Of a DNA stretch of 64,000 nucleotides, positions 1 through 64,000 are shown piece by piece (positions within the stretch are counted from its first letter, which is position 1; each line of letters starts with the position of its first letter). Below the pieces are notes generated by a model, which saw nothing but the letters and a program-made list of their open reading frames with translations, made no database searches and was not told where the DNA came from. Location of the stretch: positions 209,113 to 273,112 of the forward strand of contig CALSTB010000001.1 of the NCBI GenBank assembly GCA_943789165.1. Reading direction: 5' to 3'. This DNA comes from an uncultured Bacteroidia bacterium. GTDB lineage: Bacteria > Bacteroidota > Bacteroidia > NS11-12g > UBA9320. The position numbers and the translations under genes were made by a program.

Positions 1-152
1 TTATAATCGGCGGCTGCTTCGGCGACTTCTGCCTCCCATTCTACGTCTCCGCCTTCGGTGTAAGAATCGACGCTTTCAGATTTGTTGCCATTGTCACAGG
101 CGAATAACATAAAAAGACATGCCGTAAGGAATAGTATGTTTTGTGCTTTCAT
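1..152 (-). CDS. small putative lipoprotein; 3' end runs off the window start
   Basis: ATG at 152-150 on the minus strand. Translation MKAQNILFLTACLFMLFACDNGNKSE has a signal peptide with lipobox Cys. Below the ORF-track size cutoff. Confidence 0.3.
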   Translation of the reverse strand, partial: MKAQNILFLTACLFMLFACDNGNKSESVDSYTEGGDVEWEAEVAEAAADY

Positions 153-209
153 GTGTGTCTATATCAGTTTTAGTGAATTGGTAAATAAAACCGCGTAGAT
201 AGTCATTGT

Positions 210-800
210 CTACCTACTAAGTCTAAACGGTTTTGGTTTCTCATTGTTGCTTGCATTCTCCGCAATATCGGTAATTCTCTTTATTCTTGTTTCGCTTCGT
301 TTGGCCGATATCACCCAATATAGCAACGACTTTTGGGTTGATTTACTAAAGCCTTGATAGTTCTCCATGGCATTGGGGTACTTGAGTAATTCATTTTCCA
401 AATCCTGAGGAACAATGAGGGCTTCAACTGAATCTAACATCGTCCAAGAACCATTTTGTTTGGCAATTTCAATGGTTTTAAGCCCAGCTTCGGTCATTAA
501 GCCTTCGGCTTGTAGCACCTCAATTTTATCTTTATTGATTTTCGACCATGTGCTATTTGGTTTCCTCTTACAGAAATATTGTTTGTATCGATCTTTATCT
601 ACAGACTGTTTAACACTGTCTATCCAACCAAAACACAACGCTTCATCTACCGATTCGCTCCAATCCAAATTGGGTGTTTTAGAAGATTTCTTATACACGA
701 TTAGCCAAACTCCATCCTCGGTGTGATGATTTTGTTCTAACCAATTTCTCCAATCTTGTTTGGTTGCAGGGCAAAAACTTTTGGCATCTAGTTTACTCAA
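210..800 (-). CDS. YdeI/OmpD-associated family protein (DUF1801-like)
   Basis: 196-aa ORF. The N-terminal WRNWLEQNH..GVWL..KK and C-terminal ..YWVISAKRSETRIKRI pattern is typical of the YdeI/OmdA family. Confidence 0.7.
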   Translation of the reverse strand: MSKLDAKSFCPATKQDWRNWLEQNHHTEDGVWLIVYKKSSKTPNLDWSESVDEALCFGWIDSVKQSVDKDRYKQYFCKRKPNSTWSKINKDKIEVLQAEGLMTEAGLKTIEIAKQNGSWTMLDSVEALIVPQDLENELLKYPNAMENYQGFSKSTQKSLLYWVISAKRSETRIKRITDIAENASNNEKPKPFRLSR

Positions 801-935
801 TTTGAACTGTTTGTATTATTGATGGTCGAAAGGATTGAAGGTCTGAATACAACATTCATTTGCATGCTCATATCTATGTATCAATCTTAGCCGCTAATGC
901 CTTTATCCTCCCGTCATTTTTTACTTTTAACTACA

Positions 936-1799
936 TCAGTACACCATCATCCGATTCCAACACAGTTCATCAGCACTAATTTTTTGGGTAATGATACCTG
1001 TTTCATACAATGTATTTACCACATTGTGTAACATCTTTTTCGAGATGAAGACATCCTGCTCCCACTCCGTTTTATTGAACCAAGTCGTAGCATCTAGTAA
1101 ACTCAATCCATAGTTATCAGCAATGATTTGCTCAGCGTTGTGGTCATTCATAAAATGGCGACTAATCTTCCTGATAATCCACAATAGATTCCAGACCATG
1201 TTGGGGTGCTTCACCAATAGTTCTTGTCGAGCTGCAATCATGAAACAAGGCCAAGGTGTTACCGTGTCCCCGATGTGTTTTAACTGTTTGGCATCTACCA
1301 ATGGTTTGGTCGTAAATTTCTCCCACAGCAAAATGTCTGCTTCACCATTGTTAAGTGCTTTTACAGCCCCGTCAATGTTACCGACCTCCACAAATTGATG
1401 TTCTTTTAAAGTAATGCCTCTATTCTTGGCTTCAACACTTGCCATCAAGTGCGAACCACTGCCTGGCCGACTAATCGCAAACTTCACATCTGTAAAACTA
1501 CTTTCTGAATTGATTGCCGAATTAGCTCCAGTGTGAATCCCCCAGATGAGCGGTGATTTGATATACTTTTGGACAATCATGGAAGGATTACCGTTTATAA
1601 TATCGGTAATAATGCCTTCCGTCAATACAACTGCGATGTCAAGCTCCCCACTACGCAGTTTGGCATTCATTTCTCCAGTTCCTCCAGCGATATCCTCCCA
1701 TTCTACATCCAAGCCGATGTTAGAAAAACTACCATTTTGAATAGCCAGTTTCCAAGGGTAATTAAAATGTTCGGGTACGCCTCCAATCTTGATCTTCAC
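936..1799 (-). CDS. periplasmic-binding-protein-fold protein (NMT1/THI5-like substrate-binding family)
   Basis: 287-aa ORF. The IGGVPEHFNYPW start and overall pattern resemble NMT1-like SBP-fold proteins. The exact function is not recognisable. Confidence 0.45.
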   Translation of the reverse strand: MKIKIGGVPEHFNYPWKLAIQNGSFSNIGLDVEWEDIAGGTGEMNAKLRSGELDIAVVLTEGIITDIINGNPSMIVQKYIKSPLIWGIHTGANSAINSESSFTDVKFAISRPGSGSHLMASVEAKNRGITLKEHQFVEVGNIDGAVKALNNGEADILLWEKFTTKPLVDAKQLKHIGDTVTPWPCFMIAARQELLVKHPNMVWNLLWIIRKISRHFMNDHNAEQIIADNYGLSLLDATTWFNKTEWEQDVFISKKMLHNVVNTLYETGIITQKISADELCWNRMMVY

Positions 1800-1887
1800 G
1801 GTGATTCTTTTAGCTGCAAGTTAAATAATTTGGTCCATAAATTTTTAGTTGCGAAAATCTATCATACGCTTAACTTTGAAAAAAATC

Positions 1888-2598
1888 ATGACTATGTACG
1901 AGCCTAATGAAATCTTAGATCATCAAGTGGTAGCACAAGATGAAGCACACGAAAGGGTAGAGTTTTACAGAAGAACATACGGCCATGTAGCCGGTGCCTT
2001 TTTGGTATTTTTAATTCTTGAATACATTTTTTTATCAACGCCAGCCATAGTCAAAATTGGCTTAAGCATGTTGTCAGGATATACCTGGCTCATTGTTTTG
2101 GGCTTGTTTATGTTAGTGACCACACAAGCTGAAAAGGTTGTCGCACGAACTCAAGACGTCCGTAAACAATACGCAGGTTACTTATTATACATCGCCGCAC
2201 AAGCATTCATTTTTGTTCCATTGTTATACCTTGCATTAATCCAACTTGGTCCAAACGTTCTCGGACAAGCCATGTTGTTGACAATAGGATTATTTGTAGG
2301 TCTGAGTATGGTTGTGTTCATCACTAAAAAAGACTTCTCATTCATGCGTAGCATCATCGTTATTGCTAGTGTGATTGCCTTGGGATTGATTGTCGCTGGA
2401 ATGATTTTCGGCTTCGACCTTGGACTATGGTTTAGCGCCGCAATGGTGTTGTTAGCAGGTGGTGCCATTCTTTATCAAACGTCGAACATGATTCACGTAT
2501 ATTCCAAAGACCAATACGTTTTGGCGTCTCTTGGTTTATTCGCCTCATTCATGTTACTGTTGTGGTACATCATTCGCATTTTTATGAGTAGGGATTAA
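1888..2598 (+). CDS. Bax inhibitor-1/YccA family membrane protein
   Basis: Seven hydrophobic segments and BI-1-like N-terminal region (FYRRTYGHVAGAF..). The ATG at 1888 is preferred over the track's upstream non-ATG start. Confidence 0.75.
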   Translation: MTMYEPNEILDHQVVAQDEAHERVEFYRRTYGHVAGAFLVFLILEYIFLSTPAIVKIGLSMLSGYTWLIVLGLFMLVTTQAEKVVARTQDVRKQYAGYLLYIAAQAFIFVPLLYLALIQLGPNVLGQAMLLTIGLFVGLSMVVFITKKDFSFMRSIIVIASVIALGLIVAGMIFGFDLGLWFSAAMVLLAGGAILYQTSNMIHVYSKDQYVLASLGLFASFMLLLWYIIRIFMSRD

Positions 2599-2608
2599 TG
2601 TCTAGGCA

Positions 2609-2824
2609 TTAGCCACTAGGATTTAGGGGTTGATGTAGAGAGTAGAAAATTGAGCAGAGACGGCCTACGTTGAAGTTGAAGCTGAAGTTGAAGGCTTTAG
2701 GAGTTAGCCACTAGGATTTAGGGGTTAAGAGTTGATCTAGAGAGTAGAAAATAGAGCAGAGACGATCTATGTTGAAGTTGAAGATGCTGTGGGCTTTAGG
2801 AGTTAGCCACGAGGGTTTAGGGTT
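2609..2824. repeat. ~95-bp intergenic tandem repeat, about 2.2 units, containing gttgaag microrepeats
   Basis: The unit ttagccactaggatttaggggtt...gttgaagttgaag...ggctttaggag recurs at 2609 and 2704, with a partial copy at 2803. Confidence 0.85.
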
Positions 2825-2903
2825 AATGTTTTTTGTGGAGTTATCAAATTCAATCCTCCTTCCTTGTCTCGTCCTAAAATAGGTTGACACATTTTAAGCA
2901 AAA

Positions 2904-3281
2904 ATGAACAACAAAACAGGTTTAAGAAAACGTTTCACAAAGGAATTTCGACATTTAGTAGTGAAGGAGTATTTAAAGGGTGGAATTACCCAAGTAGCTT
3001 TATTAAAAAAGTATCAGATTAAGAATGTTTCTGCAATTAGTAAATGGCGTCGAGAATTTGGTTACAGTGACGAAGTAATTAACTTTACAGATGACACTTT
3101 TTATCAAATGAGTAAAAAATCTCAGGAAAACTTTGATTCAGCGGATCTCCATGAGGATAATTCATCACTGGAGAAAGAAAATGAAGACTTGCGATTACAA
3201 TTGGAGTATTACAAACGAGTAATTCGGCAGGCAGAAGAACGTTTTAAAATTCGAATTGAAAAAAAGTCAGGCACCAAGTAA
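2904..3281 (+). CDS. IS3-family transposase OrfA (HTH plus leucine zipper)
   Basis: 125 aa with an HTH N-terminus and a coiled-coil C-terminus (LEKENEDLRLQLEYYK). Confidence 0.85.
   Translation: MNNKTGLRKRFTKEFRHLVVKEYLKGGITQVALLKKYQIKNVSAISKWRREFGYSDEVINFTDDTFYQMSKKSQENFDSADLHEDNSSLEKENEDLRLQLEYYKRVIRQAEERFKIRIEKKSGTK
3259..3266 (+). promoter_or_regulatory. programmed -1 ribosomal frameshift site (A AAA AAG) giving the OrfAB fusion
   Basis: The sequence is gaaaaaaag near the orfA end. The -1 frame is open from here (..KKVRHQVIEDMNRELS) straight into orfB. Confidence 0.7.
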
Positions 3282-3289
3282 TAGAAGAT

Positions 3290-4186
3290 ATGAACCGAGA
3301 GTTATCGGTTCCACTTGTCAAACTGTGCAGATTACTTGGTGTAAGTAGGCAATCCTACTACCAGCACAAACAACATCAAAATTGGATGAGCATTGAACAT
3401 GCTATGATTGTCGACCAGGTGAAGATTATACGAGAATCTCACCGTTACATGGGCACACGAAAGTTGTATGAGGTTTTACAGCCTTTTTTGATGGAGCATC
3501 AGATAAAGATAGGGAGAGATGGCCTATTTGATATGTTATCTACAAACAAGCTATTAGTACGTCGAAGAAAGCGAAAAGCTGTAACTACCAACTCATACCA
3601 CAGATACCACAAATGGCCCAATATAGCTCAGTTTATAAAGCCTAGTAGAATCAACGAGCTCTGGGTAAGTGATATTACCTATTGGAAATTAGGGGAGAAT
3701 TTTTGTTACATCAGCTTGATAACAGACGCATTTTCACATAAGATAGTAGGTTATCATCTAGCTAAAAACTTGAAAGTTGTACAATCCATAAAAGCTTTAA
3801 AAATGGCTTTAAATACTTTGAAACCAGAAGAAAGATTAACGTTAACTCATCACTCAGATAGAGGGATACAATATTGTTCTGATGCCTACGTCTATATGCT
3901 GCAAAACCGTGGTATACAGATTAGTATGACCGAAAATGGAGATCCAAGAGAAAACGCCATAGCTGAGCGAATCAATGGAATAATTAAGAGTGAATATCTT
4001 CTGAACATGAATCCCAAAACAATACTACAAGCCTTTGATTTATTAGACAATGCTATCAGACTTTACAATCAAGAAAGACCGCATATGAGCATTGGTATGT
4101 TAACCCCAAATAGGGTACATCAAACTATTGGAATCAAACCAGTAAAACTATGGAAGAACTATTATGACAATACTTATAAAAAGTAA
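3290..4186 (+). CDS. IS3-family transposase OrfB (rve/DDE integrase core)
   Basis: Motifs WVSDITYW, HHSDRGIQY and ENAIAERINGIIKSE form a DDE triad pattern. Confidence 0.9.
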   Translation: MNRELSVPLVKLCRLLGVSRQSYYQHKQHQNWMSIEHAMIVDQVKIIRESHRYMGTRKLYEVLQPFLMEHQIKIGRDGLFDMLSTNKLLVRRRKRKAVTTNSYHRYHKWPNIAQFIKPSRINELWVSDITYWKLGENFCYISLITDAFSHKIVGYHLAKNLKVVQSIKALKMALNTLKPEERLTLTHHSDRGIQYCSDAYVYMLQNRGIQISMTENGDPRENAIAERINGIIKSEYLLNMNPKTILQAFDLLDNAIRLYNQERPHMSIGMLTPNRVHQTIGIKPVKLWKNYYDNTYKK

Positions 4187-4270
4187 ACCTATTTTAGTAC
4201 TAAGAATTAACTGTAATTCTATATCAGGATTTAACTATTAACCTGTCAACTTATTTTAGGACGATACACC

Positions 4271-4314
4271 TTCAGACATTCAGACATTCAGACATTCAGA
4301 CCTTCAGACATTCA
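4271..4314. repeat. 8-nt microsatellite (ttcagaca) x5
   Basis: Directly visible immediately right of the IS3 right end. Confidence 0.9.
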
Positions 4315-4333
4315 ATAATTCTATAATTCAAAA

Positions 4334-7312
4334 CTACCCCACCACCAACTTAATCACTACCGCAGTTCCATTCTCCAAATCTTGAATGTCGAGGCTATTG
4401 CCAGTATGCCCTTTGTTTAACATTTTCAGACGATCGGTGATGACTTGAATCGCCGCTGATTCGTGGCTTTTGCTTTTGCCTTTGGCCTTTTCGATTGCCG
4501 CTTCTCTACCAATACCGTTGTCCATGATTGTACAAATGAGCAGTTGCTGGTCTAATTCAAATGTCACGTTCAATTGTCCTTTATTCCCCAATTCAGGTAA
4601 TCCGTGTTTAATGGCGTTTTCAACAAACGGCTGCAGCATCATTGGCGGAATGTAAATATTGTCGGGGTTGATTTCATCAGACGTTGTAATGGAGAAACTA
4701 AATGGTGCTTTCATACTAAACTGTTCCAGCTCAACATAATTACTCAGGGTGGTGATTTCATCTGACAGTGGAATTGAGTCAACTCTAGAATTCTGAAGCG
4801 TCAACCGCATTAGCTTGGCGAATTTTTGTAAGTATTTCCTGGCTTCTTGGTGTTTCTCTAGGGCAACTAACGATTGAATAGAGTTCAAAGCGTTGAACAA
4901 AAAGTGTGGATTCATCTGCAAACGCAAAGCCTTTTGTTCCAACTCAATCAATTCTTTTTCAACCTCCAATTTGTCTCTTTCCCTCTTGCCTCTTGCCTTA
5001 ATTCGTTGTACGTATATCCAAACAAACAACCCAATCAGCAATATGAGTATTGTCCATTTGAGTAATCTAAACCACCATGTTTTCCAAAAAGGAAGTAAGA
5101 CTTCAAACGGCCATTCGGCCACCTCACTTTCAATTCCATCTGACGAAATAGACTTGTACTTTAACGTGTATTTGCCTGAAGGTAAATTAGAATATACAGC
5201 GTCTTTCTTCTGGGTTGGTTTCCGCCATTCTCCGTCAAATCCTTCCAACTTCCACTGATATTTTAGCTTGGTTGGGTTGTTTAAATCAATTCCGGTAAAA
5301 CTGAAGGTGAGGTGGTTTTGATCGTGCGGAAATATCGGAGACGTCAACAAATTGTTCCATGACGTCGGTTGATAATTAAAGCGATTTGCTTCAAGTTTTT
5401 CATAAAACAAATCAATGTTGTCAAGCCAAACACGAGGCTTCGTTTCATTGGTTTGAATGTTATTGGGATTATACTGCGTAAGTCCGTTGATGGTGCCAAA
5501 CCACATATTGCCTTCATCATCACACAAACTTGCGTTTTGACAAGTCTCAATCCCACTAAATCCATCAGCTGCGCCAAAGTACTCTACCTCAATCACATCA
5601 CCGGTTTCGTTTAAGGTCAGTTTTTCTAATCCTCGTTCATGTCCTAAATACACATGACTCAATTTGTCGAATTCCAACAAATACAAGTTATTCGATTTTA
5701 ATCCCTCCTCGACTGGCTGCGACAATTGTTTGGTGGAACGGTCATACCGATACAAACCGCCAGAAGTGGCTATCCAAATACCGTTTTTATTGCTGCGAAT
5801 GGCTCTGATGTTCTGATAGTTTAACTGACTTTCAGACAACACCATTTCTACTTTTCCATTCGAAATGACCCCAATGCCTTTACTCTCCGTTCCGAACCAT
5901 ATCGCTCCTGATTTATCTGCATGTAACGCATGGATTCTGTTGGACGGCAACTCCGTCAGGTACCGATAATTCTTAATATTGTATCCTCCTTTAACACGGG
6001 TAAGATGTGATATGCCACCATCTAAACTAGCGACCCATACATCAGTCTTACGTGTGCAAATAATGTCTTTGATGTAGTTCCCGCACAAACCGTTTTTGAC
6101 CGTCAACCAAGTAAAAATACTGTCTTGGTAATACGCCAATCCCTCACCTTCAGTTCCAAACCAAACCGTCCCGTCGATCGAAGCCCCAATGGCTTTTACT
6201 TTGATATCCGCAAAACCTGAGTCTTGGCCATAAACCGTATACCTCCCTGAATCAATTTTCACCACGCCTTTACGACCGGTCCCAGCCCAAATAGCGCCTT
6301 TTGTGTCTTGGTGAACAGCATAGGTATAGTTTTCTGGAAGTCCTTCTTTGGTTGTTAGATGATTAAACTGTTGTCCTGCAAATTGATTCAAACCTCCACC
6401 TGAGGTGCCCAACCATACATTGCCCCAATAATCTAATGCCAACGACCGCACATGGTTGTTGGTTAAACCATTTGTAATACCGTATCGAATGATTTTTTGG
6501 TCGCCAATGTCAACCACATACACACCATTGTCTTGGGTGGCAATCCACAATTGGTTGTCGACGTTCATTAAGTCGTAACAGATGGTATTATAGGGCAATG
6601 GAAGCACCTTTGTGGTCAAATCATCACCATTATAATACCGGATGCCTTTGCCATAGGTACCAATCCATACGCCGTTGCTATCGGCCAACAAACATTGCAC
6701 ATAATTGTCAGGCAAACCGTCTGTCTTACTGATAAACCGTACTGTTTTGTTGTTGCGTTTATTTAGTAAATACAATCCTCGATTGGTGCCCATATAGATG
6801 TGTTGACCAAAACTGGTTAATGCGGTCACATAGAAATTTTCATTCGTATCTTGATTGGCTATTTTCTGTAGACTTTCATTTTGCCTTATGTATAAACCGT
6901 TCGATGTACCGATGAACAAGGTGGAGTCCTTTTCGTATAATGAAAAAACGCGAACATCTCCGTCTTTCGACAATGGATAATTGCTAAAACTTAGTCCGTT
7001 GTACCGACTTAAACCTGATTGCGTCCCCGCCCAAATGTCTCCCTCAGCGTCTTCATACAAGCAGTTCACAAAGTTGTTTATTAAGCCGTCTTTGGTGTTG
7101 TACGAAACAAATTGATTCCCATCGAACCTGGCAATTCCACCTCCACGAGTGCCGACCCAAATAAAGCCGCGACTATCACTAAGTACATCAAACACTTGTG
7201 ATTGAGGTAGACCCTCCTCCAAGCCAAAATGTCTAAAATAGTTTTGCTGTGCTTGTACTTCGATGCACATCGACAAGACTACAAACAGACCAATAATCGC
7301 TCGTTTTAACAT
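4334..7312 (-). CDS. two-component-regulator-propeller sensor histidine kinase (LytS/His_kinase type)
   Basis: 992 aa. It has a signal or TM segment, many beta-propeller repeats (G..GL..Y), a Y_Y_Y-like region, a TM segment, a LQMNPHFLFNALNS H-box and an HATPase C-terminus. Confidence 0.85.
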   Translation of the reverse strand: MLKRAIIGLFVVLSMCIEVQAQQNYFRHFGLEEGLPQSQVFDVLSDSRGFIWVGTRGGGIARFDGNQFVSYNTKDGLINNFVNCLYEDAEGDIWAGTQSGLSRYNGLSFSNYPLSKDGDVRVFSLYEKDSTLFIGTSNGLYIRQNESLQKIANQDTNENFYVTALTSFGQHIYMGTNRGLYLLNKRNNKTVRFISKTDGLPDNYVQCLLADSNGVWIGTYGKGIRYYNGDDLTTKVLPLPYNTICYDLMNVDNQLWIATQDNGVYVVDIGDQKIIRYGITNGLTNNHVRSLALDYWGNVWLGTSGGGLNQFAGQQFNHLTTKEGLPENYTYAVHQDTKGAIWAGTGRKGVVKIDSGRYTVYGQDSGFADIKVKAIGASIDGTVWFGTEGEGLAYYQDSIFTWLTVKNGLCGNYIKDIICTRKTDVWVASLDGGISHLTRVKGGYNIKNYRYLTELPSNRIHALHADKSGAIWFGTESKGIGVISNGKVEMVLSESQLNYQNIRAIRSNKNGIWIATSGGLYRYDRSTKQLSQPVEEGLKSNNLYLLEFDKLSHVYLGHERGLEKLTLNETGDVIEVEYFGAADGFSGIETCQNASLCDDEGNMWFGTINGLTQYNPNNIQTNETKPRVWLDNIDLFYEKLEANRFNYQPTSWNNLLTSPIFPHDQNHLTFSFTGIDLNNPTKLKYQWKLEGFDGEWRKPTQKKDAVYSNLPSGKYTLKYKSISSDGIESEVAEWPFEVLLPFWKTWWFRLLKWTILILLIGLFVWIYVQRIKARGKRERDKLEVEKELIELEQKALRLQMNPHFLFNALNSIQSLVALEKHQEARKYLQKFAKLMRLTLQNSRVDSIPLSDEITTLSNYVELEQFSMKAPFSFSITTSDEINPDNIYIPPMMLQPFVENAIKHGLPELGNKGQLNVTFELDQQLLICTIMDNGIGREAAIEKAKGKSKSHESAAIQVITDRLKMLNKGHTGNSLDIQDLENGTAVVIKLVVG

Positions 7313-7414
7313 TTAATCAAAAATAGGCTACCCTTATGCTGTAACCAAAAGCAGATAATAGTTTCATCGGTGCAGATAATAAGTCTTGGCTCATATTTGA
7401 ACTTAGATATAGAA

Positions 7415-9676
7415 ATGTTAGCGTTAAGACGAATACCTAAAATTAAAAAATGGCTCAAACGACTGCTCGTTGTATTGGGCTTCTATTTTGTTGTTTGTTT
7501 GCCCGAAACACTATTCGAAGAAAACTACAGCACTGTTTTAGAAGATGCCAATGGACAACTACTGATGGCACACATTGCTCCTGACGGACAATGGAGATTC
7601 CCTTTATCCGATAGCATTCCTACCAAATTTTCAACGGCATTGATTGAATTTGAAGACAGGCGATTCCAGAATCATCATGGCGTGAGCTTGTTGGCACTTG
7701 GACGAGCCACTATACAGAACATCCGGTCAAAAAGACTGGTCAGCGGCGGAAGTACCTTATCTATGCAAGTGATTCGCATGAGTCGAAAACGAACAGGGCG
7801 GAGCCTCACTGATAAGCTCAAAGAAATGGTGATGGCACTTCGACTAGAAACCAAGTACAGCAAAGAAGAGATCATGACTTTACACGCAAGTCACGCACCA
7901 TTTGGTGGTAACGTGGTTGGTTTAGAGGCGGCAAGTTGGCGGTATTTCGGACACAATGCGCACACCCTTTCTTGGGCTGAATCAGCAACGTTGGCGGTAT
8001 TGCCAAATGCACCGTCTTTGATGCATTTATCAAAAAACAGAAAAGCTTTACAGGATAAACGAAATAGATTATTGAAACGATTGTTTGACGATAAAAAATT
8101 AACGGAATTGGAATACCACACAGCCATTGCTGAACCGTTACCTGAAAAACCAAAACGATTGCCCCAGTTAACACCTCATTATATGGCATATTTCAGCGCC
8201 CAAGGTTTGACAGGCAGTAGAATCAAAACCAGTATTCAGTCTAGAATTCAATCTGGTACTAATACCATAGTCGATCGTCATTACCAGCGTAACGTAACAA
8301 AAGGAATTGCCAACATGGCTGTAGTTGTGTTGGATGTGCAAACAAAAAATGTGGTGGCATATGTGGGAAACACAAACTGCTCAGACGAGAATAAGGTGCA
8401 TGTAGACATCGCTCAGGCACCAAGAAGTACAGGTAGTATTTTAAAACCATTTTTATACGCCAAAGCAATGGAAAACGGGAAATTATCTCCTCAAACGTTG
8501 GTGGCCGACTATCCAACCAGAATCAACGGATATTCCCCACAAAACTATGAAGAGGCATACGACGGTATGGTGCCCGCTTCCCAAGCTTTGGCAAGATCTT
8601 TAAACATTCCAGCCGTCAGATTATTAAGCGATTATGGCGTTACGCAGTTTAAACAAAACCTACAGGAATTCGGACTAACCACGCTGTTTAGACCCGCTGA
8701 ACAATATGGCTTGTCTTTGATTCTAGGTGGTGCTGAAGCATCTTTATGGGACTTAAGTAGGGCGTATGCAGAGGTCTCTTCTTGTGCTCAGTCCACATCC
8801 GTAAATCCGTCTGTCTCTCCTGCAGTAGCCTACGAAGTATTGGAAGCTATGTCGTCGGTGAACCGGCCTGTGATTGAGCAGTATTGGTCGCGGTTTGATG
8901 GTAAACAAAAAATCGCATGGAAGACAGGAACAAGCTATGGTGCACGGGATGCTTGGGCCATAGGTGTGACTAAAAACCACGTGGTGGCAGTATGGGTTGG
9001 AAATGCTTCTGGAGAAGGCGTTCCTGGTATGACGGGAAGTAACACTGCTGCGCCTGTATTATTCGAGGTTTTTCAGCTACTTCCAAAATCCGAATGGTTT
9101 ACCAAACCTACACGTGATATGCAGTTTGTTAATCTATGCAAACAAAGTGGTCAGCGAATGGGGCAACACTGTGATGAAACCATTAAGGCTTATTTGCCAA
9201 ATGCCTGCATGCCATCACCTTCTTGTGTGTTTCATCAAAAAATACATGTTTCAAAAACCACGGGAGAACGCGTTTTTGCAGGCTGCGAATTGCCTGGAAA
9301 CACACAAACTAAATCATGGTTTGTGATACCAACAGCGGCAGAGAGTTATTATAAATCCAACCACCCAGAGTATGTGCCACTACCAAAGTTTAAAAAGGAC
9401 TGTGCTGAAAATACACAAGACCTAGACATCTTATATCCGTTACGAAACAGTGTGATCCACATACCTAAATTGTTATCTGGTGAAAAAGGAAAGGTAATCT
9501 TCGAGGCAGTTCATCGACGTGGTGATGCAGAGTTGTTTTGGTATTTGGATAAAACATTTTTAACTACGACTACTGACGTACATCAAGTCGAATTTCAGCC
9601 GAGCAAGGGCAAACACATGCTCACGGTAACGGACGAAAATGGGTTTGCTGTGGTGAGGAGTTTTGAAGTGGAATAA
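7415..9676 (+). CDS. pbpC: penicillin-binding protein 1C (bifunctional transglycosylase/transpeptidase)
   Basis: GT51 motifs (EDRRF, GGSTLSMQ), a transpeptidase STGSILKP motif and a PBP1C-type C-terminal domain. The ATG at 7415 precedes the TM anchor. Confidence 0.85.
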   Translation: MLALRRIPKIKKWLKRLLVVLGFYFVVCLPETLFEENYSTVLEDANGQLLMAHIAPDGQWRFPLSDSIPTKFSTALIEFEDRRFQNHHGVSLLALGRATIQNIRSKRLVSGGSTLSMQVIRMSRKRTGRSLTDKLKEMVMALRLETKYSKEEIMTLHASHAPFGGNVVGLEAASWRYFGHNAHTLSWAESATLAVLPNAPSLMHLSKNRKALQDKRNRLLKRLFDDKKLTELEYHTAIAEPLPEKPKRLPQLTPHYMAYFSAQGLTGSRIKTSIQSRIQSGTNTIVDRHYQRNVTKGIANMAVVVLDVQTKNVVAYVGNTNCSDENKVHVDIAQAPRSTGSILKPFLYAKAMENGKLSPQTLVADYPTRINGYSPQNYEEAYDGMVPASQALARSLNIPAVRLLSDYGVTQFKQNLQEFGLTTLFRPAEQYGLSLILGGAEASLWDLSRAYAEVSSCAQSTSVNPSVSPAVAYEVLEAMSSVNRPVIEQYWSRFDGKQKIAWKTGTSYGARDAWAIGVTKNHVVAVWVGNASGEGVPGMTGSNTAAPVLFEVFQLLPKSEWFTKPTRDMQFVNLCKQSGQRMGQHCDETIKAYLPNACMPSPSCVFHQKIHVSKTTGERVFAGCELPGNTQTKSWFVIPTAAESYYKSNHPEYVPLPKFKKDCAENTQDLDILYPLRNSVIHIPKLLSGEKGKVIFEAVHRRGDAELFWYLDKTFLTTTTDVHQVEFQPSKGKHMLTVTDENGFAVVRSFEVE

Positions 9677-9781
9677 GGAAAGTGTGATACATATCCTGTG
9701 TGTTTAATGTGCACAATTTCAAACTTATCCATAGTGTATTGCGTTGTTTGATAAACGTGTTTCAATCATGTATTATGCACT

Positions 9782-10464
9782 ATGATCAAAGGCAGAGGAA
9801 CTTCCATTAATTCAGAAAATCGTTTTGACAAGCACCAATATGTGGCTGATGAAGGAGAACGATTGGAAGACATTGGGGCGTCGAACACCAAAATCATCGA
9901 GATACAAGCCAAAAGCATTTTAAACCAAGTATTAAGTCCAGACATACCCATGCCTTGGAGTATGAATCCCTATCAAGGTTGTGAACATGGCTGTAGCTAT
10001 TGTTATGCCCGACCCACCCATGAATTTTGGGGATACAGCGGTGGTGTGGATTTTGAGAATGTCGTTTTAGTTAAAAAAGACGCGCCTCAATTACTTAAAC
10101 AGAAGTTTATGAGTCGCAGTTGGAAAGGGGAACCCATAATGATGAGTGGCAATACAGATTGTTACCAACCAGTCGAACGCAAACTCGAGATCACTCGAGG
10201 TTTGCTCAAAGTGTGCCAAACCCACAAAAACCCTGTTGGTATAATCACCAAAAACAGTCTGGTGACCAGAGATATTGACCTTTTAAGAGATATGGCCAAA
10301 GACCAGTTGGTGCAAGTCATATTTAGTATCACCACTTTAGACGACAGTTTGAGACGCATTCTTGAACCTCGGACAGCCTCAGTAAAAAGCAAATTAAACG
10401 CCGTTGAACGACTCACAGAAGCGGGTGTTCCTGTAGGCGTCATGATGGCTCCAATTATTCCGGC
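9782..10464 (+). pseudogene. PA0069-family radical SAM protein, 3'-truncated by an IS terminal fragment
   Basis: KGRGTSINSENRF start and a CxxxCxxC cluster (CEHGCSYCY). The reading frame runs into IS-end sequence at 10465, so the last ~20 residues of the track ORF are IS-encoded. Confidence 0.8.
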
Positions 10465-10527
10465 TGTACGTCTTCAGCGAAAGTTGAACTTTTTGGGTCA
10501 AAAGCTAAGAGAGAGTTCATGCTAATT
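10465..10527 (-). mobile_element. solo right-end (IRR) remnant of the IS3-family type 2 element
   Basis: 63 bp match the IRR end of the IS copies at 27170 and 50331 (tgtacgtcttcagcgaaagttgaac...gttcatgctaatt). It is closest to the 50331 copy. Confidence 0.9.
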
Positions 10528-10690
10528 CAACCGCTCATACACTTTCTTCAACATATAACTCTTCACTAGACCACCGAACTCCTTGTCGTCCATCATCTTC
10601 GTGAAGATATCTTGATTTTGTTCCATACGACCAATTAGTTTACCTATAAAGAGGTCTTTAAAACATATTATTGTGTATTAACTCTCAAAG
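10523..10690 (-). pseudogene. possible C-terminal remnant of a type I restriction enzyme R subunit (HsdR)
   Basis: The minus-strand translation ..DLFIGKLIGRMEQNQDIFTKMMDDKEFGGLVKSYMLKKVYERLN* resembles HsdR C-terminal tails. There is no upstream coding continuation. Recognition is by memory only. Confidence 0.3.
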
Positions 10691-10822
10691 AGAGAAGAAT
10701 CAGATGATAGGTCAAGATAAAAGTACGTTCAAGTCCTTTTGCTCATTGACGGCATAGTTCCTAATTTGAAGTAATTATCTTTATTTTTGATTGACAGATG
10801 CGACAAAACCAATATTTTTAAT

Positions 10823-11833
10823 ATGTTAAAGAACTGCCTTCAATTTTTGCTAATAATTTTTCTTTTTGGGTGTGGTAATAGCACAAGTAATAAGGAAATA
10901 GATATGAATTCACTTTCAATGAAGCTAGTGAAACAAGTTGACGGTAAAGTTCTTTATAGAGAAGAGCCATTTAGCGGGAAATTAGTTAAGTATGACTCTT
11001 TTGGGAATATAAAGTTTTCGAGTCTGTATGTTAATGGACTTAAAGAAGGGAAGACCATCTACCTTAATGAAGGGAAAATTACAATTGAGGTGGTTTTTGA
11101 TTCAGGAATGAGGGTTGGAAAGTATCTGGAATTTTACCCCAATCAAGACACAATGAGAGTGGGGTTTTATTCCAAGGGTAAGAAAGATAGCACTTGGACA
11201 CGATATTTTGAAGATGGTCAGATAGAAAGTATAATTAGATATACAAATGACTCCATGAACGGTAAATTCATTATTTACCATCAAAATGGTCACATTAAAA
11301 CCGAAGGCGAACATCTGGACGGGAAAGAGCACGGACGCTGGGATTTTTATGATAGTTTAGGTCGATGGACAAATGGAGGGAATTATGATAATGGAGTAAT
11401 AATTACACGGATTACGGAGGACCCTCCAAGAGCCATTCATAAGAAGGGCTCCGCTATTTTATCGGACACTTTTGATAATGGACAAATCAAACATACATAT
11501 CCCAGAAAAAACGAAAAACCTCATGGAGATTGGATTTGGCATTATGAAAATGGACAGGTGAGAAGAATTGTGCATTTTGAAAACGGAAAGGCTCAAGGCA
11601 AGGTGGAGCGTTTTTACGAAGACGGTTCGCTAAAAAACTTTGAAACAAGAATCGATGGAACCCGAGTAGGAGAGACCAAGTCTTTTTACACCTCAGGAAA
11701 GTTGGAATCCCAAGGTCAATACGAACCTAATGGTAAAAAAGACGGGACGTGGCTGTTTTACTCCGAGACAGGTGATTTGGTTAAGAAAATTGAATACCGA
11801 AAGGGGAAACTTATCAAAGAAGACGTCTTTTAA
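10823..11833 (+). CDS. MORN-repeat-variant lipoprotein (YwqK-like family)
   Basis: Lipobox LFGCGN followed by repeated G.K.G.W..Y..NG motifs. The ATG at 10823 is preferred. Confidence 0.7.
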   Translation: MLKNCLQFLLIIFLFGCGNSTSNKEIDMNSLSMKLVKQVDGKVLYREEPFSGKLVKYDSFGNIKFSSLYVNGLKEGKTIYLNEGKITIEVVFDSGMRVGKYLEFYPNQDTMRVGFYSKGKKDSTWTRYFEDGQIESIIRYTNDSMNGKFIIYHQNGHIKTEGEHLDGKEHGRWDFYDSLGRWTNGGNYDNGVIITRITEDPPRAIHKKGSAILSDTFDNGQIKHTYPRKNEKPHGDWIWHYENGQVRRIVHFENGKAQGKVERFYEDGSLKNFETRIDGTRVGETKSFYTSGKLESQGQYEPNGKKDGTWLFYSETGDLVKKIEYRKGKLIKEDVF

Positions 11834-11936
11834 TCGTAATTTCTCCTTGTGAAGATGAGTTACTTGTAAGTCTTCAAACTAATGTTCACCAGAGATAGTG
11901 AAAATTAAGTCATAAATTTAATCTTTGCAACAGGTC

Positions 11937-12120
11937 CAAAATGCGGACATATTGAGCCACGCACGAACGGGATAGAGTGAACCACTAAAAACGGGTAATA
12001 TTGAACTATGTAATCCGTATAAGAGTGACTCACTCCCTTACATAGAAGCGATTTTAACCTTCTGTTTTACACGGCTCACTTTTATCCGGAATGGGTGGTT
12101 AACTTTACCCGATATTTCCA
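11937..12120 (+). repeat. 184-bp direct repeat copy 1, with iterated ..TGAACC/TGAGCC.. motifs (partner 17392..17574)
   Basis: Near-identical to 17392-17574. It contains 5-6 spaced motifs: atattgagccac, agagtgaaccac, atattgaactat, agagtgactcac, acacggctcac. Confidence 0.9.
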
Positions 12121-12179
12121 AGCATGAACTCTCTCTTAGTTTTTAACTCAAAAAGTTCAACTTTCGCTGAAGACGTACA
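12121..12179 (+). mobile_element. solo IRR remnant of the IS3-family type 2 element, inverted relative to 10465..10527
   Basis: Reverse complement of the IS right end (agcatgaactctctcttag...gaagacgtaca). It is closest to the 27170 copy. Confidence 0.9.
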
Positions 12180-12266
12180 AAAAGTACATTTAACTATTTG
12201 GATAGTTGTATTATTTAATTTTTTTTATTTAATTTAACATTTATATAACATAATTAAATATTTTCT

Positions 12267-12899
12267 ATGAATGAATTTGAATTACGTGACGCTCTCAATG
12301 GGCGTAACAAAGAACAACAAAGTATAATTAAGTATTTTTATGGTTCTGGTGGATGCCTTTCTAAAGGATTAAAAGACGAGGAGTATGAAGCTCTTGTTAT
12401 GAAACGTGTAAAAGCTGTTGATTGGAAAGCAAAAGCTCTTAACAAAATTGGATTAGATGAATCTGAGGTAAATGAAATTGAACCTGTTCATTTTCAGAAC
12501 TATGTAATCAATGAAAAAAGTAAATTAGTTAGAAGAGGAAAAGACAATGTATGGAGAAGTTCTCAATATCAAATTTCATATATTCTATTCTCATCTACCC
12601 AACTGTATGTTTATCAGTATACATTTAGTATGGATTCGGGTGAAAAGAAAGAAAGAACAGAAGAATATTTCTATAAAGACATTACTAATTTTTCTTCCAC
12701 AACTGATACTGTTGAAAAAGAAGTTGTAGAAAAAGTAAATTGCCAAGGTAAATCAACGTATAAACGTACACAAGTTGAAACAAGTGATTTTGCTATAATT
12801 GTACCTGGTGATAAGTTCTATTGTGCAATGGAAGCAAACGATTATTCCGAAAAAGCTATTCAGGGTATGAAAGCTAAGTTAAGAGAAAAAAAGAGTTAA
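12267..12899 (+). CDS. hypothetical cytoplasmic protein, gene 1 of the five-gene operon (possible PH-like fold)
   Basis: 210-aa ORF with no TM segments and no family I can name. It is tightly linked to the downstream genes. Confidence 0.6.
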   Translation: MNEFELRDALNGRNKEQQSIIKYFYGSGGCLSKGLKDEEYEALVMKRVKAVDWKAKALNKIGLDESEVNEIEPVHFQNYVINEKSKLVRRGKDNVWRSSQYQISYILFSSTQLYVYQYTFSMDSGEKKERTEEYFYKDITNFSSTTDTVEKEVVEKVNCQGKSTYKRTQVETSDFAIIVPGDKFYCAMEANDYSEKAIQGMKAKLREKKS

Positions 12900-12914
12900 T
12901 AGATAATTAAATTA

Positions 12915-13448
12915 ATGTTCAATTTAAAATCATTCCAATTGGTTTGGCATTCTTCAATAATAGAAGAAATGCCAAACCAAATTGAACAGGATATCTCAGA
13001 AGCTTATGTGTGCTATAGGGAAATTAATAGACCGAAATTGACAATTGGTAAAGTAATTATTTCTTTTGTATTTGTATTATGTTTAATATTAATTACGACC
13101 TATATTACTATACATTCATTTGAAACATTGAATTTAAACTTAATATTACCAACAAAATTACTAAGTTTTAAGCTCAAATATCCATCATTATTTTTCTGTC
13201 TTATCTATTTCTCTTTACTTACAATCATTACAATCATTTATTTGAAGGAAATTCTTATAATTCCAATAATTCTATATCAAAGATATGCAGATGAGGATAT
13301 TAGAAGAAGATGTTTATTTAAACCAACTTGTTCGGAATATACAATCCTAGCTTTACGAAAATACGGTGTTATAATTGGTCTTTATAAAGCTTATGTACGT
13401 ATTTTTAAAAAATGTATTGGCAATATATACCGTATTGATTTTCCTTAA
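12915..13448 (+). CDS. membrane protein with C-terminal YidD-like domain
   Basis: Three or four TM helices, then ILYQRY..RRRCLFKPTCSEYTILALRKYGVIIGLYKAYVRIFKKC. This matches the YidD signature (C.F.PTCS.Y...A....G...G.....RI..C). Confidence 0.7.
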   Translation: MFNLKSFQLVWHSSIIEEMPNQIEQDISEAYVCYREINRPKLTIGKVIISFVFVLCLILITTYITIHSFETLNLNLILPTKLLSFKLKYPSLFFCLIYFSLLTIITIIYLKEILIIPIILYQRYADEDIRRRCLFKPTCSEYTILALRKYGVIIGLYKAYVRIFKKCIGNIYRIDFP

Positions 13449-13475
13449 AATATTGAACTTTAAATTAAAAAAATC

Positions 13476-14570
13476 ATGGGAATATTCAATAAGAATCAAA
13501 ATGAGTCTGCTTTTACAGGTGGAAAAAAAAATTGGTCAGATGTTATTAAAAATAGTGGTTCAGGTGAACTTTTAATTTGGCGACAACCAGAAGAGGATTT
13601 TAATACAAATTCCACTCTTATTGTAATGCCGGGTGAAGAAGCAATTTTTATAAAAGGTGGTACTGTTGAACAAACATTTGACAATGGTACATATAAACTT
13701 TCGACTGAAAATTATCCTTTTATTAGCAGATTAAGAAATGTATTTACAGGTGGGGTAAGTACGTTTAATTGTGTGGTTTATTTTGTTCGTAAAGCTCATT
13801 CCCAAGAAATTTTGTGGGGAACAGATTCACCAATTCAAGTACGTGATAAAATGCTTGGTGTTGCAACTAAACTAAGGGCAAGAGGAACATATAAAGTACA
13901 GATTAACAACTCAATTAAATTCCTTGAAAAACTGATTGGTAATAATGTTCCTTTTCAATTACAAGATGAACTTAACAAATATTTTGTTAATGAATTTCAA
14001 AGCAAAATCAAATCAAATATTACAAGAGCTGCAAATGAGTCAACACAAGAACTCTTAGGAATTGAGGCTAGATTAGATGAGTTTTCGGATGAAATAAGTC
14101 CGTTTATGCAGGAAACACTTGATTATTATGGTCTGAAATTAATTAAATTTACAATCGCAGCCATAAATATTGACGATGATGAACTAAGAAAGAAGTATGA
14201 TGAAATCGGTATAGATGCTATTCAAAAAATGAAAAATGCACAAGCAGACAAATCTGTCATGGGTATTCTTGGAGATGATTGGGCAAAACAACAACAAATT
14301 GATATATTAAAAGGAATTGCAAATAATGAAGGTGGTGGTGGTATTGCTTCTGCTGGTGCTGGTTTAGGTATGGGACTAGCCGCTGGTGGTGTATTTGGAA
14401 ATATGTCTCAAGAAACATTTAATCCACAACAATCTGAACAGCCAATTTCCCAAAACTCAAATGATAATCCTGTTGAAAAAATCAAACAACTCAAAGAGAT
14501 GTTAGATTTAGATGTAATTACTCAGGAGGAGTTTGATGCTAAGAAAAAGGAAATATTAAGTAAAATGTAA
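13476..14570 (+). CDS. SPFH/Band-7 (YdjI / COG4260-like) protein with Gly-rich linker and C-terminal SHOCT domain
   Basis: The N-terminus (LIWRQPEEDFNTNSTLIVMPGEEAIFIKGG...) resembles YdjI-type SPFH proteins. The C-terminus (IKQLKEMLDLDVITQEEFDAKKKEIL) matches the SHOCT motif. Confidence 0.7.
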   Translation: MGIFNKNQNESAFTGGKKNWSDVIKNSGSGELLIWRQPEEDFNTNSTLIVMPGEEAIFIKGGTVEQTFDNGTYKLSTENYPFISRLRNVFTGGVSTFNCVVYFVRKAHSQEILWGTDSPIQVRDKMLGVATKLRARGTYKVQINNSIKFLEKLIGNNVPFQLQDELNKYFVNEFQSKIKSNITRAANESTQELLGIEARLDEFSDEISPFMQETLDYYGLKLIKFTIAAINIDDDELRKKYDEIGIDAIQKMKNAQADKSVMGILGDDWAKQQQIDILKGIANNEGGGGIASAGAGLGMGLAAGGVFGNMSQETFNPQQSEQPISQNSNDNPVEKIKQLKEMLDLDVITQEEFDAKKKEILSKM

Positions 14571-14585
14571 TTTAGGTTATTGATT

Positions 14586-15266
14586 ATGAAAAAAAACAAA
14601 ATACTTTGGTACATATTAAACTCAATCTTTTTGATTGTTTTTAATCTTTATTTTTTCTTACTTAAAGGTACAGACCATATAACCTCAGTTTGGATTTCTT
14701 ATGGTTCAATTCATTTCGCATATTTTATGCTTTTAAGCACTCCCTTTTTAATTCGAAAAAGTAGTGTTTCTGTTGATTATGGAAGACCTTTATTCATAAT
14801 AACCACAATTTATTTTTTTTTTGCTTTTGTAGTAGGTGTTTCATTTATTATAATGTCACCTGAAAGTAACACATTAACAATACTTGTTCAAGTAACAATA
14901 ACTGCCGTTTTTGGAATTACACTATTAGTAAATTTAATTGCCAACGAACATACAGCAGTAAATGTTGAGAAAAGAGAAGATGAACTAAAGTATGTCAAGG
15001 AAGCATCGTCAAAATTAAACTCACTTATTAATCAGTTGGTGGACAAAAGACTTCAAAAGTTAGTTGAAAAAGCCTATGATTTAGTTCATAGTAGTCAAGT
15101 TAAATCTGCAAAAGAGGTTCAATCAATCGAACAAGATGTATTTAAAGAAATCTCAGAATTAGCTGAATTGATTAAAAACAAGAACTTTGACAATATTGAA
15201 GAAGTAGTAAATAATATTTGCAATTTGGCAGAGGAGAGAAACAGTAAATTAAAACTTCTAAACTAA
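14586..15266 (+). CDS. polytopic membrane protein with C-terminal coiled-coil domain
   Basis: Four or five hydrophobic helices, then a charged helical tail (EKREDELKYVKEASSKLNSLINQL...). Confidence 0.6.
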   Translation: MKKNKILWYILNSIFLIVFNLYFFLLKGTDHITSVWISYGSIHFAYFMLLSTPFLIRKSSVSVDYGRPLFIITTIYFFFAFVVGVSFIIMSPESNTLTILVQVTITAVFGITLLVNLIANEHTAVNVEKREDELKYVKEASSKLNSLINQLVDKRLQKLVEKAYDLVHSSQVKSAKEVQSIEQDVFKEISELAELIKNKNFDNIEEVVNNICNLAEERNSKLKLLN

Positions 15267-15270
15267 AACT

Positions 15271-15864
15271 ATGGTTCAAGAAATAGTAGAATTAACTTGT
15301 CCTGGTTGTGGTGACAGAGTTACAACTGGACAAACGGAATGTAAATTTTGTCATAAACCGATAGTAATATCAACTTTTAATAGTGTGTATTCAATGCCAA
15401 TACAAGAGGTTAATAAATATGCAAATGAATACAGAAAAGCCCTCTCTGACAACCCTAACAACAAAGATTTAAATAATTCGATTGCAATGTGTTATTTAAA
15501 ACTGAAATTGTATGATAAAGCACTAACTGCTTTTGAAAAAGCAGTTGAAGATAATTTTGATAATTCGGAAACATTTTTTTATGCATCAATATGTTTGTTA
15601 CAAGGCAAAAAAGCATTCCTTACAAAACGCCCGATAATTGATAAAATTGAAGAATATCTTAATGCGGCCTTGATGATTGAACCCAAAGGAATTTATTATT
15701 ACTTCTGGTCTTATATTAAATATGACTATTTTAATCGAAAATTTTTCAAAACAAATCCGACTTTTGATGAAGTTTTAAAGATGTCAATTGACAATGGGGT
15801 ATCAGAGTTAGATAAAGAACAACTTTTCTCAATTTTAAATGTACCTAAACCTGACTGTATTTAA
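15271..15864 (+). CDS. zinc-ribbon protein with TPR-like helical repeats
   Basis: N-terminal CPGCG..x11..CKFCH zinc ribbon, followed by TPR-like segments (NNSIAMCYLKLKLYDKALTAFEKAV). Confidence 0.6.
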   Translation: MVQEIVELTCPGCGDRVTTGQTECKFCHKPIVISTFNSVYSMPIQEVNKYANEYRKALSDNPNNKDLNNSIAMCYLKLKLYDKALTAFEKAVEDNFDNSETFFYASICLLQGKKAFLTKRPIIDKIEEYLNAALMIEPKGIYYYFWSYIKYDYFNRKFFKTNPTFDEVLKMSIDNGVSELDKEQLFSILNVPKPDCI

Positions 15865-15910
15865 TTAAAAATAGACTAAAGCTTAATAGTAAAACAAGTC
15901 CATTGAAATA

Positions 15911-15939
15911 AAAAACCATTTACGACCTGGTTTTGTTTT
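15911..15939 (+). terminator. intrinsic terminator of the five-gene operon
   Basis: Hairpin aaaaacca-tttacgac-ctggtttt followed by a T-rich run. Confidence 0.55.
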
Positions 15940-16000
15940 AATTTATTTTATATCCTAAAATTAAAACATTATCTTTGATTTATAATTAAAGATTAATGCT

Positions 16001-16627
16001 ATGAACTTCTATTACTCCAGAATCTCCAACATATCTCAGTCAGCATCGAGACAATATCATAATTTTAAAAATATTGAAGGTTTTGATTCAAATAATTTAT
16101 TTGTAGATAAAGTACAAGGTAATGTTCCATTTCTGGAACGAGTGGAGGCTGCAAAGTTATTTGATACCGTAACAGCGACTAATGGTAAGCATACTATTGT
16201 AGTGGATTCAATTGATAGACTAGGTCGCTCATTAGTAGATATATTGAATACCATCGAATTATTTAATAAAAACAGTATTAACCTTAAATCATTAAAAGAA
16301 GGATTTGAGACTTTGTTACCTAATGGTGATGAGAACCCTATTGCAAAAGTTGTTTGTTCAGTGATGGGGAGTATTGGTGAAATGGAACGTAACCGAATCA
16401 AGCAAAGAACTGCTGAGGGTATTGCTATTGCTAAGGCTAAAGGTAAATACAAAGGTCGTAAGGTTGGTTCTAGTCAATCTAATGATAAACTACTTGAAAG
16501 ACACAAAGTGGTAGTGACTAAGCTTAAAAAAGGTCTTACGGTTAGAGAAATAAATTCAATGACTGGTAAGAGTAGTGCTACCATCATAAAGGTGAAAAAG
16601 GTACTTGAGCAAAAAGGAGAGCTATAA
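16001..16627 (+). CDS. small serine recombinase (resolvase/invertase family) with C-terminal HTH
   Basis: YYSRISNISQ catalytic-Ser region, DSIDRLGRS, GEMERNRIKQRTAEG, and a C-terminal HTH (GLTVREINSMTGKSSATI). Confidence 0.8.
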   Translation: MNFYYSRISNISQSASRQYHNFKNIEGFDSNNLFVDKVQGNVPFLERVEAAKLFDTVTATNGKHTIVVDSIDRLGRSLVDILNTIELFNKNSINLKSLKEGFETLLPNGDENPIAKVVCSVMGSIGEMERNRIKQRTAEGIAIAKAKGKYKGRKVGSSQSNDKLLERHKVVVTKLKKGLTVREINSMTGKSSATIIKVKKVLEQKGEL

Positions 16628-16628
16628 A

Positions 16629-16655
16629 AAAAGCCATCGGTGAGGATGGCTTTCT
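16629..16655 (+). terminator. hairpin terminator after the resolvase gene
   Basis: The stem is aaagccatc-ggtgag-gatggcttt. The T-tract is weak. Confidence 0.45.
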
Positions 16656-16703
16656 ATATTGAGTAAGTTTTTAACCTTATTCGATAACTAATTTGTAACT
16701 GTT

Positions 16704-17072
16704 GTGTATACCGTCAGCAATCATGAAAAGGCATTGATAGAAGTGATAAAGTACGGTAGTAAAATATTCACTGAGCCAGACTTAAAGAAAACCAGAACGG
16801 GAAATGAAAAGATATATGCTAAAGCTCTTCATAATATTTTGCAAGCAATGAAGGGCAGGCGCATTTTTGACCGAGTAGGATTTGATTTATCCAAACAACA
16901 TAAACCAGACAAACCAGATATTAAACTAGCGACAGAATACGAACGCTGGACTTTTGAAACAAGTAGAGGTAATTGGATTAACAACAAGACTAAAAAACCC
17001 CTAACGGGATATGCTGCACGTTTTGAGTTATTAGAGATGCTGGCGTTTCATGTTGACGATGAACTGAGTTAG
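16704..17072 (+). CDS. hypothetical protein, probably 5'-truncated (its first codons are an IS terminal scar)
   Basis: 122-aa ORF starting on GTG. Positions 16705-16720 (tgtataccgtcagcaa) equal the IRL tip of the type 2 IS. Confidence 0.4.
   Translation: MYTVSNHEKALIEVIKYGSKIFTEPDLKKTRTGNEKIYAKALHNILQAMKGRRIFDRVGFDLSKQHKPDKPDIKLATEYERWTFETSRGNWINNKTKKPLTGYAARFELLEMLAFHVDDELS
16705..16720 (+). mobile_element. 16-nt IRL tip scar of the IS3-family type 2 element
   Basis: Exact match to the left-end tip seen (as reverse complement) at 28637-28652 and 51797-51812. Confidence 0.6.
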
Positions 17073-17083
17073 ACTATGCAAAA

Positions 17084-17109
17084 AGGCAAGAATAAACTTG
17101 CCTCTTTTT
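17084..17109 (+). terminator. intrinsic terminator
   Basis: Stem aggcaag-aataaa-cttgcct followed by cttttt. Confidence 0.55.
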
Positions 17110-17391
17110 AATTAACATACCTGCTCATATGATAAAGCAATTCAAACATACGCAAAGACACCACTTTAGATAATTAATCCCTCCGTGGGTGCCTAAATAT
17201 ACTCCCAACGTCAAGTTACATCATGTAAGGGGGGTAGTAAAAACTTTTATTATTTAGTCTATTGAAACCAAGCGATACACTTTATCTTTTGTTGTCAAGT
17301 TTTGAAATAGAGCGGTAGGGGGCTATCTCAGACGTTTGAGGGATATCATCAGAAACGCAGTAATCTGATTTTTACACAAGTGCAACTTGTG

Positions 17392-17574
17392 CAAAATGCG
17401 GACATATTGAACCACGCACAACGGGATAAAGTGAACCACTAAAAACGGGTAATATTGAACTATGTAATCCGTATAAGAGTGACTCACTCCCTTACATAGA
17501 AGCGATTTTAGGCAACTGTTTTACACGGCTCACTTTAATCCGATATGGGTGGCTAACTTTACCCGATATTTCCA
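17392..17574 (+). repeat. 184-bp direct repeat copy 2 (partner 11937..12120)
   Basis: Same orientation as copy 1, with a few substitutions and a 1-bp indel. Confidence 0.9.
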
Positions 17575-17908
17575 GTATAGAAAGCAATTAAAGAAGCAAT
17601 TACCTCAACTGATAGAAAAATGGGAAAAGGTAATTGGGGTGAAATGCAATGATTGGGGAGTAAAGCAAATGAAAACCAAATGGGGTGCTTGTAACACCGA
17701 TGATAAACGAATTTGGCTAAACCTTGAATTAGCTAAGAAACCAATTCTTTGTTTAGAGTATATCTTAGTCCATGAGTTGGTCCATCTGCATGAGCGAAAC
17801 CACAATGATAGGTTCATTGCCTTAATGGATAAGTTCATGCCCAAATGGAGGTTGCACAGAGATGAATTAAATAGTTTACCCATCGTTCATAACGATTGGG
17901 GGTATTAA
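17549..17908 (+). pseudogene. DUF45/YgjP-like (M48-type HExxH) metal-dependent hydrolase, C-terminal half only
   Basis: WGVKQMKTKWGACN, HELVHLHERNH and FMPKWR are motifs of the type I R-M-associated DUF45 family. The N-terminal ~110 aa are absent, and the track start lies inside the 184-bp repeat. Confidence 0.65.
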
Positions 17909-18096
17909 AGCTAGTGCAAGTTCAAGCACATTGCTGTCCTCCTTCGCGCGGTTGCAAAGAGCTTTCACTCCAACGCTAAAAAGGAAATGAATAAATAAAA
18001 CGGTGCACACCAATTTGAATACACTATTTCACTTTTCAAAATATAGGGATTATCAAGTCCTCTATTTGAACAAAGACAAAAAATATTATATATAAC

Positions 18097-18549
18097 ATGC
18101 CGATTTACATACATTTAGCGAACATGATTGTTGACAAAAAAATTGTCGACAAAAAGTATGATGGTGGTTGTAATCAGTTTCGAATTGATTGGGATATTGA
18201 AGTTGGAGAACATAATCAAGAGGATGATGAACTATTTGGCGTCGCAAGAATGAATGCTGATGAATTTGACATAGAAAAGCTAATTCAAGGAGGTTTGGAG
18301 TATAATGAAGATACAGAAAACTCTAATGATTTTGTAATAATCACAAGGTATGATGGAGCGCTTTGGCAAACTGACTGGCTTGATAATAATGGGATTTTTG
18401 CATGGCATTCAAATTGTCGTCAGGAACAAAAAGAAAGAGCCGCACAGATTGGAGTAATGACAATGCAAGAAGTTATTGAGTTAGGTGAAAAGGGAGTCAA
18501 TGTATTCGAAACAATAAAAACAGGAACCAACAAGACTAAACTGAATTAA
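18097..18549 (+). CDS. hypothetical acidic protein
   Basis: 150-aa ORF with no recognisable family. Confidence 0.45.
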   Translation: MPIYIHLANMIVDKKIVDKKYDGGCNQFRIDWDIEVGEHNQEDDELFGVARMNADEFDIEKLIQGGLEYNEDTENSNDFVIITRYDGALWQTDWLDNNGIFAWHSNCRQEQKERAAQIGVMTMQEVIELGEKGVNVFETIKTGTNKTKLN

Positions 18550-19013
18550 TACCCAGTCTAGTCAAACCGTTAATTTAATTGGCTATTAAATAAACTCATT
18601 GATAAAAAATTAATTGAATGGATAAAACACGGTGTATACCGGGAGACTTAGGGTTACCTCTGAGGCAATTTTACCTCCCTGACAAACTATGGCCATAGAG
18701 TACACCAAATTCATTGATTAACAGCTATTTGGATATTACTGTCACCGAAACGTTGGGTTATAGGCTGTTTTGCAATGCCCACCTCAAATAGGAAAGTGAT
18801 ATTTATAAGGGTTGGGGGGGTCGTTAAAGCTGAAAAATAATCTGACTTTTTTGGCTTTTACTGACACCCTATCTGCGACACACTGCTATTTTAGCTCCCA
18901 TATGTAACTTATTTACACCCGTAAACGATGACCAGTTTAAAAGTTGCCAAGTCGCTAAGGTTGTAATGTGGTCAAATCTTTGTTAACCGATACCTAAAAC
19001 GATACCCTAATGC

Positions 19014-19050
19014 ACAAAAAAGCCTTGACTAAGTTAATAGTCAAGGCTTT
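19014..19050 (-). terminator. intrinsic terminator downstream of tRNA-Glu (left copy)
   Basis: On the minus strand: aaagccttgacta-ttaac-ttagtcaaggcttt followed by a T run. Confidence 0.75.
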
Positions 19051-19065
19051 ACGTTGCTACTTGTG

Positions 19066-19137
19066 TAGCCCCTAGGGGAATCGAACCCCTCTTTCCAGGA
19101 TGAAAACCTGGCGTCCTAACCGATAGACGAAGGGGCC
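19066..19137 (-). tRNA. tRNA-Glu (anticodon UUC), no encoded CCA
   Basis: Cloverleaf read by hand: acceptor GGCCCCT/AGGGGCT, anticodon stem CCAGG/CCTGG with loop TTTTCAT, and T-arm AGGGG-TTCGATT-CCCCT. Confidence 0.85.
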
Positions 19138-19246
19138 AAGTCATTGCAGTTTAAAGAAACAGTTGCTTGACGCGAAGGCCTTTAAATTACAAGGCTGCAA
19201 AGGAATAAATATTTCCATAAATCAACAACTAATTTTTTAAATATTT

Positions 19247-19254
19247 TACCTTTG
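19247..19254 (+). promoter_or_regulatory. Bacteroidetes-type -7 promoter box (TACCTTTG = TAnnTTTG) upstream of gap
   Basis: Motif match about 37 nt upstream of the gap ATG. It is mirrored at 60518-60525. Confidence 0.4.
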
Positions 19255-19290
19255 CAACCACTCATTTAAAAAACACAAAAATATCCTAGA

Positions 19291-20274
19291 ATGAAAGTAG
19301 CTATTAACGGTTTTGGACGCATAGGGCGATTGGCCTTCAAATGTCTTTTGCAAAAAGAAAATGTTGAAGTCGTAGCAATTAACGACCTCACTAACAATGC
19401 CACATTAGCTCATTTGTTGAAATATGATTCAGTGCAAGGAAGATTCAATGGAACTGTTGAGTCCAATGATGATTTTCTTATCGTGAATGGCAAACAAATT
19501 CGCGCTACTGCAGAACGCGACCCGGAAAAGTTACCATGGGGAGAACTAGGTATTGATGTCGTTTTAGAAAGTACAGGTTTTTTTAGAGATCCCATTGGAG
19601 CTCAAAAACACATCACTGCTGGGGCCAAAAAAGTGGTTATTTCTGCACCTGCATCTGGAGATATAAAAACGGTTGTGTTAGGTGTTAACGATCATACAAT
19701 GTCAGGCAATGAAACCATCGTATCAAATGCTAGTTGCACTACAAACTGTTTAGCGCCAATGGTTAAGGTGTTAGATGATTTATTTGGAGTTGAATCAGGG
19801 TTCATGACTACAGTTCATGCATATACGTCAGACCAACGTTTACAAGATGCACCTCACTCAGATTTAAGAAGAGCAAGGGCTGCCTCGGTTTCAATTATAC
19901 CAACAAGCACAGGTGCCGCAAAGGCAGTTGGACTGGTGTTACCACACCTAGCTGGCAAATTGAATGGAAACTCTCTTAGAGTGCCAATTCCTACTGGAAG
20001 TGCCACCGATTTTGTTGTCACCCTTAAGAAAGAAACCACAATTGAAGAAGTTAACGCTGCCTTTAAACGCGCTTCGGAAAATGAATTAAAAGGTATTCTC
20101 GAGTATACTGAAGACCCAATCGTTTCTATCGACATAGTAGGGAACCCACATTCATGTATTTTTGACTCTCTAACCACAATGGTTCAAGGCAATACAGTTA
20201 AAATTATGGGATGGTACGACAATGAAGCAGGTTATTCCAATCGAATCGCGGATTTAATTTCTAGAATTGGTTAA
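19291..20274 (+). CDS. gap: type I glyceraldehyde-3-phosphate dehydrogenase (copy 1)
   Basis: [21 protein letters not shown] active site and WYDNEAGYS. Confidence 0.95.
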
Positions 20275-20297
20275 AAATTAGTCAATAAAATATCGAG

Positions 20298-20329
20298 AAG
20301 TGCGTTTCTTTTGGAACGCACTTTTTTTT
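20298..20329 (+). terminator. intrinsic terminator between convergent gap and the T9SS protein gene
   Basis: Stem aagtgcgtttc-ttttg-gaacgcactt followed by T8. Confidence 0.8.
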
Positions 20330-20373
20330 CGCCATAAATAGACAAAATCTAAACAAACCTTAGTCGCAATTCA

Positions 20374-22476
20374 TTAATACACCACAATTCTTCGCCGATC
20401 CAAGACAATATCATCAACACTTATAACTACAAGGTAAGTAGACATTGATAATGAAATCGGTATTTTCCCATGTCCTTTTGATATTTCGATGTCGCTTGTA
20501 CTTAGATTCTTTCCAGTTACATCATATAAACGAACAGTGACATGTTGAATAGTATTAGAGAGATCAAAGTTTAAAGTGTTATCATAGTAATAGACCTTGG
20601 ATACAGGGTGCATAAGCTTTGAACTTGACACTAAAGTAAACTGCAGTTCATTTGACTTTCCAAAACAACCATTTTGGTCTTCAACGATACAATATACTTG
20701 ACCATTCTGGTCTGGTTCGTACGTAGAGTTTGTCTCATCGACGACTTTATTGCCGTTAAAGTACCATTGGTAACTTGACCAAGTCCCCACCACACTGCAA
20801 ATGTTTTTATTGAAGGTTATACTTGGAGTAGGCAATGAGTTAACAGTCACATGTGACGTCAATGTTTTGTAACAACCTGAGTCATTTGAAACAATAACGG
20901 AATATGAACTATTTATTTCTGGTGAAATGGTTCGAAATAAATTGGTGTTACTATTATCCTTCCATGTTGCAGATGTAGCGCCAGTTATACGTATGTCAAT
21001 TGAAGCACCTTTGCATATTGAAGTGTCAACAGGATCAATCTTAGGTTTTAGTGACTGGCATTCTGTAAGTTGAGCCACAAAGCCCAAAATTTTAGTTGTA
21101 TATGGTACGTTCTGACTTGAATTTCCGCTAAAGTTGAATGTCCTAGAATATACGCCACCCCAGTATAGTTGGTTATCTTCAGCGAGATGTACTGTATTTC
21201 CAGAATTGGTGTAAGATCCGGTACCGGATCCAACAATCAACCATTTGGCCTCTCCAGATGAATCATATTTTACTAAAAATGCTGCGTTATTCGATGCTCC
21301 TCCAGTCCTAGAGTTGCTTGTAGGGTCAAAGTCGCCGCTGCCAGCAAAAGTGCCACATACAAAAGTGTTTCCACCTTTATCCACCTGGCAATCATTAATC
21401 TGTAATGACACATTTGAGAAAGGTTCACTGTATTCCCACACTACATCTCCATTAGTTGAAACACTACTCATTTCAAATTTGGCTTCTCCAACTCCAGCAT
21501 AACTGCCATAACACATAATTTGGTCATACGCATTAACCCGTATTTTGCTAAAACGATGAAGGGTTGATGCTTTGACCCACCTAAGATTCATTTGAGTGTC
21601 TAAACTGCAGTAGAATGCCTTCCCAGACAAAGTCAATTCTTTGGTATTCGTAGAAGGGTCAAAGTCAACAGTTCCGTTTAATTGGCCACCGTAGTAGATG
21701 TTCCCATCTTTTTCAGCAAGAGAGGTAACTCTTACTATAGCATCTGAATTCCCAATGGTTGTTTTTGGATAGCGTACTGTCGTATTTGGATCCATTCGTA
21801 ACAAAAAAGAACCAGTTCTATTCAGCTGCTCGTTTCCAATGGAACCAAACCCACTGTAACCATATCTTGTAGAAGTATGGACAGACATCGCCCCGTGAGC
21901 CGAACAAAGCCAAATGATTTGCCCGTAGCCTGTAATGGCAAATTCCGACGTCTCTACATTGGTTTTTGTTTTGTTGCCTTGCGAATAGGCATACCACAAA
22001 TGATCACCGCTACTATTCAACTTGAGAATAAATGCCTGCTGACCATATCCAGAGGAGATAGCATCTTTTTGATTCTCAATGTCTAAATATGTTTTAGTAC
22101 TCTGATATAAACTACCTAAGTACACAAAACCTGAATCATCAGTTTCTAACTGAATGGGAGCTCGAGTTCCAGTACTAATTAATTTCTTAAAAAGTAATGA
22201 ACCATCAGGCTTATACGCTACAAAGTATAACGTATAAATAGATGCATATCCCTTGAGTAAATGAATCTTATTCACCCAAACACTGTCTTTAAAATAGCCC
22301 GCGACATAGGTGTTACCGCTATTGTCAGTAGTTATGGCTTCTACTGATGACGTACTGGAACTACCAACTTGATAACTAGAATCAATGGTTTGGGCACCAA
22401 CTATTGGAGTCATTAAACCAATAATTATCGTGGTTAAAAGTATTAGCCTTTTATATAGGGATTTCGACAATTTCAT
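20374..22476 (-). CDS. secreted beta-propeller/Ig-like repeat protein with T9SS C-terminal sorting domain (copy 1)
   Basis: Signal peptide, SBBP-like repeats (GNTYVAGYF, GNIYYGG, GNTFVCGTF) and a C-terminal beta-sandwich tail typical of T9SS CTDs. Confidence 0.7.
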   Translation of the reverse strand: MKLSKSLYKRLILLTTIIIGLMTPIVGAQTIDSSYQVGSSSTSSVEAITTDNSGNTYVAGYFKDSVWVNKIHLLKGYASIYTLYFVAYKPDGSLLFKKLISTGTRAPIQLETDDSGFVYLGSLYQSTKTYLDIENQKDAISSGYGQQAFILKLNSSGDHLWYAYSQGNKTKTNVETSEFAITGYGQIIWLCSAHGAMSVHTSTRYGYSGFGSIGNEQLNRTGSFLLRMDPNTTVRYPKTTIGNSDAIVRVTSLAEKDGNIYYGGQLNGTVDFDPSTNTKELTLSGKAFYCSLDTQMNLRWVKASTLHRFSKIRVNAYDQIMCYGSYAGVGEAKFEMSSVSTNGDVVWEYSEPFSNVSLQINDCQVDKGGNTFVCGTFAGSGDFDPTSNSRTGGASNNAAFLVKYDSSGEAKWLIVGSGTGSYTNSGNTVHLAEDNQLYWGGVYSRTFNFSGNSSQNVPYTTKILGFVAQLTECQSLKPKIDPVDTSICKGASIDIRITGATSATWKDNSNTNLFRTISPEINSSYSVIVSNDSGCYKTLTSHVTVNSLPTPSITFNKNICSVVGTWSSYQWYFNGNKVVDETNSTYEPDQNGQVYCIVEDQNGCFGKSNELQFTLVSSSKLMHPVSKVYYYDNTLNFDLSNTIQHVTVRLYDVTGKNLSTSDIEISKGHGKIPISLSMSTYLVVISVDDIVLDRRRIVVY

Positions 22477-22674
22477 TGAATTCGGATTAAGTCATGTGCG
22501 TTTGTCAAATCAAAAATACATTTTCAACGGAGTTTTCAAATTTCTAAAGGAAAACTGCAGGCAATTTGAATTTAAGTGTCAAACATACGATGACTGCAAA
22601 GCGATACAAATAATTCTAAAAGGTGATTTTGCAATTCAATTTCACAACAATCCTAAATCCCTTATATTTCCATC

Positions 22675-23946
22675 GTGTTACAAAAATTAAAAGTCCTTGG
22701 ACCAGGATTGCTATATGCCGGTGCGGCAGTTGGCGTTTCTCACATTGTACAATCCACCAAAGCCGGTGCAGAGTATGGTTACATTTTGATTGTAGGTATT
22801 ATTCTGGCACATATGTTCAAATACCCATTTTTCGAACTTGGACCCAAATACACGCAATTAACCAAGCAAAACCTGTTACACGGTTATGCAAAAATCGGAA
22901 ATTGGGCATTGGGTATCGTCGCAATTTTGACTGTCGCTACCATGTTTACTATTCAAGCTGCAGTAACAATAGTTACCGCAGGGTTGGCAATTAAAATCAC
23001 TGGGATAAACGTTACTCCAGTAATGATGAGCGCAGCTCTACTAACTATTTGTTTAGCCATCAGTGCGATAGGTAAGTTTTCAGTTTTGGATAAGCTCATG
23101 AAGGTAATCATGATCACCCTTTCCATTACCACCGTCATTGCGTTAGTCTCGTCATTTACCTATCAAATTCCAGCTGCTGATTTAAAACCAGGAAAGGTAT
23201 TCGACTTGTTCAATTCAATGGATGTCATTTTTTTAATCGCTTTTTTGGGTTGGATGCCGGCACCGCTAGACATTTCCATTTGGCACTCTATCTGGAGTGA
23301 AGAAAAGTTGGAGCAAAATCCGAAAGAAAAATCGACAGAATCTTTATTTGATTTTAGAGTAGGGTTCTGGGGAACAGCCATCCTAGGAATAGCTTTTTTA
23401 GTTTTAGGGGCCAATGTAATCTATGGTTCAGGATTAGAATTGGCATCAGGTGGCGTTGACTATGCTCAACAACTTATAGATATCTACGTTTCAAGCATAG
23501 GTGATTGGTCGTATTGGGTTATCGCTATCGCAGCCTTTACAACTATGTTCAGTACAACATTAACTTGCCTAGATGCGATGCCAAGAGTACTTGCTAAAAT
23601 TGGGAGGATATGGCAGTCTTCAACCATTCAACCAGAATTGGACTCTTCAGAAGTCATAACAGCTACCAGCGAAGATAGAAAACCTAGATTAATTTGGTTG
23701 TTCGTAATAGCGGTAGGAGCGTTGACCTTATTAAGGTTCTTCATTACGGATATGAAACAAATGGTCAACGTGGCGACAAGCTTTTCGTTCTTAACCGCTC
23801 CGGTTTTGGCTATTTTCGGTATTCTCATTGTGAAGCGACAACTTCCCACAAACTTTTGGCCTAAATGGAAATTTTTAATCGCATATTTAGGAGTAGCGTT
23901 TTTGGTTATACTCGGCGCCGTTTATATTCGTCTAGTTTTAGTGTAA
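22675..23946 (+). CDS. NRAMP-family divalent metal cation transporter (copy 1)
   Basis: LGPGLLYAGAAVGVSHIVQSTKAGAEYGY and about 11 TM segments. Confidence 0.8.
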   Translation: MLQKLKVLGPGLLYAGAAVGVSHIVQSTKAGAEYGYILIVGIILAHMFKYPFFELGPKYTQLTKQNLLHGYAKIGNWALGIVAILTVATMFTIQAAVTIVTAGLAIKITGINVTPVMMSAALLTICLAISAIGKFSVLDKLMKVIMITLSITTVIALVSSFTYQIPAADLKPGKVFDLFNSMDVIFLIAFLGWMPAPLDISIWHSIWSEEKLEQNPKEKSTESLFDFRVGFWGTAILGIAFLVLGANVIYGSGLELASGGVDYAQQLIDIYVSSIGDWSYWVIAIAAFTTMFSTTLTCLDAMPRVLAKIGRIWQSSTIQPELDSSEVITATSEDRKPRLIWLFVIAVGALTLLRFFITDMKQMVNVATSFSFLTAPVLAIFGILIVKRQLPTNFWPKWKFLIAYLGVAFLVILGAVYIRLVLV

Positions 23947-23947
23947 C

Positions 23948-24502
23948 ATGGATATACAAGAAGGTAAAATATTAATTTCTGATCCGTTTTTGCAAGATCC
24001 TAACTTTGCAAGAACCATTGTTTTGTTAACCCAACACGACGAAAACGGAAGTTTCGGTTTTGTCTTAAACAATGAAGTTGAGTTGTCGATTGATGAGGCA
24101 CTAAAAGATGACAAGCTTCCAAAACAAAACTTGTTTCAAGGAGGACCTGTCGAAATCCATACAGTTCATTTCTTGCACGGACTAGGTTCTGTGATTGAAC
24201 ATTCTAAAGAGGTAATTCCAGGTGTTTGGTGGGGTGCTGACTTTGACAAAGCACTCGACATTCTTCGAAAATCTCCTGACATGATTTCAAAATTTGTGTT
24301 TTTTATGGGTTATTCAGGCTGGGCAGCCGGACAACTTGCCGAGGAACTAGAGGAAGAAGCCTGGATTGTGTCAGACATAGGAAGCGCCATGGTCTTCAAC
24401 CAAAACCTTGATGCACAAGAACTGTGGAAAAAAGCAATGCGTAGTTTGGGAGGCAAATATGCAGTCTTGGCTGAAGGACCCACGGATCCAAGCCTAAACT
24501 AA
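23948..24502 (+). CDS. YqgE/AlgH family protein (copy 1)
   Basis: GKILISDPFLQDPNFARTIVLL..H and GYSGWAAGQLAEE motifs. Confidence 0.85.
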   Translation: MDIQEGKILISDPFLQDPNFARTIVLLTQHDENGSFGFVLNNEVELSIDEALKDDKLPKQNLFQGGPVEIHTVHFLHGLGSVIEHSKEVIPGVWWGADFDKALDILRKSPDMISKFVFFMGYSGWAAGQLAEELEEEAWIVSDIGSAMVFNQNLDAQELWKKAMRSLGGKYAVLAEGPTDPSLN

Positions 24503-24505
24503 TAC

Positions 24506-25186
24506 TCAATGACAACATTCAACTTCTCCAGTTTCTGGAGCAATATCAGGACTCAAATATGGAATGTTCAGACCAGAGCCTCTAATAACCAACAAAACAC
24601 CCAAAAGAATCATTGAGTAATTGACGTATTTATTAATATTCTGAAAAAAACGAAACTTCAATTTTTTACCGAGATAAGAACCAATTAAAAACATAGGCAA
24701 CGTTCCAATTCCAAAAAAGAACATAAACAATAGTCCTTCCGTCATACCAGGTTGACTTACAGATACTGCAGCTGCAGCGTAACTTAAACCACATGGAAGC
24801 AGGCCATTCAAAAATCCGATAAAAGGCAAGCTATTCTTTTTGTGATAGTATTGGCTCATGGTTTTGGATAACCGAGCTGATATCCACGACATCATTTGTT
24901 TGATACCTGGAATTCGATGTTTAAAAACAAAAAGTAATAAAAGAATACCAGAAACAAGCGCTATGTACTGTTGAAGGTCGAAGAGATGGACTGGTACCTT
25001 GACTAGACTGAATGCTAATCCCAACAACAAATAACCGGCAATGCGCCCTAAATGATAGATCAACAAATGAGGCGAGAGGCCTTTAATATTCCAATTGGTT
25101 TGCACTGAAAAAACCAATGGACCACACATTGCAGCACAATGTAGTGAGCCCCCAAGTCCTAAAAGTAGTGCAGCCCAAATCATCAA
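24506..25186 (-). CDS. TauE/SafE- or DsbD_2-like membrane protein of the cco accessory cluster (copy 1)
   Basis: HCAAMCGP motif, six TM segments, positioned after fixH. Confidence 0.7.
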   Translation of the reverse strand: MMIWAALLLGLGGSLHCAAMCGPLVFSVQTNWNIKGLSPHLLIYHLGRIAGYLLLGLAFSLVKVPVHLFDLQQYIALVSGILLLLFVFKHRIPGIKQMMSWISARLSKTMSQYYHKKNSLPFIGFLNGLLPCGLSYAAAAVSVSQPGMTEGLLFMFFFGIGTLPMFLIGSYLGKKLKFRFFQNINKYVNYSMILLGVLLVIRGSGLNIPYLSPDIAPETGEVECCH

Positions 25187-25605
25187 ATTACAAGCTTAGT
25201 CTTTTTGAAAAAGGGCTTCCCCTTAAGAACACCAGTAACCTCAATGTACCAAATTCCTGCTTGTAAATCAAGAATCTCAAGTGTGTAAGTATCCATTACC
25301 GACTTAGTACCATTGGAAAGTACTCGATCAAACTTACTATTGCCCATATGCTTAAGAACCACTTTGTCTACTTGTCCATCTTCCCCCAGTTGGATGACCA
25401 ACAATGGGTTGTGATAATCCATTTTGACATTAGCCGCAATTTCTTCAGCTTCCATAGTTTCGGTGTGCGCCTCACCTTTTTGGTAATAATCCTTTTCGTA
25501 AAGCGAATCGTTGTTATTGACCATGTAAAATCCTAACCCTACGATAAAGACGATAAAGACGATAAAGATCGTCATACTGATTATAAGCGCTTTCCCCCAA
25601 TTCAT
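25183..25605 (-). CDS. FixH family protein (copy 1, 3 x 9-bp repeat allele)
   Basis: N-terminal TM segment plus FixH-like domain. It overlaps ccoG and the TauE-like gene by 4 nt. Confidence 0.75.
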   Translation of the reverse strand: MNWGKALIISMTIFIVFIVFIVGLGFYMVNNNDSLYEKDYYQKGEAHTETMEAEEIAANVKMDYHNPLLVIQLGEDGQVDKVVLKHMGNSKFDRVLSNGTKSVMDTYTLEILDLQAGIWYIEVTGVLKGKPFFKKTKLVI

Positions 25606-27005
25606 TTCGTTATTTTAATTGGTCCAAAGAAAGTGGTTTTAAACGTTTTTAAAGGAGCGTTATCAATGAATACTTGTACTTCAACTGCCTGTTTATATCC
25701 CTGAACGTCACTTTTATCTTTTTTTAACATAAACACCCTTTTCATTTCACTATTAGCGGATAAGGCAGCGTTTGAATCGGCAACAACCAAGGTAAATCCT
25801 GGTGTTAATGCGACCATGCTAAAACGTTTGTCATCAAATGATTTGTTGACCATTTCGAGATTGTACATGTTGCTAACAATGTCGTTAGGCTCTTCAAAAT
25901 ATGTTTGACCTGGAATACGTAAAACGTGAGCTTCTACATCGGTGCGACTGGCTAATAAATAGGAGAAAACGCCAATTAGGATCACCATTACAACGGTGTA
26001 CGATATAATTCTAGGTGTAAATTTAAAACCCGTTCCGTTTCGTATATTATTAATCGAGTCAATGCGTATAAGACCTTTAGGTTTTTTGATTTTGTCCATA
26101 ACACTGTCGCACGCATTCATACACGCAGTACAGTTCACACACTCCAATTGCGTTCCATGTCTAATGTCTATACCAGTCGGACAAACATCAACACAAAGAT
26201 TGCAATCCACACAATCGCCTTTGTTTTCTTGATTTTCATTTTTTCGAATTTTCCCTCTTGGCTCACCGCGTTCATCGTCGTATGCCACTACCATACTGTT
26301 TGGGTCAAGCATTACTCCTTGTAACCTACCGTATGGACAAATCATGATACAGACCAATTCACGAAGCTTAGCAAAAACTAAATAAAATACGGTAGTAAAA
26401 ATTAATAGTCCAATAAGTGCGGGTAAACCTTCTAAAAAGGGACCGGAAATTTTTGCCCATAGATTTTCCCAACCAATGATATAAGCTAAAAATGTATTCG
26501 CGATTAAGAATGATACACCAAAAAATGCAATGAATTTTAGGGATTTCTTTGTAATCTTTTCTCGATTCCATGGCATGGCATCGAGCTTCTTTTGTTTGAT
26601 AGAATTCCCTTCGATAACATTTTCAATCTTTCGAAAAACCATCTCTAAAAAGATGGTTTGTGGACAAACCCAACCGCAGAAAACCCGGCCATATATGACG
26701 GTAAACAGCACAATAAACACAATGGCCGTTATCATCAGTAAGACCAAAAAATGGAAATCTTGTGGCCAAAAAGGCTGACCGAAAATCACAAATTGGCGGT
26801 CGATGACGTTCAGCAACAACAATGGATAGCCTTTGATTTTGATAAAGGGACCGAGAAAGAAAAAGGCTAGGTAAAACCAACTTAAGTACGTTCGGTACTT
26901 ATATAATTTACCTTTAATAATTTTAGGGTACAACCAGACGCGCTTACCTTCTTTGGTTTGATTGCCTAGATGTTCCCTAAAATTATCTTCTTTGGTATTA
27001 CTCAT
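25602..27005 (-). CDS. ccoG: cytochrome c oxidase accessory protein CcoG (copy 1)
   Basis: Two ferredoxin-type Cys clusters (CVDCNLCVDVCP, CVNCTACMNAC) and TM helices. Confidence 0.9.
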   Translation of the reverse strand: MSNTKEDNFREHLGNQTKEGKRVWLYPKIIKGKLYKYRTYLSWFYLAFFFLGPFIKIKGYPLLLLNVIDRQFVIFGQPFWPQDFHFLVLLMITAIVFIVLFTVIYGRVFCGWVCPQTIFLEMVFRKIENVIEGNSIKQKKLDAMPWNREKITKKSLKFIAFFGVSFLIANTFLAYIIGWENLWAKISGPFLEGLPALIGLLIFTTVFYLVFAKLRELVCIMICPYGRLQGVMLDPNSMVVAYDDERGEPRGKIRKNENQENKGDCVDCNLCVDVCPTGIDIRHGTQLECVNCTACMNACDSVMDKIKKPKGLIRIDSINNIRNGTGFKFTPRIISYTVVMVILIGVFSYLLASRTDVEAHVLRIPGQTYFEEPNDIVSNMYNLEMVNKSFDDKRFSMVALTPGFTLVVADSNAALSANSEMKRVFMLKKDKSDVQGYKQAVEVQVFIDNAPLKTFKTTFFGPIKITK

Positions 27006-27169
27006 TGGCTGCTGGAGTATCTACTTCCTCAGAAGTTGATTCACTGCCCGAAGCAGCTTCAGGTTTTGGACTAGCATCAGTATTTCGTTCATATAATTCG
27101 CCGTCTGGAGCTTTGCCAACAACTCCATCAGGGAGCTTTGTTCCTTCAAGACTAACTACATAACTTGAT
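26998..27169 (-). pseudogene. ccoP: 3' fragment of ccoP (last ~57 codons), truncated by IS copy A
   Basis: SSYVVSLEGTKLPDGVVGKAPDGELYERNTDASPKPEAASGSESTS equals the C-terminus of the intact ccoP at 51842..52753. The first 19 codons of the track ORF are IS-encoded. Confidence 0.9.
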
Positions 27170-27226
27170 TGTACGTCTTCAGCGAAAGTTGAACTTTTTG
27201 AGTTAAAAACTAAGAGAGAGTTCATG

Positions 27227-28201
27227 CTAATTTAGTTTAAATTTCTGATACTGTTTTTTACGAGCCTTAAGTGTCCTGATTTTGGTCTTTTTCCTTTGCT
27301 TCAATTTCACTTCGCCTTTTCCGTAGTAAACCTCAGCAGGAGTTAAGTTCTGCAAAGATTCGTGGTAGCGTTTGTAGTTGTAATACTCCACGAACTCGTT
27401 GAGTTTTCTTTCCAGTTGTTCAGGACTAAAATAATTGTCTAGTTTGACCACATTCTTCATGGATCGGTGATAGCGTTCTATCTTTCCTTGGGTCTGTGGA
27501 TGTAACGGACGGCCTCTAATATGCTCCATATTTTGATTGCCAAGATATTCTGCAAGTTCGTTTGAGATATAACAAGATCCATTATCAGATAGTAGTTTTG
27601 GCTTGTTGGTCTGTGACACCTCAGAGGCCAATAAGGCTTGATCTAGGGTATCTTTCACGTCTTGTGCCTTCATGCTAGAGCACAGCCTCCAGTTGACTAT
27701 AAATCGACTATAGTCATCTAATATGGTTGACAGGTAATACCAACCCCAACCGAAGATCTTGAAGTAAGTGAAGTCCGTCTGCCACATCTGGTTGACTCGT
27801 GTGGTTTTATCCTTAAAACTGTCCGAAGCACTCATGATTCTAAAGGATGGTGTGGTTATTAATCCATTTTCTTTTAGTATGCGATAAACACTAGATTCGC
27901 TGATGTAATAGCTGTACGTATCGGTAATATGCCAGGCCACTTCACGTGACGAAAGCTCTGGCCTTTCTAAAGCTATCTCAACTACCTTGTCCCGGTCTTG
28001 CTCATTGATTCTATTCCAAGAACCTTGCCTTTTGCTGGGCTTACGTGCCAGTCCTTCATAGCCTAACTCGGTGTAAGCTCTGTACCAGTTGTAAAATGTT
28101 GTTTTGTTAATTTTAAGCTCTCTCAGAGTGCGGATAACACCCAAATCTGATTGCTCTACAAGTTGAATCAACTCGTATTTCTCTTGTTGACTGTAATGCA
28201 T
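27227..28201 (-). CDS. IS3-family transposase OrfB (rve/DDE)
   Basis: WQTDFTYF, LLSDNGSCY and HPQTQGKIERYHRSMK motifs. Confidence 0.9.
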   Translation of the reverse strand: MHYSQQEKYELIQLVEQSDLGVIRTLRELKINKTTFYNWYRAYTELGYEGLARKPSKRQGSWNRINEQDRDKVVEIALERPELSSREVAWHITDTYSYYISESSVYRILKENGLITTPSFRIMSASDSFKDKTTRVNQMWQTDFTYFKIFGWGWYYLSTILDDYSRFIVNWRLCSSMKAQDVKDTLDQALLASEVSQTNKPKLLSDNGSCYISNELAEYLGNQNMEHIRGRPLHPQTQGKIERYHRSMKNVVKLDNYFSPEQLERKLNEFVEYYNYKRYHESLQNLTPAEVYYGKGEVKLKQRKKTKIRTLKARKKQYQKFKLN

Positions 28202-28212
28202 ATACTTGGGCC

Positions 28213-28563
28213 TTATGAGTCTTCTCCATTTACGTTTTTTTTCAAAGTTCTTACCTCTAGGGATAGTTCAGCTACCAGTTCTTTTAATGAACGGTTTTCC
28301 CCCTTGAGCTCTTGAACTTCTGTAGTGCTGGCCTCACGCATGGTATCGCCTGTTAAACGACGTTTGCCTGCTTCCATGAAGTCTTTGGCCCACTTGTAAT
28401 AGTTGCCCTGGCTAATACCTTCTTTTCGACATAACTCGGCAATCGTGGTTTCTCCACGCATACCTTCAATAATGATTCTAATCTTTTCTTCTGAACTGTA
28501 GACCTTTCTAGTCTTTCTTTTTAATTCACTGATCAGTGAACTTGTACTTTTCTTCTTTACCAT
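28213..28563 (-). CDS. IS3-family transposase OrfA
   Basis: HTH (TIAELCRKEGISQGNYYKW) plus a leucine-zipper tail. Confidence 0.9.
   Translation of the reverse strand: MVKKKSTSSLISELKRKTRKVYSSEEKIRIIIEGMRGETTIAELCRKEGISQGNYYKWAKDFMEAGKRRLTGDTMREASTTEVQELKGENRSLKELVAELSLEVRTLKKNVNGEDS
28235..28242 (-). promoter_or_regulatory. programmed -1 frameshift site (A8 run) joining orfA and orfB
   Basis: On the minus strand, in ttgaaaaaaaacg, the -1 frame reads ..KKKRKWRRLIRPKYMHYSQQEK with no stop into orfB. Confidence 0.7.
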
Positions 28564-28652
28564 CTCTGGGTGATTTAAAGGGTTATAAATATATTAAAAC
28601 CTCTCTCTTAAATCTTTACCCTTAATAGTTCACTTTTTGCTGACGGTATACA

Positions 28653-28903
28653 CTTAGTTCAGTAGATTCCTTTATTATAATGTTGTGGTCATTGACACCA
28701 AAAGACCAGTCCACTGAGTCAATGAAATTTGGCAAACTCAGTATAAAGGAGTCTCCATGGCACAGGGGGACGTCACTAATTGTTTTGAAAAAATCAATTA
28801 ATTTCTGTGTTTTCATCTCACAGCTATCACAGGCTTTAAATCCAACAATAATTCTTTTGGTTTGAAAACTGCAATCACCATAGGAATAAGTGACATAATA
28901 CAA
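28653..28903 (-). pseudogene. hypothetical Cys-rich protein fragment, 3' end replaced by the IS terminus
   Basis: The ORF reads into the IS left end (the last ~10 residues are IS-encoded). It resembles the C-terminal Cys-containing domain of the upstream 381-aa protein. Confidence 0.3.
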
Positions 28904-28948
28904 TCCAGCAGAATTGATAACTATTGAATCTTTGGTTGACCCTGTACT

Positions 28949-30082
28949 CTATCTTATATCCCAATTGGATATTGTAGGTACTCCAATTTTAATGGAGTCT
29001 ACTTCACACAATATTGTATCGTTGGCAATTAACAAATTAGTCGTATCTATTGATTCAAAGTGAGACCTACAAGTGTCACAAATCTTTATACCAATCGTAA
29101 ATGTGTCACTAGTGAATACACAAGATTCAACCTGTATGGAACCAAAATATTTGCCAGGACTCTTGATTTTTTTTACTCCAGAGCTGCCATCAAACCATAC
29201 AAAGTTTGGATATTTGGATGGGCTTATTTCAATTGAATCGCCTTTACAAATCATTGTGTCATTATGTAAATCGATATTAAAAATTTCATTATGGTTAAAA
29301 GAAGTTAATGCTGTAGACGTCCCGTTGAACCCAGTGTAATTTAGGTCTTGAACGTAGTCAAATGTCTTAGTTGAAGCCCTTAAATCTAGTTCATAAAGTT
29401 TTTTTGCCTCTTCCACATAGACCTTGTCATTAATAACGGTTAGTTCTTGGAAATTCATGAAACTGTTATCGAAATAAATATAAGTCTCCGCACTAGATGG
29501 ACCTAAAGTCGCCAAATCAAATGAAAATAATGTTGTGTAACTCGGAGAAACATTATTGTCTGAAATGATAAGAACAGAGTCGTAACACTCCATAAAATCA
29601 GCATCGCTATCTTTTGCCAGTGAAGTTCTAACTGTTGTGATTGGGGTAAATACTGCTGTGGAAACATTAATTTCAGCAATGGTCTCGGTCCAATAATCGC
29701 GATTAGTAAAGCTGACAGAAACATACGTTCTTTTGTTATACGTGCTGTAAGTAATTGCCTCACAGGAGTAAACAGATTGGCCTGTACTGGAACTAATAGC
29801 TCCAACTAAAGTTACTAGCCCTTTATGTGTTACAGTATAAAGTTTTGGTGTTGACCTAAAGTCCGTAATGATATAATAAATACAGTTGTCTGGATCATAG
29901 TCCATCGATCTCGGAGTCTCGGATGTAAACACATTTGAAGACAACGGTACATATTTTATTTTGCCATCAGATAACGAATGATAAACAAGATTATTCTCAA
30001 CAATAGCCACCATAATTGTGGTTTGGCTGAACCCTGTGATATTCAGACCAATTAGTATAAGGAAAAGAAATATTCCTTTCAT
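28949..30082 (-). CDS. hypothetical secreted protein
   Basis: Signal peptide MKGIFLFLILIGLNITGFSQ. No family recognised. Confidence 0.55.
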   Translation of the reverse strand: MKGIFLFLILIGLNITGFSQTTIMVAIVENNLVYHSLSDGKIKYVPLSSNVFTSETPRSMDYDPDNCIYYIITDFRSTPKLYTVTHKGLVTLVGAISSSTGQSVYSCEAITYSTYNKRTYVSVSFTNRDYWTETIAEINVSTAVFTPITTVRTSLAKDSDADFMECYDSVLIISDNNVSPSYTTLFSFDLATLGPSSAETYIYFDNSFMNFQELTVINDKVYVEEAKKLYELDLRASTKTFDYVQDLNYTGFNGTSTALTSFNHNEIFNIDLHNDTMICKGDSIEISPSKYPNFVWFDGSSGVKKIKSPGKYFGSIQVESCVFTSDTFTIGIKICDTCRSHFESIDTTNLLIANDTILCEVDSIKIGVPTISNWDIR

Positions 30083-30415
30083 ATTGGAAGACACAAGGAC
30101 AAAACTGGCAAGTTGTGAGAATACATATTACTATTGAAAGTTTGGTGTTTGCTAAACAAATATATCGATTTGATAATGGTTATAATTATAGTCACGATGA
30201 AACTGGTCACGATGGGATATTAAATTACTACACAAGGAGATTGACAAATGATTAAAATCGGGCAGGAGCAATTAAACAACTTTATTACCAAGTTGCTTTA
30301 AATGGGCAGGGGGAATCAGAACGTTATCGAACTTTTAAATCTGAGGTCTACAATCTATTTTGAAGAATGCGGCTTAAAATGAGGTTAGATTGCGCAACGT
30401 TTAACGTAAAATCCA

Positions 30416-33400
30416 ATGCAAAAAACTTACTTATTTATTTTACTAGCATCTTTATGCTTTCTTTCCTTTGAAACACAAGCAACCGTAATATTTGTAGACT
30501 ATAGTTCTTCGGGTACTAATACTGGTGCATCCTGGACCAATGCATTTACCACACTTCAGCCTGCCCTGAATGCAGCCTCTGCTGGGGATAGTATTTTTAT
30601 AGCTGAGGGCACATATAAACCTACGCTAGATCCCTCTTCAGGTACTGCAAGTGGGAATACCCGTGATTATGCCTTTTACCTTGATAAAGATATTAAAATA
30701 TACGGAGGGTTTGCTGGTACAGAGGCTGCATTAAGCCAACGTGATATTGGCAGTAACCCCGTAATTTTAAGTGGAGATATAGGTACATCAGGGTCAAACT
30801 CAGACAACTGCCACCATATTTTTATAACAGACGGGCTCAGCTCTGCTGCAGTGCTAGATGGGGTAACTATTACTGGAGGTAATGCAAATGCAATCAGGTT
30901 CAATAACCTATTCCGGACAAACAATTGAGAAGAAATTCGGCGGCGGTTTGTATAATTATTCTTCATCTCCTACACTTACCAATTTAACTATAAGCGGCAA
31001 TGCAGCAAGTCATGCCGGCGGCGGTTTGTATAATTATTCTTCATCTCCTACACTTACCAATGTAACTATAAGCGGCAATACAGCAGGTAGTTATAACGGC
31101 GGCGGTTTGTATAATTATTCTTCATCTCCTACACTTACCAATGTAACTATAAGCGGCAATACAGCAATTAGCGGAGGCGGAGGTATATTTAATTTTAATG
31201 GTTCATCTCCTACTATTACTAATACTATCTTCTGGGGAAACAAAACAGGGTCTTCGACTCCTACTACTAATGTAGCAGGTGCAGATATTAAGAACGCAAG
31301 TAGTTCTACAGCTATTATCACCTATTCGCTAGTACAACTAGCTAGCTCCAGCTATACTTCAGGAAATAATAATTTGCTCACCACAAATACCAATATGGTT
31401 TATGCAACAGATCCTTCATTTAACGATGCAAGTGATCCAGATGGTACTGATGATATATGGATGACGGCGGATGATGGGTTAAATATTATTAATTCTCCTG
31501 CTTACGGTGTAGGAAAAAGCTCAGGCGCTCCTTCTACCGATATTACGGGTGCTTCACGAGCGTCATCTCCATCTATGGGAGCGTATGAAGGTTTTATTAC
31601 GCGGTATTACGTAGATATTGACGCTACGGGCACCGGTGCAGGTACAAGTTGGACTAATGCCTATACAGGGCTTCAAGACGCTATAGATGCATCCTCAGTA
31701 GGGGATGAAATATGGGTCGCAGAAGGTACATATATACCCAATGTAATTCCTCAATTTCAGTTTACATCTACCGACAATAGAAATAAAACATTTGCCATAA
31801 ACAAAAATATAGCAATTTATGGTGGATTTGATGGTACTGAATCCGTCCTATCGCAAAGGGACGCTAAATTAAACATTACTGTATTAAGCGGAGATCTTGG
31901 AACTATTGGTACAGTAACAGATAATTGCTACCATGTTGTGATGACTGCTAATTTAAATTCAACTGCAATCATCGATGGATTTACAATTCAAGATGGTAAT
32001 GCAAACGGAGGTAACTATACAAATCAGTATGGTGGTAGAAACTTTGCAAGAGAACTAGGAGGGGGAATTGCTAACAATTTTTCTTCACCTACTCTTTCCA
32101 ATCTAATCATCAAAAACAATAGGGCAAAAATTGGAGCAGGTGTCAGTAACAGCGCTTCCAGTTCATATCTTATTAATTTAACTTTCGTAGACAATATTGC
32201 TACTGAAAAAGGAGGGGGAGTAGCTAATATAGCTACTGGATCTCCAAGTATTATTAATTGTGTTTTTAGTGGGAACCTAGCTGATGATTTTGGTGGTGGT
32301 ATATACTCTGAAGACTCACCTACAATAACCAATTGCACCTTTTTCAATAACAAAGCAACTACCACTTCAAAAGGCGGTGGTGGTGTATATGCAATAAATG
32401 CAGGAACTACTACGGTATCAAATTGTATATTTTTTGGAAATAAAATAGGCTCATCTACGACTAATGTTGGTTCAGATATTAAAAACGGTACTGGTCATAC
32501 AACCACTGTAGACTACAGTATGGTACAACTTGCTAGCGGAAGTTATACCTCTGGAAACACCAATGCCCTCACATCTGCAACCAATATGGTCTATAACCAA
32601 GACCCATTATTCAGCGGTCATGGTGGTCCAGATGGAGTAGATAATGTATGGATGACGGAGGATGACGGACTCAGATTAAATAGTAATAGCCCTGCAGTAG
32701 ATGCGGGACTTAATAGTGCCATAAGTGGGTATTCTACAGATATTGTAGGTACTGCTCGTGTGGTGAATACTAACGTAAATATGGGAGCTTATGAGGTTCT
32801 TTGTTCTGAAACGACTGAAACGATAACAGCAAATGTTTGTGATAGCTATACCTCTCCAAGTGGAAAGACTTGGACAACAAGCAACACGTATATGGATACC
32901 ATTGCAAATGATGCGGGTTGTGATAGTGTAATCACGGTGAACCTTACGGTTCGCGATAAGACAACAGAAACGATAACAGCAAATGTATGTGATAGCTATA
33001 CCTCTCCAAGTGGAAAAACTTGGACAACAAGCAACACGTATTCAGATACGATTCCAAACACTGCGGGTTGTGATAGTGTTATCACGGTGAACCTTACGGT
33101 TCGCGATAAGACAACAGAAACGATAACAGCAAATGTATGCGATAGCTATACCTCTCCAAGTGGAAAAACTTGGACAACAAGCAACACGTATTCAGATACG
33201 ATAGCAAACACTGCGGGTTGTGATAGTGTTATCACGGTGAACCTTACGGTTCGCGATAAGACGACTGAAACGATAACAGCAAATGTATGTGATAGCTATA
33301 CCTCTCCAAGTGGAAAAACTTGGACAACAAGCAACACGTATTCAGATACGATAGCAAACACTGCGGGTTGTGATAGTGTTATCACGGTGAACCTTACGGT

Positions 33401-36400
33401 TCGCGATAAGACGACTGAAACGATAACAGCAAATGTATGTGATAGCTATACCTCTCCAAGTGGAAAGACTTGGACAACAAGCAACACGTATATGGATACC
33501 ATTGCAAATGATGCGGGTTGTGATAGTGTAATCACGGTGAACCTTACGGTGAGATATAAGACGACAGAAACAATAACAGCAAATGTATGCGATAGCTATA
33601 CCTCTCCAAGTGGAAAAACTTGGACAACAAGCAGCACGTACATGGATACCATTCCAAATGATGCTGGTTGTGATAGTGTGATAACAGTAAACCTAACAGT
33701 GCGTAACAAGTCATTTGGATCTTTAACGGCCAATGTTTGCGATAGTTTCTTATCTCCAAGTGGAAAAACTTGGACAACAAGCAGCACGTATTTGGATACG
33801 ATAGCAAACACTGCGGGTTGTGATAGTGTTATAACGGTGAACCTTACGGTTCGATATAAGTCATTTGCAACTATTAGCCCAGATGTTTGCGATAGTTTCT
33901 TATCTCCAAGTGGAAAGACTTGGACTACGACCAACACATATTTAGATACAATTCCGAACGATGCCAATTGTGATAGCATCATTACGGTAAACTTAACGGT
34001 GCGTTACAAGTCGTTTGCAACGATAAGTGATGATGTCTGTGACAGCTATACCTCGCCAAGTGGAAAGACTTGGACTACGACCAACACATATTTAGATACC
34101 ATTCCAAACGATGCGGGTTGTGATAGTGTTATCACGGTGAACCTTACGGTGAGATATAAAAGTTCCTTCTCGTTCGCAGAAACGGTATATGAAACCTTTA
34201 CATCGCCAAGCGGAAAAACATGGACAAATTCAGGCACATATTTAGACACAATACCTAATGACGTTAATTGTGACAGCATCATAACGGTCGATTTGACTGT
34301 AATCAACAAGTTATTTGTCGATACAGATGGTTCATCAGGAACAGGAAAATCATGGGGGACTTCAATGAAAACCCTAGATGACGCCATCAAAGTAGCTAAT
34401 GCAACGGGCAATCATGCTGAAATATGGGTGCGCAAGGGCATGTATTATCCTGGCGGACAATCGAGCAGCAATCGAGATTCAGCGTTCCTAATTACCAATC
34501 CAAATGTTGAATTATTAGGAGGTTTTTCTGGAACAGAGACAGAGCCTGGTCAACGAAATCAAACGGCCAATCCAACCATATTGTGTGGAGATATCGGTAC
34601 AACAAACGATTCCTCGGATAATGCATATCACGTATTGATTATTGCACCAAACGGATCAGACATCGGACCTAATTTTAAACTAGATGGGTTAACCTTTAAA
34701 AACGGTAACGCTGACGGTAGCACTAAATATACGTATGGCAGTAGAGACGTTTACCAAACCGATGGGGGAGCAATAACGATTATGGGCAGTGGAACCACTG
34801 GTCAAGAGATTAGTCCAACGATTACCAATTGTCATTTTGAAGGAAATTATGGCGATTATGGCTCGATTTACATACGCGTGCCTAATGGTAAGTCTTTTGC
34901 AACCATTAGCCATTGTACGTTTAAAAACAACCATTCAATTTATGGCGCTATCTTTAACGATGGTCAAGCAGGTGAAGTATCTCCAAACATTGTAAACTGT
35001 GCCTTTGATGGCAACACAAGTGCCACTTCGGGTGCAGCGATATACAACTATGGTTATGGAGGCAAATGCTCTCCTACAATCACAAGTTGTGTGTTTAACA
35101 GCAACAGTGCTAGTTCAATGGGAGGAGCAATCTATAACACGGGTTATGGTGGAACATCCAATCCAGTGATCACAAACGCTACCTTCCATGCAAACGCAGC
35201 TGGTTCTCATGCAGGAGCGATGTATAGCTTTGGTAACAGCGGAACATGCCAACCTAAGGTGACCAACTCTATCTTTTACAAAAACACAAAAGGTGGAGAT
35301 GATGACCATAAGTTTAGTGAGTTCTATAACTATGCAGCGTATCCATACATAAAAAATAGTTCGATGCAACGTGCAAGCTCAACATACACAGCAAGCACAT
35401 TCAACAGCTTAAATAGTGGAACAAACAACATCTTCCAGACCAATCCAAACTTTGAGGCGATTGCCGATGGCAATGGTGCGGATGATGTTTGGAGAACAGG
35501 AGATGATGGATTGAGATTATCTTCCTCAAGTACCAACTTGTTAAACGGTGGAACCAATACAGGTGCCCCAACTGCGGATATCTTAGGAAATCAGCGTATG
35601 GGAACAACCGACATGGGTGCTTACGAGTATGTCAACTGTGGCTTAAATGTTAAACTAGCTACTTCGGTTACCACTCATACAGCAACGCAAAGTGTTGTGG
35701 ATGGTAATTTTGTATGCTACTGTAACAGCGACAATGAATTACTCTTGGCTCTTGACACCAATGGAACTGGGGCGGTGATTACACCTAGTCAGGTAAAACT
35801 ATACATTGGCAATCCATCAACCTTGAGTTACAACTCTGCTGGCGGTATGATAACCAACACGGCTGGTGGTGTGATACTAGAAAGACGTTGGGATGTGGAA
35901 CCAACGACTCAACCAACTTCTCCTGTAACGGTTCGTTACTTCTACACCAACGACAACTACGGTGACATTGTAACGGCTATGGCTGGATTAACATCGCCTA
36001 CAACCATTACTTCGCCAAGTCAACTACAGTTTTACAAGGTAACAGGCGGCTCATCGGCAACCTTCCCGAACCCACATGATACGGGTGTAACGGGTATTGT
36101 ACTGACCAACGGAACAACAGCCAGCACAACAGTGTGGGTTAATGGAACACATGGTGTACAAGACCATACAGCAGAATACCTAGTAAGCACGTTCTCCGGT
36201 GGTGGAGGCGGAGGCGGGGGTGGATCTAGCCCACTACCAGTGGAACTGATCCAGTTCGAAGCAAGCCCAGCAGCTAGTCATACAGCAGACCTTACATGGA
36301 AGACCGCATCAGAGCTAAACAACTCACATTTTGTAGTTGAACGTAGCTATGATGGTAGAGACTTCCAGGCAGCAGCAATTGTTCAAGGAAACGGGACCAC

Positions 36401-36776
36401 ACAAAACGTGATTACCTACAACCACAACGACAATACGATTGATCTAGCACAAAACACTGTGTTCTATCGATTACGTCAGGTGGACTTTGATGGCACCACG
36501 GCTTACTCACCAGTAAGACGAGTAGACTTTGAAGGCAGCATCATACCAAACAGCGTAACGCTTTATCCAAACCCAACAAAAGGAACGGTTACGGTTAGCT
36601 TTACAGACGATGAGGCTGAAAGTCATGCGATTAAAGTAATTGACAACCTCGGAAGAGAGCTGTACAAGCAAACCTTCGACGGACAAGCCATAGAGCTTGA
36701 TTTGTCGAGCCAAGCAACGGGCATCTACTTTATCATTTTAGATTCTGGTGAATCCTTTAAAGTGATTAAACAGTAG
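30416..36776 (+). pseudogene. giant T9SS-secreted right-handed beta-helix/adhesin-like protein, split by a frameshift near 30885-30928
   Basis: ORF1 (30416..30928) carries the signal peptide and the first beta-helix module. ORF2 (30882..36776) continues the same module in another frame and ends in a T9SS CTD (LYPNPTKGTVTVSF...IYFIILDSGESFKVIKQ). Confidence 0.7.
32811..34310 (+). repeat. 10 tandem 150-bp (50-aa) coding repeats inside the giant protein
   Basis: The unit TETITANVCDSYTSPSGKTWTTSNTY.DTI.N.AGCDSVITVNLTVR.K recurs at exactly 150-bp phase. The first five or six units are nearly identical at nucleotide level. Confidence 0.95.
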
Positions 36777-36815
36777 TGAGAAAGTATCGTATTACTACAC
36801 AAATACAATAAGAGA

Positions 36816-36845
36816 AGGCCATTCGTTTTACGGATGGCTTTTTTG
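36816..36845 (+). terminator. intrinsic terminator of the giant gene
   Basis: Stem aggccattcg-tttta-cggatggc followed by a T run. Confidence 0.7.
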
Positions 36846-37000
36846 TTGTTCAATTGATTTGAAAATATAAAAAGTGAAGTAAACAAGATATCGGGTTGGT
36901 GAAAGTATTTACGGATATAAGTTGGTTTAAGACCAGTAGCTAGTTACGAATACTAGTTTTATATATTACTAACGCGTAATATTATTTGTATATTCGCTTT

Positions 37001-37957
37001 ATGGAGTTCAAGCCCCTTGAATCATATCTATCTGATCCTAGTCCTTACACAAGCCGTAGACTCGTGGAACAGTTGGGTGAGGAAAAGTTTACCATTAATG
37101 ACATAGGCGTTAGTTCACGGGTGTTTACCCATTGGCGATCAAATGGGTTAATCCCTGAAATAGAGGATGGCTCATGGGTAAAACTGAACGTGTTTCAATT
37201 TATCTGGGTACAGATAATTAAAGACTTGCGTGCGTTTAACTTTTCTTTAAAGCAGATTGTCAAAGTACGCGCTTCGCTATTTGAGTCCTTCGAAGGGTTT
37301 GCTACGGCGGATTTGTTTGATAAAAAAGGAAAGATAACCAAGGTATTGCGAGCACAGCTTAAAAAGATGTTCGACAATCACCAAGAGATAATTGAAGGCT
37401 TAGAAAGTAGTTTCGAGTCGGATTCAAATTCAATAAAAGATTTCCTTGAGGCTTTTCAAATCCCATTGCTCCTATCACTTAGCTTGAACGTATTGTTCCG
37501 TGCAATGGATCACACGCTACTGATTAGGCCAGATGGTCGAGTTGATTATACTTCAGAAACGCAAGACGAGACATTGGTCAATTACTTGTCCGAGCACGAT
37601 GCGGAGTCCATCTTGGTGCTTCCACTCAAAAAGTACATTCTGGTGCTGGTATCGACAAAAAAACTAGAAGATAAAGTTGGTAATATGGCCCTGGTTACCC
37701 AAGTTGAAATGGAAGTTTTACAAGCCATGCGGCAGGGAACGCTATCCGAACTTAGAATAATTTTTGACCCCAAAGACCAACACGCAGATTTGGTGTATAC
37801 CTATAAAGGGGTTGTACCCGAAAATGAAATGAGTAAAGTTTTAGATCGTTTTCGGCATAAAAAACACGTTCAATTGTCTATGAAAACCAATGACGGTAAA
37901 ACGGTATCTTTCGAATACCAAGACCGAAAACGGGTCCATAAATTAAATGGAAATTAA
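37001..37957 (+). CDS. MerR-like HTH domain protein (copy 1)
   Basis: N-terminal FTINDIGVSSRVFTHWRSNGLI resembles a MerR-type HTH. The rest is unrecognised. The ATG at 37001 is preferred. Confidence 0.55.
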   Translation: MEFKPLESYLSDPSPYTSRRLVEQLGEEKFTINDIGVSSRVFTHWRSNGLIPEIEDGSWVKLNVFQFIWVQIIKDLRAFNFSLKQIVKVRASLFESFEGFATADLFDKKGKITKVLRAQLKKMFDNHQEIIEGLESSFESDSNSIKDFLEAFQIPLLLSLSLNVLFRAMDHTLLIRPDGRVDYTSETQDETLVNYLSEHDAESILVLPLKKYILVLVSTKKLEDKVGNMALVTQVEMEVLQAMRQGTLSELRIIFDPKDQHADLVYTYKGVVPENEMSKVLDRFRHKKHVQLSMKTNDGKTVSFEYQDRKRVHKLNGN

Positions 37958-38046
37958 TTGATAATTAATTCAGATTAATTGATAATAAACTCGGATTAAT
38001 TGATAATTAATTCAGATTAATTGATAATAAACTCGGATTAATTGAT
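37953..38046. repeat. 42-bp tandem repeat x2.2 containing five ttaattgataa(t) iterons
   Basis: The unit is attaattgataattaattcagattaattgataataaactcgg. It starts inside the stop codon region of the MerR-like gene. Confidence 0.9.
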
Positions 38047-38177
38047 TTTTAAATGGAAATTAATGGACAAAAAGAGGTGTAGATGCAGTAATGACAAGGC
38101 ATTGAAGAACTCAAGCCAATTAAATACGGGTTCATTAGAAACGGAAACACCGCTAATGGGCATACTCCAATTGAGTT

Positions 38178-38276
38178 ATGTCAGAAAAGTCAAAACAAGG
38201 ACTTACAATACAAGAATTAAAAACCTATAGCGGATTTGAAAAACTAAGTGAGAAGGAATTAAAACCCCTCTCTTAA
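38178..38276 (+). pseudogene. small ORF (MSEKSKQGLTIQELKTYSGFEKLSEKEL..), truncated by an IS scar; intact copy at 62272..62415
   Basis: Identical to the right-hand copy through codon 28, then it runs into IS left-end sequence. Confidence 0.45.
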
Positions 38277-38317
38277 ATCTTTACCCTTAATAGTTCACTT
38301 TTTGCTGACGGTATACA
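38258..38317 (-). mobile_element. solo left-end (IRL) remnant of the IS3-family type 2 element
   Basis: ttaaaacc(c)ctctcttaaatctttacccttaatagttcactttttgctgacggtataca matches 28594-28652. Confidence 0.9.
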
Positions 38318-39016
38318 TTCTTCATTTGTTAAGTACTTTATTTTCGATTCTTCCTTATCGAATTTACAGTCTTTGAATGGGAATTTATCAATGTGATTCG
38401 TATCATAAGCGTATTTTACAGCTGCATGCAACACTTTTAGATAGCCATTCATCGTACTTGGTTGATATTTGTAGCGTTTCATCATGAATTGTTTAAACCC
38501 ATCTCTCCACTCTTTATTAAGCACTTTAACTTCAATACTTGTTGTACCGAAACGTGAAAAATTAAAGTCATTTACTCGCCTTTGAACAAACTGGTATCTT
38601 TTAATTCGGATTGTACCTAAGTCACTTCTGTGTAATTCAACGTATCTATCAAATAGATCCGAAACAAGCAAATCTTTTCTTTTACCTAATCCTTTGTTGA
38701 AAAGCTTAAATTCTAATTCTGCTTTGAATTCCTTTCTCTTTGGATGTTCTACTCCGTTTATATACTGCTGAAATATGTTTTGCGTTTCAGCTTCCAACTG
38801 ATTAATTTGAGTGTTGTAGCGGTTACTTTCGATTCCAGGGCCAGATATAGATTTTGTGATGTTATTCCATCTGTTTTCTGAAACTGTTATTTTAGTTGAA
38901 AAAGTAATATCTTTCTCATTTTCCCAACTGGGAAAGATTCTTAAGAAAATTGTTCTTTTGGTTTTGTCTGATTTTGTGGCTCTTGCCACCCTTGAGATTC
39001 TTATAAATTTCTGCAT
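38318..39016 (-). pseudogene. Bacteroidetes-type tyrosine integrase, N-terminal arm-binding and SAM-like domains only; catalytic domain deleted at the IS scar
   Basis: MQKFIRISRVARATKSDKTKRTIFLRI... matches the Arm-DNA-binding plus Phage_int_SAM_5 pattern. The ORF ends in IS-derived codons, and the R..HxxR..Y catalytic region is absent. Confidence 0.7.
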
Positions 39017-39217
39017 TTTGGTTTTTTCATTTTTTGAATTATTCTAGTTGTTAAGCACGTGTTACTTTATAATACTAGTAAATGAAAAGCCATAAGTCAA
39101 GCTGTGAAACAATAAATTTTGAAAATAATTACGGTTCATAGTCTAAAAAGTGCGGTTCACAATATATTCACAGAAAGTTTGAGGTTGTTTGATGCGATTT
39201 GAATTGCCTTAAAACAA

Positions 39218-39255
39218 AAAAGCCACTCTAGTACTATGACTTGAGTGACTTTGAT
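39218..39255 (-). terminator. intrinsic terminator downstream of ftsH
   Basis: On the minus strand: agtcactc-aagtcatagtact-agagtggct followed by T6. Confidence 0.55.
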
Positions 39256-39318
39256 GTCTTTTGACTTTCGTCTATGTGATCCCTTTGGGAACCTCCTCTA
39301 TATCGTCTTTAAATATGC

Positions 39319-41397
39319 TTAATCTTCTGTTGAGGACGTATCTTCAGGCGAAGTCGATGACTCGTACGTCTTTTCATTCTTGTTTTCTGCTTCAACTTCC
39401 TCTTCAACTGCAGTTTCCACATCCTCCGCAACCGCTTTCATTTCTTCCTCAGGTTTTTCCCAAGGTCGTTTCCCGAAAATCGCTTCTAAGTCTTCTTTGA
39501 AAATGACTTCCTTTTCTAATAATTTATCAGCGAGTTGATCCAGCTTATCTCTGTTCTCAGACAACAACTTAATCGCTCTCGCGTATTGTTCGTCAGTCAG
39601 TTTTTTGATCTCTGAATCTATCAATGCAGCCGTTTGCTCGCTAAAAGGTTTTGTAAAACCCTCGTTTAAATTGTAGTAAGATATGTTTCCTACTTTGTCA
39701 TTTAAACCATAAATCGACACCATTGCCATCGCTTGGCGGGTCACTTTTTCAAGATCGCTTAATGCACCAGTTGATATTTTTCCGAAGGTTACAAACTCTG
39801 CAGCTCTTCCTCCTAACGTAGCACACATTTCATCTAACAACTGTTCTGTTGTCGTGATTTGTCGTTCTTCAGGTAGGTACCATGCAGCTCCAAGACTTCG
39901 TCCTCGTGGAACAATCGTCACCTTTACCAAAGGACTCGCATGCTCACATAACCAACTCACGGTTGCGTGTCCAGCTTCGTGTACTGCTACAGATCTCTTT
40001 TCTTCTGGCGTGATGATTTTGTTTTTCTTTTCTAAACCACCGATGATTCTATCTACGGCATCTAAGAAATCCTGTTTTTCAATCACCTTTTTGTTTTTAC
40101 GAGCTGCAATTAAAGCTGCCTCGTTACACATGTTGGCGATATCCGCACCACTAAACCCAGGGGTTTGTCTGGCTAAAAAGTTTCTATCTAACGTTTTTTC
40201 AATCTTCAATGGCTTCAAATGCACATCAAAAATGGCACGACGCTCATTAAGATCTGGCATGTCTGCGTATATCTGTCGATCAAAACGACCTGCTCTTAAA
40301 AGGGCTGAGTCTAACACATCCACACGGTTTGTTGCTGCCAAAATGATGACACCAGTGTCTGTCCCGAAACCATCCATTTCTGTTAACAGTTGGTTCAGTG
40401 TATTTTCACGCTCATCGTTTGAACCTTGCATCGCATTTTTACCACGTGCTCGTCCAATCGCGTCAATCTCGTCGATGAAAATAATACAAGGTGCTTTTTC
40501 CTTTGCTTGTTTGAAAAGGTCTCGCACTCGAGAGGCTCCAACACCCACGAACATTTCAACGAAATCAGAACCGGAAAGTGAAAAGAAAGGCACATTGGCC
40601 TCACCTGCTACCGCTTTCGCTAATAAGGTTTTACCCGTACCTGGAGGGCCTACAAGTAGTGCTCCTTTAGGAATCTTACCTCCTAAGTCGGTATATTTTT
40701 TAGGGTTCTTTAAGAAGTCAACAATCTCCATGACTTCCACTTTAGCCTCTTCCAAACCTGCCACGTCATGGAAGGTTACATTCACTTTAGTGTCTTTGTC
40801 GAATAACTGTGCTTTAGACTTTCCAATGTTGAATATTTGACCTGCTCCACCACCTGCTTGACCGCCCATACGGCGCATCATTAGGTACCAAAAGCCAAAT
40901 AATAAGGCAAAGAATATGATCCAATTAATGATGTTGCTGTGATCAGCTTCAGGAATTGGATTTAAGAAAACGCGTTCATTTTCTGGAATATCCGCTTGCG
41001 CGTCGGCCACTTCTTTAATGAACTCTTGGTTGTCAAGAATTTGGTCCATCACAAAATCCGGGGTATTTGGATTCATAGACTTTCCAAAGCCTTTATCAAG
41101 GTTCTTTTTGGTATACTTCTCTAGTTTTTTAGCGTCTTCCGTTAAATAGATATACGCTTTGGTTCTGTTTGCTACATCGATCTTTTCAATTTCTTTGTTC
41201 GCCAACATATCCCGCAACTCACGAGTTGTTAATGAATTATCACCTCCACCAGGGAAGTATAACATGGTCAATAGGATTATTGCAATTAGCACATAAATCC
41301 AACTCATGCTAAATCTTGGAAGCCCTCCCTTTTTCTCAGGTTTGTTTGAATCTTTCTTCACAACAATTTTGGGTTTCTTGTTCTTTTCTTCTGCCAT
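39319..41397 (-). CDS. ftsH: ATP-dependent zinc metalloprotease FtsH
   Basis: Walker A GPPGTGKT, SRH region, HEAGHA zinc site. The start at MAEEKNKK is preferred. Confidence 0.95.
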   Translation of the reverse strand: MAEEKNKKPKIVVKKDSNKPEKKGGLPRFSMSWIYVLIAIILLTMLYFPGGGDNSLTTRELRDMLANKEIEKIDVANRTKAYIYLTEDAKKLEKYTKKNLDKGFGKSMNPNTPDFVMDQILDNQEFIKEVADAQADIPENERVFLNPIPEADHSNIINWIIFFALLFGFWYLMMRRMGGQAGGGAGQIFNIGKSKAQLFDKDTKVNVTFHDVAGLEEAKVEVMEIVDFLKNPKKYTDLGGKIPKGALLVGPPGTGKTLLAKAVAGEANVPFFSLSGSDFVEMFVGVGASRVRDLFKQAKEKAPCIIFIDEIDAIGRARGKNAMQGSNDERENTLNQLLTEMDGFGTDTGVIILAATNRVDVLDSALLRAGRFDRQIYADMPDLNERRAIFDVHLKPLKIEKTLDRNFLARQTPGFSGADIANMCNEAALIAARKNKKVIEKQDFLDAVDRIIGGLEKKNKIITPEEKRSVAVHEAGHATVSWLCEHASPLVKVTIVPRGRSLGAAWYLPEERQITTTEQLLDEMCATLGGRAAEFVTFGKISTGALSDLEKVTRQAMAMVSIYGLNDKVGNISYYNLNEGFTKPFSEQTAALIDSEIKKLTDEQYARAIKLLSENRDKLDQLADKLLEKEVIFKEDLEAIFGKRPWEKPEEEMKAVAEDVETAVEEEVEAENKNEKTYESSTSPEDTSSTED

Positions 41398-41642
41398 TCG
41401 AAAACGTAAAATTAGGTCATTGGTTTTAAACCGTACCATGCCTATTCTAAGCGGCAAAAGTAACATTTATTTAAGCCAATACTATCCAAACCATTTAGTC
41501 ACCAAAAGGTTGGCTTTGCCCGATAAAAGTCATCTTTTTTAGGCCAAAAACACAAATTCTCCTATTTCAAAGTGAATTCGCCAGAGTTCACCGTCGGTTT
41601 TAATCAAAAAATACGTTGATTTGTTCAAAATTTATCACCCCT

Positions 41643-42833
41643 ATGTTCGATACCTTAAAACCGCATTTACAAAAAGAATTGGCCGGCATTAGAGAAGCTG
41701 GTCTGTATAAAAATGAACGCATTATTAGCTCACCTCAAGCAGCCGATATTACCTTAAGTTCTGGCGAACAAGTCATTAATTTTTGTGCGAATAATTATTT
41801 AGGATTGTCTTCTCACCCAAAGGTGGTTGAGGCGGCAAAAAACGCCATAGACTCCCATGGTTATGGACTTTCCTCTGTTCGTTTTATTTGTGGAACGCAG
41901 GACATACATAAAGAATTGGAGCGAAAGATATCCGAGTTTCTTCGCACTGAAGATACCATTTTATATGCTGCAGCATTTGACGCAAACGGAGGTGTTTTTG
42001 AGCCTATTCTTGGTCCAGATGACGCCATCATTAGTGATGCGTTGAACCATGCTTCCATCATTGACGGGGTCCGATTATGTAAAGCAGCCAGGTTTAGATA
42101 TGCGCACAATGATATGGCAGATTTAGAACGTTGCCTGCAAGAAAGTCAATCATCAAACAATAGAATCATTGTCACCGATGGGGTTTTCTCTATGGACGGA
42201 ACCATTGCCCAACTAGATAAAATTGTTGCTTTAGCTGAGAAATATCAGGCATTAATTATGATAGATGAATGCCATGCTAGCGGGTTTATGGGTAAAACCG
42301 GACGAGGTACGCACGAGCACTGTGACGTAGTTGGTAAGATCGACATCATCACTGGAACTTTAGGCAAAGCTTTAGGTGGTGCGTCAGGAGGTTTCACTTC
42401 AGGACGAAAGGAGATTATTGATATTTTACGTCAACGTTCACGACCATATTTGTTCTCAAATACCGTAGCACCCTCCATCGTTGGGGCCAGTATTGCGGTT
42501 TTAGATATGCTTCGTGAAACGACTGACCTTCGCGACAAACTTGAAGACAATACCAACTATTTCCGAGGTAAAATGACTGAAGCTGGATTTGACATTAAAC
42601 CGGGAACACATCCTATTGTTCCCATCATGTTGTACGATGCTAAGTTGTCTCAAAACTTTGCTGAAAAGCTGTTAGAAGAAGGTATATATGTTATTGGATT
42701 TTATTTTCCAGTGGTTCCAAAAGGTCAAGCTCGTATCCGTGTTCAAGTTTCAGCAGGACATGAACGACATCATTTGGATAAGGCGATTAACGCTTTTATA
42801 AAAATTGGTAAGGAACTAGACGTTATTAAATAA
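41643..42833 (+). CDS. kbl: glycine C-acetyltransferase (2-amino-3-ketobutyrate CoA ligase)
   Basis: NFCANNYLGL, DECHA, and the PLP-lysine region TGTLGKALGG. Confidence 0.85.
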   Translation: MFDTLKPHLQKELAGIREAGLYKNERIISSPQAADITLSSGEQVINFCANNYLGLSSHPKVVEAAKNAIDSHGYGLSSVRFICGTQDIHKELERKISEFLRTEDTILYAAAFDANGGVFEPILGPDDAIISDALNHASIIDGVRLCKAARFRYAHNDMADLERCLQESQSSNNRIIVTDGVFSMDGTIAQLDKIVALAEKYQALIMIDECHASGFMGKTGRGTHEHCDVVGKIDIITGTLGKALGGASGGFTSGRKEIIDILRQRSRPYLFSNTVAPSIVGASIAVLDMLRETTDLRDKLEDNTNYFRGKMTEAGFDIKPGTHPIVPIMLYDAKLSQNFAEKLLEEGIYVIGFYFPVVPKGQARIRVQVSAGHERHHLDKAINAFIKIGKELDVIK

Positions 42834-42838
42834 TTAGC

Positions 42839-43741
42839 ATGGTCAAGGCCTTTGTTCAAGCAGCACGATTACGCACCCTGCCTTTAGCCATTGGGTCCAT
42901 CGTTGTAGGTTCGGCATTGGCTGCATTTTTCTACGAACATGATTGGCGGATAACAGCCTTGGCTTTATTGACGGCCATCCTCTTACAGGTGCTTTCCAAC
43001 TTTGCGAATGATTACGGGGACTTTAAAAAAGGAACCGATGACGACACACGTCAGGATCGGGCATTGGCAAGTGGTTCGCTCACCATTCATCAAATGAAAA
43101 ATGCCTTGATTCTCACCTCCATTCTCACCTTGATATGTGGTGTTTCATTACTTTGGATTTCCTTCGATTCCGTTAACTTTGGTTTTATTGGACTGTTTGT
43201 TATTGGTTTATTAAGTATTGGAGCTGCTATTAAATATACGGTAGGTAAAAACCCGTATGGTTATAGCACCTTAGGTGATGTAGCTGTCTTTATCTTTTTT
43301 GGTTTGGTGGCAGTTTTGGGAACGTACTATTTACAATCTGGCAAATTCGATCATGGTTTCTATGCGTCTATCGTACCGGCCTGTGCCATAGGATTGCTAG
43401 CAACTGGTGTATTGAACATTAACAATATCCGCGACATCGAAGGCGATAAAATGAATGGTAAAATTACTTTGGCTGCTCGCTTAGGTAAAAGTGCTGCGGA
43501 ATACTATCAATTAGTTTTAGTGCTTTTGGGCGTTGGGCTGCTTTTTCTGTTTTTTCAGAGGTCTACCTCAAGCCAAGGGTTGTTGGTTTTATTGGTGGGT
43601 GGATTATTCATTTTTCATTGGTTGAAATTGAGAAGCCTACAGAATACAAAAGAGAACAGACCTGCTTATAACAAACTGCTCAAGTTTCATGTATTGTTGA
43701 GTTTGTTAATGGTGATTGTGATGACTTTGATGCTTCGCTAA
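42839..43741 (+). CDS. menA: 1,4-dihydroxy-2-naphthoate octaprenyltransferase
   Basis: UbiA-family motifs (NDYGDFKKGTD, NNIRDIEGD) and about 8 TM segments. Confidence 0.85.
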   Translation: MVKAFVQAARLRTLPLAIGSIVVGSALAAFFYEHDWRITALALLTAILLQVLSNFANDYGDFKKGTDDDTRQDRALASGSLTIHQMKNALILTSILTLICGVSLLWISFDSVNFGFIGLFVIGLLSIGAAIKYTVGKNPYGYSTLGDVAVFIFFGLVAVLGTYYLQSGKFDHGFYASIVPACAIGLLATGVLNINNIRDIEGDKMNGKITLAARLGKSAAEYYQLVLVLLGVGLLFLFFQRSTSSQGLLVLLVGGLFIFHWLKLRSLQNTKENRPAYNKLLKFHVLLSLLMVIVMTLMLR

Positions 43742-44797
43742 ATGGAATATCGGATTGTACATCACCAATTACAGTTTGTTAAGCCGGCAAAAACCAGTCG
43801 TAATGTTTTTAAAGAACGACACATTCGTTACATCGTATTAACGCACAATGGTGTTACCGGAATCGGAGAAGCTGCGCCGTTACACCTATTGAGTATTGAT
43901 GATGTCGATGAGTATGATGAGAAACTTGAAGCAGCTTGTACGCAGTTTTGTGAAGAATCTTTCGACTTCAACTTCAACTTAGACTTCAACTTAGACTTTA
44001 ACTTACACCCTTTCCCTTCTATCCGATTTGGTTTAGAGTCCGCTTTTTTGGATTTAAAAAATGGTGGGAAACGACGATACTTTGATACCGAATTTGTCAG
44101 CGGCAAACCAATTCCAATCAATGGATTGGTTTGGATGGCCGATTTGGAAGCGATGTATGAGGAAGCCGTAACCAAGATTAACTCAGGCTACAAGTGCATA
44201 AAATTTAAGGTGGGTCAGCATGATTTTGATGCCGAATGCCGACTACTTGAACGTATTCGTACAGATCATTCCGCGTTTAATCTTGAAATACGTTTAGATG
44301 CAAATGGTGCTTTTTTAGCAGATGAAGCATTGGCACAGTTAAAAGAATTATCACGGTTCGACATCCACAGTATTGAACAACCCGTTGCAGTAAATCAATG
44401 GGATGATATGGCCAAATTGAGTCGCGAATCAAAGATCGATATTGCATTGGATGAGGAATTGATTGGTGTTGATGTTTTCAAGGACGGCGAACAATTACTC
44501 AAGCACATACGTCCCCAATACGTTATCTTAAAACCCAATCTCGTTGGAGGGTTTTCAGTTTCAGATGAATGGGTGAAACTATGCCGCAAACATCACATCG
44601 GTTGGTGGGCAACATCTGCACTTGAATCGAACATCGGATTAAATGCCATTGCACAATGGGTTAGTCAGTATGATATCGATATGCCTCAAGGACTCGGAAC
44701 TGGTAGTTTGTACAGCAACAATATGGATAGTCCTTTAGAGATTAGAAATCAAAGTTTGGTGTACGGAAAGACCGCATGGGACCTAGCTCTTTTTTAA
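43742..44797 (+). CDS. menC: o-succinylbenzoate synthase (enolase superfamily)
   Basis: Enolase-superfamily pattern (KFKVG, RLDANGAF, IEQP, DEEL), located next to menA. Confidence 0.7.
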   Translation: MEYRIVHHQLQFVKPAKTSRNVFKERHIRYIVLTHNGVTGIGEAAPLHLLSIDDVDEYDEKLEAACTQFCEESFDFNFNLDFNLDFNLHPFPSIRFGLESAFLDLKNGGKRRYFDTEFVSGKPIPINGLVWMADLEAMYEEAVTKINSGYKCIKFKVGQHDFDAECRLLERIRTDHSAFNLEIRLDANGAFLADEALAQLKELSRFDIHSIEQPVAVNQWDDMAKLSRESKIDIALDEELIGVDVFKDGEQLLKHIRPQYVILKPNLVGGFSVSDEWVKLCRKHHIGWWATSALESNIGLNAIAQWVSQYDIDMPQGLGTGSLYSNNMDSPLEIRNQSLVYGKTAWDLALF

Positions 44798-44810
44798 TAA
44801 ATTTTTAAAC

Positions 44811-44848
44811 AAAAAAAACTCCCGACGATGATTCGTCGGGAGAAAAAA
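44811..44848 (-). terminator. hairpin terminator between convergent menC and the LamG-T9SS gene
   Basis: Stem ctcccgacg-atgattc-gtcgggag flanked by A runs. This gives a T run on the minus strand. Confidence 0.7.
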
Positions 44849-44882
44849 GTATAGAATAGAATAATAAAAAAACAGTTTCTCT

Positions 44883-46853
44883 TTAGTGTCGTACCACAAG
44901 TCGTTCAGTCTTGGTTGCGTGGCTACCAATAAATTGAACGAAGTACACGCCATCTTTTACCGAAGTTAGATCGATCACCATGGCGTTGTGTTGGTCTGGC
45001 ATTTGTTCGGCCACAACGTTTCCGTTAAGACCTATTAGTACTATTTTACCAGTTTCTTCTTCTTGTCCCCACTGCACCTGAACATAATCCATTGCAGGGT
45101 TAGGATACACTTTCAAACTGATATTGGCCTCTTCGATTAAGCTATTCACCATCACGATGGGTGAATAATCGTATCTCCCGTCGTAATCCACTTGTTTGAT
45201 ACGGTAGTAGTTAACGTCTGAGTAAGGGTTTTGATCTAGGTATGTATATTTCATGATATTGGATGAAAACCCAGCACCACCAATTTCATCTAAAGATTCC
45301 CAACTTGCGCCATCATGTGTCCGTTCAACAATAAAATGACTGTTGTTTTCTTCCATTGCAGTAGCCCAATCAATTCGGTTTTCAGATAGTTCTTGTTTTG
45401 CTGTAATGTATAAGAATTCTACTGGCAACGCATTTGCTGAACTTGTAGAACCCATGGTGTAGGTAGCATTATTGTTTACAGTAACACCGCTATATGTAAT
45501 GGTGTTGCTTGAGCTATTGTATGTACCATGTACAATTTGTGCATTCGACATATCACCATCACCATCGGTGTCAATCATTAATCTTAAATCGTCGGCATCT
45601 GTAACGGTAAAATCAGCTTGATCTAAATTAAATATGATGTCAACAGCACCAACATCGCCAGTTTCATGAAACTTAATGTTTCTGTTCCAGCGGGTAAGAA
45701 TACTGTCTGGGTTTGAAGTATTTGATGCTCCAGATTCTAGGTTGTAACCGAATAGAAGGTATTCACCTGCGTCTAAATCCGTTGGGTTAGATAATTGAAT
45801 CAATCCACCACTGGCAGCACAATCGTTAAGGTCACTTGATGACTTTCCAATTCCCGCTACAAAGTGATCAAATCCATTTGCATCATGTGAAAATTTGTCG
45901 TTTTGAATCGCTATATCAAATTTCGAAGACAGGCTGTTTTCTAGTATTGTTCGTTGAGCCGTATCCAGTGCATAATTGTATTGAATAAAAGTAGCTAAAT
46001 CTCCTTGGTAGTAATACCCGTTTCCACTACCGTTTCCGTCTTCAAACACTGAATTTTTGTTCATAGCACCTAATCCAATGTCGTCACCATGACTGTAAAG
46101 CTTACCAACTCCAGTGGCAGTTCCCATTAAGCTACCATTTAGGTAACCTAATATTTTACCTGAAGTGGTATTGTCATTACTTCCGTCATATACCATTGTA
46201 ACAATGTATTCAGTGCTCGTATCTATTGCAGAACTAACACTTTTAAATACCCAAGGAGCATCTGTTCCATCGTCCGCTTTGTTCCATCCAGCCATGTATA
46301 AAAGGCTGTTGTAGATGTAGATGTTTAATCCTCTTGTTCCACCACCTTCTTCATAAATCACTTGTCGACCAGTGATATTCGTACTGGTTCGAATAACCAC
46401 CACATAGGTTCTTTCTGTCGAGGCAGAGGTGTTTAAATCGCTTTGATCAGCCATTTGCAAATAGTCGTTTGTACCGTCAAATTCTAGCACTGGGTGACCA
46501 TTCATTGCTGAACTACCTGATTGAAAAGCAGGTTGGTTAGCTGTAGTTGATTGAGACCATGCGGTTCCGTTTCCTCCAAGGTTTGGAATTGAAGAAACTA
46601 AATCACCATCTTCATAAGTTAAAGAATCCAAGTCGTAGCAAAAACGGTTGGTTGTGTTGTCGCCAATACCTGCTGGTCCATAACACGTAAAGTTAGAAGT
46701 ACCTTGTGTTCCGGCAAATGTGTCAGGTGTTGAGGTTAGGTTTGTGTACATGAATACACCGAGTGAAAGTAGAATTGCTAAAACCGTTGTAATCACCAAC
46801 GATTTTTTAAGGGTCAACTCCAAACCCAATTTTGGTTCGTTTTTTAGTTGCAT
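44883..46853 (-). CDS. LamG/concanavalin-like domain protein with T9SS C-terminal sorting domain
   Basis: N-terminal TM or signal segment, LamG-like core, NSHF.VER..DG module, and a KVYPNP...VYFVQF CTD. Confidence 0.7.
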   Translation of the reverse strand: MQLKNEPKLGLELTLKKSLVITTVLAILLSLGVFMYTNLTSTPDTFAGTQGTSNFTCYGPAGIGDNTTNRFCYDLDSLTYEDGDLVSSIPNLGGNGTAWSQSTTANQPAFQSGSSAMNGHPVLEFDGTNDYLQMADQSDLNTSASTERTYVVVIRTSTNITGRQVIYEEGGGTRGLNIYIYNSLLYMAGWNKADDGTDAPWVFKSVSSAIDTSTEYIVTMVYDGSNDNTTSGKILGYLNGSLMGTATGVGKLYSHGDDIGLGAMNKNSVFEDGNGSGNGYYYQGDLATFIQYNYALDTAQRTILENSLSSKFDIAIQNDKFSHDANGFDHFVAGIGKSSSDLNDCAASGGLIQLSNPTDLDAGEYLLFGYNLESGASNTSNPDSILTRWNRNIKFHETGDVGAVDIIFNLDQADFTVTDADDLRLMIDTDGDGDMSNAQIVHGTYNSSSNTITYSGVTVNNNATYTMGSTSSANALPVEFLYITAKQELSENRIDWATAMEENNSHFIVERTHDGASWESLDEIGGAGFSSNIMKYTYLDQNPYSDVNYYRIKQVDYDGRYDYSPIVMVNSLIEEANISLKVYPNPAMDYVQVQWGQEEETGKIVLIGLNGNVVAEQMPDQHNAMVIDLTSVKDGVYFVQFIGSHATKTERLVVRH

Positions 46854-47046
46854 TTCATCAAGATATAAGTAATAGTAGTTCGAATGTTGCGGCAGAAGCC
46901 ACCTCAATTCGATTTAAATGTAGACATTGTTTTCCACAAATGGGACATTTTACTTTTTAATATATCTATTTAGAATCATTCTTCCTACGCTTAACTATGT
47001 TTTTCAATACATAACTACAATCATCTAAAACTTACATTTGCCGCCA

Positions 47047-47934
47047 ATGAAAAATAACGTTCGCGTTCATTTAGCTTTATTAACGGTTGCCATCATTTAT
47101 GGCGAGAACTATACCATAGCAAAAGGTGTGATGCCAGAGCACCTTGGGCCTTCTGGGTTTGTGTTTCTTCGCATATTAGTGGCAGCTATATTATTTAACG
47201 TTGTCTATCTGTTTCGAAAAAAAGAAAAGGTTCAAGACAAAGGTCATTTCATACAATTTATCATCGCTGCCTGCTTTGGTGTGGCAGGAAACATGCTTTT
47301 GTTTTTTAATGGTCTCGCCCATACATCAGAAATCAATGCGTCCGTGTTAATGCTTAACGCTCCCGTGTTCGTGCTAATATTTTCAGTTTTCATTTTAAAG
47401 GAAAAAGTGAAAATTTGGCAAGCTGTAGGGATGTTGATAGCCGCTATTGGTGCCATGTTAATGATTGGCGGAACCGCTTTTGAGTTTAGTACTCAAAGTG
47501 CTTCAGGAGATGTAATGGTACTACTTAACGCAACTAGTTTTGCCTTTTACCTTGTCTATGTAAAACGTTTGTTATCAAAATATACGGCGTTATTCGTCAT
47601 AAAACATCTTTTTATAGTTGGTACAATTATGGTTTTGCCTTTTGCCTGGAACGACCTAAAATCTGCCGACTTCACACAATTCCCTGTAGAAATTTGGTAC
47701 TCGATTGCCTTTGTAGCCATCATGACGACTTTTGTTGCTTATTTGTTGAATGCTTGGGCCGTTCAAAAAGCGTCACCAAATTTGGTTGCGTCCTATATTT
47801 ACCTCCAGCCCGTTATAGCAACTTTTATTGCAATAAACGCTGGAAATCAATCCCTTTCTTGGGAAAAAGTTATTTTTGCACTCGTGATTTTCACTGGTGT
47901 GTATATGGTAAATTCTAATAGGAATAAGGCATGA
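47047..47934 (+). CDS. EamA/DMT family transporter
   Basis: Ten TM helices in two EamA-like halves. Confidence 0.75.
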   Translation: MKNNVRVHLALLTVAIIYGENYTIAKGVMPEHLGPSGFVFLRILVAAILFNVVYLFRKKEKVQDKGHFIQFIIAACFGVAGNMLLFFNGLAHTSEINASVLMLNAPVFVLIFSVFILKEKVKIWQAVGMLIAAIGAMLMIGGTAFEFSTQSASGDVMVLLNATSFAFYLVYVKRLLSKYTALFVIKHLFIVGTIMVLPFAWNDLKSADFTQFPVEIWYSIAFVAIMTTFVAYLLNAWAVQKASPNLVASYIYLQPVIATFIAINAGNQSLSWEKVIFALVIFTGVYMVNSNRNKA

Positions 47935-48803
47935 TTCGATCGATGACCGGTTATGGTAGTGCTGAAAAAATAACCAAGCGATACCACATCAAAATTGAAC
48001 TCAAATCTCTTAACGGAAAGTTTCTTGAATTAAACTTAAGAACGCCGAAAATGTTGGGAGAAAAGGAGCCCCAACTTCGTAAGTACCTAACTCCTAAAAT
48101 GATCCGAGGTTCTGTTTTATGCATGTTGAGTATCGACAGTACAGACGAAACAGTCGCTGGCTCCAAGCTTAACACAGCACTGGCTAAACATTATTACGAG
48201 CAAATCAAAACCTTGTCAGACGAATTAGGTGCCAACGATAAAGACATATTACGCAGCATTATTATGATGCCTGACGTAATGACTTCCGATGATACTGGTC
48301 TTGAAGATGAAGATTGGGAAGATGTAATGGCCGTTATTGACGAAGCTTATCAAAAATTTGACTCTTTTCGAATTAATGAAGGGGCTGAATTATGCAACAT
48401 GTTATTGAAACATAATGCTATTATCCAAGAACAGATTCCTTTAATAGAAACCTTTGAAGAAGAGCGAAAGCAATTGGTAAAAGATCGATTGACAGCAGGA
48501 CTTGAAGATTTCAGCAAAGACAATAAGGTCGACCAAAACCGGTTCGAGCAAGAATTGATTTATTATCTTGAAAAACTGGATATCGCGGAAGAGAAAAATC
48601 GTTTGAGAACACATTGTGAATTATTTGAAAACGAAATCAATAAAGGAGCTAACGGCAAAAAACTTGGCTTTATCAGTCAGGAAATGGGTCGAGAGATTAA
48701 TACCCTAGGTTCCAAAGCTGGATTTGCACCAATTCAAGAATTGGTCATAGTGATGAAGGAAGAATTAGAGAAAATAAAAGAGCAAACTTTAAACGTGTTG
48801 TAA
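47931..48803 (+). CDS. yicC: YicC/YloC family endoribonuclease
   Basis: MIRSMTGYG start and C-terminal EMGREINTLGSKA. Confidence 0.85.
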   Translation: MIRSMTGYGSAEKITKRYHIKIELKSLNGKFLELNLRTPKMLGEKEPQLRKYLTPKMIRGSVLCMLSIDSTDETVAGSKLNTALAKHYYEQIKTLSDELGANDKDILRSIIMMPDVMTSDDTGLEDEDWEDVMAVIDEAYQKFDSFRINEGAELCNMLLKHNAIIQEQIPLIETFEEERKQLVKDRLTAGLEDFSKDNKVDQNRFEQELIYYLEKLDIAEEKNRLRTHCELFENEINKGANGKKLGFISQEMGREINTLGSKAGFAPIQELVIVMKEELEKIKEQTLNVL

Positions 48804-48804
48804 A

Positions 48805-49368
48805 ATGGGTAAGCTTGTCATCTTCTCTGCTCCTTCGGGCTCTGGTAAAACAACTGTGGTAAAACACCTTTTGGAGACCAATCCGGATTTGCAATTTTCG
48901 GTTTCTGCTACTACAAGAAAAAAACGACCGAATGAAGTAGATGGGAAAGACTACTATTTTTTAACCCAAGAAGAGTTTGAATCCAAGCTAGCAAACGGTG
49001 AATTCTTGGAGTACGAGCAGGTTTACGACGGTTTGTACTATGGCACATTGAAGTCAGAAATAGAAAGAATTTGGGACAACAACAAGTCGGTAATTTTCGA
49101 TGTTGATGTAGTTGGAGGCCTCAATATTAAGCGCATTTACGGTAAAAAAGCCTTGGCTGTTTTCCTTCGTCCACCAAGCGTCGACGAACTCATGGAACGT
49201 TTAAAAAGACGTGAAACTGAAGTTGAACACGAACTTGAACAACGAATCGGCAAAGCCAACGAAGAACTTAAATACGAGAAAGAATTTGATATTGTATTGA
49301 TTAATAATATCTTAGCACATACACTTAAAGAAACGGAGAGCATCGTCAATTACTTTTTGACGCTATAA
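48805..49368 (+). CDS. gmk: guanylate kinase
   Basis: FSAPSGSGKTT P-loop and YYFL..EEF motif. Confidence 0.9.
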   Translation: MGKLVIFSAPSGSGKTTVVKHLLETNPDLQFSVSATTRKKRPNEVDGKDYYFLTQEEFESKLANGEFLEYEQVYDGLYYGTLKSEIERIWDNNKSVIFDVDVVGGLNIKRIYGKKALAVFLRPPSVDELMERLKRRETEVEHELEQRIGKANEELKYEKEFDIVLINNILAHTLKETESIVNYFLTL

Positions 49369-49372
49369 CATT

Positions 49373-49948
49373 ATGAGAATCGGACTTTTCTTTGGATCAT
49401 TTAATCCAATCCATCAAGGGCACTTAATACTTAGCCAATTCATTTTAGATCAAATAAAACTGGATGAAATATGGTTTGTTGTATCCCCTCAAAACCCTTT
49501 AAAATCGCCTATTGATCTTTATGATGAAAGGGACCGATTGAATATGGTTGAACTTGCTATTAAAGACCAACCTTTGTTTCGTGTATGCGATATTGAGTTT
49601 GATATGCCACGACCTTCATATACGTGGGACACACTTACAGCACTGGCAAAAAAACATCCAAAAAATGAGTTTGCGCTAATATTGGGCTCAGACAATTTGC
49701 AGCATTTCGACAAATGGAAGGAGCACGAGCAAATCTTATTGGAGTATGATTTAATCGTGTATAACCGAGAAAACAATCCAGGAGGTGACTTTGCTAAAAA
49801 TCAAAAAGTACGATTGCTTAAAGGACCGATGTTAAACATCTCCTCGACTCAAATTAGAAGTTATTTAAGACTTGGGCGAGGAATCAAATTTATGGTTCCA
49901 AGAGAAGTTGAAGAATACCTAGTGAAGCTGAAAGAAGCCGAAGAATAG
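49373..49948 (+). CDS. nadD: nicotinate-nucleotide adenylyltransferase
   Basis: GSFNPIHQGHL motif and ISST.IR. Confidence 0.9.
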   Translation: MRIGLFFGSFNPIHQGHLILSQFILDQIKLDEIWFVVSPQNPLKSPIDLYDERDRLNMVELAIKDQPLFRVCDIEFDMPRPSYTWDTLTALAKKHPKNEFALILGSDNLQHFDKWKEHEQILLEYDLIVYNRENNPGGDFAKNQKVRLLKGPMLNISSTQIRSYLRLGRGIKFMVPREVEEYLVKLKEAEE

Positions 49949-50314
49949 TTACTCCTGTTCAAAACTACATCCACCTCCAGCATGACACACTTTGTTTTGA
50001 TTCGCTTGTAAGGTGCCATCAATGTAAATTTCTGTTTTTATAACCTGAAATTCGCCGTCTCGAGGCATTACGAATAACAACACTTTATCACCTTCCAGAA
50101 GCTCCATTGTGTGTGACAATTCAAAGTTGTCGGTAAACTCTGTAGTCTCCTGCCAAATGATTTCGCTATTGCGATCTATGAAAGCACTGGCTGAACAAAA
50201 TGTATTACACTCTGCTTTAAAATCAATCTTATTTCCCTTTTGAACTGGGACTTCATCTGCTCCACAACCTGCTAAGATCACTGCAGAGAACATCAATAAT
50301 AGGATCTGTTTCAT
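49949..50314 (-). CDS. small lipoprotein
   Basis: MKQILLLMFSAVILAGCG lipobox. The upstream 24 codons of the track ORF are IS-end sequence. Confidence 0.6.
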   Translation of the reverse strand: MKQILLLMFSAVILAGCGADEVPVQKGNKIDFKAECNTFCSASAFIDRNSEIIWQETTEFTDNFELSHTMELLEGDKVLLFVMPRDGEFQVIKTEIYIDGTLQANQNKVCHAGGGCSFEQE

Positions 50315-50387
50315 CTTGATTCGTTTATAGTGTACGTCTTCAGCGAAAGTTGAACTTTTGGGGTCAAAAGCTAAGAGAGAGTTCATG

Positions 50388-51362
50388 CTAATTTAGGTTT
50401 AATTTTTGATACTGTTTTTTTCGTGCTTTTAGCGTTCTTGATTTAGTCATTCTTCGTTGCTTCAATTTCGACTCAGCTTTGCCGTGATAAACCTCTGCAG
50501 GAGTCAGGTTTTGCAAAGATTCATGGTAGCGTTTATTGTTGTAATAATAAACGAACTCATTAAGTTTTTGTTCCAGCTGTTCCGGGCTGAAGTAATTGTC
50601 CAATTTGACCACATTCTTCATGGATCTATGATAACGTTCAATCTTTCCTTGAGTCTGAGGGTGAAGAGGCCTACCTCGAACGTGTTTCATATTTTGGATC
50701 TGTAGATAATTGGCAAGTTCTAGTGATATGTAGCATGATCCATTGTCCGAAAGAAGTTTAGGTCTACTGTTCTCTGGAACGTCCGAAGCAAGTAAAGCTT
50801 CATTTAAGGTAGCTTTAACATCTTCTGCCTTCATAGAGGAACACAGCTTCCAGTTGACAATAAATCGGCTGTAATCGTCTAGAACTGTAGAGAGGTAATA
50901 CCAACCCCAACCAAAGATCTTAAAGTAGGTGAAGTCTGTTTGCCACATCTGATTAACATGTGTTGTTTTGTCATGAAAACTGTCTGATGCACTCATGATT
51001 CTAAAGGAAGGTGTTGATATCAGACCATTAGCTTTTAAGATGCGGTACACACTTGATTCGCTAATGTAATAGCTATACGTATCGGTTATATACCAGGCTA
51101 CTTCTCTAGGGGAAAGTTCGGATTGTTCTAGGGCTATTTCAACCACCTTGTCTCTGTCCGATTCATTAATTTGATTCCACGAACTCTTTCTTTTCGATGG
51201 TTTACGAGCTAATCCTTCATAACCATCTTCGGTAAAGGATTTGTACCAATTGTAAAAGGTGGTTTTGTTTATCTTTAACTCTCTGAGTGTACGGATTACA
51301 CCTAAATCGGATTGCTCCACAAGATGAATTAATTCGTACTTTTCTTGTTGACTGTAATGCAT
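50388..51362 (-). CDS. IS3-family transposase OrfB
   Basis: Homologous to 27227..28201. Confidence 0.9.
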   Translation of the reverse strand: MHYSQQEKYELIHLVEQSDLGVIRTLRELKINKTTFYNWYKSFTEDGYEGLARKPSKRKSSWNQINESDRDKVVEIALEQSELSPREVAWYITDTYSYYISESSVYRILKANGLISTPSFRIMSASDSFHDKTTHVNQMWQTDFTYFKIFGWGWYYLSTVLDDYSRFIVNWKLCSSMKAEDVKATLNEALLASDVPENSRPKLLSDNGSCYISLELANYLQIQNMKHVRGRPLHPQTQGKIERYHRSMKNVVKLDNYFSPEQLEQKLNEFVYYYNNKRYHESLQNLTPAEVYHGKAESKLKQRRMTKSRTLKARKKQYQKLNLN

Positions 51363-51376
51363 ATACTTCCTCCTTT

Positions 51377-51724
51377 CTATTCTTCGCCACTTAAGTTTTT
51401 TTTCAACTCTCTGTTGCGTAAAGAAAGTTCTGCTACCAGTTCTTTGAGTGATTGGTTCTCTGTCTTTATCTCATGAACCTCAGTTGTATTGGCTTCACGC
51501 ATAGTGTCGCCAGATAAACGACGTTTACCGGCTTCCATAAAGTCTTTGGTCCATTTGTAATAATTGCCTTGACTAATACCTTCCTTCCTGCATAACTCTG
51601 CTATGGTGGTTTCACCACGTATGCCATCAATAATGATTCTAATCTTTTCTTCTGAACTGTAGACCTTTCTGGTCTTTCTTTTTAACTCACTGATCAGTGA
51701 ACTTGTGCTTTTCTTTTTTACCAT
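51377..51724 (-). CDS. IS3-family transposase OrfA
   Basis: Homologous to 28213..28563. The A8 run at 51405-51412 gives an open -1 frame into orfB. Confidence 0.9.
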   Translation of the reverse strand: MVKKKSTSSLISELKRKTRKVYSSEEKIRIIIDGIRGETTIAELCRKEGISQGNYYKWTKDFMEAGKRRLSGDTMREANTTEVHEIKTENQSLKELVAELSLRNRELKKNLSGEE

Positions 51725-51841
51725 CTCTGGGTGATTTAAAGGGTTATAAAGTTATTAAAACCTCTCTCTTAAATCTTTACACTTAATAGTTCACTTTTTG
51801 CTGACGGTATACAGAATTACCACTAAACGACGATAACAGTT

Positions 51842-52753
51842 ATGAAGACTAATATTTTAAAAACCACGATAACATTGGTTTGTATATTACTGGTACAAAC
51901 CGTTTTCGGACAATCTTTAGACGACATCACAGCGGCAAAAGAGAGTTACGAATCATTCAATATCAGCTTAGCTACGGTATTGTACATTTTTGCTTTCATC
52001 TTGGTGTTAATTGCCACGGGCATGATGGTTATTGCCGTGCATATGAAGCGGTACATGAAGGGTCAAATGGGCGAAGAATATGCTAAACGACAACCTTTCT
52101 GGGAGAAGGTTTTTCAAATCAAATCTGTTGCTTCCGATAAAGACACGGTTATTAACCATCCACATGATGGAATCTATGAACTGGATAATCCTCCACCACC
52201 ATGGTTTATGTTCTTGTTTTATGGAACCGTTTTATTTGCGGTGATATATTACATCCGATTTACGTTTACAGATTCTGGATATACTCAAGCTGAGGAGTAC
52301 GAGACCGAAATGAAACTGGCCGCAGCTGAACACAGTACCTTCTTAGAATCAGCCGGTGAAATTGTCGATGAAAACAATGTTACATTACTAACTAGTGTAG
52401 AAGACCTTGAAAAAGGCGCAACTATTTATGATGCAAATTGTAAAGTTTGCCATGGTGATTATGGTCAGGGCACAGTTGGACCAAACCTTACAGATGTGTA
52501 TTGGAAATATGGTGGAAGCATTAAGGACGTGTTTGAGTCCGTTAAATATGGTCGACCAAGAGGCATGCAACCTTGGGCACAAAACATGGGCCCAACAAGT
52601 CTTCAAGCAGTATCAAGTTATGTAGTTAGTCTTGAAGGAACAAAGCTCCCTGATGGAGTTGTTGGCAAAGCTCCAGACGGCGAATTATATGAACGAAATA
52701 CTGATGCTAGTCCAAAACCTGAAGCTGCTTCAGGCAGTGAATCAACTTCTTAG
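51842..52753 (+). CDS. ccoP: cbb3-type cytochrome c oxidase subunit III-like protein (FixP_N domain plus one heme-c site)
   Basis: HPHDGIYELDNPPPPWF (FixP N-terminal motif) and CKVCH heme-binding site. Confidence 0.8.
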   Translation: MKTNILKTTITLVCILLVQTVFGQSLDDITAAKESYESFNISLATVLYIFAFILVLIATGMMVIAVHMKRYMKGQMGEEYAKRQPFWEKVFQIKSVASDKDTVINHPHDGIYELDNPPPPWFMFLFYGTVLFAVIYYIRFTFTDSGYTQAEEYETEMKLAAAEHSTFLESAGEIVDENNVTLLTSVEDLEKGATIYDANCKVCHGDYGQGTVGPNLTDVYWKYGGSIKDVFESVKYGRPRGMQPWAQNMGPTSLQAVSSYVVSLEGTKLPDGVVGKAPDGELYERNTDASPKPEAASGSESTS

Positions 52754-52775
52754 GAAGTAGATACTCCAGCAGCCA

Positions 52776-54179
52776 ATGAGTAATACCAAAGAAGATAATT
52801 TTAGGGAACATCTAGGCAATCAAACCAAAGAAGGTAAGCGCGTCTGGTTGTACCCTAAAATTATTAAAGGTAAATTATATAAGTACCGAACGTACTTAAG
52901 TTGGTTTTACCTAGCCTTTTTCTTTCTCGGTCCCTTTATCAAAATCAATGGCTATCCATTGTTGTTGTTGAACGTCATCGACCGCCAATTTGTGATTTTC
53001 GGTCAGCCCTTTTGGCCACAAGATTTCCATTTTTTGGTCTTACTGATGATAACGGCCATTGTGTTTATTGTGCTGTTTACCGTCATATATGGCCGGGTTT
53101 TCTGCGGTTGGGTTTGTCCACAAACCATCTTTTTAGAGATGGTTTTTCGAAAGATTGAAAATGTTATCGAAGGGAACTCTATCAAACAAAAGAAGCTCGA
53201 TGCCACGCCATGGAATCGAGAAAAGATTACAAAAAAAACCCTCAAATTCATTGCATTTTTTGGTGTGTCATTCTTAATCGCAAATACGTTTTTAGCTTAT
53301 ATCATTGGTTGGGAAAATCTTTGGGAAAAAATTTCCGGGCCCTTTTTAGAAGGTTTGCCCGCACTTATTGGACTATTAATTTTTACTACCGTATTTTATT
53401 TAGTTTTTGCCAAGCTTCGAGAATTGGTCTGTATCATGATTTGTCCATATGGTAGGTTACAAGGAGTAATGCTTGACCCAAACAGTATGGTAGTGGCATA
53501 CGACGATGAACGCGGTGAGCCAAGAGGGAAAATTCGAAAAAATGAAAATCAAGAAAACAAAGGCGATTGTGTGGATTGCAATCTTTGTGTTGATGTTTGT
53601 CCGACTGGTATAGACATTCGGCATGGAACGCAATTGGAGTGTGTGAACTGTACTGCGTGTATGGATGCGTGCGACAGCGTTATGGACAAAATCAAAAAAC
53701 CTAAAGGTCTTATACGCATTGACTCGATTAATAATATACGAAACGGAACGGGTTTTAATTTTACACCTAGAATTATATCGTATACCGTTGTAATGGTGAT
53801 CCTCATGGGCGTTTTCTCCTATTTATTAGCCAGTCGCACCGATGTAGAAGCTCACGTTTTACGTATTCCAGGTCAAACATATTTTGAAGAGCCCAACGAC
53901 ATTGTTAGCAACATGTACAATCTCGAAATGGTCAACAAATCATTTGATGACAAACGTTTTAGCATGGTCGCATTAACACCAGGATTTACCTTGGTTGTTG
54001 CCGATTCAAACGCTGCTTTATCCGCTAATAGTGAAATGAAAAGAGTGTTTATGTTAAAAAAAGATAAAAGTGACGTTCAGGGATATAAACAGGCGGTTGA
54101 AGTACAAGTATTCATTGATAACGCTCCTTTAAAAACCTTTAAAACCACTTTCTTTGGACCAATTAAAATAACGAAATGA
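52776..54179 (+). CDS. ccoG: cytochrome c oxidase accessory protein CcoG (copy 2)
   Basis: Seven aa differences from copy 1. Confidence 0.9.
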   Translation: MSNTKEDNFREHLGNQTKEGKRVWLYPKIIKGKLYKYRTYLSWFYLAFFFLGPFIKINGYPLLLLNVIDRQFVIFGQPFWPQDFHFLVLLMITAIVFIVLFTVIYGRVFCGWVCPQTIFLEMVFRKIENVIEGNSIKQKKLDATPWNREKITKKTLKFIAFFGVSFLIANTFLAYIIGWENLWEKISGPFLEGLPALIGLLIFTTVFYLVFAKLRELVCIMICPYGRLQGVMLDPNSMVVAYDDERGEPRGKIRKNENQENKGDCVDCNLCVDVCPTGIDIRHGTQLECVNCTACMDACDSVMDKIKKPKGLIRIDSINNIRNGTGFNFTPRIISYTVVMVILMGVFSYLLASRTDVEAHVLRIPGQTYFEEPNDIVSNMYNLEMVNKSFDDKRFSMVALTPGFTLVVADSNAALSANSEMKRVFMLKKDKSDVQGYKQAVEVQVFIDNAPLKTFKTTFFGPIKITK

Positions 54180-54589
54180 ATTGGGGAAAAGGGCTTATAA
54201 TCAGTATGACGATCTTTATCGTCTTTATCGTAGGGTTAGGATTTTACATGGTCAATAACAACGATTCGCTTTACGAAAAGGATTATTACCAAAAAGGTGA
54301 GGCGCACACCGAAACTATGGAAGCTGAAGAAATTGCGGCTAATGTCAAAATGGATTATCACAACCCATTGTTGGTCATCCAACTGGGGGAAGATGGACAA
54401 GTAGACAAAGTGGTTCTTAAGCATATGGGCAATAGTAAGTTTGATCGAGTACTTTCCAATGGTACTAAGTCGGTAATGCATACTTACACACTTGAGATTC
54501 CTGATTTACAAGCAGGAATTTGGTACATTGAGGTTACTGGTGTTCTTAAGGGGAAGCCCTTTTTCAAAAAGACTAAGCTTGTAATTTGA
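54176..54589 (+). CDS. FixH family protein (copy 2, 2 x 9-bp repeat allele)
   Basis: 137 aa versus 140 aa in copy 1. Confidence 0.75.
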   Translation: MNWGKGLIISMTIFIVFIVGLGFYMVNNNDSLYEKDYYQKGEAHTETMEAEEIAANVKMDYHNPLLVIQLGEDGQVDKVVLKHMGNSKFDRVLSNGTKSVMHTYTLEIPDLQAGIWYIEVTGVLKGKPFFKKTKLVI

Positions 54590-55266
54590 TGATTTGGGCT
54601 GCACTACTTTTAGGACTTGGGGGCTCACTACATTGTGCTGCAATGTGTGGTCCATTGGTTTTTTCGGTGCAAACCAATTGGAATATTAAAGGCCTCTCGC
54701 CTCATTTGTTGATCTATCATTTTGGTCGTATTGCCGGTTATTTGTTGTTGGGATTAGCATTCAGTCTAGTAAAGGTCACAGTCCATCTTTTCGACCTTCA
54801 ACAGTACATAGCGCTTGTTTCTGGAATTCTTTTGTTACTATTTGTTTTTAAACATCGAATTCCTGGTATCAAACAAATGATGTCATGGATATCAGCTCGG
54901 TTATCCAAAACCATGAGCAAATACTATCACAAAAAGAATAGCTTGCCTTTTATCGGATTTTTGAATGGCCTGCTTCCATGTGGTTTAAGTTACGCTGCAG
55001 CTGCAGTATCTGTGAGTCAACCTGGTATGACGGAAGGACTATTGTTTATGTTCTTTTTTGGAATTGGAACGTTGCCCATGTTTTTAGTTGGTTCTTATCT
55101 CGGTAAAAAATTGAAGTTTCGTTTTTTTCAGAATATTAATAAATACATCAACTACTCAATGATCCTTCTTGGTGTTTTGTTGGTTATTAGAGGCTCTGGT
55201 CTGAACATTCCATATTTGAGTCCTGCTATTGCTCCAGAAACTGGAGAAGTTGAATGTTGCCATTGA
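54586..55266 (+). CDS. TauE/SafE- or DsbD_2-like membrane protein (copy 2)
   Basis: Six aa differences from copy 1. Confidence 0.7.
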   Translation: MMIWAALLLGLGGSLHCAAMCGPLVFSVQTNWNIKGLSPHLLIYHFGRIAGYLLLGLAFSLVKVTVHLFDLQQYIALVSGILLLLFVFKHRIPGIKQMMSWISARLSKTMSKYYHKKNSLPFIGFLNGLLPCGLSYAAAAVSVSQPGMTEGLLFMFFFGIGTLPMFLVGSYLGKKLKFRFFQNINKYINYSMILLGVLLVIRGSGLNIPYLSPAIAPETGEVECCH

Positions 55267-55269
55267 GTA

Positions 55270-55824
55270 TTAGTTTAGGCTTGGGTCCGTGGGTCCTTCA
55301 GCCAAGACTGCATATTTGCCTCCCAAACTACGCATTGCCTTTTTCCACAGTTCTTGTGCATCAAGGTTTTGGTTGAAGACCATGGCGCTTCCAATGTCTG
55401 AAACAATCCAGGCTTCTTCCTCTAGTTCCTCGGCAAGTTGTCCGGCTGCCCAGCCTGAATAACCCATAAAAAACACAAATTTTGAAATCATGTCAGGGGA
55501 TTTTCGAAGAATGTCGAGTGCTTTGTCAAAGTCAGCACCCCACCAAACACCTGGAATTACCTCTTTAGAATGTTCAATCACAGAACCTAGTCCGTGCAAG
55601 AAATGAACTGTATGGATTTCGACAGGTCCTCCTTGAAACAAGTTTTGTTTTGGAAGCTTGTCATCTTTTAGTGCCTCATCGATAGACAACTCAACTTCAT
55701 TGTTTAAGACAAAACCGAAACTTCCGTTTTCGTCATGTTGGGTTAACAAAACAATGGTTCTTGCAAAGTTAGGATCTTGCAAAAACGGATCAGAAATTAA
55801 TATTTTACCTTCTTGTATATCCAT
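55270..55824 (-). CDS. YqgE/AlgH family protein (copy 2)
   Basis: Protein identical to copy 1. Confidence 0.85.
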   Translation of the reverse strand: MDIQEGKILISDPFLQDPNFARTIVLLTQHDENGSFGFVLNNEVELSIDEALKDDKLPKQNLFQGGPVEIHTVHFLHGLGSVIEHSKEVIPGVWWGADFDKALDILRKSPDMISKFVFFMGYSGWAAGQLAEELEEEAWIVSDIGSAMVFNQNLDAQELWKKAMRSLGGKYAVLAEGPTDPSLN

Positions 55825-55825
55825 G

Positions 55826-57097
55826 TTACACTATAACTAGACGAATATAAACGGCGCCGAGTATAACCAAAAACGCTACTCCTAAATATGCGATTAAATA
55901 TTTCCATTTAGGCCAAAAGTTTGTGGGAAGTTGTCGCTTCACAATGAGAATACCGAAAATAGCCAAAACCGGAGCGGTTAAGAACGAAAAGCTTGTCGCC
56001 ACGTTGACCATTTGTTTCATATCCGTAATGAAGAACCTTAATAAGGTCAACGCTCCTACCGCTATTACGAACAACCAAATTAATCTAGGTTTTCTATCAT
56101 AGTTGGCGGCTATTATTGCTTCTAAAGAGTCCAATTCTGGTTGAATGGTTGAAGACTGCCATATCCTCCCAATTTTAGCAAGTACTCTTGGCATCGCATC
56201 GAGGCAAGTTAATGTTGTACTGAACATAGTTGTAAAGGCTGCGATAGCGATAACCCAATACGACCAATCACCTATGCTCGAAACGTAGATATCTATAAGT
56301 TGTTGAGCATAGTCAACGCCACCTGATGCCAATTCTAATCCTGAACCATAGATTACATTGGCCCCTAAAACTAAAAAAGCTATTCCTAGGATGGCTGTTC
56401 CCCAGAACCCTACTCTAAAATCAAATAAAGATTCTGTCGATTTTTCTTTCGGATTTTGCTCCAACTTTTCTTCACTCCAGATAGAGTGCCAAATGGAAAT
56501 GTCTAGCGGTGCCGGCATCCAACCCAAAAAAGCGATTAAAAAAATGACATCCATTGAATTGAACAAGTCGAATACCTTTCCTGGTTTTAAATCAGCAGCT
56601 GGAATTTGATAGGTAAATGACGAGACTAACGCAATGACGGTGGTAATGGAAAGGGTGATCATGATTACCTTCATGAGCTTATCCAAAACTGAAAACTTAC
56701 CTATCGCACTGATGGCTAAACAAATAGTTAGTAGAGCTGCGCTCATCATTACTGGAGTAACGTTTATCCCAGTGATTTTAATTGCCAACCCTGCGGTAAC
56801 TATTGTTACTGCAGCTTGAATAGTAAACATGGTAGCGACAGTCAAAATTGCGACGATACCCAATGCCCAATTTCCGATTTTTGCATAACCGTGTAACAGG
56901 TTTTGCTTGGTTAATTGCGTGTATTTGGGTCCAAGTTCGAAAAATGGGTATTTGAACATATGTGCCAGAATAATACCTACAATCAAAATGTAACCATACT
57001 CTGCACCGGCTTTGGTGGATTGTACAATGTGAGAAACGCCAACTGCCGCACCGGCATATAGCAATCCTGGTCCAAGGACTTTTAATTTTTGTAACAC
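55826..57097 (-). CDS. NRAMP-family divalent metal cation transporter (copy 2)
   Basis: Differs from copy 1 mainly in one patch (SLEAIIAANYD versus SSEVITATSED). Confidence 0.8.
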   Translation of the reverse strand: MLQKLKVLGPGLLYAGAAVGVSHIVQSTKAGAEYGYILIVGIILAHMFKYPFFELGPKYTQLTKQNLLHGYAKIGNWALGIVAILTVATMFTIQAAVTIVTAGLAIKITGINVTPVMMSAALLTICLAISAIGKFSVLDKLMKVIMITLSITTVIALVSSFTYQIPAADLKPGKVFDLFNSMDVIFLIAFLGWMPAPLDISIWHSIWSEEKLEQNPKEKSTESLFDFRVGFWGTAILGIAFLVLGANVIYGSGLELASGGVDYAQQLIDIYVSSIGDWSYWVIAIAAFTTMFSTTLTCLDAMPRVLAKIGRIWQSSTIQPELDSLEAIIAANYDRKPRLIWLFVIAVGALTLLRFFITDMKQMVNVATSFSFLTAPVLAIFGILIVKRQLPTNFWPKWKYLIAYLGVAFLVILGAVYIRLVIV

Positions 57098-57295
57098 GAT
57101 GGAAATATAAGGGATTTAGGATTGTTGTGAAATTGAATTGCAAAATCACCTTTTAGAATTATTTGTATCGCTTTGCAGTCATCGTATGTTTGACACTTAA
57201 ATTCAAATTGCCTGCAGTTTTCCTTTAGAAATTTGAAAACTCCGTTGAAAATGTATTTTTGATTTAACAAACGCACATGACTTAATCCGAATTCA

Positions 57296-59398
57296 ATGAA
57301 ATTGTCGAAATCCCTATATAAAAGGCTAATACTTTTAACCACGATAATTATTGGTTTAATGACTCCAATAGTTGGTGCCCAAACCATTGATTCTAGTTAT
57401 CAAGTTGGTAGTTCCAGTACGTCATCAGTAGAAGCCATAACTACTGACAATAGCGGTAACACCTATGTCGCGGGCTATTTTAAAGACAGTGTTTGGGTGA
57501 ATAAGATTCATTTACTCAAGGGATATGCATCTATTTATACGTTATACTTTGTAGCGTATAAGCCTGATGGTTCATTACTTTTTAAGAAATTAATTAGTAC
57601 TGGAACTCGAGCTCCCATTCAGTTAGAAACTGATGATTCAGGTTTTGTGTACTTAGGTAGTTTATATCAGAGTACTAAAACATATTTAGACATTGAGAAT
57701 CAAAAAGATGCTATCTCCTCTGGATATGGTCAGCAGGCATTTATTCTCAAGTTGAATAGTAGCGGTGATCATTTGTGGTATGCCTATTCGCAAGGCAACA
57801 AAACAAAAACCAATGTAGAGACGTCGGAATTTGCCATTACAGGCTACGGGCAAATCATTTGGCTTTGTTCGGCTCACGGGGCGATGTCTGTCCATACTTC
57901 TACAAGATATGGTTACAGTGGGTTTGGTTCCATTGGAAACGAGCAGCTGAATAGAACTGGTTCTTTTTTGTTACGAATGGATCCAAATACGACAGTACGC
58001 TATCCAAAAACAACCATTGGGAATTCAGATGCTATAGTAAGAGTTACCTCTCTTGCTGAAAAAGATGGGAACATCTACTACGGTGGCCAATTAAACGGAA
58101 CTGTTGACTTTGACCCTTCTACGAATACCAAAGAATTGACTTTGTCTGGGAAGGCATTCTACTGCAGTTTAGACACTCAAATGAATCTTAGGTGGGTCAA
58201 AGCATCAACCCTTCATCGTTTTAGCAAAATACGGGTTAATGCGTATGACCAAATTATGTGTTATGGCAGTTATGCTGGAGTTGGAGAAGCCAAATTTGAA
58301 ATGAGTAGTGTTTCAACTAATGGAGATGTAGTGTGGGAATACAGTGAACCTTTCTCAAATGTGTCATTACAGATTAATGATTGCCAGGTGGATAAAGGTG
58401 GAAACACTTTTGTATGTGGCACTTTTGCTGGCAGCGGCGACTTTGACCCTACAAGCAACTCTAGGACTGGAGGAGCATCGAATAACGCAGCATTTTTAGT
58501 AAAATATGATTCATCTGGAGAGGCCAAATGGTTGATTGTTGGATCCGGTACCGGATCTTACACCAATTCTGGAAATACAGTACATCTCGCTGAAGATAAC
58601 CAACTATACTGGGGTGGCGTATATTCTAGGACATTCAACTTTAGCGGAAATTCAAGTCAGAACGTACCATATACAACTAAAATTTTGGGCTTTGTGGCTC
58701 AACTTACAGAATGCCAGTCACTAAAACCTAAGATTGATCCTGTTGACACTTCAATATGCAAAGGTGCTTCAATTGACATACGTATAACTGGCGCTACATC
58801 TGCAACATGGAAGGATAATAGTAACACCAATTTATTTCGAACCATTTCACCAGAAATAAATAGTTCATATTCCGTTATTGTTTCAAATGACTCAGGTTGT
58901 TACAAAACATTGACGTCACATGTGACTGTTAACTCATTGCCTACTCCAAGTATAACCTTCAATAAAAACATTTGCAGTGTGGTGGGGACTTGGTCAAGTT
59001 ACCAATGGTACTTTAACGGCAATAAAGTCGTCGATGAGACAAACTCTACGTACGAACCAGACCAGAATGGTCAAGTATATTGTATCGTTGAAGACCAAAA
59101 TGGTTGTTTTGGAAAGTCAAATGAACTGCAGTTTACTTTAGTGTCAAGTTCAAAGCTTATGCACCCTGTATCCAAGGTCTATTACTATGATAACACTTTA
59201 AACTTTGATCTCTCTAATACTATTCAACATGTCACTGTTCGTTTATATGATGTAACTGGAAAGAATCTAAGTACAAGCGACATCGAAATATCAAAAGGAC
59301 ATGGGAAAATACCGATTTCATTATCAATGTCTACTTACCTTGTAGTTATAAGTGTTGATGATATTGTCTTGGATCGGCGAAGAATTGTGGTGTATTAA
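57296..59398 (+). CDS. secreted beta-propeller/Ig-like repeat protein with T9SS CTD (copy 2)
   Basis: Protein identical to copy 1. Confidence 0.7.
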   Translation: MKLSKSLYKRLILLTTIIIGLMTPIVGAQTIDSSYQVGSSSTSSVEAITTDNSGNTYVAGYFKDSVWVNKIHLLKGYASIYTLYFVAYKPDGSLLFKKLISTGTRAPIQLETDDSGFVYLGSLYQSTKTYLDIENQKDAISSGYGQQAFILKLNSSGDHLWYAYSQGNKTKTNVETSEFAITGYGQIIWLCSAHGAMSVHTSTRYGYSGFGSIGNEQLNRTGSFLLRMDPNTTVRYPKTTIGNSDAIVRVTSLAEKDGNIYYGGQLNGTVDFDPSTNTKELTLSGKAFYCSLDTQMNLRWVKASTLHRFSKIRVNAYDQIMCYGSYAGVGEAKFEMSSVSTNGDVVWEYSEPFSNVSLQINDCQVDKGGNTFVCGTFAGSGDFDPTSNSRTGGASNNAAFLVKYDSSGEAKWLIVGSGTGSYTNSGNTVHLAEDNQLYWGGVYSRTFNFSGNSSQNVPYTTKILGFVAQLTECQSLKPKIDPVDTSICKGASIDIRITGATSATWKDNSNTNLFRTISPEINSSYSVIVSNDSGCYKTLTSHVTVNSLPTPSITFNKNICSVVGTWSSYQWYFNGNKVVDETNSTYEPDQNGQVYCIVEDQNGCFGKSNELQFTLVSSSKLMHPVSKVYYYDNTLNFDLSNTIQHVTVRLYDVTGKNLSTSDIEISKGHGKIPISLSMSTYLVVISVDDIVLDRRRIVVY

Positions 59399-59442
59399 TG
59401 AATTGCGACTAAGGTTTGTTTAGATTTTGTCTATTTATGGCG

Positions 59443-59474
59443 AAAAAAAAGTGCGTTCCAAAAGAAACGCACTT
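59443..59474 (-). terminator. mirror copy of the gap terminator
   Basis: Reverse complement of 20298..20329. Confidence 0.8.
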
Positions 59475-59497
59475 CTCGATATTTTATTGACTAATTT

Positions 59498-60481
59498 TTA
59501 ACCAATTCTAGAAATTAAATCCGCGATTCGATTGGAATAACCTGCTTCATTGTCGTACCATCCCATAATTTTAACTGTATTGCCTTGAACCATTGTGGTT
59601 AGAGAGTCAAAAATACATGAATGTGGGTTCCCTACTATGTCGATAGAAACGATTGGGTCTTCAGTATACTCGAGAATACCTTTTAATTCATTTTCCGAAG
59701 CGCGTTTAAAGGCAGCGTTAACTTCTTCAATTGTGGTTTCTTTCTTAAGGGTGACAACAAAATCGGTGGCACTTCCAGTAGGAATTGGCACTCTAAGAGA
59801 GTTTCCATTCAATTTGCCAGCTAGGTGTGGTAACACCAGTCCAACTGCCTTTGCGGCACCTGTGCTTGTTGGTATAATTGAAACCGAGGCAGCCCTTGCT
59901 CTTCTTAAATCTGAGTGAGGTGCATCTTGTAAACGTTGGTCTGACGTATATGCATGAACTGTAGTCATGAACCCTGATTCAACTCCAAATAAATCATCTA
60001 ACACCTTAACCATTGGCGCTAAACAGTTTGTAGTGCAACTAGCATTTGATACGATGGTTTCATTGCCTGACATTGTATGATCGTTAACACCTAACACAAC
60101 CGTTTTTATATCTCCAGATGCAGGTGCAGAAATAACCACTTTTTTGGCCCCAGCAGTGATGTGTTTTTGAGCTCCAATGGGATCTCTAAAAAAACCTGTA
60201 CTTTCTAAAACGACATCAATACCTAGTTCTCCCCATGGTAACTTTTCCGGGTCGCGTTCTGCAGTAGCGCGAATTTGTTTGCCATTCACGATAAGAAAAT
60301 CATCATTGGACTCAACAGTTCCATTGAATCTTCCTTGCACTGAATCATATTTCAACAAATGAGCTAATGTGGCATTGTTAGTGAGGTCGTTAATTGCTAC
60401 GACTTCAACATTTTCTTTTTGCAAAAGACATTTGAAGGCCAATCGCCCTATGCGTCCAAAACCGTTAATAGCTACTTTCAT
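59498..60481 (-). CDS. gap: type I glyceraldehyde-3-phosphate dehydrogenase (copy 2)
   Basis: Protein identical to copy 1. Confidence 0.95.
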
Positions 60482-60634
60482 TCTAGGATATTTTTGTGTT
60501 TTTTAAATGAGTGGTTGCAAAGGTAAAATATTTAAAAAATTAGTTGTTGATTTATGGAAATATTTATTCCTTTGCAGCCTTGTAATTTAAAGGCCTTCGC
60601 GTCAAGCAACTGTTTCTTTAAACTGCAATGACTT

Positions 60635-60706
60635 GGCCCCTTCGTCTATCGGTTAGGACGCCAGGTTTTCATCCTGGAAAGAGGGGTTCGATTCCCCTAG
60701 GGGCTA
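60635..60706 (+). tRNA. tRNA-Glu (UUC), copy 2, followed by an encoded CCA (60707-60709)
   Basis: Identical to the left copy through the discriminator base. The downstream sequence differs (CCAAAGCGG versus CACAAGTAG). Confidence 0.85.
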
Positions 60707-62264
60707 CCAAAGCGGAATATGTGAGTTTATCTTCACTATTCCGCTTTTCCTTTTCTACGGATTTCCCCGTTATATCTAGGATACAGCGCACCGCTGGGTT
60801 CAAACCAAAAGTTCGATAACTGTTATTTTCAGGATCAAGCCAAATTCCGCTTGGGTAGACCGCTTTAAGCAACTTTGATCTTTCTGTTGATTTTGATAAC
60901 TGCCAGGTTTTCTGAAGTTTAGACATCAAATCAGTGGCCTGCTTGATTACCTGATCAGGGTTCGATAATGAAATTCCACATTTGTCGATTTCTTCTAATA
61001 TTGCCACCAATTCTTCTCTATATTTAGCAGCGTACTTATCAAATAAGTCTTTGGTAATTTCTCCTATTACAAATCGTTCTTCCAACATCTCTATCTTCCT
61101 CTCAACCTTTGTTTTGTTACTGCGATACTGTTTTAGCCCATCACCAGAGTCTACTTTTAAGCTTTCGAGCTTTCTTTTGAGCTGTTCTTGGATGGGTGTA
61201 ACGTATTTTGCATCTATCTGAAGATTGGAAAGCGTCTGTTCCCAGTTTCGGTTTAACACCTTAGCACTTCTATTGACTTTACAACCTTTCGTATTGCACT
61301 TGTAGTAATATAACTTCTTTGGTCGCACAAAGTAACCCGTCATTGGTTTGCTGCACTTTGAGCAATGCATGTGCCTCTTTAAGGGTAGATGATCCAACAT
61401 TTTTGATTTTGGCTTTTTGGCAGGTCTGATTTGAAGCATGCCATTCAGCTTCAAGAACTCATTACGTGTGATGAGTCCTTCATGATTGCCCTTTACAATC
61501 TCTCCATTTAATGCCTGATGGGCCATGAAACCGCAATAAAATACGTTTCTACATAACTCAGATAATCTTTTATGACTCACCTTTAGACCTCTTGTTGACA
61601 GCCACTTACTAATTTCAGTAAATTCGTAGTTGTACTTAATCTTTCTTCTAAATGCTGCTGCCAGCAATCTACCTTCTTTTGTGATGACTATTTTCTTTTG
61701 TCCACCTTCTGTGATCTTCTTGTACCCTAAGGGTGGTTTGGTAACCCAATGTCCTTGTAATAGCTTTTCACGGGTGCCCGCCATGGACTTTAAGCGCCTT
61801 TGCTGATTCTCATATTGTGAGAACATAAAGTAAATTCCCTGTTGCAATTCCCCAGCAGCTGTAGAGGCGTCTACAGGTTGGGTTACAGATATAATCTCAG
61901 TACCTATCTTTCTGAGTTGTTCTGAAATGTAAATAGCATTGGGACCACTTCTTGAAAAGCGATCCATCGAGTATACCACAATGGCATCTACCTTATGTCT
62001 TTTGACAAAGGCAATCATTTGTTTGAACTGAACCCGTTCATCACTCTTGGCGCTTTCATAAGTCCCACCAAATTCCCCTATTATCTGCAAATCATTGTTC
62101 ATTGCAAATTGCTTGATGTGCTTTGCTTGCGTAAAGAGACTCTGATTGTTATCGGCCTGTTCCTTGGTCGATACACGGGTATACATGACCGCTGTAATGG
62201 CCTTCCCTTTGTTGTTCTTTTGCCCTTTGGCAAAGACTGCCAATTGTTGATCTACATGCTGCAT
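60669..62264 (-). CDS. large serine recombinase (integrase type)
   Basis: N-terminal resolvase catalytic domain (AVMYTRVSTKEQ, YSMDRFSRS), recombinase domain, Zn-ribbon (CSKCSKPM...YYKCNTKGC) and coiled coil. The last 12-13 codons are tRNA-Glu sequence. Confidence 0.85.
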   Translation of the reverse strand: MQHVDQQLAVFAKGQKNNKGKAITAVMYTRVSTKEQADNNQSLFTQAKHIKQFAMNNDLQIIGEFGGTYESAKSDERVQFKQMIAFVKRHKVDAIVVYSMDRFSRSGPNAIYISEQLRKIGTEIISVTQPVDASTAAGELQQGIYFMFSQYENQQRRLKSMAGTREKLLQGHWVTKPPLGYKKITEGGQKKIVITKEGRLLAAAFRRKIKYNYEFTEISKWLSTRGLKVSHKRLSELCRNVFYCGFMAHQALNGEIVKGNHEGLITRNEFLKLNGMLQIRPAKKPKSKMLDHLPLKRHMHCSKCSKPMTGYFVRPKKLYYYKCNTKGCKVNRSAKVLNRNWEQTLSNLQIDAKYVTPIQEQLKRKLESLKVDSGDGLKQYRSNKTKVERKIEMLEERFVIGEITKDLFDKYAAKYREELVAILEEIDKCGISLSNPDQVIKQATDLMSKLQKTWQLSKSTERSKLLKAVYPSGIWLDPENNSYRTFGLNPAVRCILDITGKSVEKEKRNSEDKLTYSALVAPRGIEPLFPG

Positions 62265-62271
62265 TATTCTT

Positions 62272-62415
62272 TTATTTCAATGTTTCAATAAGCACCTCAC
62301 TCATCAACTCAATAAATCGAAGCGCTTGTTCTAATTCCTTCTCACTTAGTTTTTCAAATCCGCTATAGGTTTTTAATTCTTGTATTGTAAGTCCTTGTTT
62401 TGACTTTTCTGACAT
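62272..62415 (-). CDS. 47-aa ORF immediately upstream of the serine recombinase (possible small regulator or directionality factor)
   Basis: Hand translation: MSEKSKQGLTIQELKTYSGFEKLSEKELEQALRFIELMSEVLIETLK*. The stop lies 7 nt before the recombinase ATG. The ORF is below the track cutoff. Confidence 0.4.
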   Translation of the reverse strand: MSEKSKQGLTIQELKTYSGFEKLSEKELEQALRFIELMSEVLIETLK

Positions 62416-62546
62416 AACTCAATTGGAGTATGCCCATTAGCGGTGTTTCCGTTTCTAATGAACCCGTATTTAATTGGCTTGAGTTCTTCAATGCCTTGTC
62501 ATTACTGCATCTACACCTCTTTTTGTCCATTAATTTCCATTTAAAA

Positions 62547-62640
62547 ATCAATTAATCCGAGTTTATTATCAATTAATCTGAATTAATTATCAATTAATCC
62601 GAGTTTATTATCAATTAATCTGAATTAATTATCAATTAAT
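62547..62640. repeat. mirror copy of the 42-bp iteron array
   Basis: Reverse complement of 37953..38046. Confidence 0.9.
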
Positions 62641-63592
62641 TTCCATTTAATTTATGGACCCGTTTTCGGTCTTGGTATTCGAAAGATACCGTTTTACCGT
62701 CATTGGTTTTCATAGACAATTGAACGTGTTTTTTATGCCGAAAACGATCTAAAACTTTACTCATTTCATTTTCGGGTACAACCCCTTTATAGGTATACAC
62801 CAAATCTGCGTGTTGGTCTTTGGGGTCAAAAATTATTCTAAGTTCGGATAGCGTTCCCTGCCGCATGGCTTGTAAAACTTCCATTTCAACTTGGGTAACC
62901 AGGGCCATATTACCAACTTTATCTTCTAGTTTTTTTGTCGATACCAGCACCAGAATGTACTTTTTGAGTGGAAGCACCAAGATGGACTCCGCATCGTGCT
63001 CGGACAAGTAATTGACCAATGTCTCGTCTTGCGTTTCTGAAGTATAATCAACTCGACCATCTGGCCTAATCAGTAGCGTGTGATCCATTGCACGGAACAA
63101 TACGTTCAAGCTAAGTGATAGGAGCAATGGGATTTGAAAAGCCTCAAGGAAATCTTTTATTGAATTTGAATCCGACTCGAAACCACTTTCTAGGCCTTCA
63201 ATTATCTCTTGGTGATTGTCGAACATCTTTTTAAGCTGTGCTCGCAATACCTTGGTTATCTTTCCTTTTTTATCAAACAAATCCGCCGTAGCAAACCCTT
63301 CGAAGGACTCAAATAGCGAAGCGCGTACTTTGACAATCTGCTTTAAAGAAAAGTTAAACGCACGCAAGTCTTTAATTATCTGTACCCAGATAAATTGAAA
63401 CACGTTCAGTTTTACCCATGAGCCATCCTCTATTTCAGGGATTAACCCATTTGATCGCCAATGGGTAAACACCCGTGAACTAACGCCTATGTCATTAATG
63501 GTAAACTTTTCCTCACCCAACTGTTCCACGAGTCTACGGCTTGTGTAAGGACTAGGATCAGATAGATATAATTCAAGAGGTTTGAACTCCAT
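62636..63592 (-). CDS. MerR-like HTH domain protein (copy 2)
   Basis: Two aa differences from copy 1 (S/L and S/G). Confidence 0.55.
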   Translation of the reverse strand: MEFKPLELYLSDPSPYTSRRLVEQLGEEKFTINDIGVSSRVFTHWRSNGLIPEIEDGSWVKLNVFQFIWVQIIKDLRAFNFSLKQIVKVRASLFESFEGFATADLFDKKGKITKVLRAQLKKMFDNHQEIIEGLESGFESDSNSIKDFLEAFQIPLLLSLSLNVLFRAMDHTLLIRPDGRVDYTSETQDETLVNYLSEHDAESILVLPLKKYILVLVSTKKLEDKVGNMALVTQVEMEVLQAMRQGTLSELRIIFDPKDQHADLVYTYKGVVPENEMSKVLDRFRHKKHVQLSMKTNDGKTVSFEYQDRKRVHKLNGN

Positions 63593-63746
63593 AAAGCGAA
63601 TATACAAATAATATTACGCGTTAGTAATATATAAAACTAGTATTCGTAACTAGCTACTGGTCTTAAACCAACTTATATCCGTAAATACTTTCACCAACCC
63701 GATATCTTGTTTACTTCACTTTTTATATTTTCAAATCAATTGAACA

Positions 63747-63778
63747 ACAAAAAAGCCATCCGTAAAACGAATGGCCTT
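63747..63778 (-). terminator. mirror copy of the giant-gene terminator
   Basis: Reverse complement of 36816..36845. Confidence 0.7.
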
Positions 63779-63816
63779 CTCTTATTGTATTTGTGTAGTA
63801 ATACGATACTTTCTCA

Positions 63817-64000
63817 CTACTGTTTAATCACTTTAAAGGATTCACCAGAATCTAAAATGATAAAGTAGATACCCGTTGCTTGGCTCGACAAATCAAGCTC
63901 TATGGCTTGTCCGTCGAAGGTTTGCTTGTACAGCTCTCTTCCGAGGTTGTCAATTACTTTAATCGCATGACTTTCAGCCTCATCGTCTGTAAAGCTAACC
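63817..64000 (-). CDS. 3' end (T9SS CTD) of a second copy of the giant beta-helix protein gene; partial, continues beyond the window
   Basis: Reverse complement of 36593..36776. Confidence 0.8.
   Translation of the reverse strand, partial: VSFTDDEAESHAIKVIDNLGRELYKQTFDGQAIELDLSSQATGIYFIILDSGESFKVIKQ

Follow-up and report, generated by a model that had tools for sequence, protein, structure and literature searches.

A five-gene SPFH–YidD operon of a Bacteroidia bacterium is a motor-less and cargo-less member of an undescribed, horizontally spreading gene-cluster family

In the window, the whole stretch of 64,000 nucleotides that was analysed, five closely packed genes (g1 to g5) occupy positions 12267–15864 of the plus strand. 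This operon is functional and horizontally transferred. It belongs to a large gene-cluster family, so far undescribed and spreading horizontally, of which it is the form without motor and cargo. Because fuller versions of the family have a pumping ATPase and exchangeable toxin–immunity genes, the operon more probably supplies the membrane portion of a new pathway for toxin export than a module for defence against phages or for Psp-like stress. To the specific proposal, drawn from sequence comparison, that the five proteins would be the chassis, close to the membrane, of a toxin-export system that is driven by an ATPase and has not been described, we assign a probability of roughly 0.45.

The operon and its island

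The intergenic gaps from g1 to g5 are 15, 27, 9 (15 if g4 begins at the ATG at 14586) and 4 bp, so that the ORF coordinates agree with the same-strand block of 4–27 bp spacing described in a first-pass annotation of this DNA. The AT-richness reported there was likewise confirmed, the GC content being 0.276–0.308 across 12–16 kb versus about 0.38–0.43 (~39%) in both flanks. Because dozens of genomes repeat these genes and the genes are under purifying selection, g1 to g5 are a real operon and no chance run of ORFs. The hairpin terminator proposed for the operon's end is less certain. The hairpin at 15912–15939 on the plus strand is weak, with a 7-bp A/U-rich stem and a 9-nt loop followed by GUUUU; it was missed by a consensus terminator scan, and its fold energy of −10.8 kcal/mol corresponds to z = −1.4, which makes it a possible but unconvincing terminator.

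The operon lies in an island bracketed by direct repeats with 93% identity at 11926–12120 and 17381–17574. Repeats had been predicted on both sides and are present, but at 195 and 194 bp, not 184 bp; tRNA and Rfam searches of the repeat returned no match. The first copy adjoins a truncated IS end, and the second stops exactly at the truncation point of a gene for a YgjP-like (M48-type) metallopeptidase (PF01863, E = 1e-38), of which a 3′ fragment spanning only profile positions 108–206 of 207 is left at 17575–17908 (plus strand); this gene is broken by the island. Of the type I restriction–modification remnants claimed nearby, the YgjP-like fragment is all that was found, in searches that were not aimed at hsd genes. 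The scar suspected just 5′ of the operon is indeed the end of an IS3/rve-type element (12121–12180, outer terminus toward the cassette), a 100% reverse-complement match to 27169–27228, just past a transposase gene at 27227–28201 on the minus strand; more solo copies of this end lie at 10465–10523 and 50331–50389. Downstream of the operon, within the low-GC island, the expected resolvase gene was found at 16001–16627 (plus strand). It encodes a serine recombinase of the resolvase/invertase type with a C-terminal HTH (PF00239, E = 7e-23; Mpi-like model NF009949, E = 7e-19, under that model's cut-off), and a serine recombinase likewise adjoins the system at two other loci, L022 and L088. It is followed by an ORF of 122 aa (16704–17072, plus strand) with no match in the family libraries and by a terminator-like hairpin at 17084–17103 that the terminator scan did detect.

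The five proteins and their recurrence

The first gene, g1 (12267–12899, plus strand), encodes a cytoplasmic protein of 210 aa whose family is uncharacterised, in line with the earlier failure to recognise it: no match was found in Pfam, NCBIfam, PHROG or PADLOC, and the PDB gave no significant fold or sequence match. Its predicted fold (AF2, pLDDT 89.5) consists of four N-terminal helices, a beta-sandwich and a C-terminal helix cap; the best Foldseek probability, about 0.6, was to PH domains, which weakly suggests a PH-like protein. The family comprises 1134 clusters at 90% identity and 1026 representatives at 50% identity. The protein encoded by g2 (12915–13448, plus strand) ends in a YidD domain at aa 111–165 (PF01809, E = 6e-14; TIGR00278, E = 5e-12) that retains three conserved cysteines; the membrane-anchored YidD assignment is thus supported by profile, although hydropathy places 2–3 TM helices before the domain and not the 3–4 first counted. 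The SPFH and SHOCT domains assigned to g3 (13476–14570, plus strand) were recovered as Band_7_1 (PF13421, E = 3e-34) and C-terminal SHOCT (PF09851, E = 3e-6), separated by a Gly-rich hydrophobic linker; by hydropathy g3 has no TM helix, and g2 and g4 have them. The polytopic nature and helical tail of g4 (14580–15266, plus strand) are also seen in its model (AF2, pLDDT 88), where the fourth of four TM helices extends as a long helix that is followed by a bundle of helices in the cytoplasm; a PDB fold search gave no match. Its 400 homologues, mostly 226 aa long, point to the ATG at 14586 as the probable true start. Finally, g5 (15271–15864, plus strand) encodes a cytoplasmic protein with the Zn-ribbon (N-terminal CPGC...CKFC) and TPR repeats (TPR_17, E = 1e-6; TPR_19, E = 2e-6) that had been read from the sequence.

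The g3–g4 pair resembles SPFH–NfeD operons of the stomatin/YqiK–YqiJ type, in which an SPFH gene adjoins a small multi-TM partner. However, g4 lacks NfeD and OB-fold domains, and g3, which carries SHOCT, is of the Band_7_1 subfamily without TM helices.

The quintet was found again in Bacteroidota, Clostridia and Spirochaetota. Among 45 species-level loci with enough flank to judge, g5 was present in 44, g2 in 42, g3 in 41 and g4 or a positional variant in 36, and 33 had all five, as anticipated for a genuine co-occurring multi-gene system. g2 is genuinely missing from a few loci (L048, L060, L073 and L074). A sub-clade of Bacteroidales/Prevotella has a non-homologous TM protein of ~250 aa in the place of g4, and g5 lies 5′ of g1 in Clostridia and Spirochaetota and 3′ of g4 in Bacteroidota. 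Identities between phyla are 60–87%, and g3 is 81–87% identical to its counterparts in other Bacteroidota cassettes. This high cross-phylum identity, together with varying flanks, frequent integrases, relaxases and serine recombinases nearby and AT-richness in the host, upholds the description of the cassette as a mobile unit. The absence of pspA was borne out too, no pspA being among the recurring neighbours, and no description of the family or of a system of such composition was found in the literature searched.

All five genes are under purifying selection, with dN/dS of 0.05–0.3 for each at dS of ~0.9–2 in the ATPase-less clade, and all five ORFs are intact in the window's copy, as they are in 10 or more related cassettes. 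These data bear on the view that the cassette is a functionless leftover of a full toxin-export locus after loss of its ATPase and cargo. Decay of this kind would fit the IS debris and truncated gene around the island, as well as the g3 tree, where the clade of the window, devoid of the ATPase, falls within a set of loci that carry it. Yet the reading frames are intact, the lost genes left no trace in a g2–g3 gap of just 27 bp, and such dN/dS values at dS of ~1–2 largely refute decay, which we regard as extremely improbable.

Fuller relatives with an ATPase and toxins

A HerA/FtsK-type ATPase of ~890 aa is encoded by ~15% of species-level loci and by 309 or more loci from metagenomes, always between g2 and g3. 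It is typically a soluble, single-domain member of the HerA clade. The full form has the order g5-g1-g2-[HerA/FtsK-type ATPase]-[toxin and immunity cassettes]-g3-g4. Anchoring on the ATPase, we found g3 and g4 in all 25 loci that had 5.5 kb or more of sequence downstream, g4 always being partnered with g3 on this side, so that g3–g4 is the family's most constant unit. With at least 2.5 kb upstream, one or more of g5, g1 and g2 occurred in 41/52 loci and all three in 33/52; where none did, a Zn-ribbon or TPR protein occupies the same position.

What lies between the ATPase gene and g3 varies. In 53 of 57 cases the interval held a polyacidic ORF, a conserved pair formed by a DUF6782/SprT-like metallopeptidase (~220 aa) and a 98-aa protein, or both. 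A long polyacidic N-terminal region (40–60% Asp/Glu, almost without Lys or Arg in the first 200–450 aa) precedes an exchangeable C-terminal toxin domain in most of the larger toxin proteins, and in the polyacidic proteins inspected residue by residue the non-acidic domain was C-terminal. Domains in the interval include TNT (5), Gln_amidase papain-fold toxin (5), GH-E (2), Endonuclea_NS_2 and Colicin-DNase/WHH. SUFU, Imm33 or SUKH immunity genes adjoin the toxins, often as several tandem pairs; secreted polymorphic toxins are defined by variable C-terminal toxin domains and a downstream cognate immunity gene (PMC3482391). An EssC-like protein of 1556 aa (FHA, two TM helices and FtsK_SpoIIIE) fills the ATPase slot at L088 and, independently, at L173; at L088 it is followed by YukD-like and WXG100 (E = 2e-11) genes. 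L174, a close relative of the L088 clade, has the HerA-type ATPase in that slot. The EssC link comes from one divergent clade on two contigs. The association with ATPase, toxin–immunity pairs and the EssC/YukD-like/WXG100 set is a property of the family, invisible within the window.

These associations point to protein export and interbacterial antagonism. The closest parallel is T7SSb (EssC/YukD/WXG100), which exports LXG-type polymorphic toxins in Bacillota: the full forms pair an FtsK/HerA-superfamily ATPase, the class to which T7SS motors belong (PMC3482391), with toxin–immunity cassettes, and one clade has EssC-like, YukD-like and WXG100 genes beside g1, g2, g3 and g5. An SPFH (flotillin) scaffold also helps T7SS assembly in S. 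aureus (PMC5718613). In contrast to T7SSb, the usual ATPase is the ~890-aa HerA-clade protein and not EssC, the membrane subunits EssA, EssB, EsaA and Ecc were undetected in the family, the toxins have polyacidic leaders instead of WXG/LXG domains, and the window's copy has no ATPase, WXG100 gene or toxin.

Against export, profile and fold searches found no component resembling a known channel or T7SS membrane subunit; Bacteroidota and Spirochaetota are two-membraned, and an outer-membrane component is not evident. The ATPase is also akin to anti-phage HerA proteins, which are among its nearest solved relatives (8wiv, 8j4u). This kinship would favour an abortive-infection module, the type suggested at first. 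Infection would be sensed by the membrane proteins, which would target the membrane, for instance by way of g4 or of the 'haemolytic' YidD domain; in fuller versions the ATPase would govern NADase, nuclease or peptidase effectors as in SIR2–HerA and DUF4297–HerA. In those systems too a HerA-clade ATPase gene adjoins NADase or nuclease effectors, the TNT NADase and nuclease repertoire overlaps defence effectors, and the setting, a mobile AT-rich island beside a recombinase and IS debris with integrases, relaxases, AbiD, AbiEi and SoFic among family neighbours, would be fitting. However, g1 to g5 gave no significant PADLOC match, only ~4 of 150 flanking genes were defence-like (two AbiD, one AbiEi, one SoFic), and the system was not found in the phage and viral collections searched. 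In this family, unlike the HerA systems, the effectors are polymorphic proteins of their own that have polyacidic leaders and matching immunity genes, and five extra conserved membrane or adaptor genes accompany them. Dedicated SUKH/SUFU/Imm33 immunity genes, tandem toxin–immunity pairs and the swapping of C-terminal domains behind a constant leader are hallmarks of toxins secreted for use between bacteria. Given these marks and the EssC, YukD-like and WXG100 set in the ATPase slot of one clade, a defence role is quite unlikely.

Candidate function of the five-gene form

For toxin export, we propose that g3 and its 4-TM partner g4 would form a scaffolded site at the cytoplasmic membrane. Judging from domain type, the TM-anchored YidD protein g2 might serve as an insertion or translocation element, and g5 and the PH-like g1 as cytoplasmic adaptors or chaperones. 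The hexameric pumping ATPase, if present, may feed the toxin's polyanionic, DNA-like leader into the g3/g4 site for export. Besides the family's ATPase and toxin associations, this proposal draws on the joint occurrence of the genes in several phyla, on the purifying selection and on the g3 tree, with its ATPase-bearing loci around the window's clade. About 85% of species-level loci are without ATPase and toxin yet conserved, and therefore the five genes must serve a function requiring neither. In the window's copy, either partners are encoded elsewhere, or the five proteins may do cargo-independent work, such as organising a membrane site or aiding insertion.

The same conservation could be explained by a stand-alone membrane-homeostasis or envelope-stress module, in which g4 and g2 recruit cytosolic g3 to stabilise or survey the membrane, as SamG/SamH recruit SamI (YdjI) in B. 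subtilis, and the ATPase–toxin cassettes are secondary insertions exploiting the platform. Two membrane proteins recruit YdjI/SamI, an SPFH protein that is itself cytosolic (bioRxiv 10.64898/2026.02.06.704340; PMC8581546). YdjI shares the Band_7_1 family with g3, and the pspA-ydjGHI (samGHI) operon likewise sets this gene beside genes for membrane proteins that potentially recruit it and includes a Zn-ribbon protein gene. The placement of TM helices in g2 and g4 but not g3, the purifying selection on the majority of loci that have no ATPase and toxin, and the stable location of a Bacteroides variant amid housekeeping genes are also consistent with this reading. However, neither PspA nor another ESCRT-III-like partner is found repeatedly in the neighbourhood, and the quintet has two additional genes, g1 and the TM-anchored YidD. 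According to Ravi et al. 2024 (PMC11237479), YdjG has two Zn-ribbons, an NTF2-like domain and a TM helix, YdjH has TPM and a coiled coil, and the SPFH protein has a C-terminal Zn-ribbon; g5 has a single Zn-ribbon with TPR and neither TM helix nor NTF2-like domain, g4 has no TPM, and g3 terminates in SHOCT. By these architectures the Band_7_1 family is the sole shared part, and we drop the initial framing as a pspA-ydjGHI variant. The g1–g5 family is moreover mobile and toxin-linked, and fast transfer across phyla at 60–87% identity is unusual in a housekeeping stress module, so that this explanation seems rather unlikely. The ATPase family occurs only with g3–g4 (25/25), which suggests co-function and not opportunistic insertion.

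The operon and its genomic island

The operon comprises five plus-strand genes, g1 (12267–12899; 210 aa), g2 (12915–13448; 177 aa), g3 (13476–14570; 364 aa), g4 (14580–15266; homologues indicate the ATG at 14586 as the start, giving 226 aa) and g5 (15271–15864; 197 aa). The first-pass annotation, made from the sequence alone, had described five tightly spaced ORFs in an AT-rich block. The genes were indeed found at the positions claimed, with intergenic gaps of 4–27 bp, and the GC content is 0.276–0.308 over 12–16 kb versus approximately 0.38–0.43 on both sides. The hairpin terminator placed after g5 was not supported: the site offers no more than a weak stem of 7 bp, A/U-rich and followed by a U-tract.

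The domain assignments were borne out. The g2 protein carries a YidD domain at residues 111–165, which keeps the conserved cysteines and scores above the curated cut-offs of both Pfam (PF01809, 52 bits; cut-off 27) and NCBIfam (TIGR00278, 45.6 bits; cut-off 40). Its architecture is unusual, with YidD fused behind 2–3 TM helices and the gene lying outside rnpA-yidD-yidC, the usual setting of yidD. The g3 protein, which lacks a TM helix, consists of a Band_7_1 SPFH domain (PF13421, E = 3e-34) and a SHOCT tail (E = 3e-6), and this tail gave the sole match when g1–g5 were searched against PHROGs. The g5 protein possesses a single CPGC/CKFC zinc ribbon and TPR repeats, again with no TM helix. For the g4 protein, called polytopic before, the AF2 model (pLDDT 88) has four TM helices, of which the fourth continues as a long helix and then a cytoplasmic helical bundle; comparison with PDB folds returned no significant match. 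The g1 protein had been left unrecognised and matched nothing in Pfam, NCBIfam, PHROGs or PADLOC. Its AF2 model (pLDDT 89.5) contains four N-terminal helices and a beta-sandwich with a C-terminal helix cap, for which Foldseek found nothing significant in the PDB (top probabilities approximately 0.6, to PH domains), and its profile had no match among PDB sequences.

Judging from the surrounding genes (PBP1C, a MORN-repeat protein, GAPDH, AlgH, FixG and a T9SS sorting-domain protein), the host is a Bacteroidota chromosome and the cassette an inserted low-GC island. The Bacteroidota host is supported by the 1964-aa protein encoded at 30882–36776 (+ strand), which bears a C-terminal T9SS sorting domain (Por_Secre_tail). 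The IS terminal scar noted upstream of the operon (12121–12180) is an exact reverse complement of 27169–27228, the end of a full IS3/rve-type element (27169–28563, with transposase genes at 27227–28201 and 28213–28563 on the minus strand). Three solo copies of this approximately 60-bp end exist in the window (10465–10523, 12121–12180 and 50331–50389), and the first overlaps the 3′ end of a radical-SAM-like ORF (9782–10525), which it may have shortened. The resolvase gene reported after the operon is a serine recombinase gene at 16001–16627. Direct repeats do bracket the unit (11926–12120 and 17381–17574; 93% identical), but they measure 195 and 194 bp rather than the 184 bp given previously. 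Copy 1 is joined to the truncated IS end, the repeats themselves not being part of the IS, and copy 2 ends exactly where a YgjP-like gene fragment starts, of which only profile positions 108–206 are kept. The repeats had no tRNA or Rfam match, and were rejected as a tRNA, as an att site and as an RNA family; they may derive from the end of another element or from duplication during island insertion. A tRNA-Glu (TTC) gene at 19065–19137 (− strand), approximately 1.5 kb past the right repeat, could be relevant to the arrival of the island. Two ORFs at the island edge, 16704–17072 (122 aa) and 18097–18549 (150 aa), matched nothing in Pfam, NCBIfam, PADLOC or PHROGs.

Conservation, mobility and selection

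This is a genuine operon, which is conserved, moves between genomes and is subject to selection. Homologues of g1 form 1134 clusters at 90% identity and 1026 representatives at 50% identity, the latter nearly all stand-alone proteins of 200–250 aa. When one genome per GTDB species was scanned, 77 loci were found in Bacteroidota, Clostridia (including Ruminococcus albus AR67 and Roseburia) and Spirochaetota/Treponema, together with single Acidobacteria and Alphaproteobacteria MAGs. In the 45 loci with enough flanking sequence, g5 was present in 44, g2 in 42, g3 in 41 and g4 or a positional variant in 36, and the proposed quintet was complete in 33, so the five genes do occur together in other genomes. 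Bacteroidota keep the order g1-g2-g3-g4-g5, while Clostridia and Spirochaetota show the circular permutation g5-g1-g2-g3-g4; in some Clostridia only g5-g1-g2 are present, and a few loci (L048, L060, L073 and L074) have no g2.

In a sub-clade of Bacteroidales/Prevotella, g3 is divergent and the place of g4 is taken by a non-homologous TM protein of approximately 250 aa; this substitute was rejected as a g4 homologue (hhalign probability 0.3, homology undetectable). Four Bacteroides loci (L040, L041, L087 and L090) carry this variant form with an XRE-type HTH gene upstream, and in three species it occupies the same site among the housekeeping genes pgeF-obgE-adk-hpt. RefSeq labels the copy of B. 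finegoldii only as HTH, hypothetical, YidD, SPFH, hypothetical and zinc-ribbon. The JCM 13345 copy (L087) looks degraded, since tblastn recovers both its g1 and its g3 in separate pieces.

Within the ATPase-less clade of the window, dN/dS is 0.05–0.3 for all five genes at dS of approximately 0.9–2. The five-gene form is therefore functional rather than a wreck, and on these values a dead remnant is hardly credible. Six loci of this clade (L016, L018, L032, L048, L056 and L073) are 81–87% identical to the window in g3 and g5 and 58–66% in g4, with just 51–65% in g1 and 34–55% in g2 where present; this mosaic of identities suggests that a g1-g2 module and a g3-g4-g5 module have recombined with one another.

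The flanks largely differ between loci, with XRE-type HTH regulators, tyrosine integrases, relaxases and serine recombinases recurring. The cassette had been read as a possible defence module. By raw count, about 4 of 150 flanking genes are defence-like (two AbiD, one AbiEi and one SoFic), alongside four integrases, two relaxases and mostly housekeeping genes. PADLOC-DB v2 gave no match for g1, g2 and g3 and noise (E ≥ 0.013) for g4 and g5, and the system did not occur in the phage collection or IMG/VR. The defence reading was not supported by these searches, and we consider anti-phage abortive infection quite improbable. Plasmid carriage was also rejected, the single match, B. finegoldii ‘plasmid 5’, holding rny, obgE, adk and hpt and looking chromosomal.

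An ATPase and toxin-immunity cassettes in related loci

The family shows tight linkage to a HerA/FtsK ATPase dedicated to it and to polymorphic toxin-immunity cassettes. In approximately 15% of the species-level loci, a block of about 5–6 kb lies between g2 and g3, a gap of only 27 bp in the window, and opens with a soluble P-loop ATPase of approximately 890 aa, which matches DUF87/HerA and, more weakly, FtsK_SpoIIIE, and whose nearest solved relative is HerA. A metagenome scan anchored on this ATPase yielded at least 309 loci, and the best 80 were analysed. Among these 80, g3-g4 were found in each of the 25 loci whose sequence extends at least 5.5 kb downstream of the ATPase gene, and for the 52 with at least 2.5 kb upstream, one or more of g5, g1 and g2 preceded it in 41 and all three in 33; the remaining upstream-judged loci have a double-zinc-ribbon or TPR protein in the same position.

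The full 64 kb of the window contain no ATPase homologue, polyacidic ORF or toxin domain, and a motor or cargo supplied in trans was sought in the same 64 kb with none found. A neighbour-joining g3 tree places the window (with L013, L006, L016, L018, L024, L032, L048, L056, L073 and L074) in an entirely ATPase-less clade that is nested among ATPase-bearing clades. Because ATPase-less and ATPase-bearing loci interleave at several points of this tree, the motor and cargo module must have been lost or gained more than once.

The interval between the ATPase gene and g3 is variable in content. Among its ORFs are some with first 200–450 residues that are 40–60% Asp/Glu with almost no Lys/Arg, and MDE[ED][FY] opens most of these leaders that were read by residue. 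Differing non-acidic C-terminal regions follow the leaders read, except in L049. DVPEDIPE-type repeats were seen in many leaders, and polyacidic proteins stand directly after the ATPase gene in L003/L014, L017, L019, L022, L035, L049, L085 and most of the metagenome loci L091–L170. Such a leader resembles a polyanionic signal that mimics DNA and is addressed to a HerA-type pump.

Domains in the interval ORFs include TNT (5), papain-fold Gln-deamidase (5), GH-E (2), Endonuclea_NS_2, Colicin-DNase/WHH and C39-like. Small ORFs adjoin the toxin genes, three of them matching the immunity families SUKH, SUFU and Imm33, and the toxin-immunity pairs are often several in tandem. In about 30 of the loci L091–L170, the ATPase gene is directly followed by a further conserved pair, which also occurs at L085:7618–8549. 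Its members are a DUF6782/SprT-like HExxH metallopeptidase of approximately 220 aa and a protein of 98 aa that matched no family; they may be a default toxin and its immunity protein, or a peptidase that processes the leader and a partner of that peptidase. Of 57 complete intervals, 53 contain this pair, a polyacidic ORF or both. In its layout, the interval is that of the polymorphic toxin systems described by Zhang et al. 2012 (PMC3482391), with a constant N-terminus, a variable C-terminal toxin and an immunity gene, which holds for the ATPase-bearing relatives and not for the window. The systems listed in PMC3482391 do not include the ATPase, g1–g5 or polyacidic leaders. In Ruminococcus albus AR67, the toxin gene (L039:14457–16946) has an N run in the stored record that makes its leader unreadable; the C-terminal region of approximately 300 aa is 60% identical to its L017 counterpart, and the two leaders differ.

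A candidate export apparatus

Given this linkage, we favour, at a probability of about 45%, the reading that g1–g5 are the chassis of an export system. On this reading, g3 and g4 would scaffold a membrane site, the TM-anchored YidD of g2 would contribute to insertion or translocation, the zinc-ribbon/TPR protein g5 and the PH-like g1 would act as cytoplasmic adaptors, and the ATPase would thread the DNA-like polyacidic leader for export. In a fuller and more tentative version, the family would be a hitherto unrecognised protein export route in which the HerA-clade ATPase recognises the leader and threads it through the SPFH-scaffolded TM-YidD/4-TM complex, and exchangeable toxins would be delivered to competitors. 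The five-gene form would then be a motor-less version with a membrane function of its own.

The main weakness of the chassis reading is that most loci, the window included, are conserved without motor and cargo, so g1–g5 must have a job of their own. We regard an autonomous SPFH membrane-homeostasis role as unlikely. The first-pass annotation had likened the cassette to a PspA-less variant of the B. subtilis pspA-ydjGHI operon. PspA is indeed absent from the recurrent neighbour clusters and from a Pfam survey of the flanks, but the likeness to pspA-ydjGHI (samGHI) is confined to the SPFH family, g3 being a YdjI-type Band_7_1 protein, and YdjG/YdjH-type partners were not found. The g3 C-terminus is SHOCT, whereas the B. 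subtilis protein ends in a zinc ribbon; g5 has one zinc ribbon, TPR repeats and no TM helix, whereas YdjG has two zinc ribbons, an NTF2-like domain and a TM helix; and g4, with four TM helices and a helical bundle, has no TPM match, unlike YdjH, which is TPM plus coiled coil (PMC11237479). An SPFH-NfeD operon differs as well, with no NfeD match for g2 or g4 and no OB-fold in the g4 model.

We found no literature description of the gene set, including searches for YidD with SPFH, polymorphic toxins or zinc-ribbon/TPR, for DUF6782, for DUF87 with toxins and for SPFH with anti-phage systems, and it is not described in Zhang et al. 2012 or Kaur et al. 2020. The domains are familiar, while their assembly, both g1–g5 alone and with the HerA-type pump and polyacidic-leader toxins, is outside any described system compared. 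If the export model is true, it would represent a new route of interbacterial toxin delivery in a widespread, wholly unannotated cluster of gut, rumen and termite-gut bacteria, on a scale of approximately 1000 g1 clusters at 50% identity and at least 309 metagenome ATPase loci. The polyacidic leader would be a new kind of export signal and the HerA-type pump would have a new use, and a first functional context would be gained for the g1 and g4 families, TM-anchored YidD paralogues, the SPFH-SHOCT architecture and DUF6782 peptidases. Should the model fail, the five-gene form would still be a conserved, mobile membrane system deserving experiments.

An independent pointer to secretion comes from one clade, in which the family is linked to EssC, WXG100 and a YukD-like gene. 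At L088 (7880–17210), from an Oscillospiraceae genome, the order g3-g5-x-g1-g2-g1′ is followed by a gene for a 1556-aa protein of FHA, two TM helices and FtsK_SpoIIIE, of the EssC type, then by a YukD-like gene and a WXG100 gene (E = 2e-11). A separate contig (L173; 3–4005), with g1 77% identical, has the same order up to the EssC-like gene, where the contig ends, and the slightly more distant L174 has a HerA-type ATPase after g2, so two members of the FtsK/HerA superfamily share one operon slot. EssC-type ATPases are the motors of type VII secretion systems (T7SSs). In S. aureus, an SPFH scaffold is known to promote T7SS assembly (PMC5718613). The family nevertheless differs from a T7SS: g1–g5 have no Pfam match to WXG100, YukD, EssB, EssA or EsaA, the window lacks an EssC/EccC-type ATPase, which was found only in the divergent L088 and L173, and most full loci carry a single-domain HerA-type ATPase instead. 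Among the relatives, L088 alone has WXG100 and YukD-like genes. The g1 gene is duplicated in the L088/L173 clade and also in L116, L161 and L170.

Follow-up and report, generated by a model that had tools for sequence, protein, structure and literature searches.

The closest described counterparts of the locus examined here are the inverted duplications of Escherichia coli O157:H7, in which chromosomal blocks of 220 kb and 140.5 kb, bordered by prophage/IS66 repeats, have been inserted in inverted orientation into the Stx2c prophage (PMC8743559). Long inverted repeats, such as rrn operons, IS copies and prophages, are also known to support inversions via homologous recombination, as described in S. 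pyogenes (PMC11602124) and in a broader survey (PMC9297083), and inverted repeats within one replichore have been reported to be under-represented (PMC9297083). The window analysed here, a 64,000-nt stretch of a metagenome contig, shares with the E. coli cases a chromosomal block bounded by mobile repeats whose second, inverted copy lies inside another mobile element; as assembled, it is likewise strain- or clone-specific, merodiploid and a source of long inverted homology. The pieces duplicated here are 8-18 kb and come from a metagenome contig, whereas the E. coli duplications were found in isolates and confirmed by optical mapping or PFGE. Moreover, in place of prophage/IS66 repeats the flanks here consist of IS3-family copies and solo ends of 60 nt, and the two copies are different population alleles, an indication that the extra one was imported from a sister strain and not copied in situ.

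Self-BLAST and a repeat search aligned positions 19061-27169 with 60710-52612 over 8109 columns at 98.85% identity (83 mismatches and 2 gaps), far above the chance level and in opposite orientations, which makes the pair a long inverted repeat, or segmental inverted duplication. The 8.1-kb inverted duplication proposed in the first-pass annotation is therefore confirmed as real in the contig. Its proposed gene content was also recovered, namely gap, a 700-aa protein, Nramp, AlgH/YqgE (DUF179), a DsbD_2/TauE-like protein, FixH, CcoG/FixG and the ccoP tail. The "T9SS" label given to the 700-aa protein is unsupported, as the domain search returned no Por_Secre_tail match for it and only weak PKD/SBBP matches. 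A second inverted pair (36593-38265 versus 62328-64000, 7 mismatches) continues past the window end. The coordinates of all features are listed in Table 1.

Table 1. Features of the duplicated locus, in window coordinates
Feature	Coordinates	Strand	Remarks
Mosaic block, 28,815 nt	10465..39279		contains the entire left arm; replaces 369 nt present in other strains
Solo IS end, 63 nt	10465..10527	+	IS B-like version of IRL; adjoins the truncated radical-SAM gene
Solo IS end, 60 nt	12121..12180	-	equals the IRL of IS A, inverted; borders the low-GC island
Low-GC island	12181-17380		encodes a small invertase-like serine recombinase (16001-16627)
Native tRNA-Glu flank (empty attachment site)	18010..19064		kept beside the left copy; matches given in the text
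tRNA-Glu(UUC), left copy	19065..19137	-	CCA unencoded
Left arm (secondary copy, "L" haplotype)	19065..27169	+	tRNA-Glu, gap, 700-aa protein, Nramp, AlgH, DsbD_2-like, FixH (140 aa), CcoG, ccoP tail
IS A, 1483-bp IS3-family element	27170..28652	-	orfA HTH_Tnp_1 + orfB rve; TG...CA ends
X-Y, second copy of serine-recombinase element cargo	28653..38265	+	without the recombinase gene
Solo IS end, 60 nt	38258..38317	+	IRR; truncates both Y and the integrase gene
Tyrosine integrase, N-terminal fragment	38273..39016	-	Phage_int_SAM_5, Arm-DNA-bind_5
Native segment ftsH-kbl-menA-menC-T9SS protein-EamA-yicC-gmk-nadD-o145	39280..50330		parental orientation relative to both flanks
IS B	50331..51813	-	81% identity with IS A; member of the same family
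Full-length ccoP (303 aa)	51842..52753	+	final 142 nt inside the repeat
Right arm (native locus, "r" haplotype)	52612..60707	-	FixH 137 aa
tRNA-Glu(UUC), right copy	60635..60709	+	CCA arises where the recombinase element joins
Large serine recombinase, 531 aa	60669..62264	-	end of the integrated element; ORF stops inside the tRNA
Y' copy, native position of recombinase-element cargo	62328..64000	-	partner of 36593-38265; cut by the window end

The surroundings of the two arms were compared with those in other genomes. Two related species (L001 and L003) have the order nadD-o145-(6-8 kb)-ccoP...gap-tRNA-Glu in single copy, and the context of the right arm recurs, with one copy beside nadD, in more than six other, independent assemblies, at least six of them from this species. 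By this comparison the right arm is the native, ancestral tRNA-Glu...ccoP locus. It had been remarked that the chromosome keeps two copies of these genes; this does not hold, since all of the above genomes have one and the extra copy lies in a contig-specific mosaic. Similarly, the 25-kb central segment does contain ftsH, kbl, menA/C, gmk and nadD as first described, but about 12 kb of it is inserted mobile DNA.

The 369 nt replaced by the mosaic block comprise the 3' end of a radical-SAM gene and 15 nt of intergenic sequence. Four contigs (L029, L030, L031 and L032, L031 being from the window's own sample) align up to window position 10464 and again from 39280 onwards, and between these positions they have an intact 345-aa radical-SAM gene; the outer breakpoints are only 369 nt apart in native coordinates, as would be expected if they were the two ends of one event. 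Of the contigs compared, the window contig is the only one with the four junctions that anchor the block at the radical-SAM/ftsH site, and the 28.8-kb mosaic of mobile DNA has likewise been seen in no other. The integrase fragment is what is left of an integrative element located between the radical-SAM gene and ftsH. The X-Y cargo encodes a 377/381-aa secreted protein, a 170-aa plus 1964-aa repeat surface protein with a T9SS tail and a 318/323-aa ORF; it is homologous to recombinase-adjoining DNA in L019, L021 and L022, and its junction with the IS also occurs in L041. The block is ordered IRL...chunk 1...IS A...chunk 2...IRR, and thus, like a composite transposon or an IS-bounded translocatable unit, it has chromosomal chunks bracketed by IS ends in direct orientation. 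A composite transposon consists of two functional IS copies around a cargo, with a target-site duplication in an otherwise intact target. In contrast, the outer IS "copies" here are 60-63-nt remnants, no target-site duplication is present at any IS or outer end, and the target has lost 369 nt, so that simple transposition of a composite element was rejected. The junction sequences hold no clean transposition signature, target-site duplications included, for the arrival of the block.

The outer boundary of the repeat had been placed one base after the tRNA discriminator. This position is correct, as arm identity ends after C74 of tRNA-Glu, one base beyond the discriminator, but what it marks is the integration point of the recombinase element in the right copy, the left flank being native. 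The tRNA end reads GGGGCTAC-AC in the left copy and GGGGCTAC-CA in the right, and CCA is thus encoded by the right copy only. The flank kept beside the left copy matches the tRNA-Glu downstream flank of the related species L001 (97% over 142 nt) and strain L024 (about 1 kb). The tRNA/native flank junction was found in L014/L026, L024 and L001, while the tRNA/recombinase junction was found in seven contigs; hence both occupied and empty alleles of this site exist, as is characteristic of an integrative element. The 531-aa recombinase contains Resolvase (PF00239, 7e-26) and Recombinase (PF07508, 4e-6) domains and belongs to the large serine recombinases, which are about 450-700 aa long and combine a Resolvase catalytic domain with a Recombinase domain; its best NCBIfam matches are XisF/CcrB, under the equivalog cut-offs. 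As in integrative elements of the XisF/Ccr/phage type, the recombinase lies at the very end of a strain-variable element with a precise junction, and empty-site alleles exist, here in other strains and a related species. The sharp outer boundary is thus a large-serine-recombinase element integrated at the tRNA 3' end of the right copy and not the end of the duplication; the element accounts for this boundary only and not for the duplication itself. Its target distinguishes it from those systems, the 3' end of a tRNA being more typical of tyrosine integrases, and its att sites lie partly beyond the window. The far end (attR) is outside the window and its 10-kb flanks, and the native flank beyond it was not found in a scan of metagenome contigs.

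At the inner boundary, the repeat ends exactly at the end of IS A, which cuts ccoP, as the initial reading had held. Members of the IS3 family have an orfA (HTH) and an orfB (DDE/rve), a length of about 1.2-1.6 kb and terminal inverted repeats TG...CA; the element found here, with HTH_Tnp_1 and rve domains, 1483 bp and the ends TGTAC...GTATACA, belongs to this family. Its transposase scored 185 bits against the NCBIfam transpos_IS3 model (cut-off 160) and 210 bits against the IS481 model, below the threshold of 224. No target-site duplication was seen at IS A (flanked by gat and ctt) or IS B (flanked by tag and gaa), and both copies are located at rearrangement or deletion junctions. The ccoP'/IS A junction is found, identical, in L008 and L022/L031, including at the native locus of another strain, and L022 retains 59 nt of native DNA missing in IS B strains. 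The IS A and IS B junctions are therefore independent truncations, and the left copy cannot derive from the resident right locus. In a relative, the position of IS B is taken up by about 8 kb of DNA in which a ccoI-like ATPase and a fused ccoNO are encoded. These ccoP neighbours are missing from the window locus, so that the "cco maturation genes" are orphans there.

The differences between the arms are distributed strongly unevenly. A single mismatch falls in 19065-23492, a near-perfect stretch of 4.4 kb, against about 80 substitutions in 23493-27169 (about 97.7% identity), so that the inner 3.7 kb holds all of the differences except one. They include a 9-bp indel in fixH (three versus two copies of ACGATAAAG) and a dense patch at 23648-23673 with 9 differences in 26 bp; the two arms are distinct sequences and not one block placed twice, in agreement with the first-pass annotation. 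The 92 arm-distinguishing sites all lie within 22506-27049 and are mainly synonymous (52 versus 24 codons), and the ORFs of the arms, those of the left arm included, are all intact. The L haplotype is also present at the native locus in L024/L029, and apart from such divergent patches the population shows 0-2 SNPs/kb. Flanks, haplotypes and inner junctions occur in the population as r with the recombinase, r with the native flank, L with the native flank, r with IS A and L with IS A. The arms thus correspond to two alleles segregating at a single native locus of a nearly clonal population, and their SNP pattern reflects polymorphism of this locus instead of divergence after duplication.

Given that the arms are different alleles of one native locus, we consider it probable that the extra copy entered from a sister lineage, became fixed through IS-mediated or homologous recombination and was not copied from the resident locus; less probably, the contig joins the alleles of two strains. 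In one strain of this uncultured, nearly clonal Bacteroidota population, in which the right arm is the ancestral locus, the radical-SAM 3' end located 12 kb upstream of the native locus would have been replaced by a mosaic bounded and punctuated by IS3-family ends and terminating in the truncated tyrosine integrase. This mosaic would carry two inverted chromosome pieces, one running from the tRNA-Glu flank to mid-ccoP at IS A and the other being the recombinase-element cargo. The extra allele has the L haplotype, the IS A-truncated ccoP and an empty recombinase site, and the resident allele the r haplotype, full ccoP beside IS B and the inserted recombinase element; it is this difference that makes a sister-lineage origin the most likely one. 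The extra block presumably has no dedicated function. The window contig is continuous across both arms, and independent short-read contigs (L008 and L039-L041) are 100% identical to sequence specific to the window and extend across two internal junctions. Look-ups and a metagenome scan gave no match for the junction-spanning ORFs, and no independent long contig joining the left arm to the right arm was found. Rearrangements of this kind, driven by mobile elements, are common, although the duplication could still be a strain-mixing assembly error. A more detailed proposal, that the contig is correct and represents a natural "heterozygous" merodiploid in which a 10-18-kb sister-strain piece, running from the native tRNA-Glu flank to the IS A-truncated ccoP, and the recombinase cargo were captured between IS3-family copies inside the integrase element and now lie inverted at a distance of 25 kb from the resident allele, seems to us rather improbable.

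An assembly error, to which we give a small but appreciable chance, would mean that two alleles of the locus from co-occurring strains were joined via the near-identical ftsH-nadD segment: strain 1 would have the block, with its sole tRNA-Glu...ccoP' copy moved upstream of ftsH, and strain 2 the normal nadD-IS B-ccoP-arm-recombinase arrangement. Each arm does equal an allele that occurs alone at a single native locus elsewhere, the left arm even carrying the native tRNA-Glu flank, and the confinement of the insertion-locking junctions to the window contig fits this reading too. The sample contains at least one further strain of the species (contig_13075) and gives a separate 29-kb contig of another strain at the locus; in this near-clonal population strains hardly differ in the 11-kb native spacer, which only very long reads could phase. 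On the other hand, the join would need an additional, unobserved genome with the native block removed and re-inserted inverted, that is, more events than a simple gain, and the deletion junction then expected downstream of nadD-o145 is absent from the contigs compared. The outer breakpoints fit a single coherent insertion instead, and a long-read assembler would not be misled by solo IS ends that measure only 60 nt and have unique junction sequences beside them. It is also conceivable, although we think it quite unlikely, that the locus was duplicated within the genome by an IS-mediated or template-switch event and that homologous recombination with DNA of other strains later gave one copy the other haplotype, the recombinase element or the IS junctions. 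The presence of every flank/haplotype/inner-junction combination in the population implies that recombination reshuffles the region freely, and the divergent patches resemble imported tracts. Several additional replacement events would nevertheless be required, because the ccoP truncation of the left copy (IS A at the 52612-equivalent) is mutually exclusive with the resident IS B and full ccoP and occurs in another strain at its native locus. In addition, the duplicated pieces are permuted and not nested as in a fold-back or tandem-inversion duplication: on the left the arm precedes X-Y, whereas the order on the right is arm', recombinase, Y', X'. Tandem inversion duplications, reportedly known from Salmonella through the work of Kugelberg, Reams and Roth, have adjacent copies, head-to-head or tail-to-tail, whose order is nested and palindromic and whose junctions lie at short quasi-palindromes; here the copies are 25 kb apart with IS ends as junctions, and this class was rejected. 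A programmed inversion switch driven by the small invertase-like or the large serine recombinase, both encoded less than 3 kb from where the arms end on the outside, was also considered, but it is hardly credible. In switches of the Hin/Gin/Mpi type, a promoter or gene segment beside the invertase gene lies between short inverted cross-over sites, whereas each arm consists of 8 kb of housekeeping genes, the arm structure is missing in all other strains and relatives compared, and no inverted isomer was seen in these contigs. The 208-aa small recombinase scored 68 bits against the 272-bit cut-off of the Mpi invertase model, and the large one is explained as the integrase of the present/absent element at the tRNA.

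The first-pass annotation had also regarded the arms as substrates for RecA-dependent inversion. Like the repeats behind known inversions, they are long, nearly identical and inverted, a classic substrate, with 4.4 kb interrupted by one mismatch. In contrast to those systems, inversion has not been observed here, the contig is in the parental orientation, and the interval spans only 25 kb on one side of the chromosome, apparently not symmetric about ori/ter. Combinations specific to an inverted isomer (native flank-arm-ccoP-IS B...ftsH-int' or recombinase-arm-IS A-X) were absent from the fetched contigs, in which this strain is thinly sampled; L024/L029 and L022/L031 terminate instead in the intact radical-SAM gene or nadD. 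Homologous recombination between the arms could, judging from their sequence, invert the 25-kb interval or exchange alleles.

For the organism, the sister-lineage import that we favour would make the cell merodiploid for tRNA-Glu, gap, Nramp, AlgH and the orphan cco accessory genes, and the arms would supply 8 kb of homology, 4.4 kb of it virtually perfect, for RecA-type inversion or allele exchange. If the merodiploid reading is true, recombination between the alleles would invert ftsH-nadD and bring flank, haplotype and IS junction into new combinations, and the combinations of r or L with the native flank or recombinase and with IS A or IS B, all of which the population shows, could be the footprint of allele-exchange intermediates in an otherwise clonal lineage.

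A repeat search and self-BLAST recovered the near-identical inverted duplication described in the first-pass annotation, aligning 19061-27169 with 60710-52612 over 8109 columns at 98.85% identity, with 83 mismatches and two gaps. Annotation of both arms returned the genes previously listed (tRNA-Glu, gap, a 700-aa protein, nramp, yqgE, a TauE-like gene, fixH, ccoG, and the ccoP tail), except that the 700-aa protein had been labelled a T9SS protein and no sorting domain was detectable in it; its family assignment was without significance, with weak SBBP/PKD matches at most. The gene for this protein (called as 679 aa; 20374-22476 and 57296-59398) lies between nramp and gap and is missing from that position in the two related species L001 and L003, and is thus a lineage-specific insertion inside the arm. 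Every arm ORF is intact in the left and right copies alike, and a tRNA-Glu(UUC) was identified by ARAGORN and Rfam at each outer end of the repeat; the Rfam sweep found nothing besides these two tRNAs. The 9-bp indel noted earlier between the arms corresponds to three versus two copies of ACGATAAAG within fixH. The mismatches are unevenly placed, with 1 in the 4.4 kb of 19065-23492 versus about 80 substitutions in 23493-27169. Codon differences between the two arm sequences comprise 52 synonymous versus 24 nonsynonymous changes, a mostly synonymous pattern as expected of functional alleles.

L001 and L003, whose CcoG proteins are 87% and 80% identical to that of the window, respectively, carry yicC-gmk-nadD-o145-(6-8 kb)-ccoP-ccoG-fixH-dsbD2-algH-nramp-gap-tRNA-Glu in single copy (o145 is an ORF beside nadD). 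Moreover, over six independent assemblies from the window's species share the context of the right arm (kbl...nadD-o145-IS B-ccoP-arm-tRNA). These data indicate that the right arm is the ancestral locus. The left arm falls wholly within a 28,815-nt block that stands in place of 369 native nt, with breakpoints set by nucleotide alignment at 10464/10465 and 39279/39280. In four other contigs, one of them from the window's sample, an intact 345-aa radical-SAM gene lies upstream of ftsH, preceded by genes for PBP1A and a 992-aa histidine kinase, and the same genes occupy 4334-10525 of the window. The native ftsH-nadD segment has the parental orientation with respect to both flanks.

Arms, insertion sequences, and components of the 28.8-kb block, in window coordinates
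Feature	Position	Remarks
Solo IS end, 63 nt	10465-10527	adjoins truncated radical-SAM gene
MORN-repeat lipoprotein gene		between the 63-nt and the inverted 60-nt solo IS ends
Solo IS end, 60 nt, inverted	12121-12180	
Low-GC (29%) island	12181-17380	encodes a small invertase-like serine recombinase and YidD-like, SPFH/Band-7, and TPR proteins
Truncated YgjP-like gene		between the low-GC island and the native tRNA-Glu flank
Native tRNA-Glu flank, about 1 kb		followed by left arm, then IS A
Left arm	19065-27169	
IS A	27170-28652	adjoins inner end of left arm
X-Y, 9.6 kb	28653-38265	secreted protein, 1964-aa repeat surface protein with T9SS tail, 318/323-aa ORF
Solo IS end, 60 nt	38258-38317	between X-Y and the integrase fragment
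Tyrosine integrase, N-terminal fragment		right end of block
IS B	50331-51813	
Right arm	52612-60707	native locus, opposite in orientation to left arm

IS A (1483 bp) and IS B, which are 81% identical and in direct orientation relative to each other, belong to the IS3 family, as judged from an orfA HTH, an orfB rve domain, TG...CA ends, and a score over the cut-off of the NCBIfam IS3 model. No target-site duplication was found at IS A, IS B, or the solo IS ends, indicating that these elements mark rearrangement junctions rather than simple insertions. On this ground, and because 369 nt of the target were deleted, we rejected 10465-28652, 27170-38317, and 10465-38317 as units of simple or composite transposition. 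The solo ends coincide exactly with the non-coding terminus outside the transposase genes; remnants of random deletions would not be expected to be so uniform in length, and these ends might reflect a family of non-autonomous (MITE-like or cargo-carrying) derivatives, of which 10465-12180, with the MORN lipoprotein gene between two inverted IRL ends, would be an example. The low-GC island is itself flanked by a 195-nt direct repeat (93%; 11926-12120 versus 17381-17574), which spans the region upstream of the truncated YgjP-like ORF along with the first 9 codons of that ORF; a solo IS end cuts into the first copy of the repeat.

The X-Y segment is a second copy of the DNA beside the right-hand serine recombinase, and in other strains the homologous X'-Y' comes after the recombinase gene. 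A second inverted repeat pairs 36593-38265 with the reverse complement of 62328-64000 (1673 nt, 7 mismatches) and is cut by the window end; judging from other strains' contigs, it probably runs on for several kb across the giant surface-protein gene, in which case the genome would hold two long inverted-repeat pairs in non-nested order. This giant gene (30416-36776) contains tandem repeats at 30938-31184 and 32814-34150, with 81-bp and 150-bp (about 9 copies) units, and its product, with a T9SS tail, is very variable across strains (1964, 1665, and 1582+787 aa). A frameshift has probably divided a single gene into the 170-aa and 1964-aa ORFs of the window, since the product in contig_20234 begins at the start of the 170-aa ORF. 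Downstream of the 318/323-aa ORF, a 42-bp AT-rich tandem repeat (21-bp sub-period) occurs at 37953-38046 and 62547-62640, where strain alignments break, which suggests copy-number variation.

The arm differences were compared against 40 related contigs. Assemblies of different samples differ by 0-2 SNPs per kb, making the population almost clonal, with divergence limited to patches. The inner 3.7 kb of the arm forms one such patch with two haplotypes: r, carried by the window's right arm and by the native locus of most assemblies, and L, carried by the left arm, and by the native locus of contig_16409 and of three short contigs (L008, L042, and L043). A search for long independent contigs with an L-allele CcoG or Nramp turned up short contigs alone. 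We rejected gene conversion as the source of the uneven identity along the arms, because no variation among strains occurs in the outer 4.4 kb and the inner 3.7 kb is polymorphic population-wide. Other sharply bounded patches, with 20-87 SNPs/kb, lie in the EamA-yicC-gmk region (46000-50300 versus contigs L031/L032) and in menC (44000-45000 versus L030/L012), and look like homologous-recombination imports.

At the inner boundary, the right arm runs on into a complete 303-aa ccoP (51842-52753), with IS B 28 nt upstream. The ccoP'/IS junction of the left copy is identical in L008 (L haplotype) and in contig_13075 (r haplotype, from the window's sample), where 59 nt of native sequence separate IS A from o145-nadD; in strains with IS B these 59 nt are missing, whereas the 5' half of ccoP is present. 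One locus has thus been truncated independently at the IS A and the IS B junctions, and the left copy, being the IS A version, was not copied from the resident right locus, which is the IS B version. In L001 (1047-8889), the interval from o145 to ccoP encodes a DUF2807 protein, a K+ channel, a methyltransferase, a T9SS protein, a CcoI-like P-type ATPase, and a fused ccoNO (712 aa). This interval of roughly 8 kb is missing in the window's species, with IS B in its place in the window (50331-51842) and IS A in contig_13075. Given the independence of the two junctions, the catalytic genes of the cbb3 oxidase appear to have been lost from the locus twice, or lost once with the junction then remodelled, which would leave ccoP, ccoG, and fixH orphaned unless ccoNO is located elsewhere.

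At the outer boundary, identity ends after C74, one base beyond the discriminator, as had been reported from the sequence. The left tRNA copy runs GGGGCTAC-AC... and the right GGGGCTAC-CA..., CCA being encoded in the right copy only, and a distinct hairpin follows each. Directly outside the right tRNA lies a gene (60669-62264) for a 531-aa large serine recombinase with Resolvase and Recombinase domains (XisF/Ccr-like). Its ORF ends inside tRNA-Glu (60635-60709), about 39 nt into the complementary strand, so the C-terminal 13 codons are host-derived when the element is integrated; the element junction also changes the tRNA's unencoded 3' end (…ACAC) to encoded CCA. The 142 nt downstream of the L001 tRNA-Glu match the window's left flank at 97%, and a junction census found the tRNA joined to native flank in L001, L014/26, and contig_16409 and to the recombinase in seven contigs. 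These results indicate that the recombinase element is a strain-variable insertion at the tRNA 3' end, with the left copy as the empty site. Because the left flank is native and the element was inserted at the right copy, the tRNA boundary was rejected as the duplication end or its att site; the sharp boundary is the integration point, and duplicated native DNA continues past the tRNA, at least to about 18010.

Overall, we regard as the probable explanation a strain-specific, IS-bounded mosaic insertion that carries the native tRNA-Glu...ccoP' block as a second allele, together with duplicated recombinase-element cargo. The second allele would have come from a sister lineage, by import or recombination, and been fixed, inverted, at an integrase-element site adjoining ftsH; the block would have no dedicated function, leaving a merodiploid cell with 8 kb of inverted homology. 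A close precedent is E. coli O157:H7, in which prophage/IS-flanked inverted duplications were inserted, inverted, in the Stx2c prophage (PMC8743559). The permuted block order and the 25 kb between the copies spoke against duplication of the fold-back or tandem-inversion type, and against a palindromic read artefact, and these were dismissed.

The main competing explanation, unlikely in our estimate, is that the contig is a chimera of two strains' alleles. Each arm is an allele found alone at a single native locus elsewhere, at least one further strain is present in the same sample, the 11-kb spacer is nearly identical across strains, and the four junctions tying the block to the radical-SAM/ftsH site were seen in this contig alone. 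One metagenome scan each with the 39279/39280 junction and the native flank gave no match; the radical-SAM'/IS end and int'/IS end ORFs (int', truncated integrase), a 150-aa flank ORF, and the MORN protein had no record in look-ups that were uninformative, the window's own contig apparently being absent too. However, the breakpoints lie 369 nt apart in native coordinates, as from one event. The junctions have unique sequences, and the shortness of the solo IS ends means that a long-read assembler would not be misled by them. Window-specific sequence is also matched at 100% identity by independent short-read contigs, which span two internal junctions, and a single-copy alternative needs more rearrangements as well as a deletion junction, which was not observed. 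In situ duplication with later allele replacement is still less probable, because the ccoP truncations exclude each other and the duplicated blocks are permuted rather than nested.

The first-pass annotation had proposed the arms as substrates for inversion of the intervening segment. Their potential as a recombination substrate stands, whereas the nature of the structure, the reason for its boundaries, and its supposed unusualness needed correction. In principle, 8 kb of inverted homology would be capable of RecA-type inversion (cf. PMC9297083, PMC11602124); a programmed invertase switch is very improbable. No isomer-specific junction combination was seen in any contig compared. Contig_13075 and contig_16409 were considered as the two junctions of an inverted isomer and rejected, since both continue into normal chromosome, reaching an intact radical-SAM gene or, right after IS A, nadD.

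The structure reveals no new mechanism or system and is a further instance of known mobile-element-driven rearrangement, with a strain-mixing artefact being a real possibility. For metagenomes of near-clonal, multi-strain populations, it cautions that an apparent inverted duplication whose nearly identical copies differ by SNPs may represent two alleles of one locus, and that SNPs between copies do not prove that both reside in one cell. If real, it would be a natural example of how IS and integrative elements can equip a genome with a second allele of its housekeeping genes, making the cell transiently merodiploid and supplying a resident substrate on which inversion and allele exchange can act.
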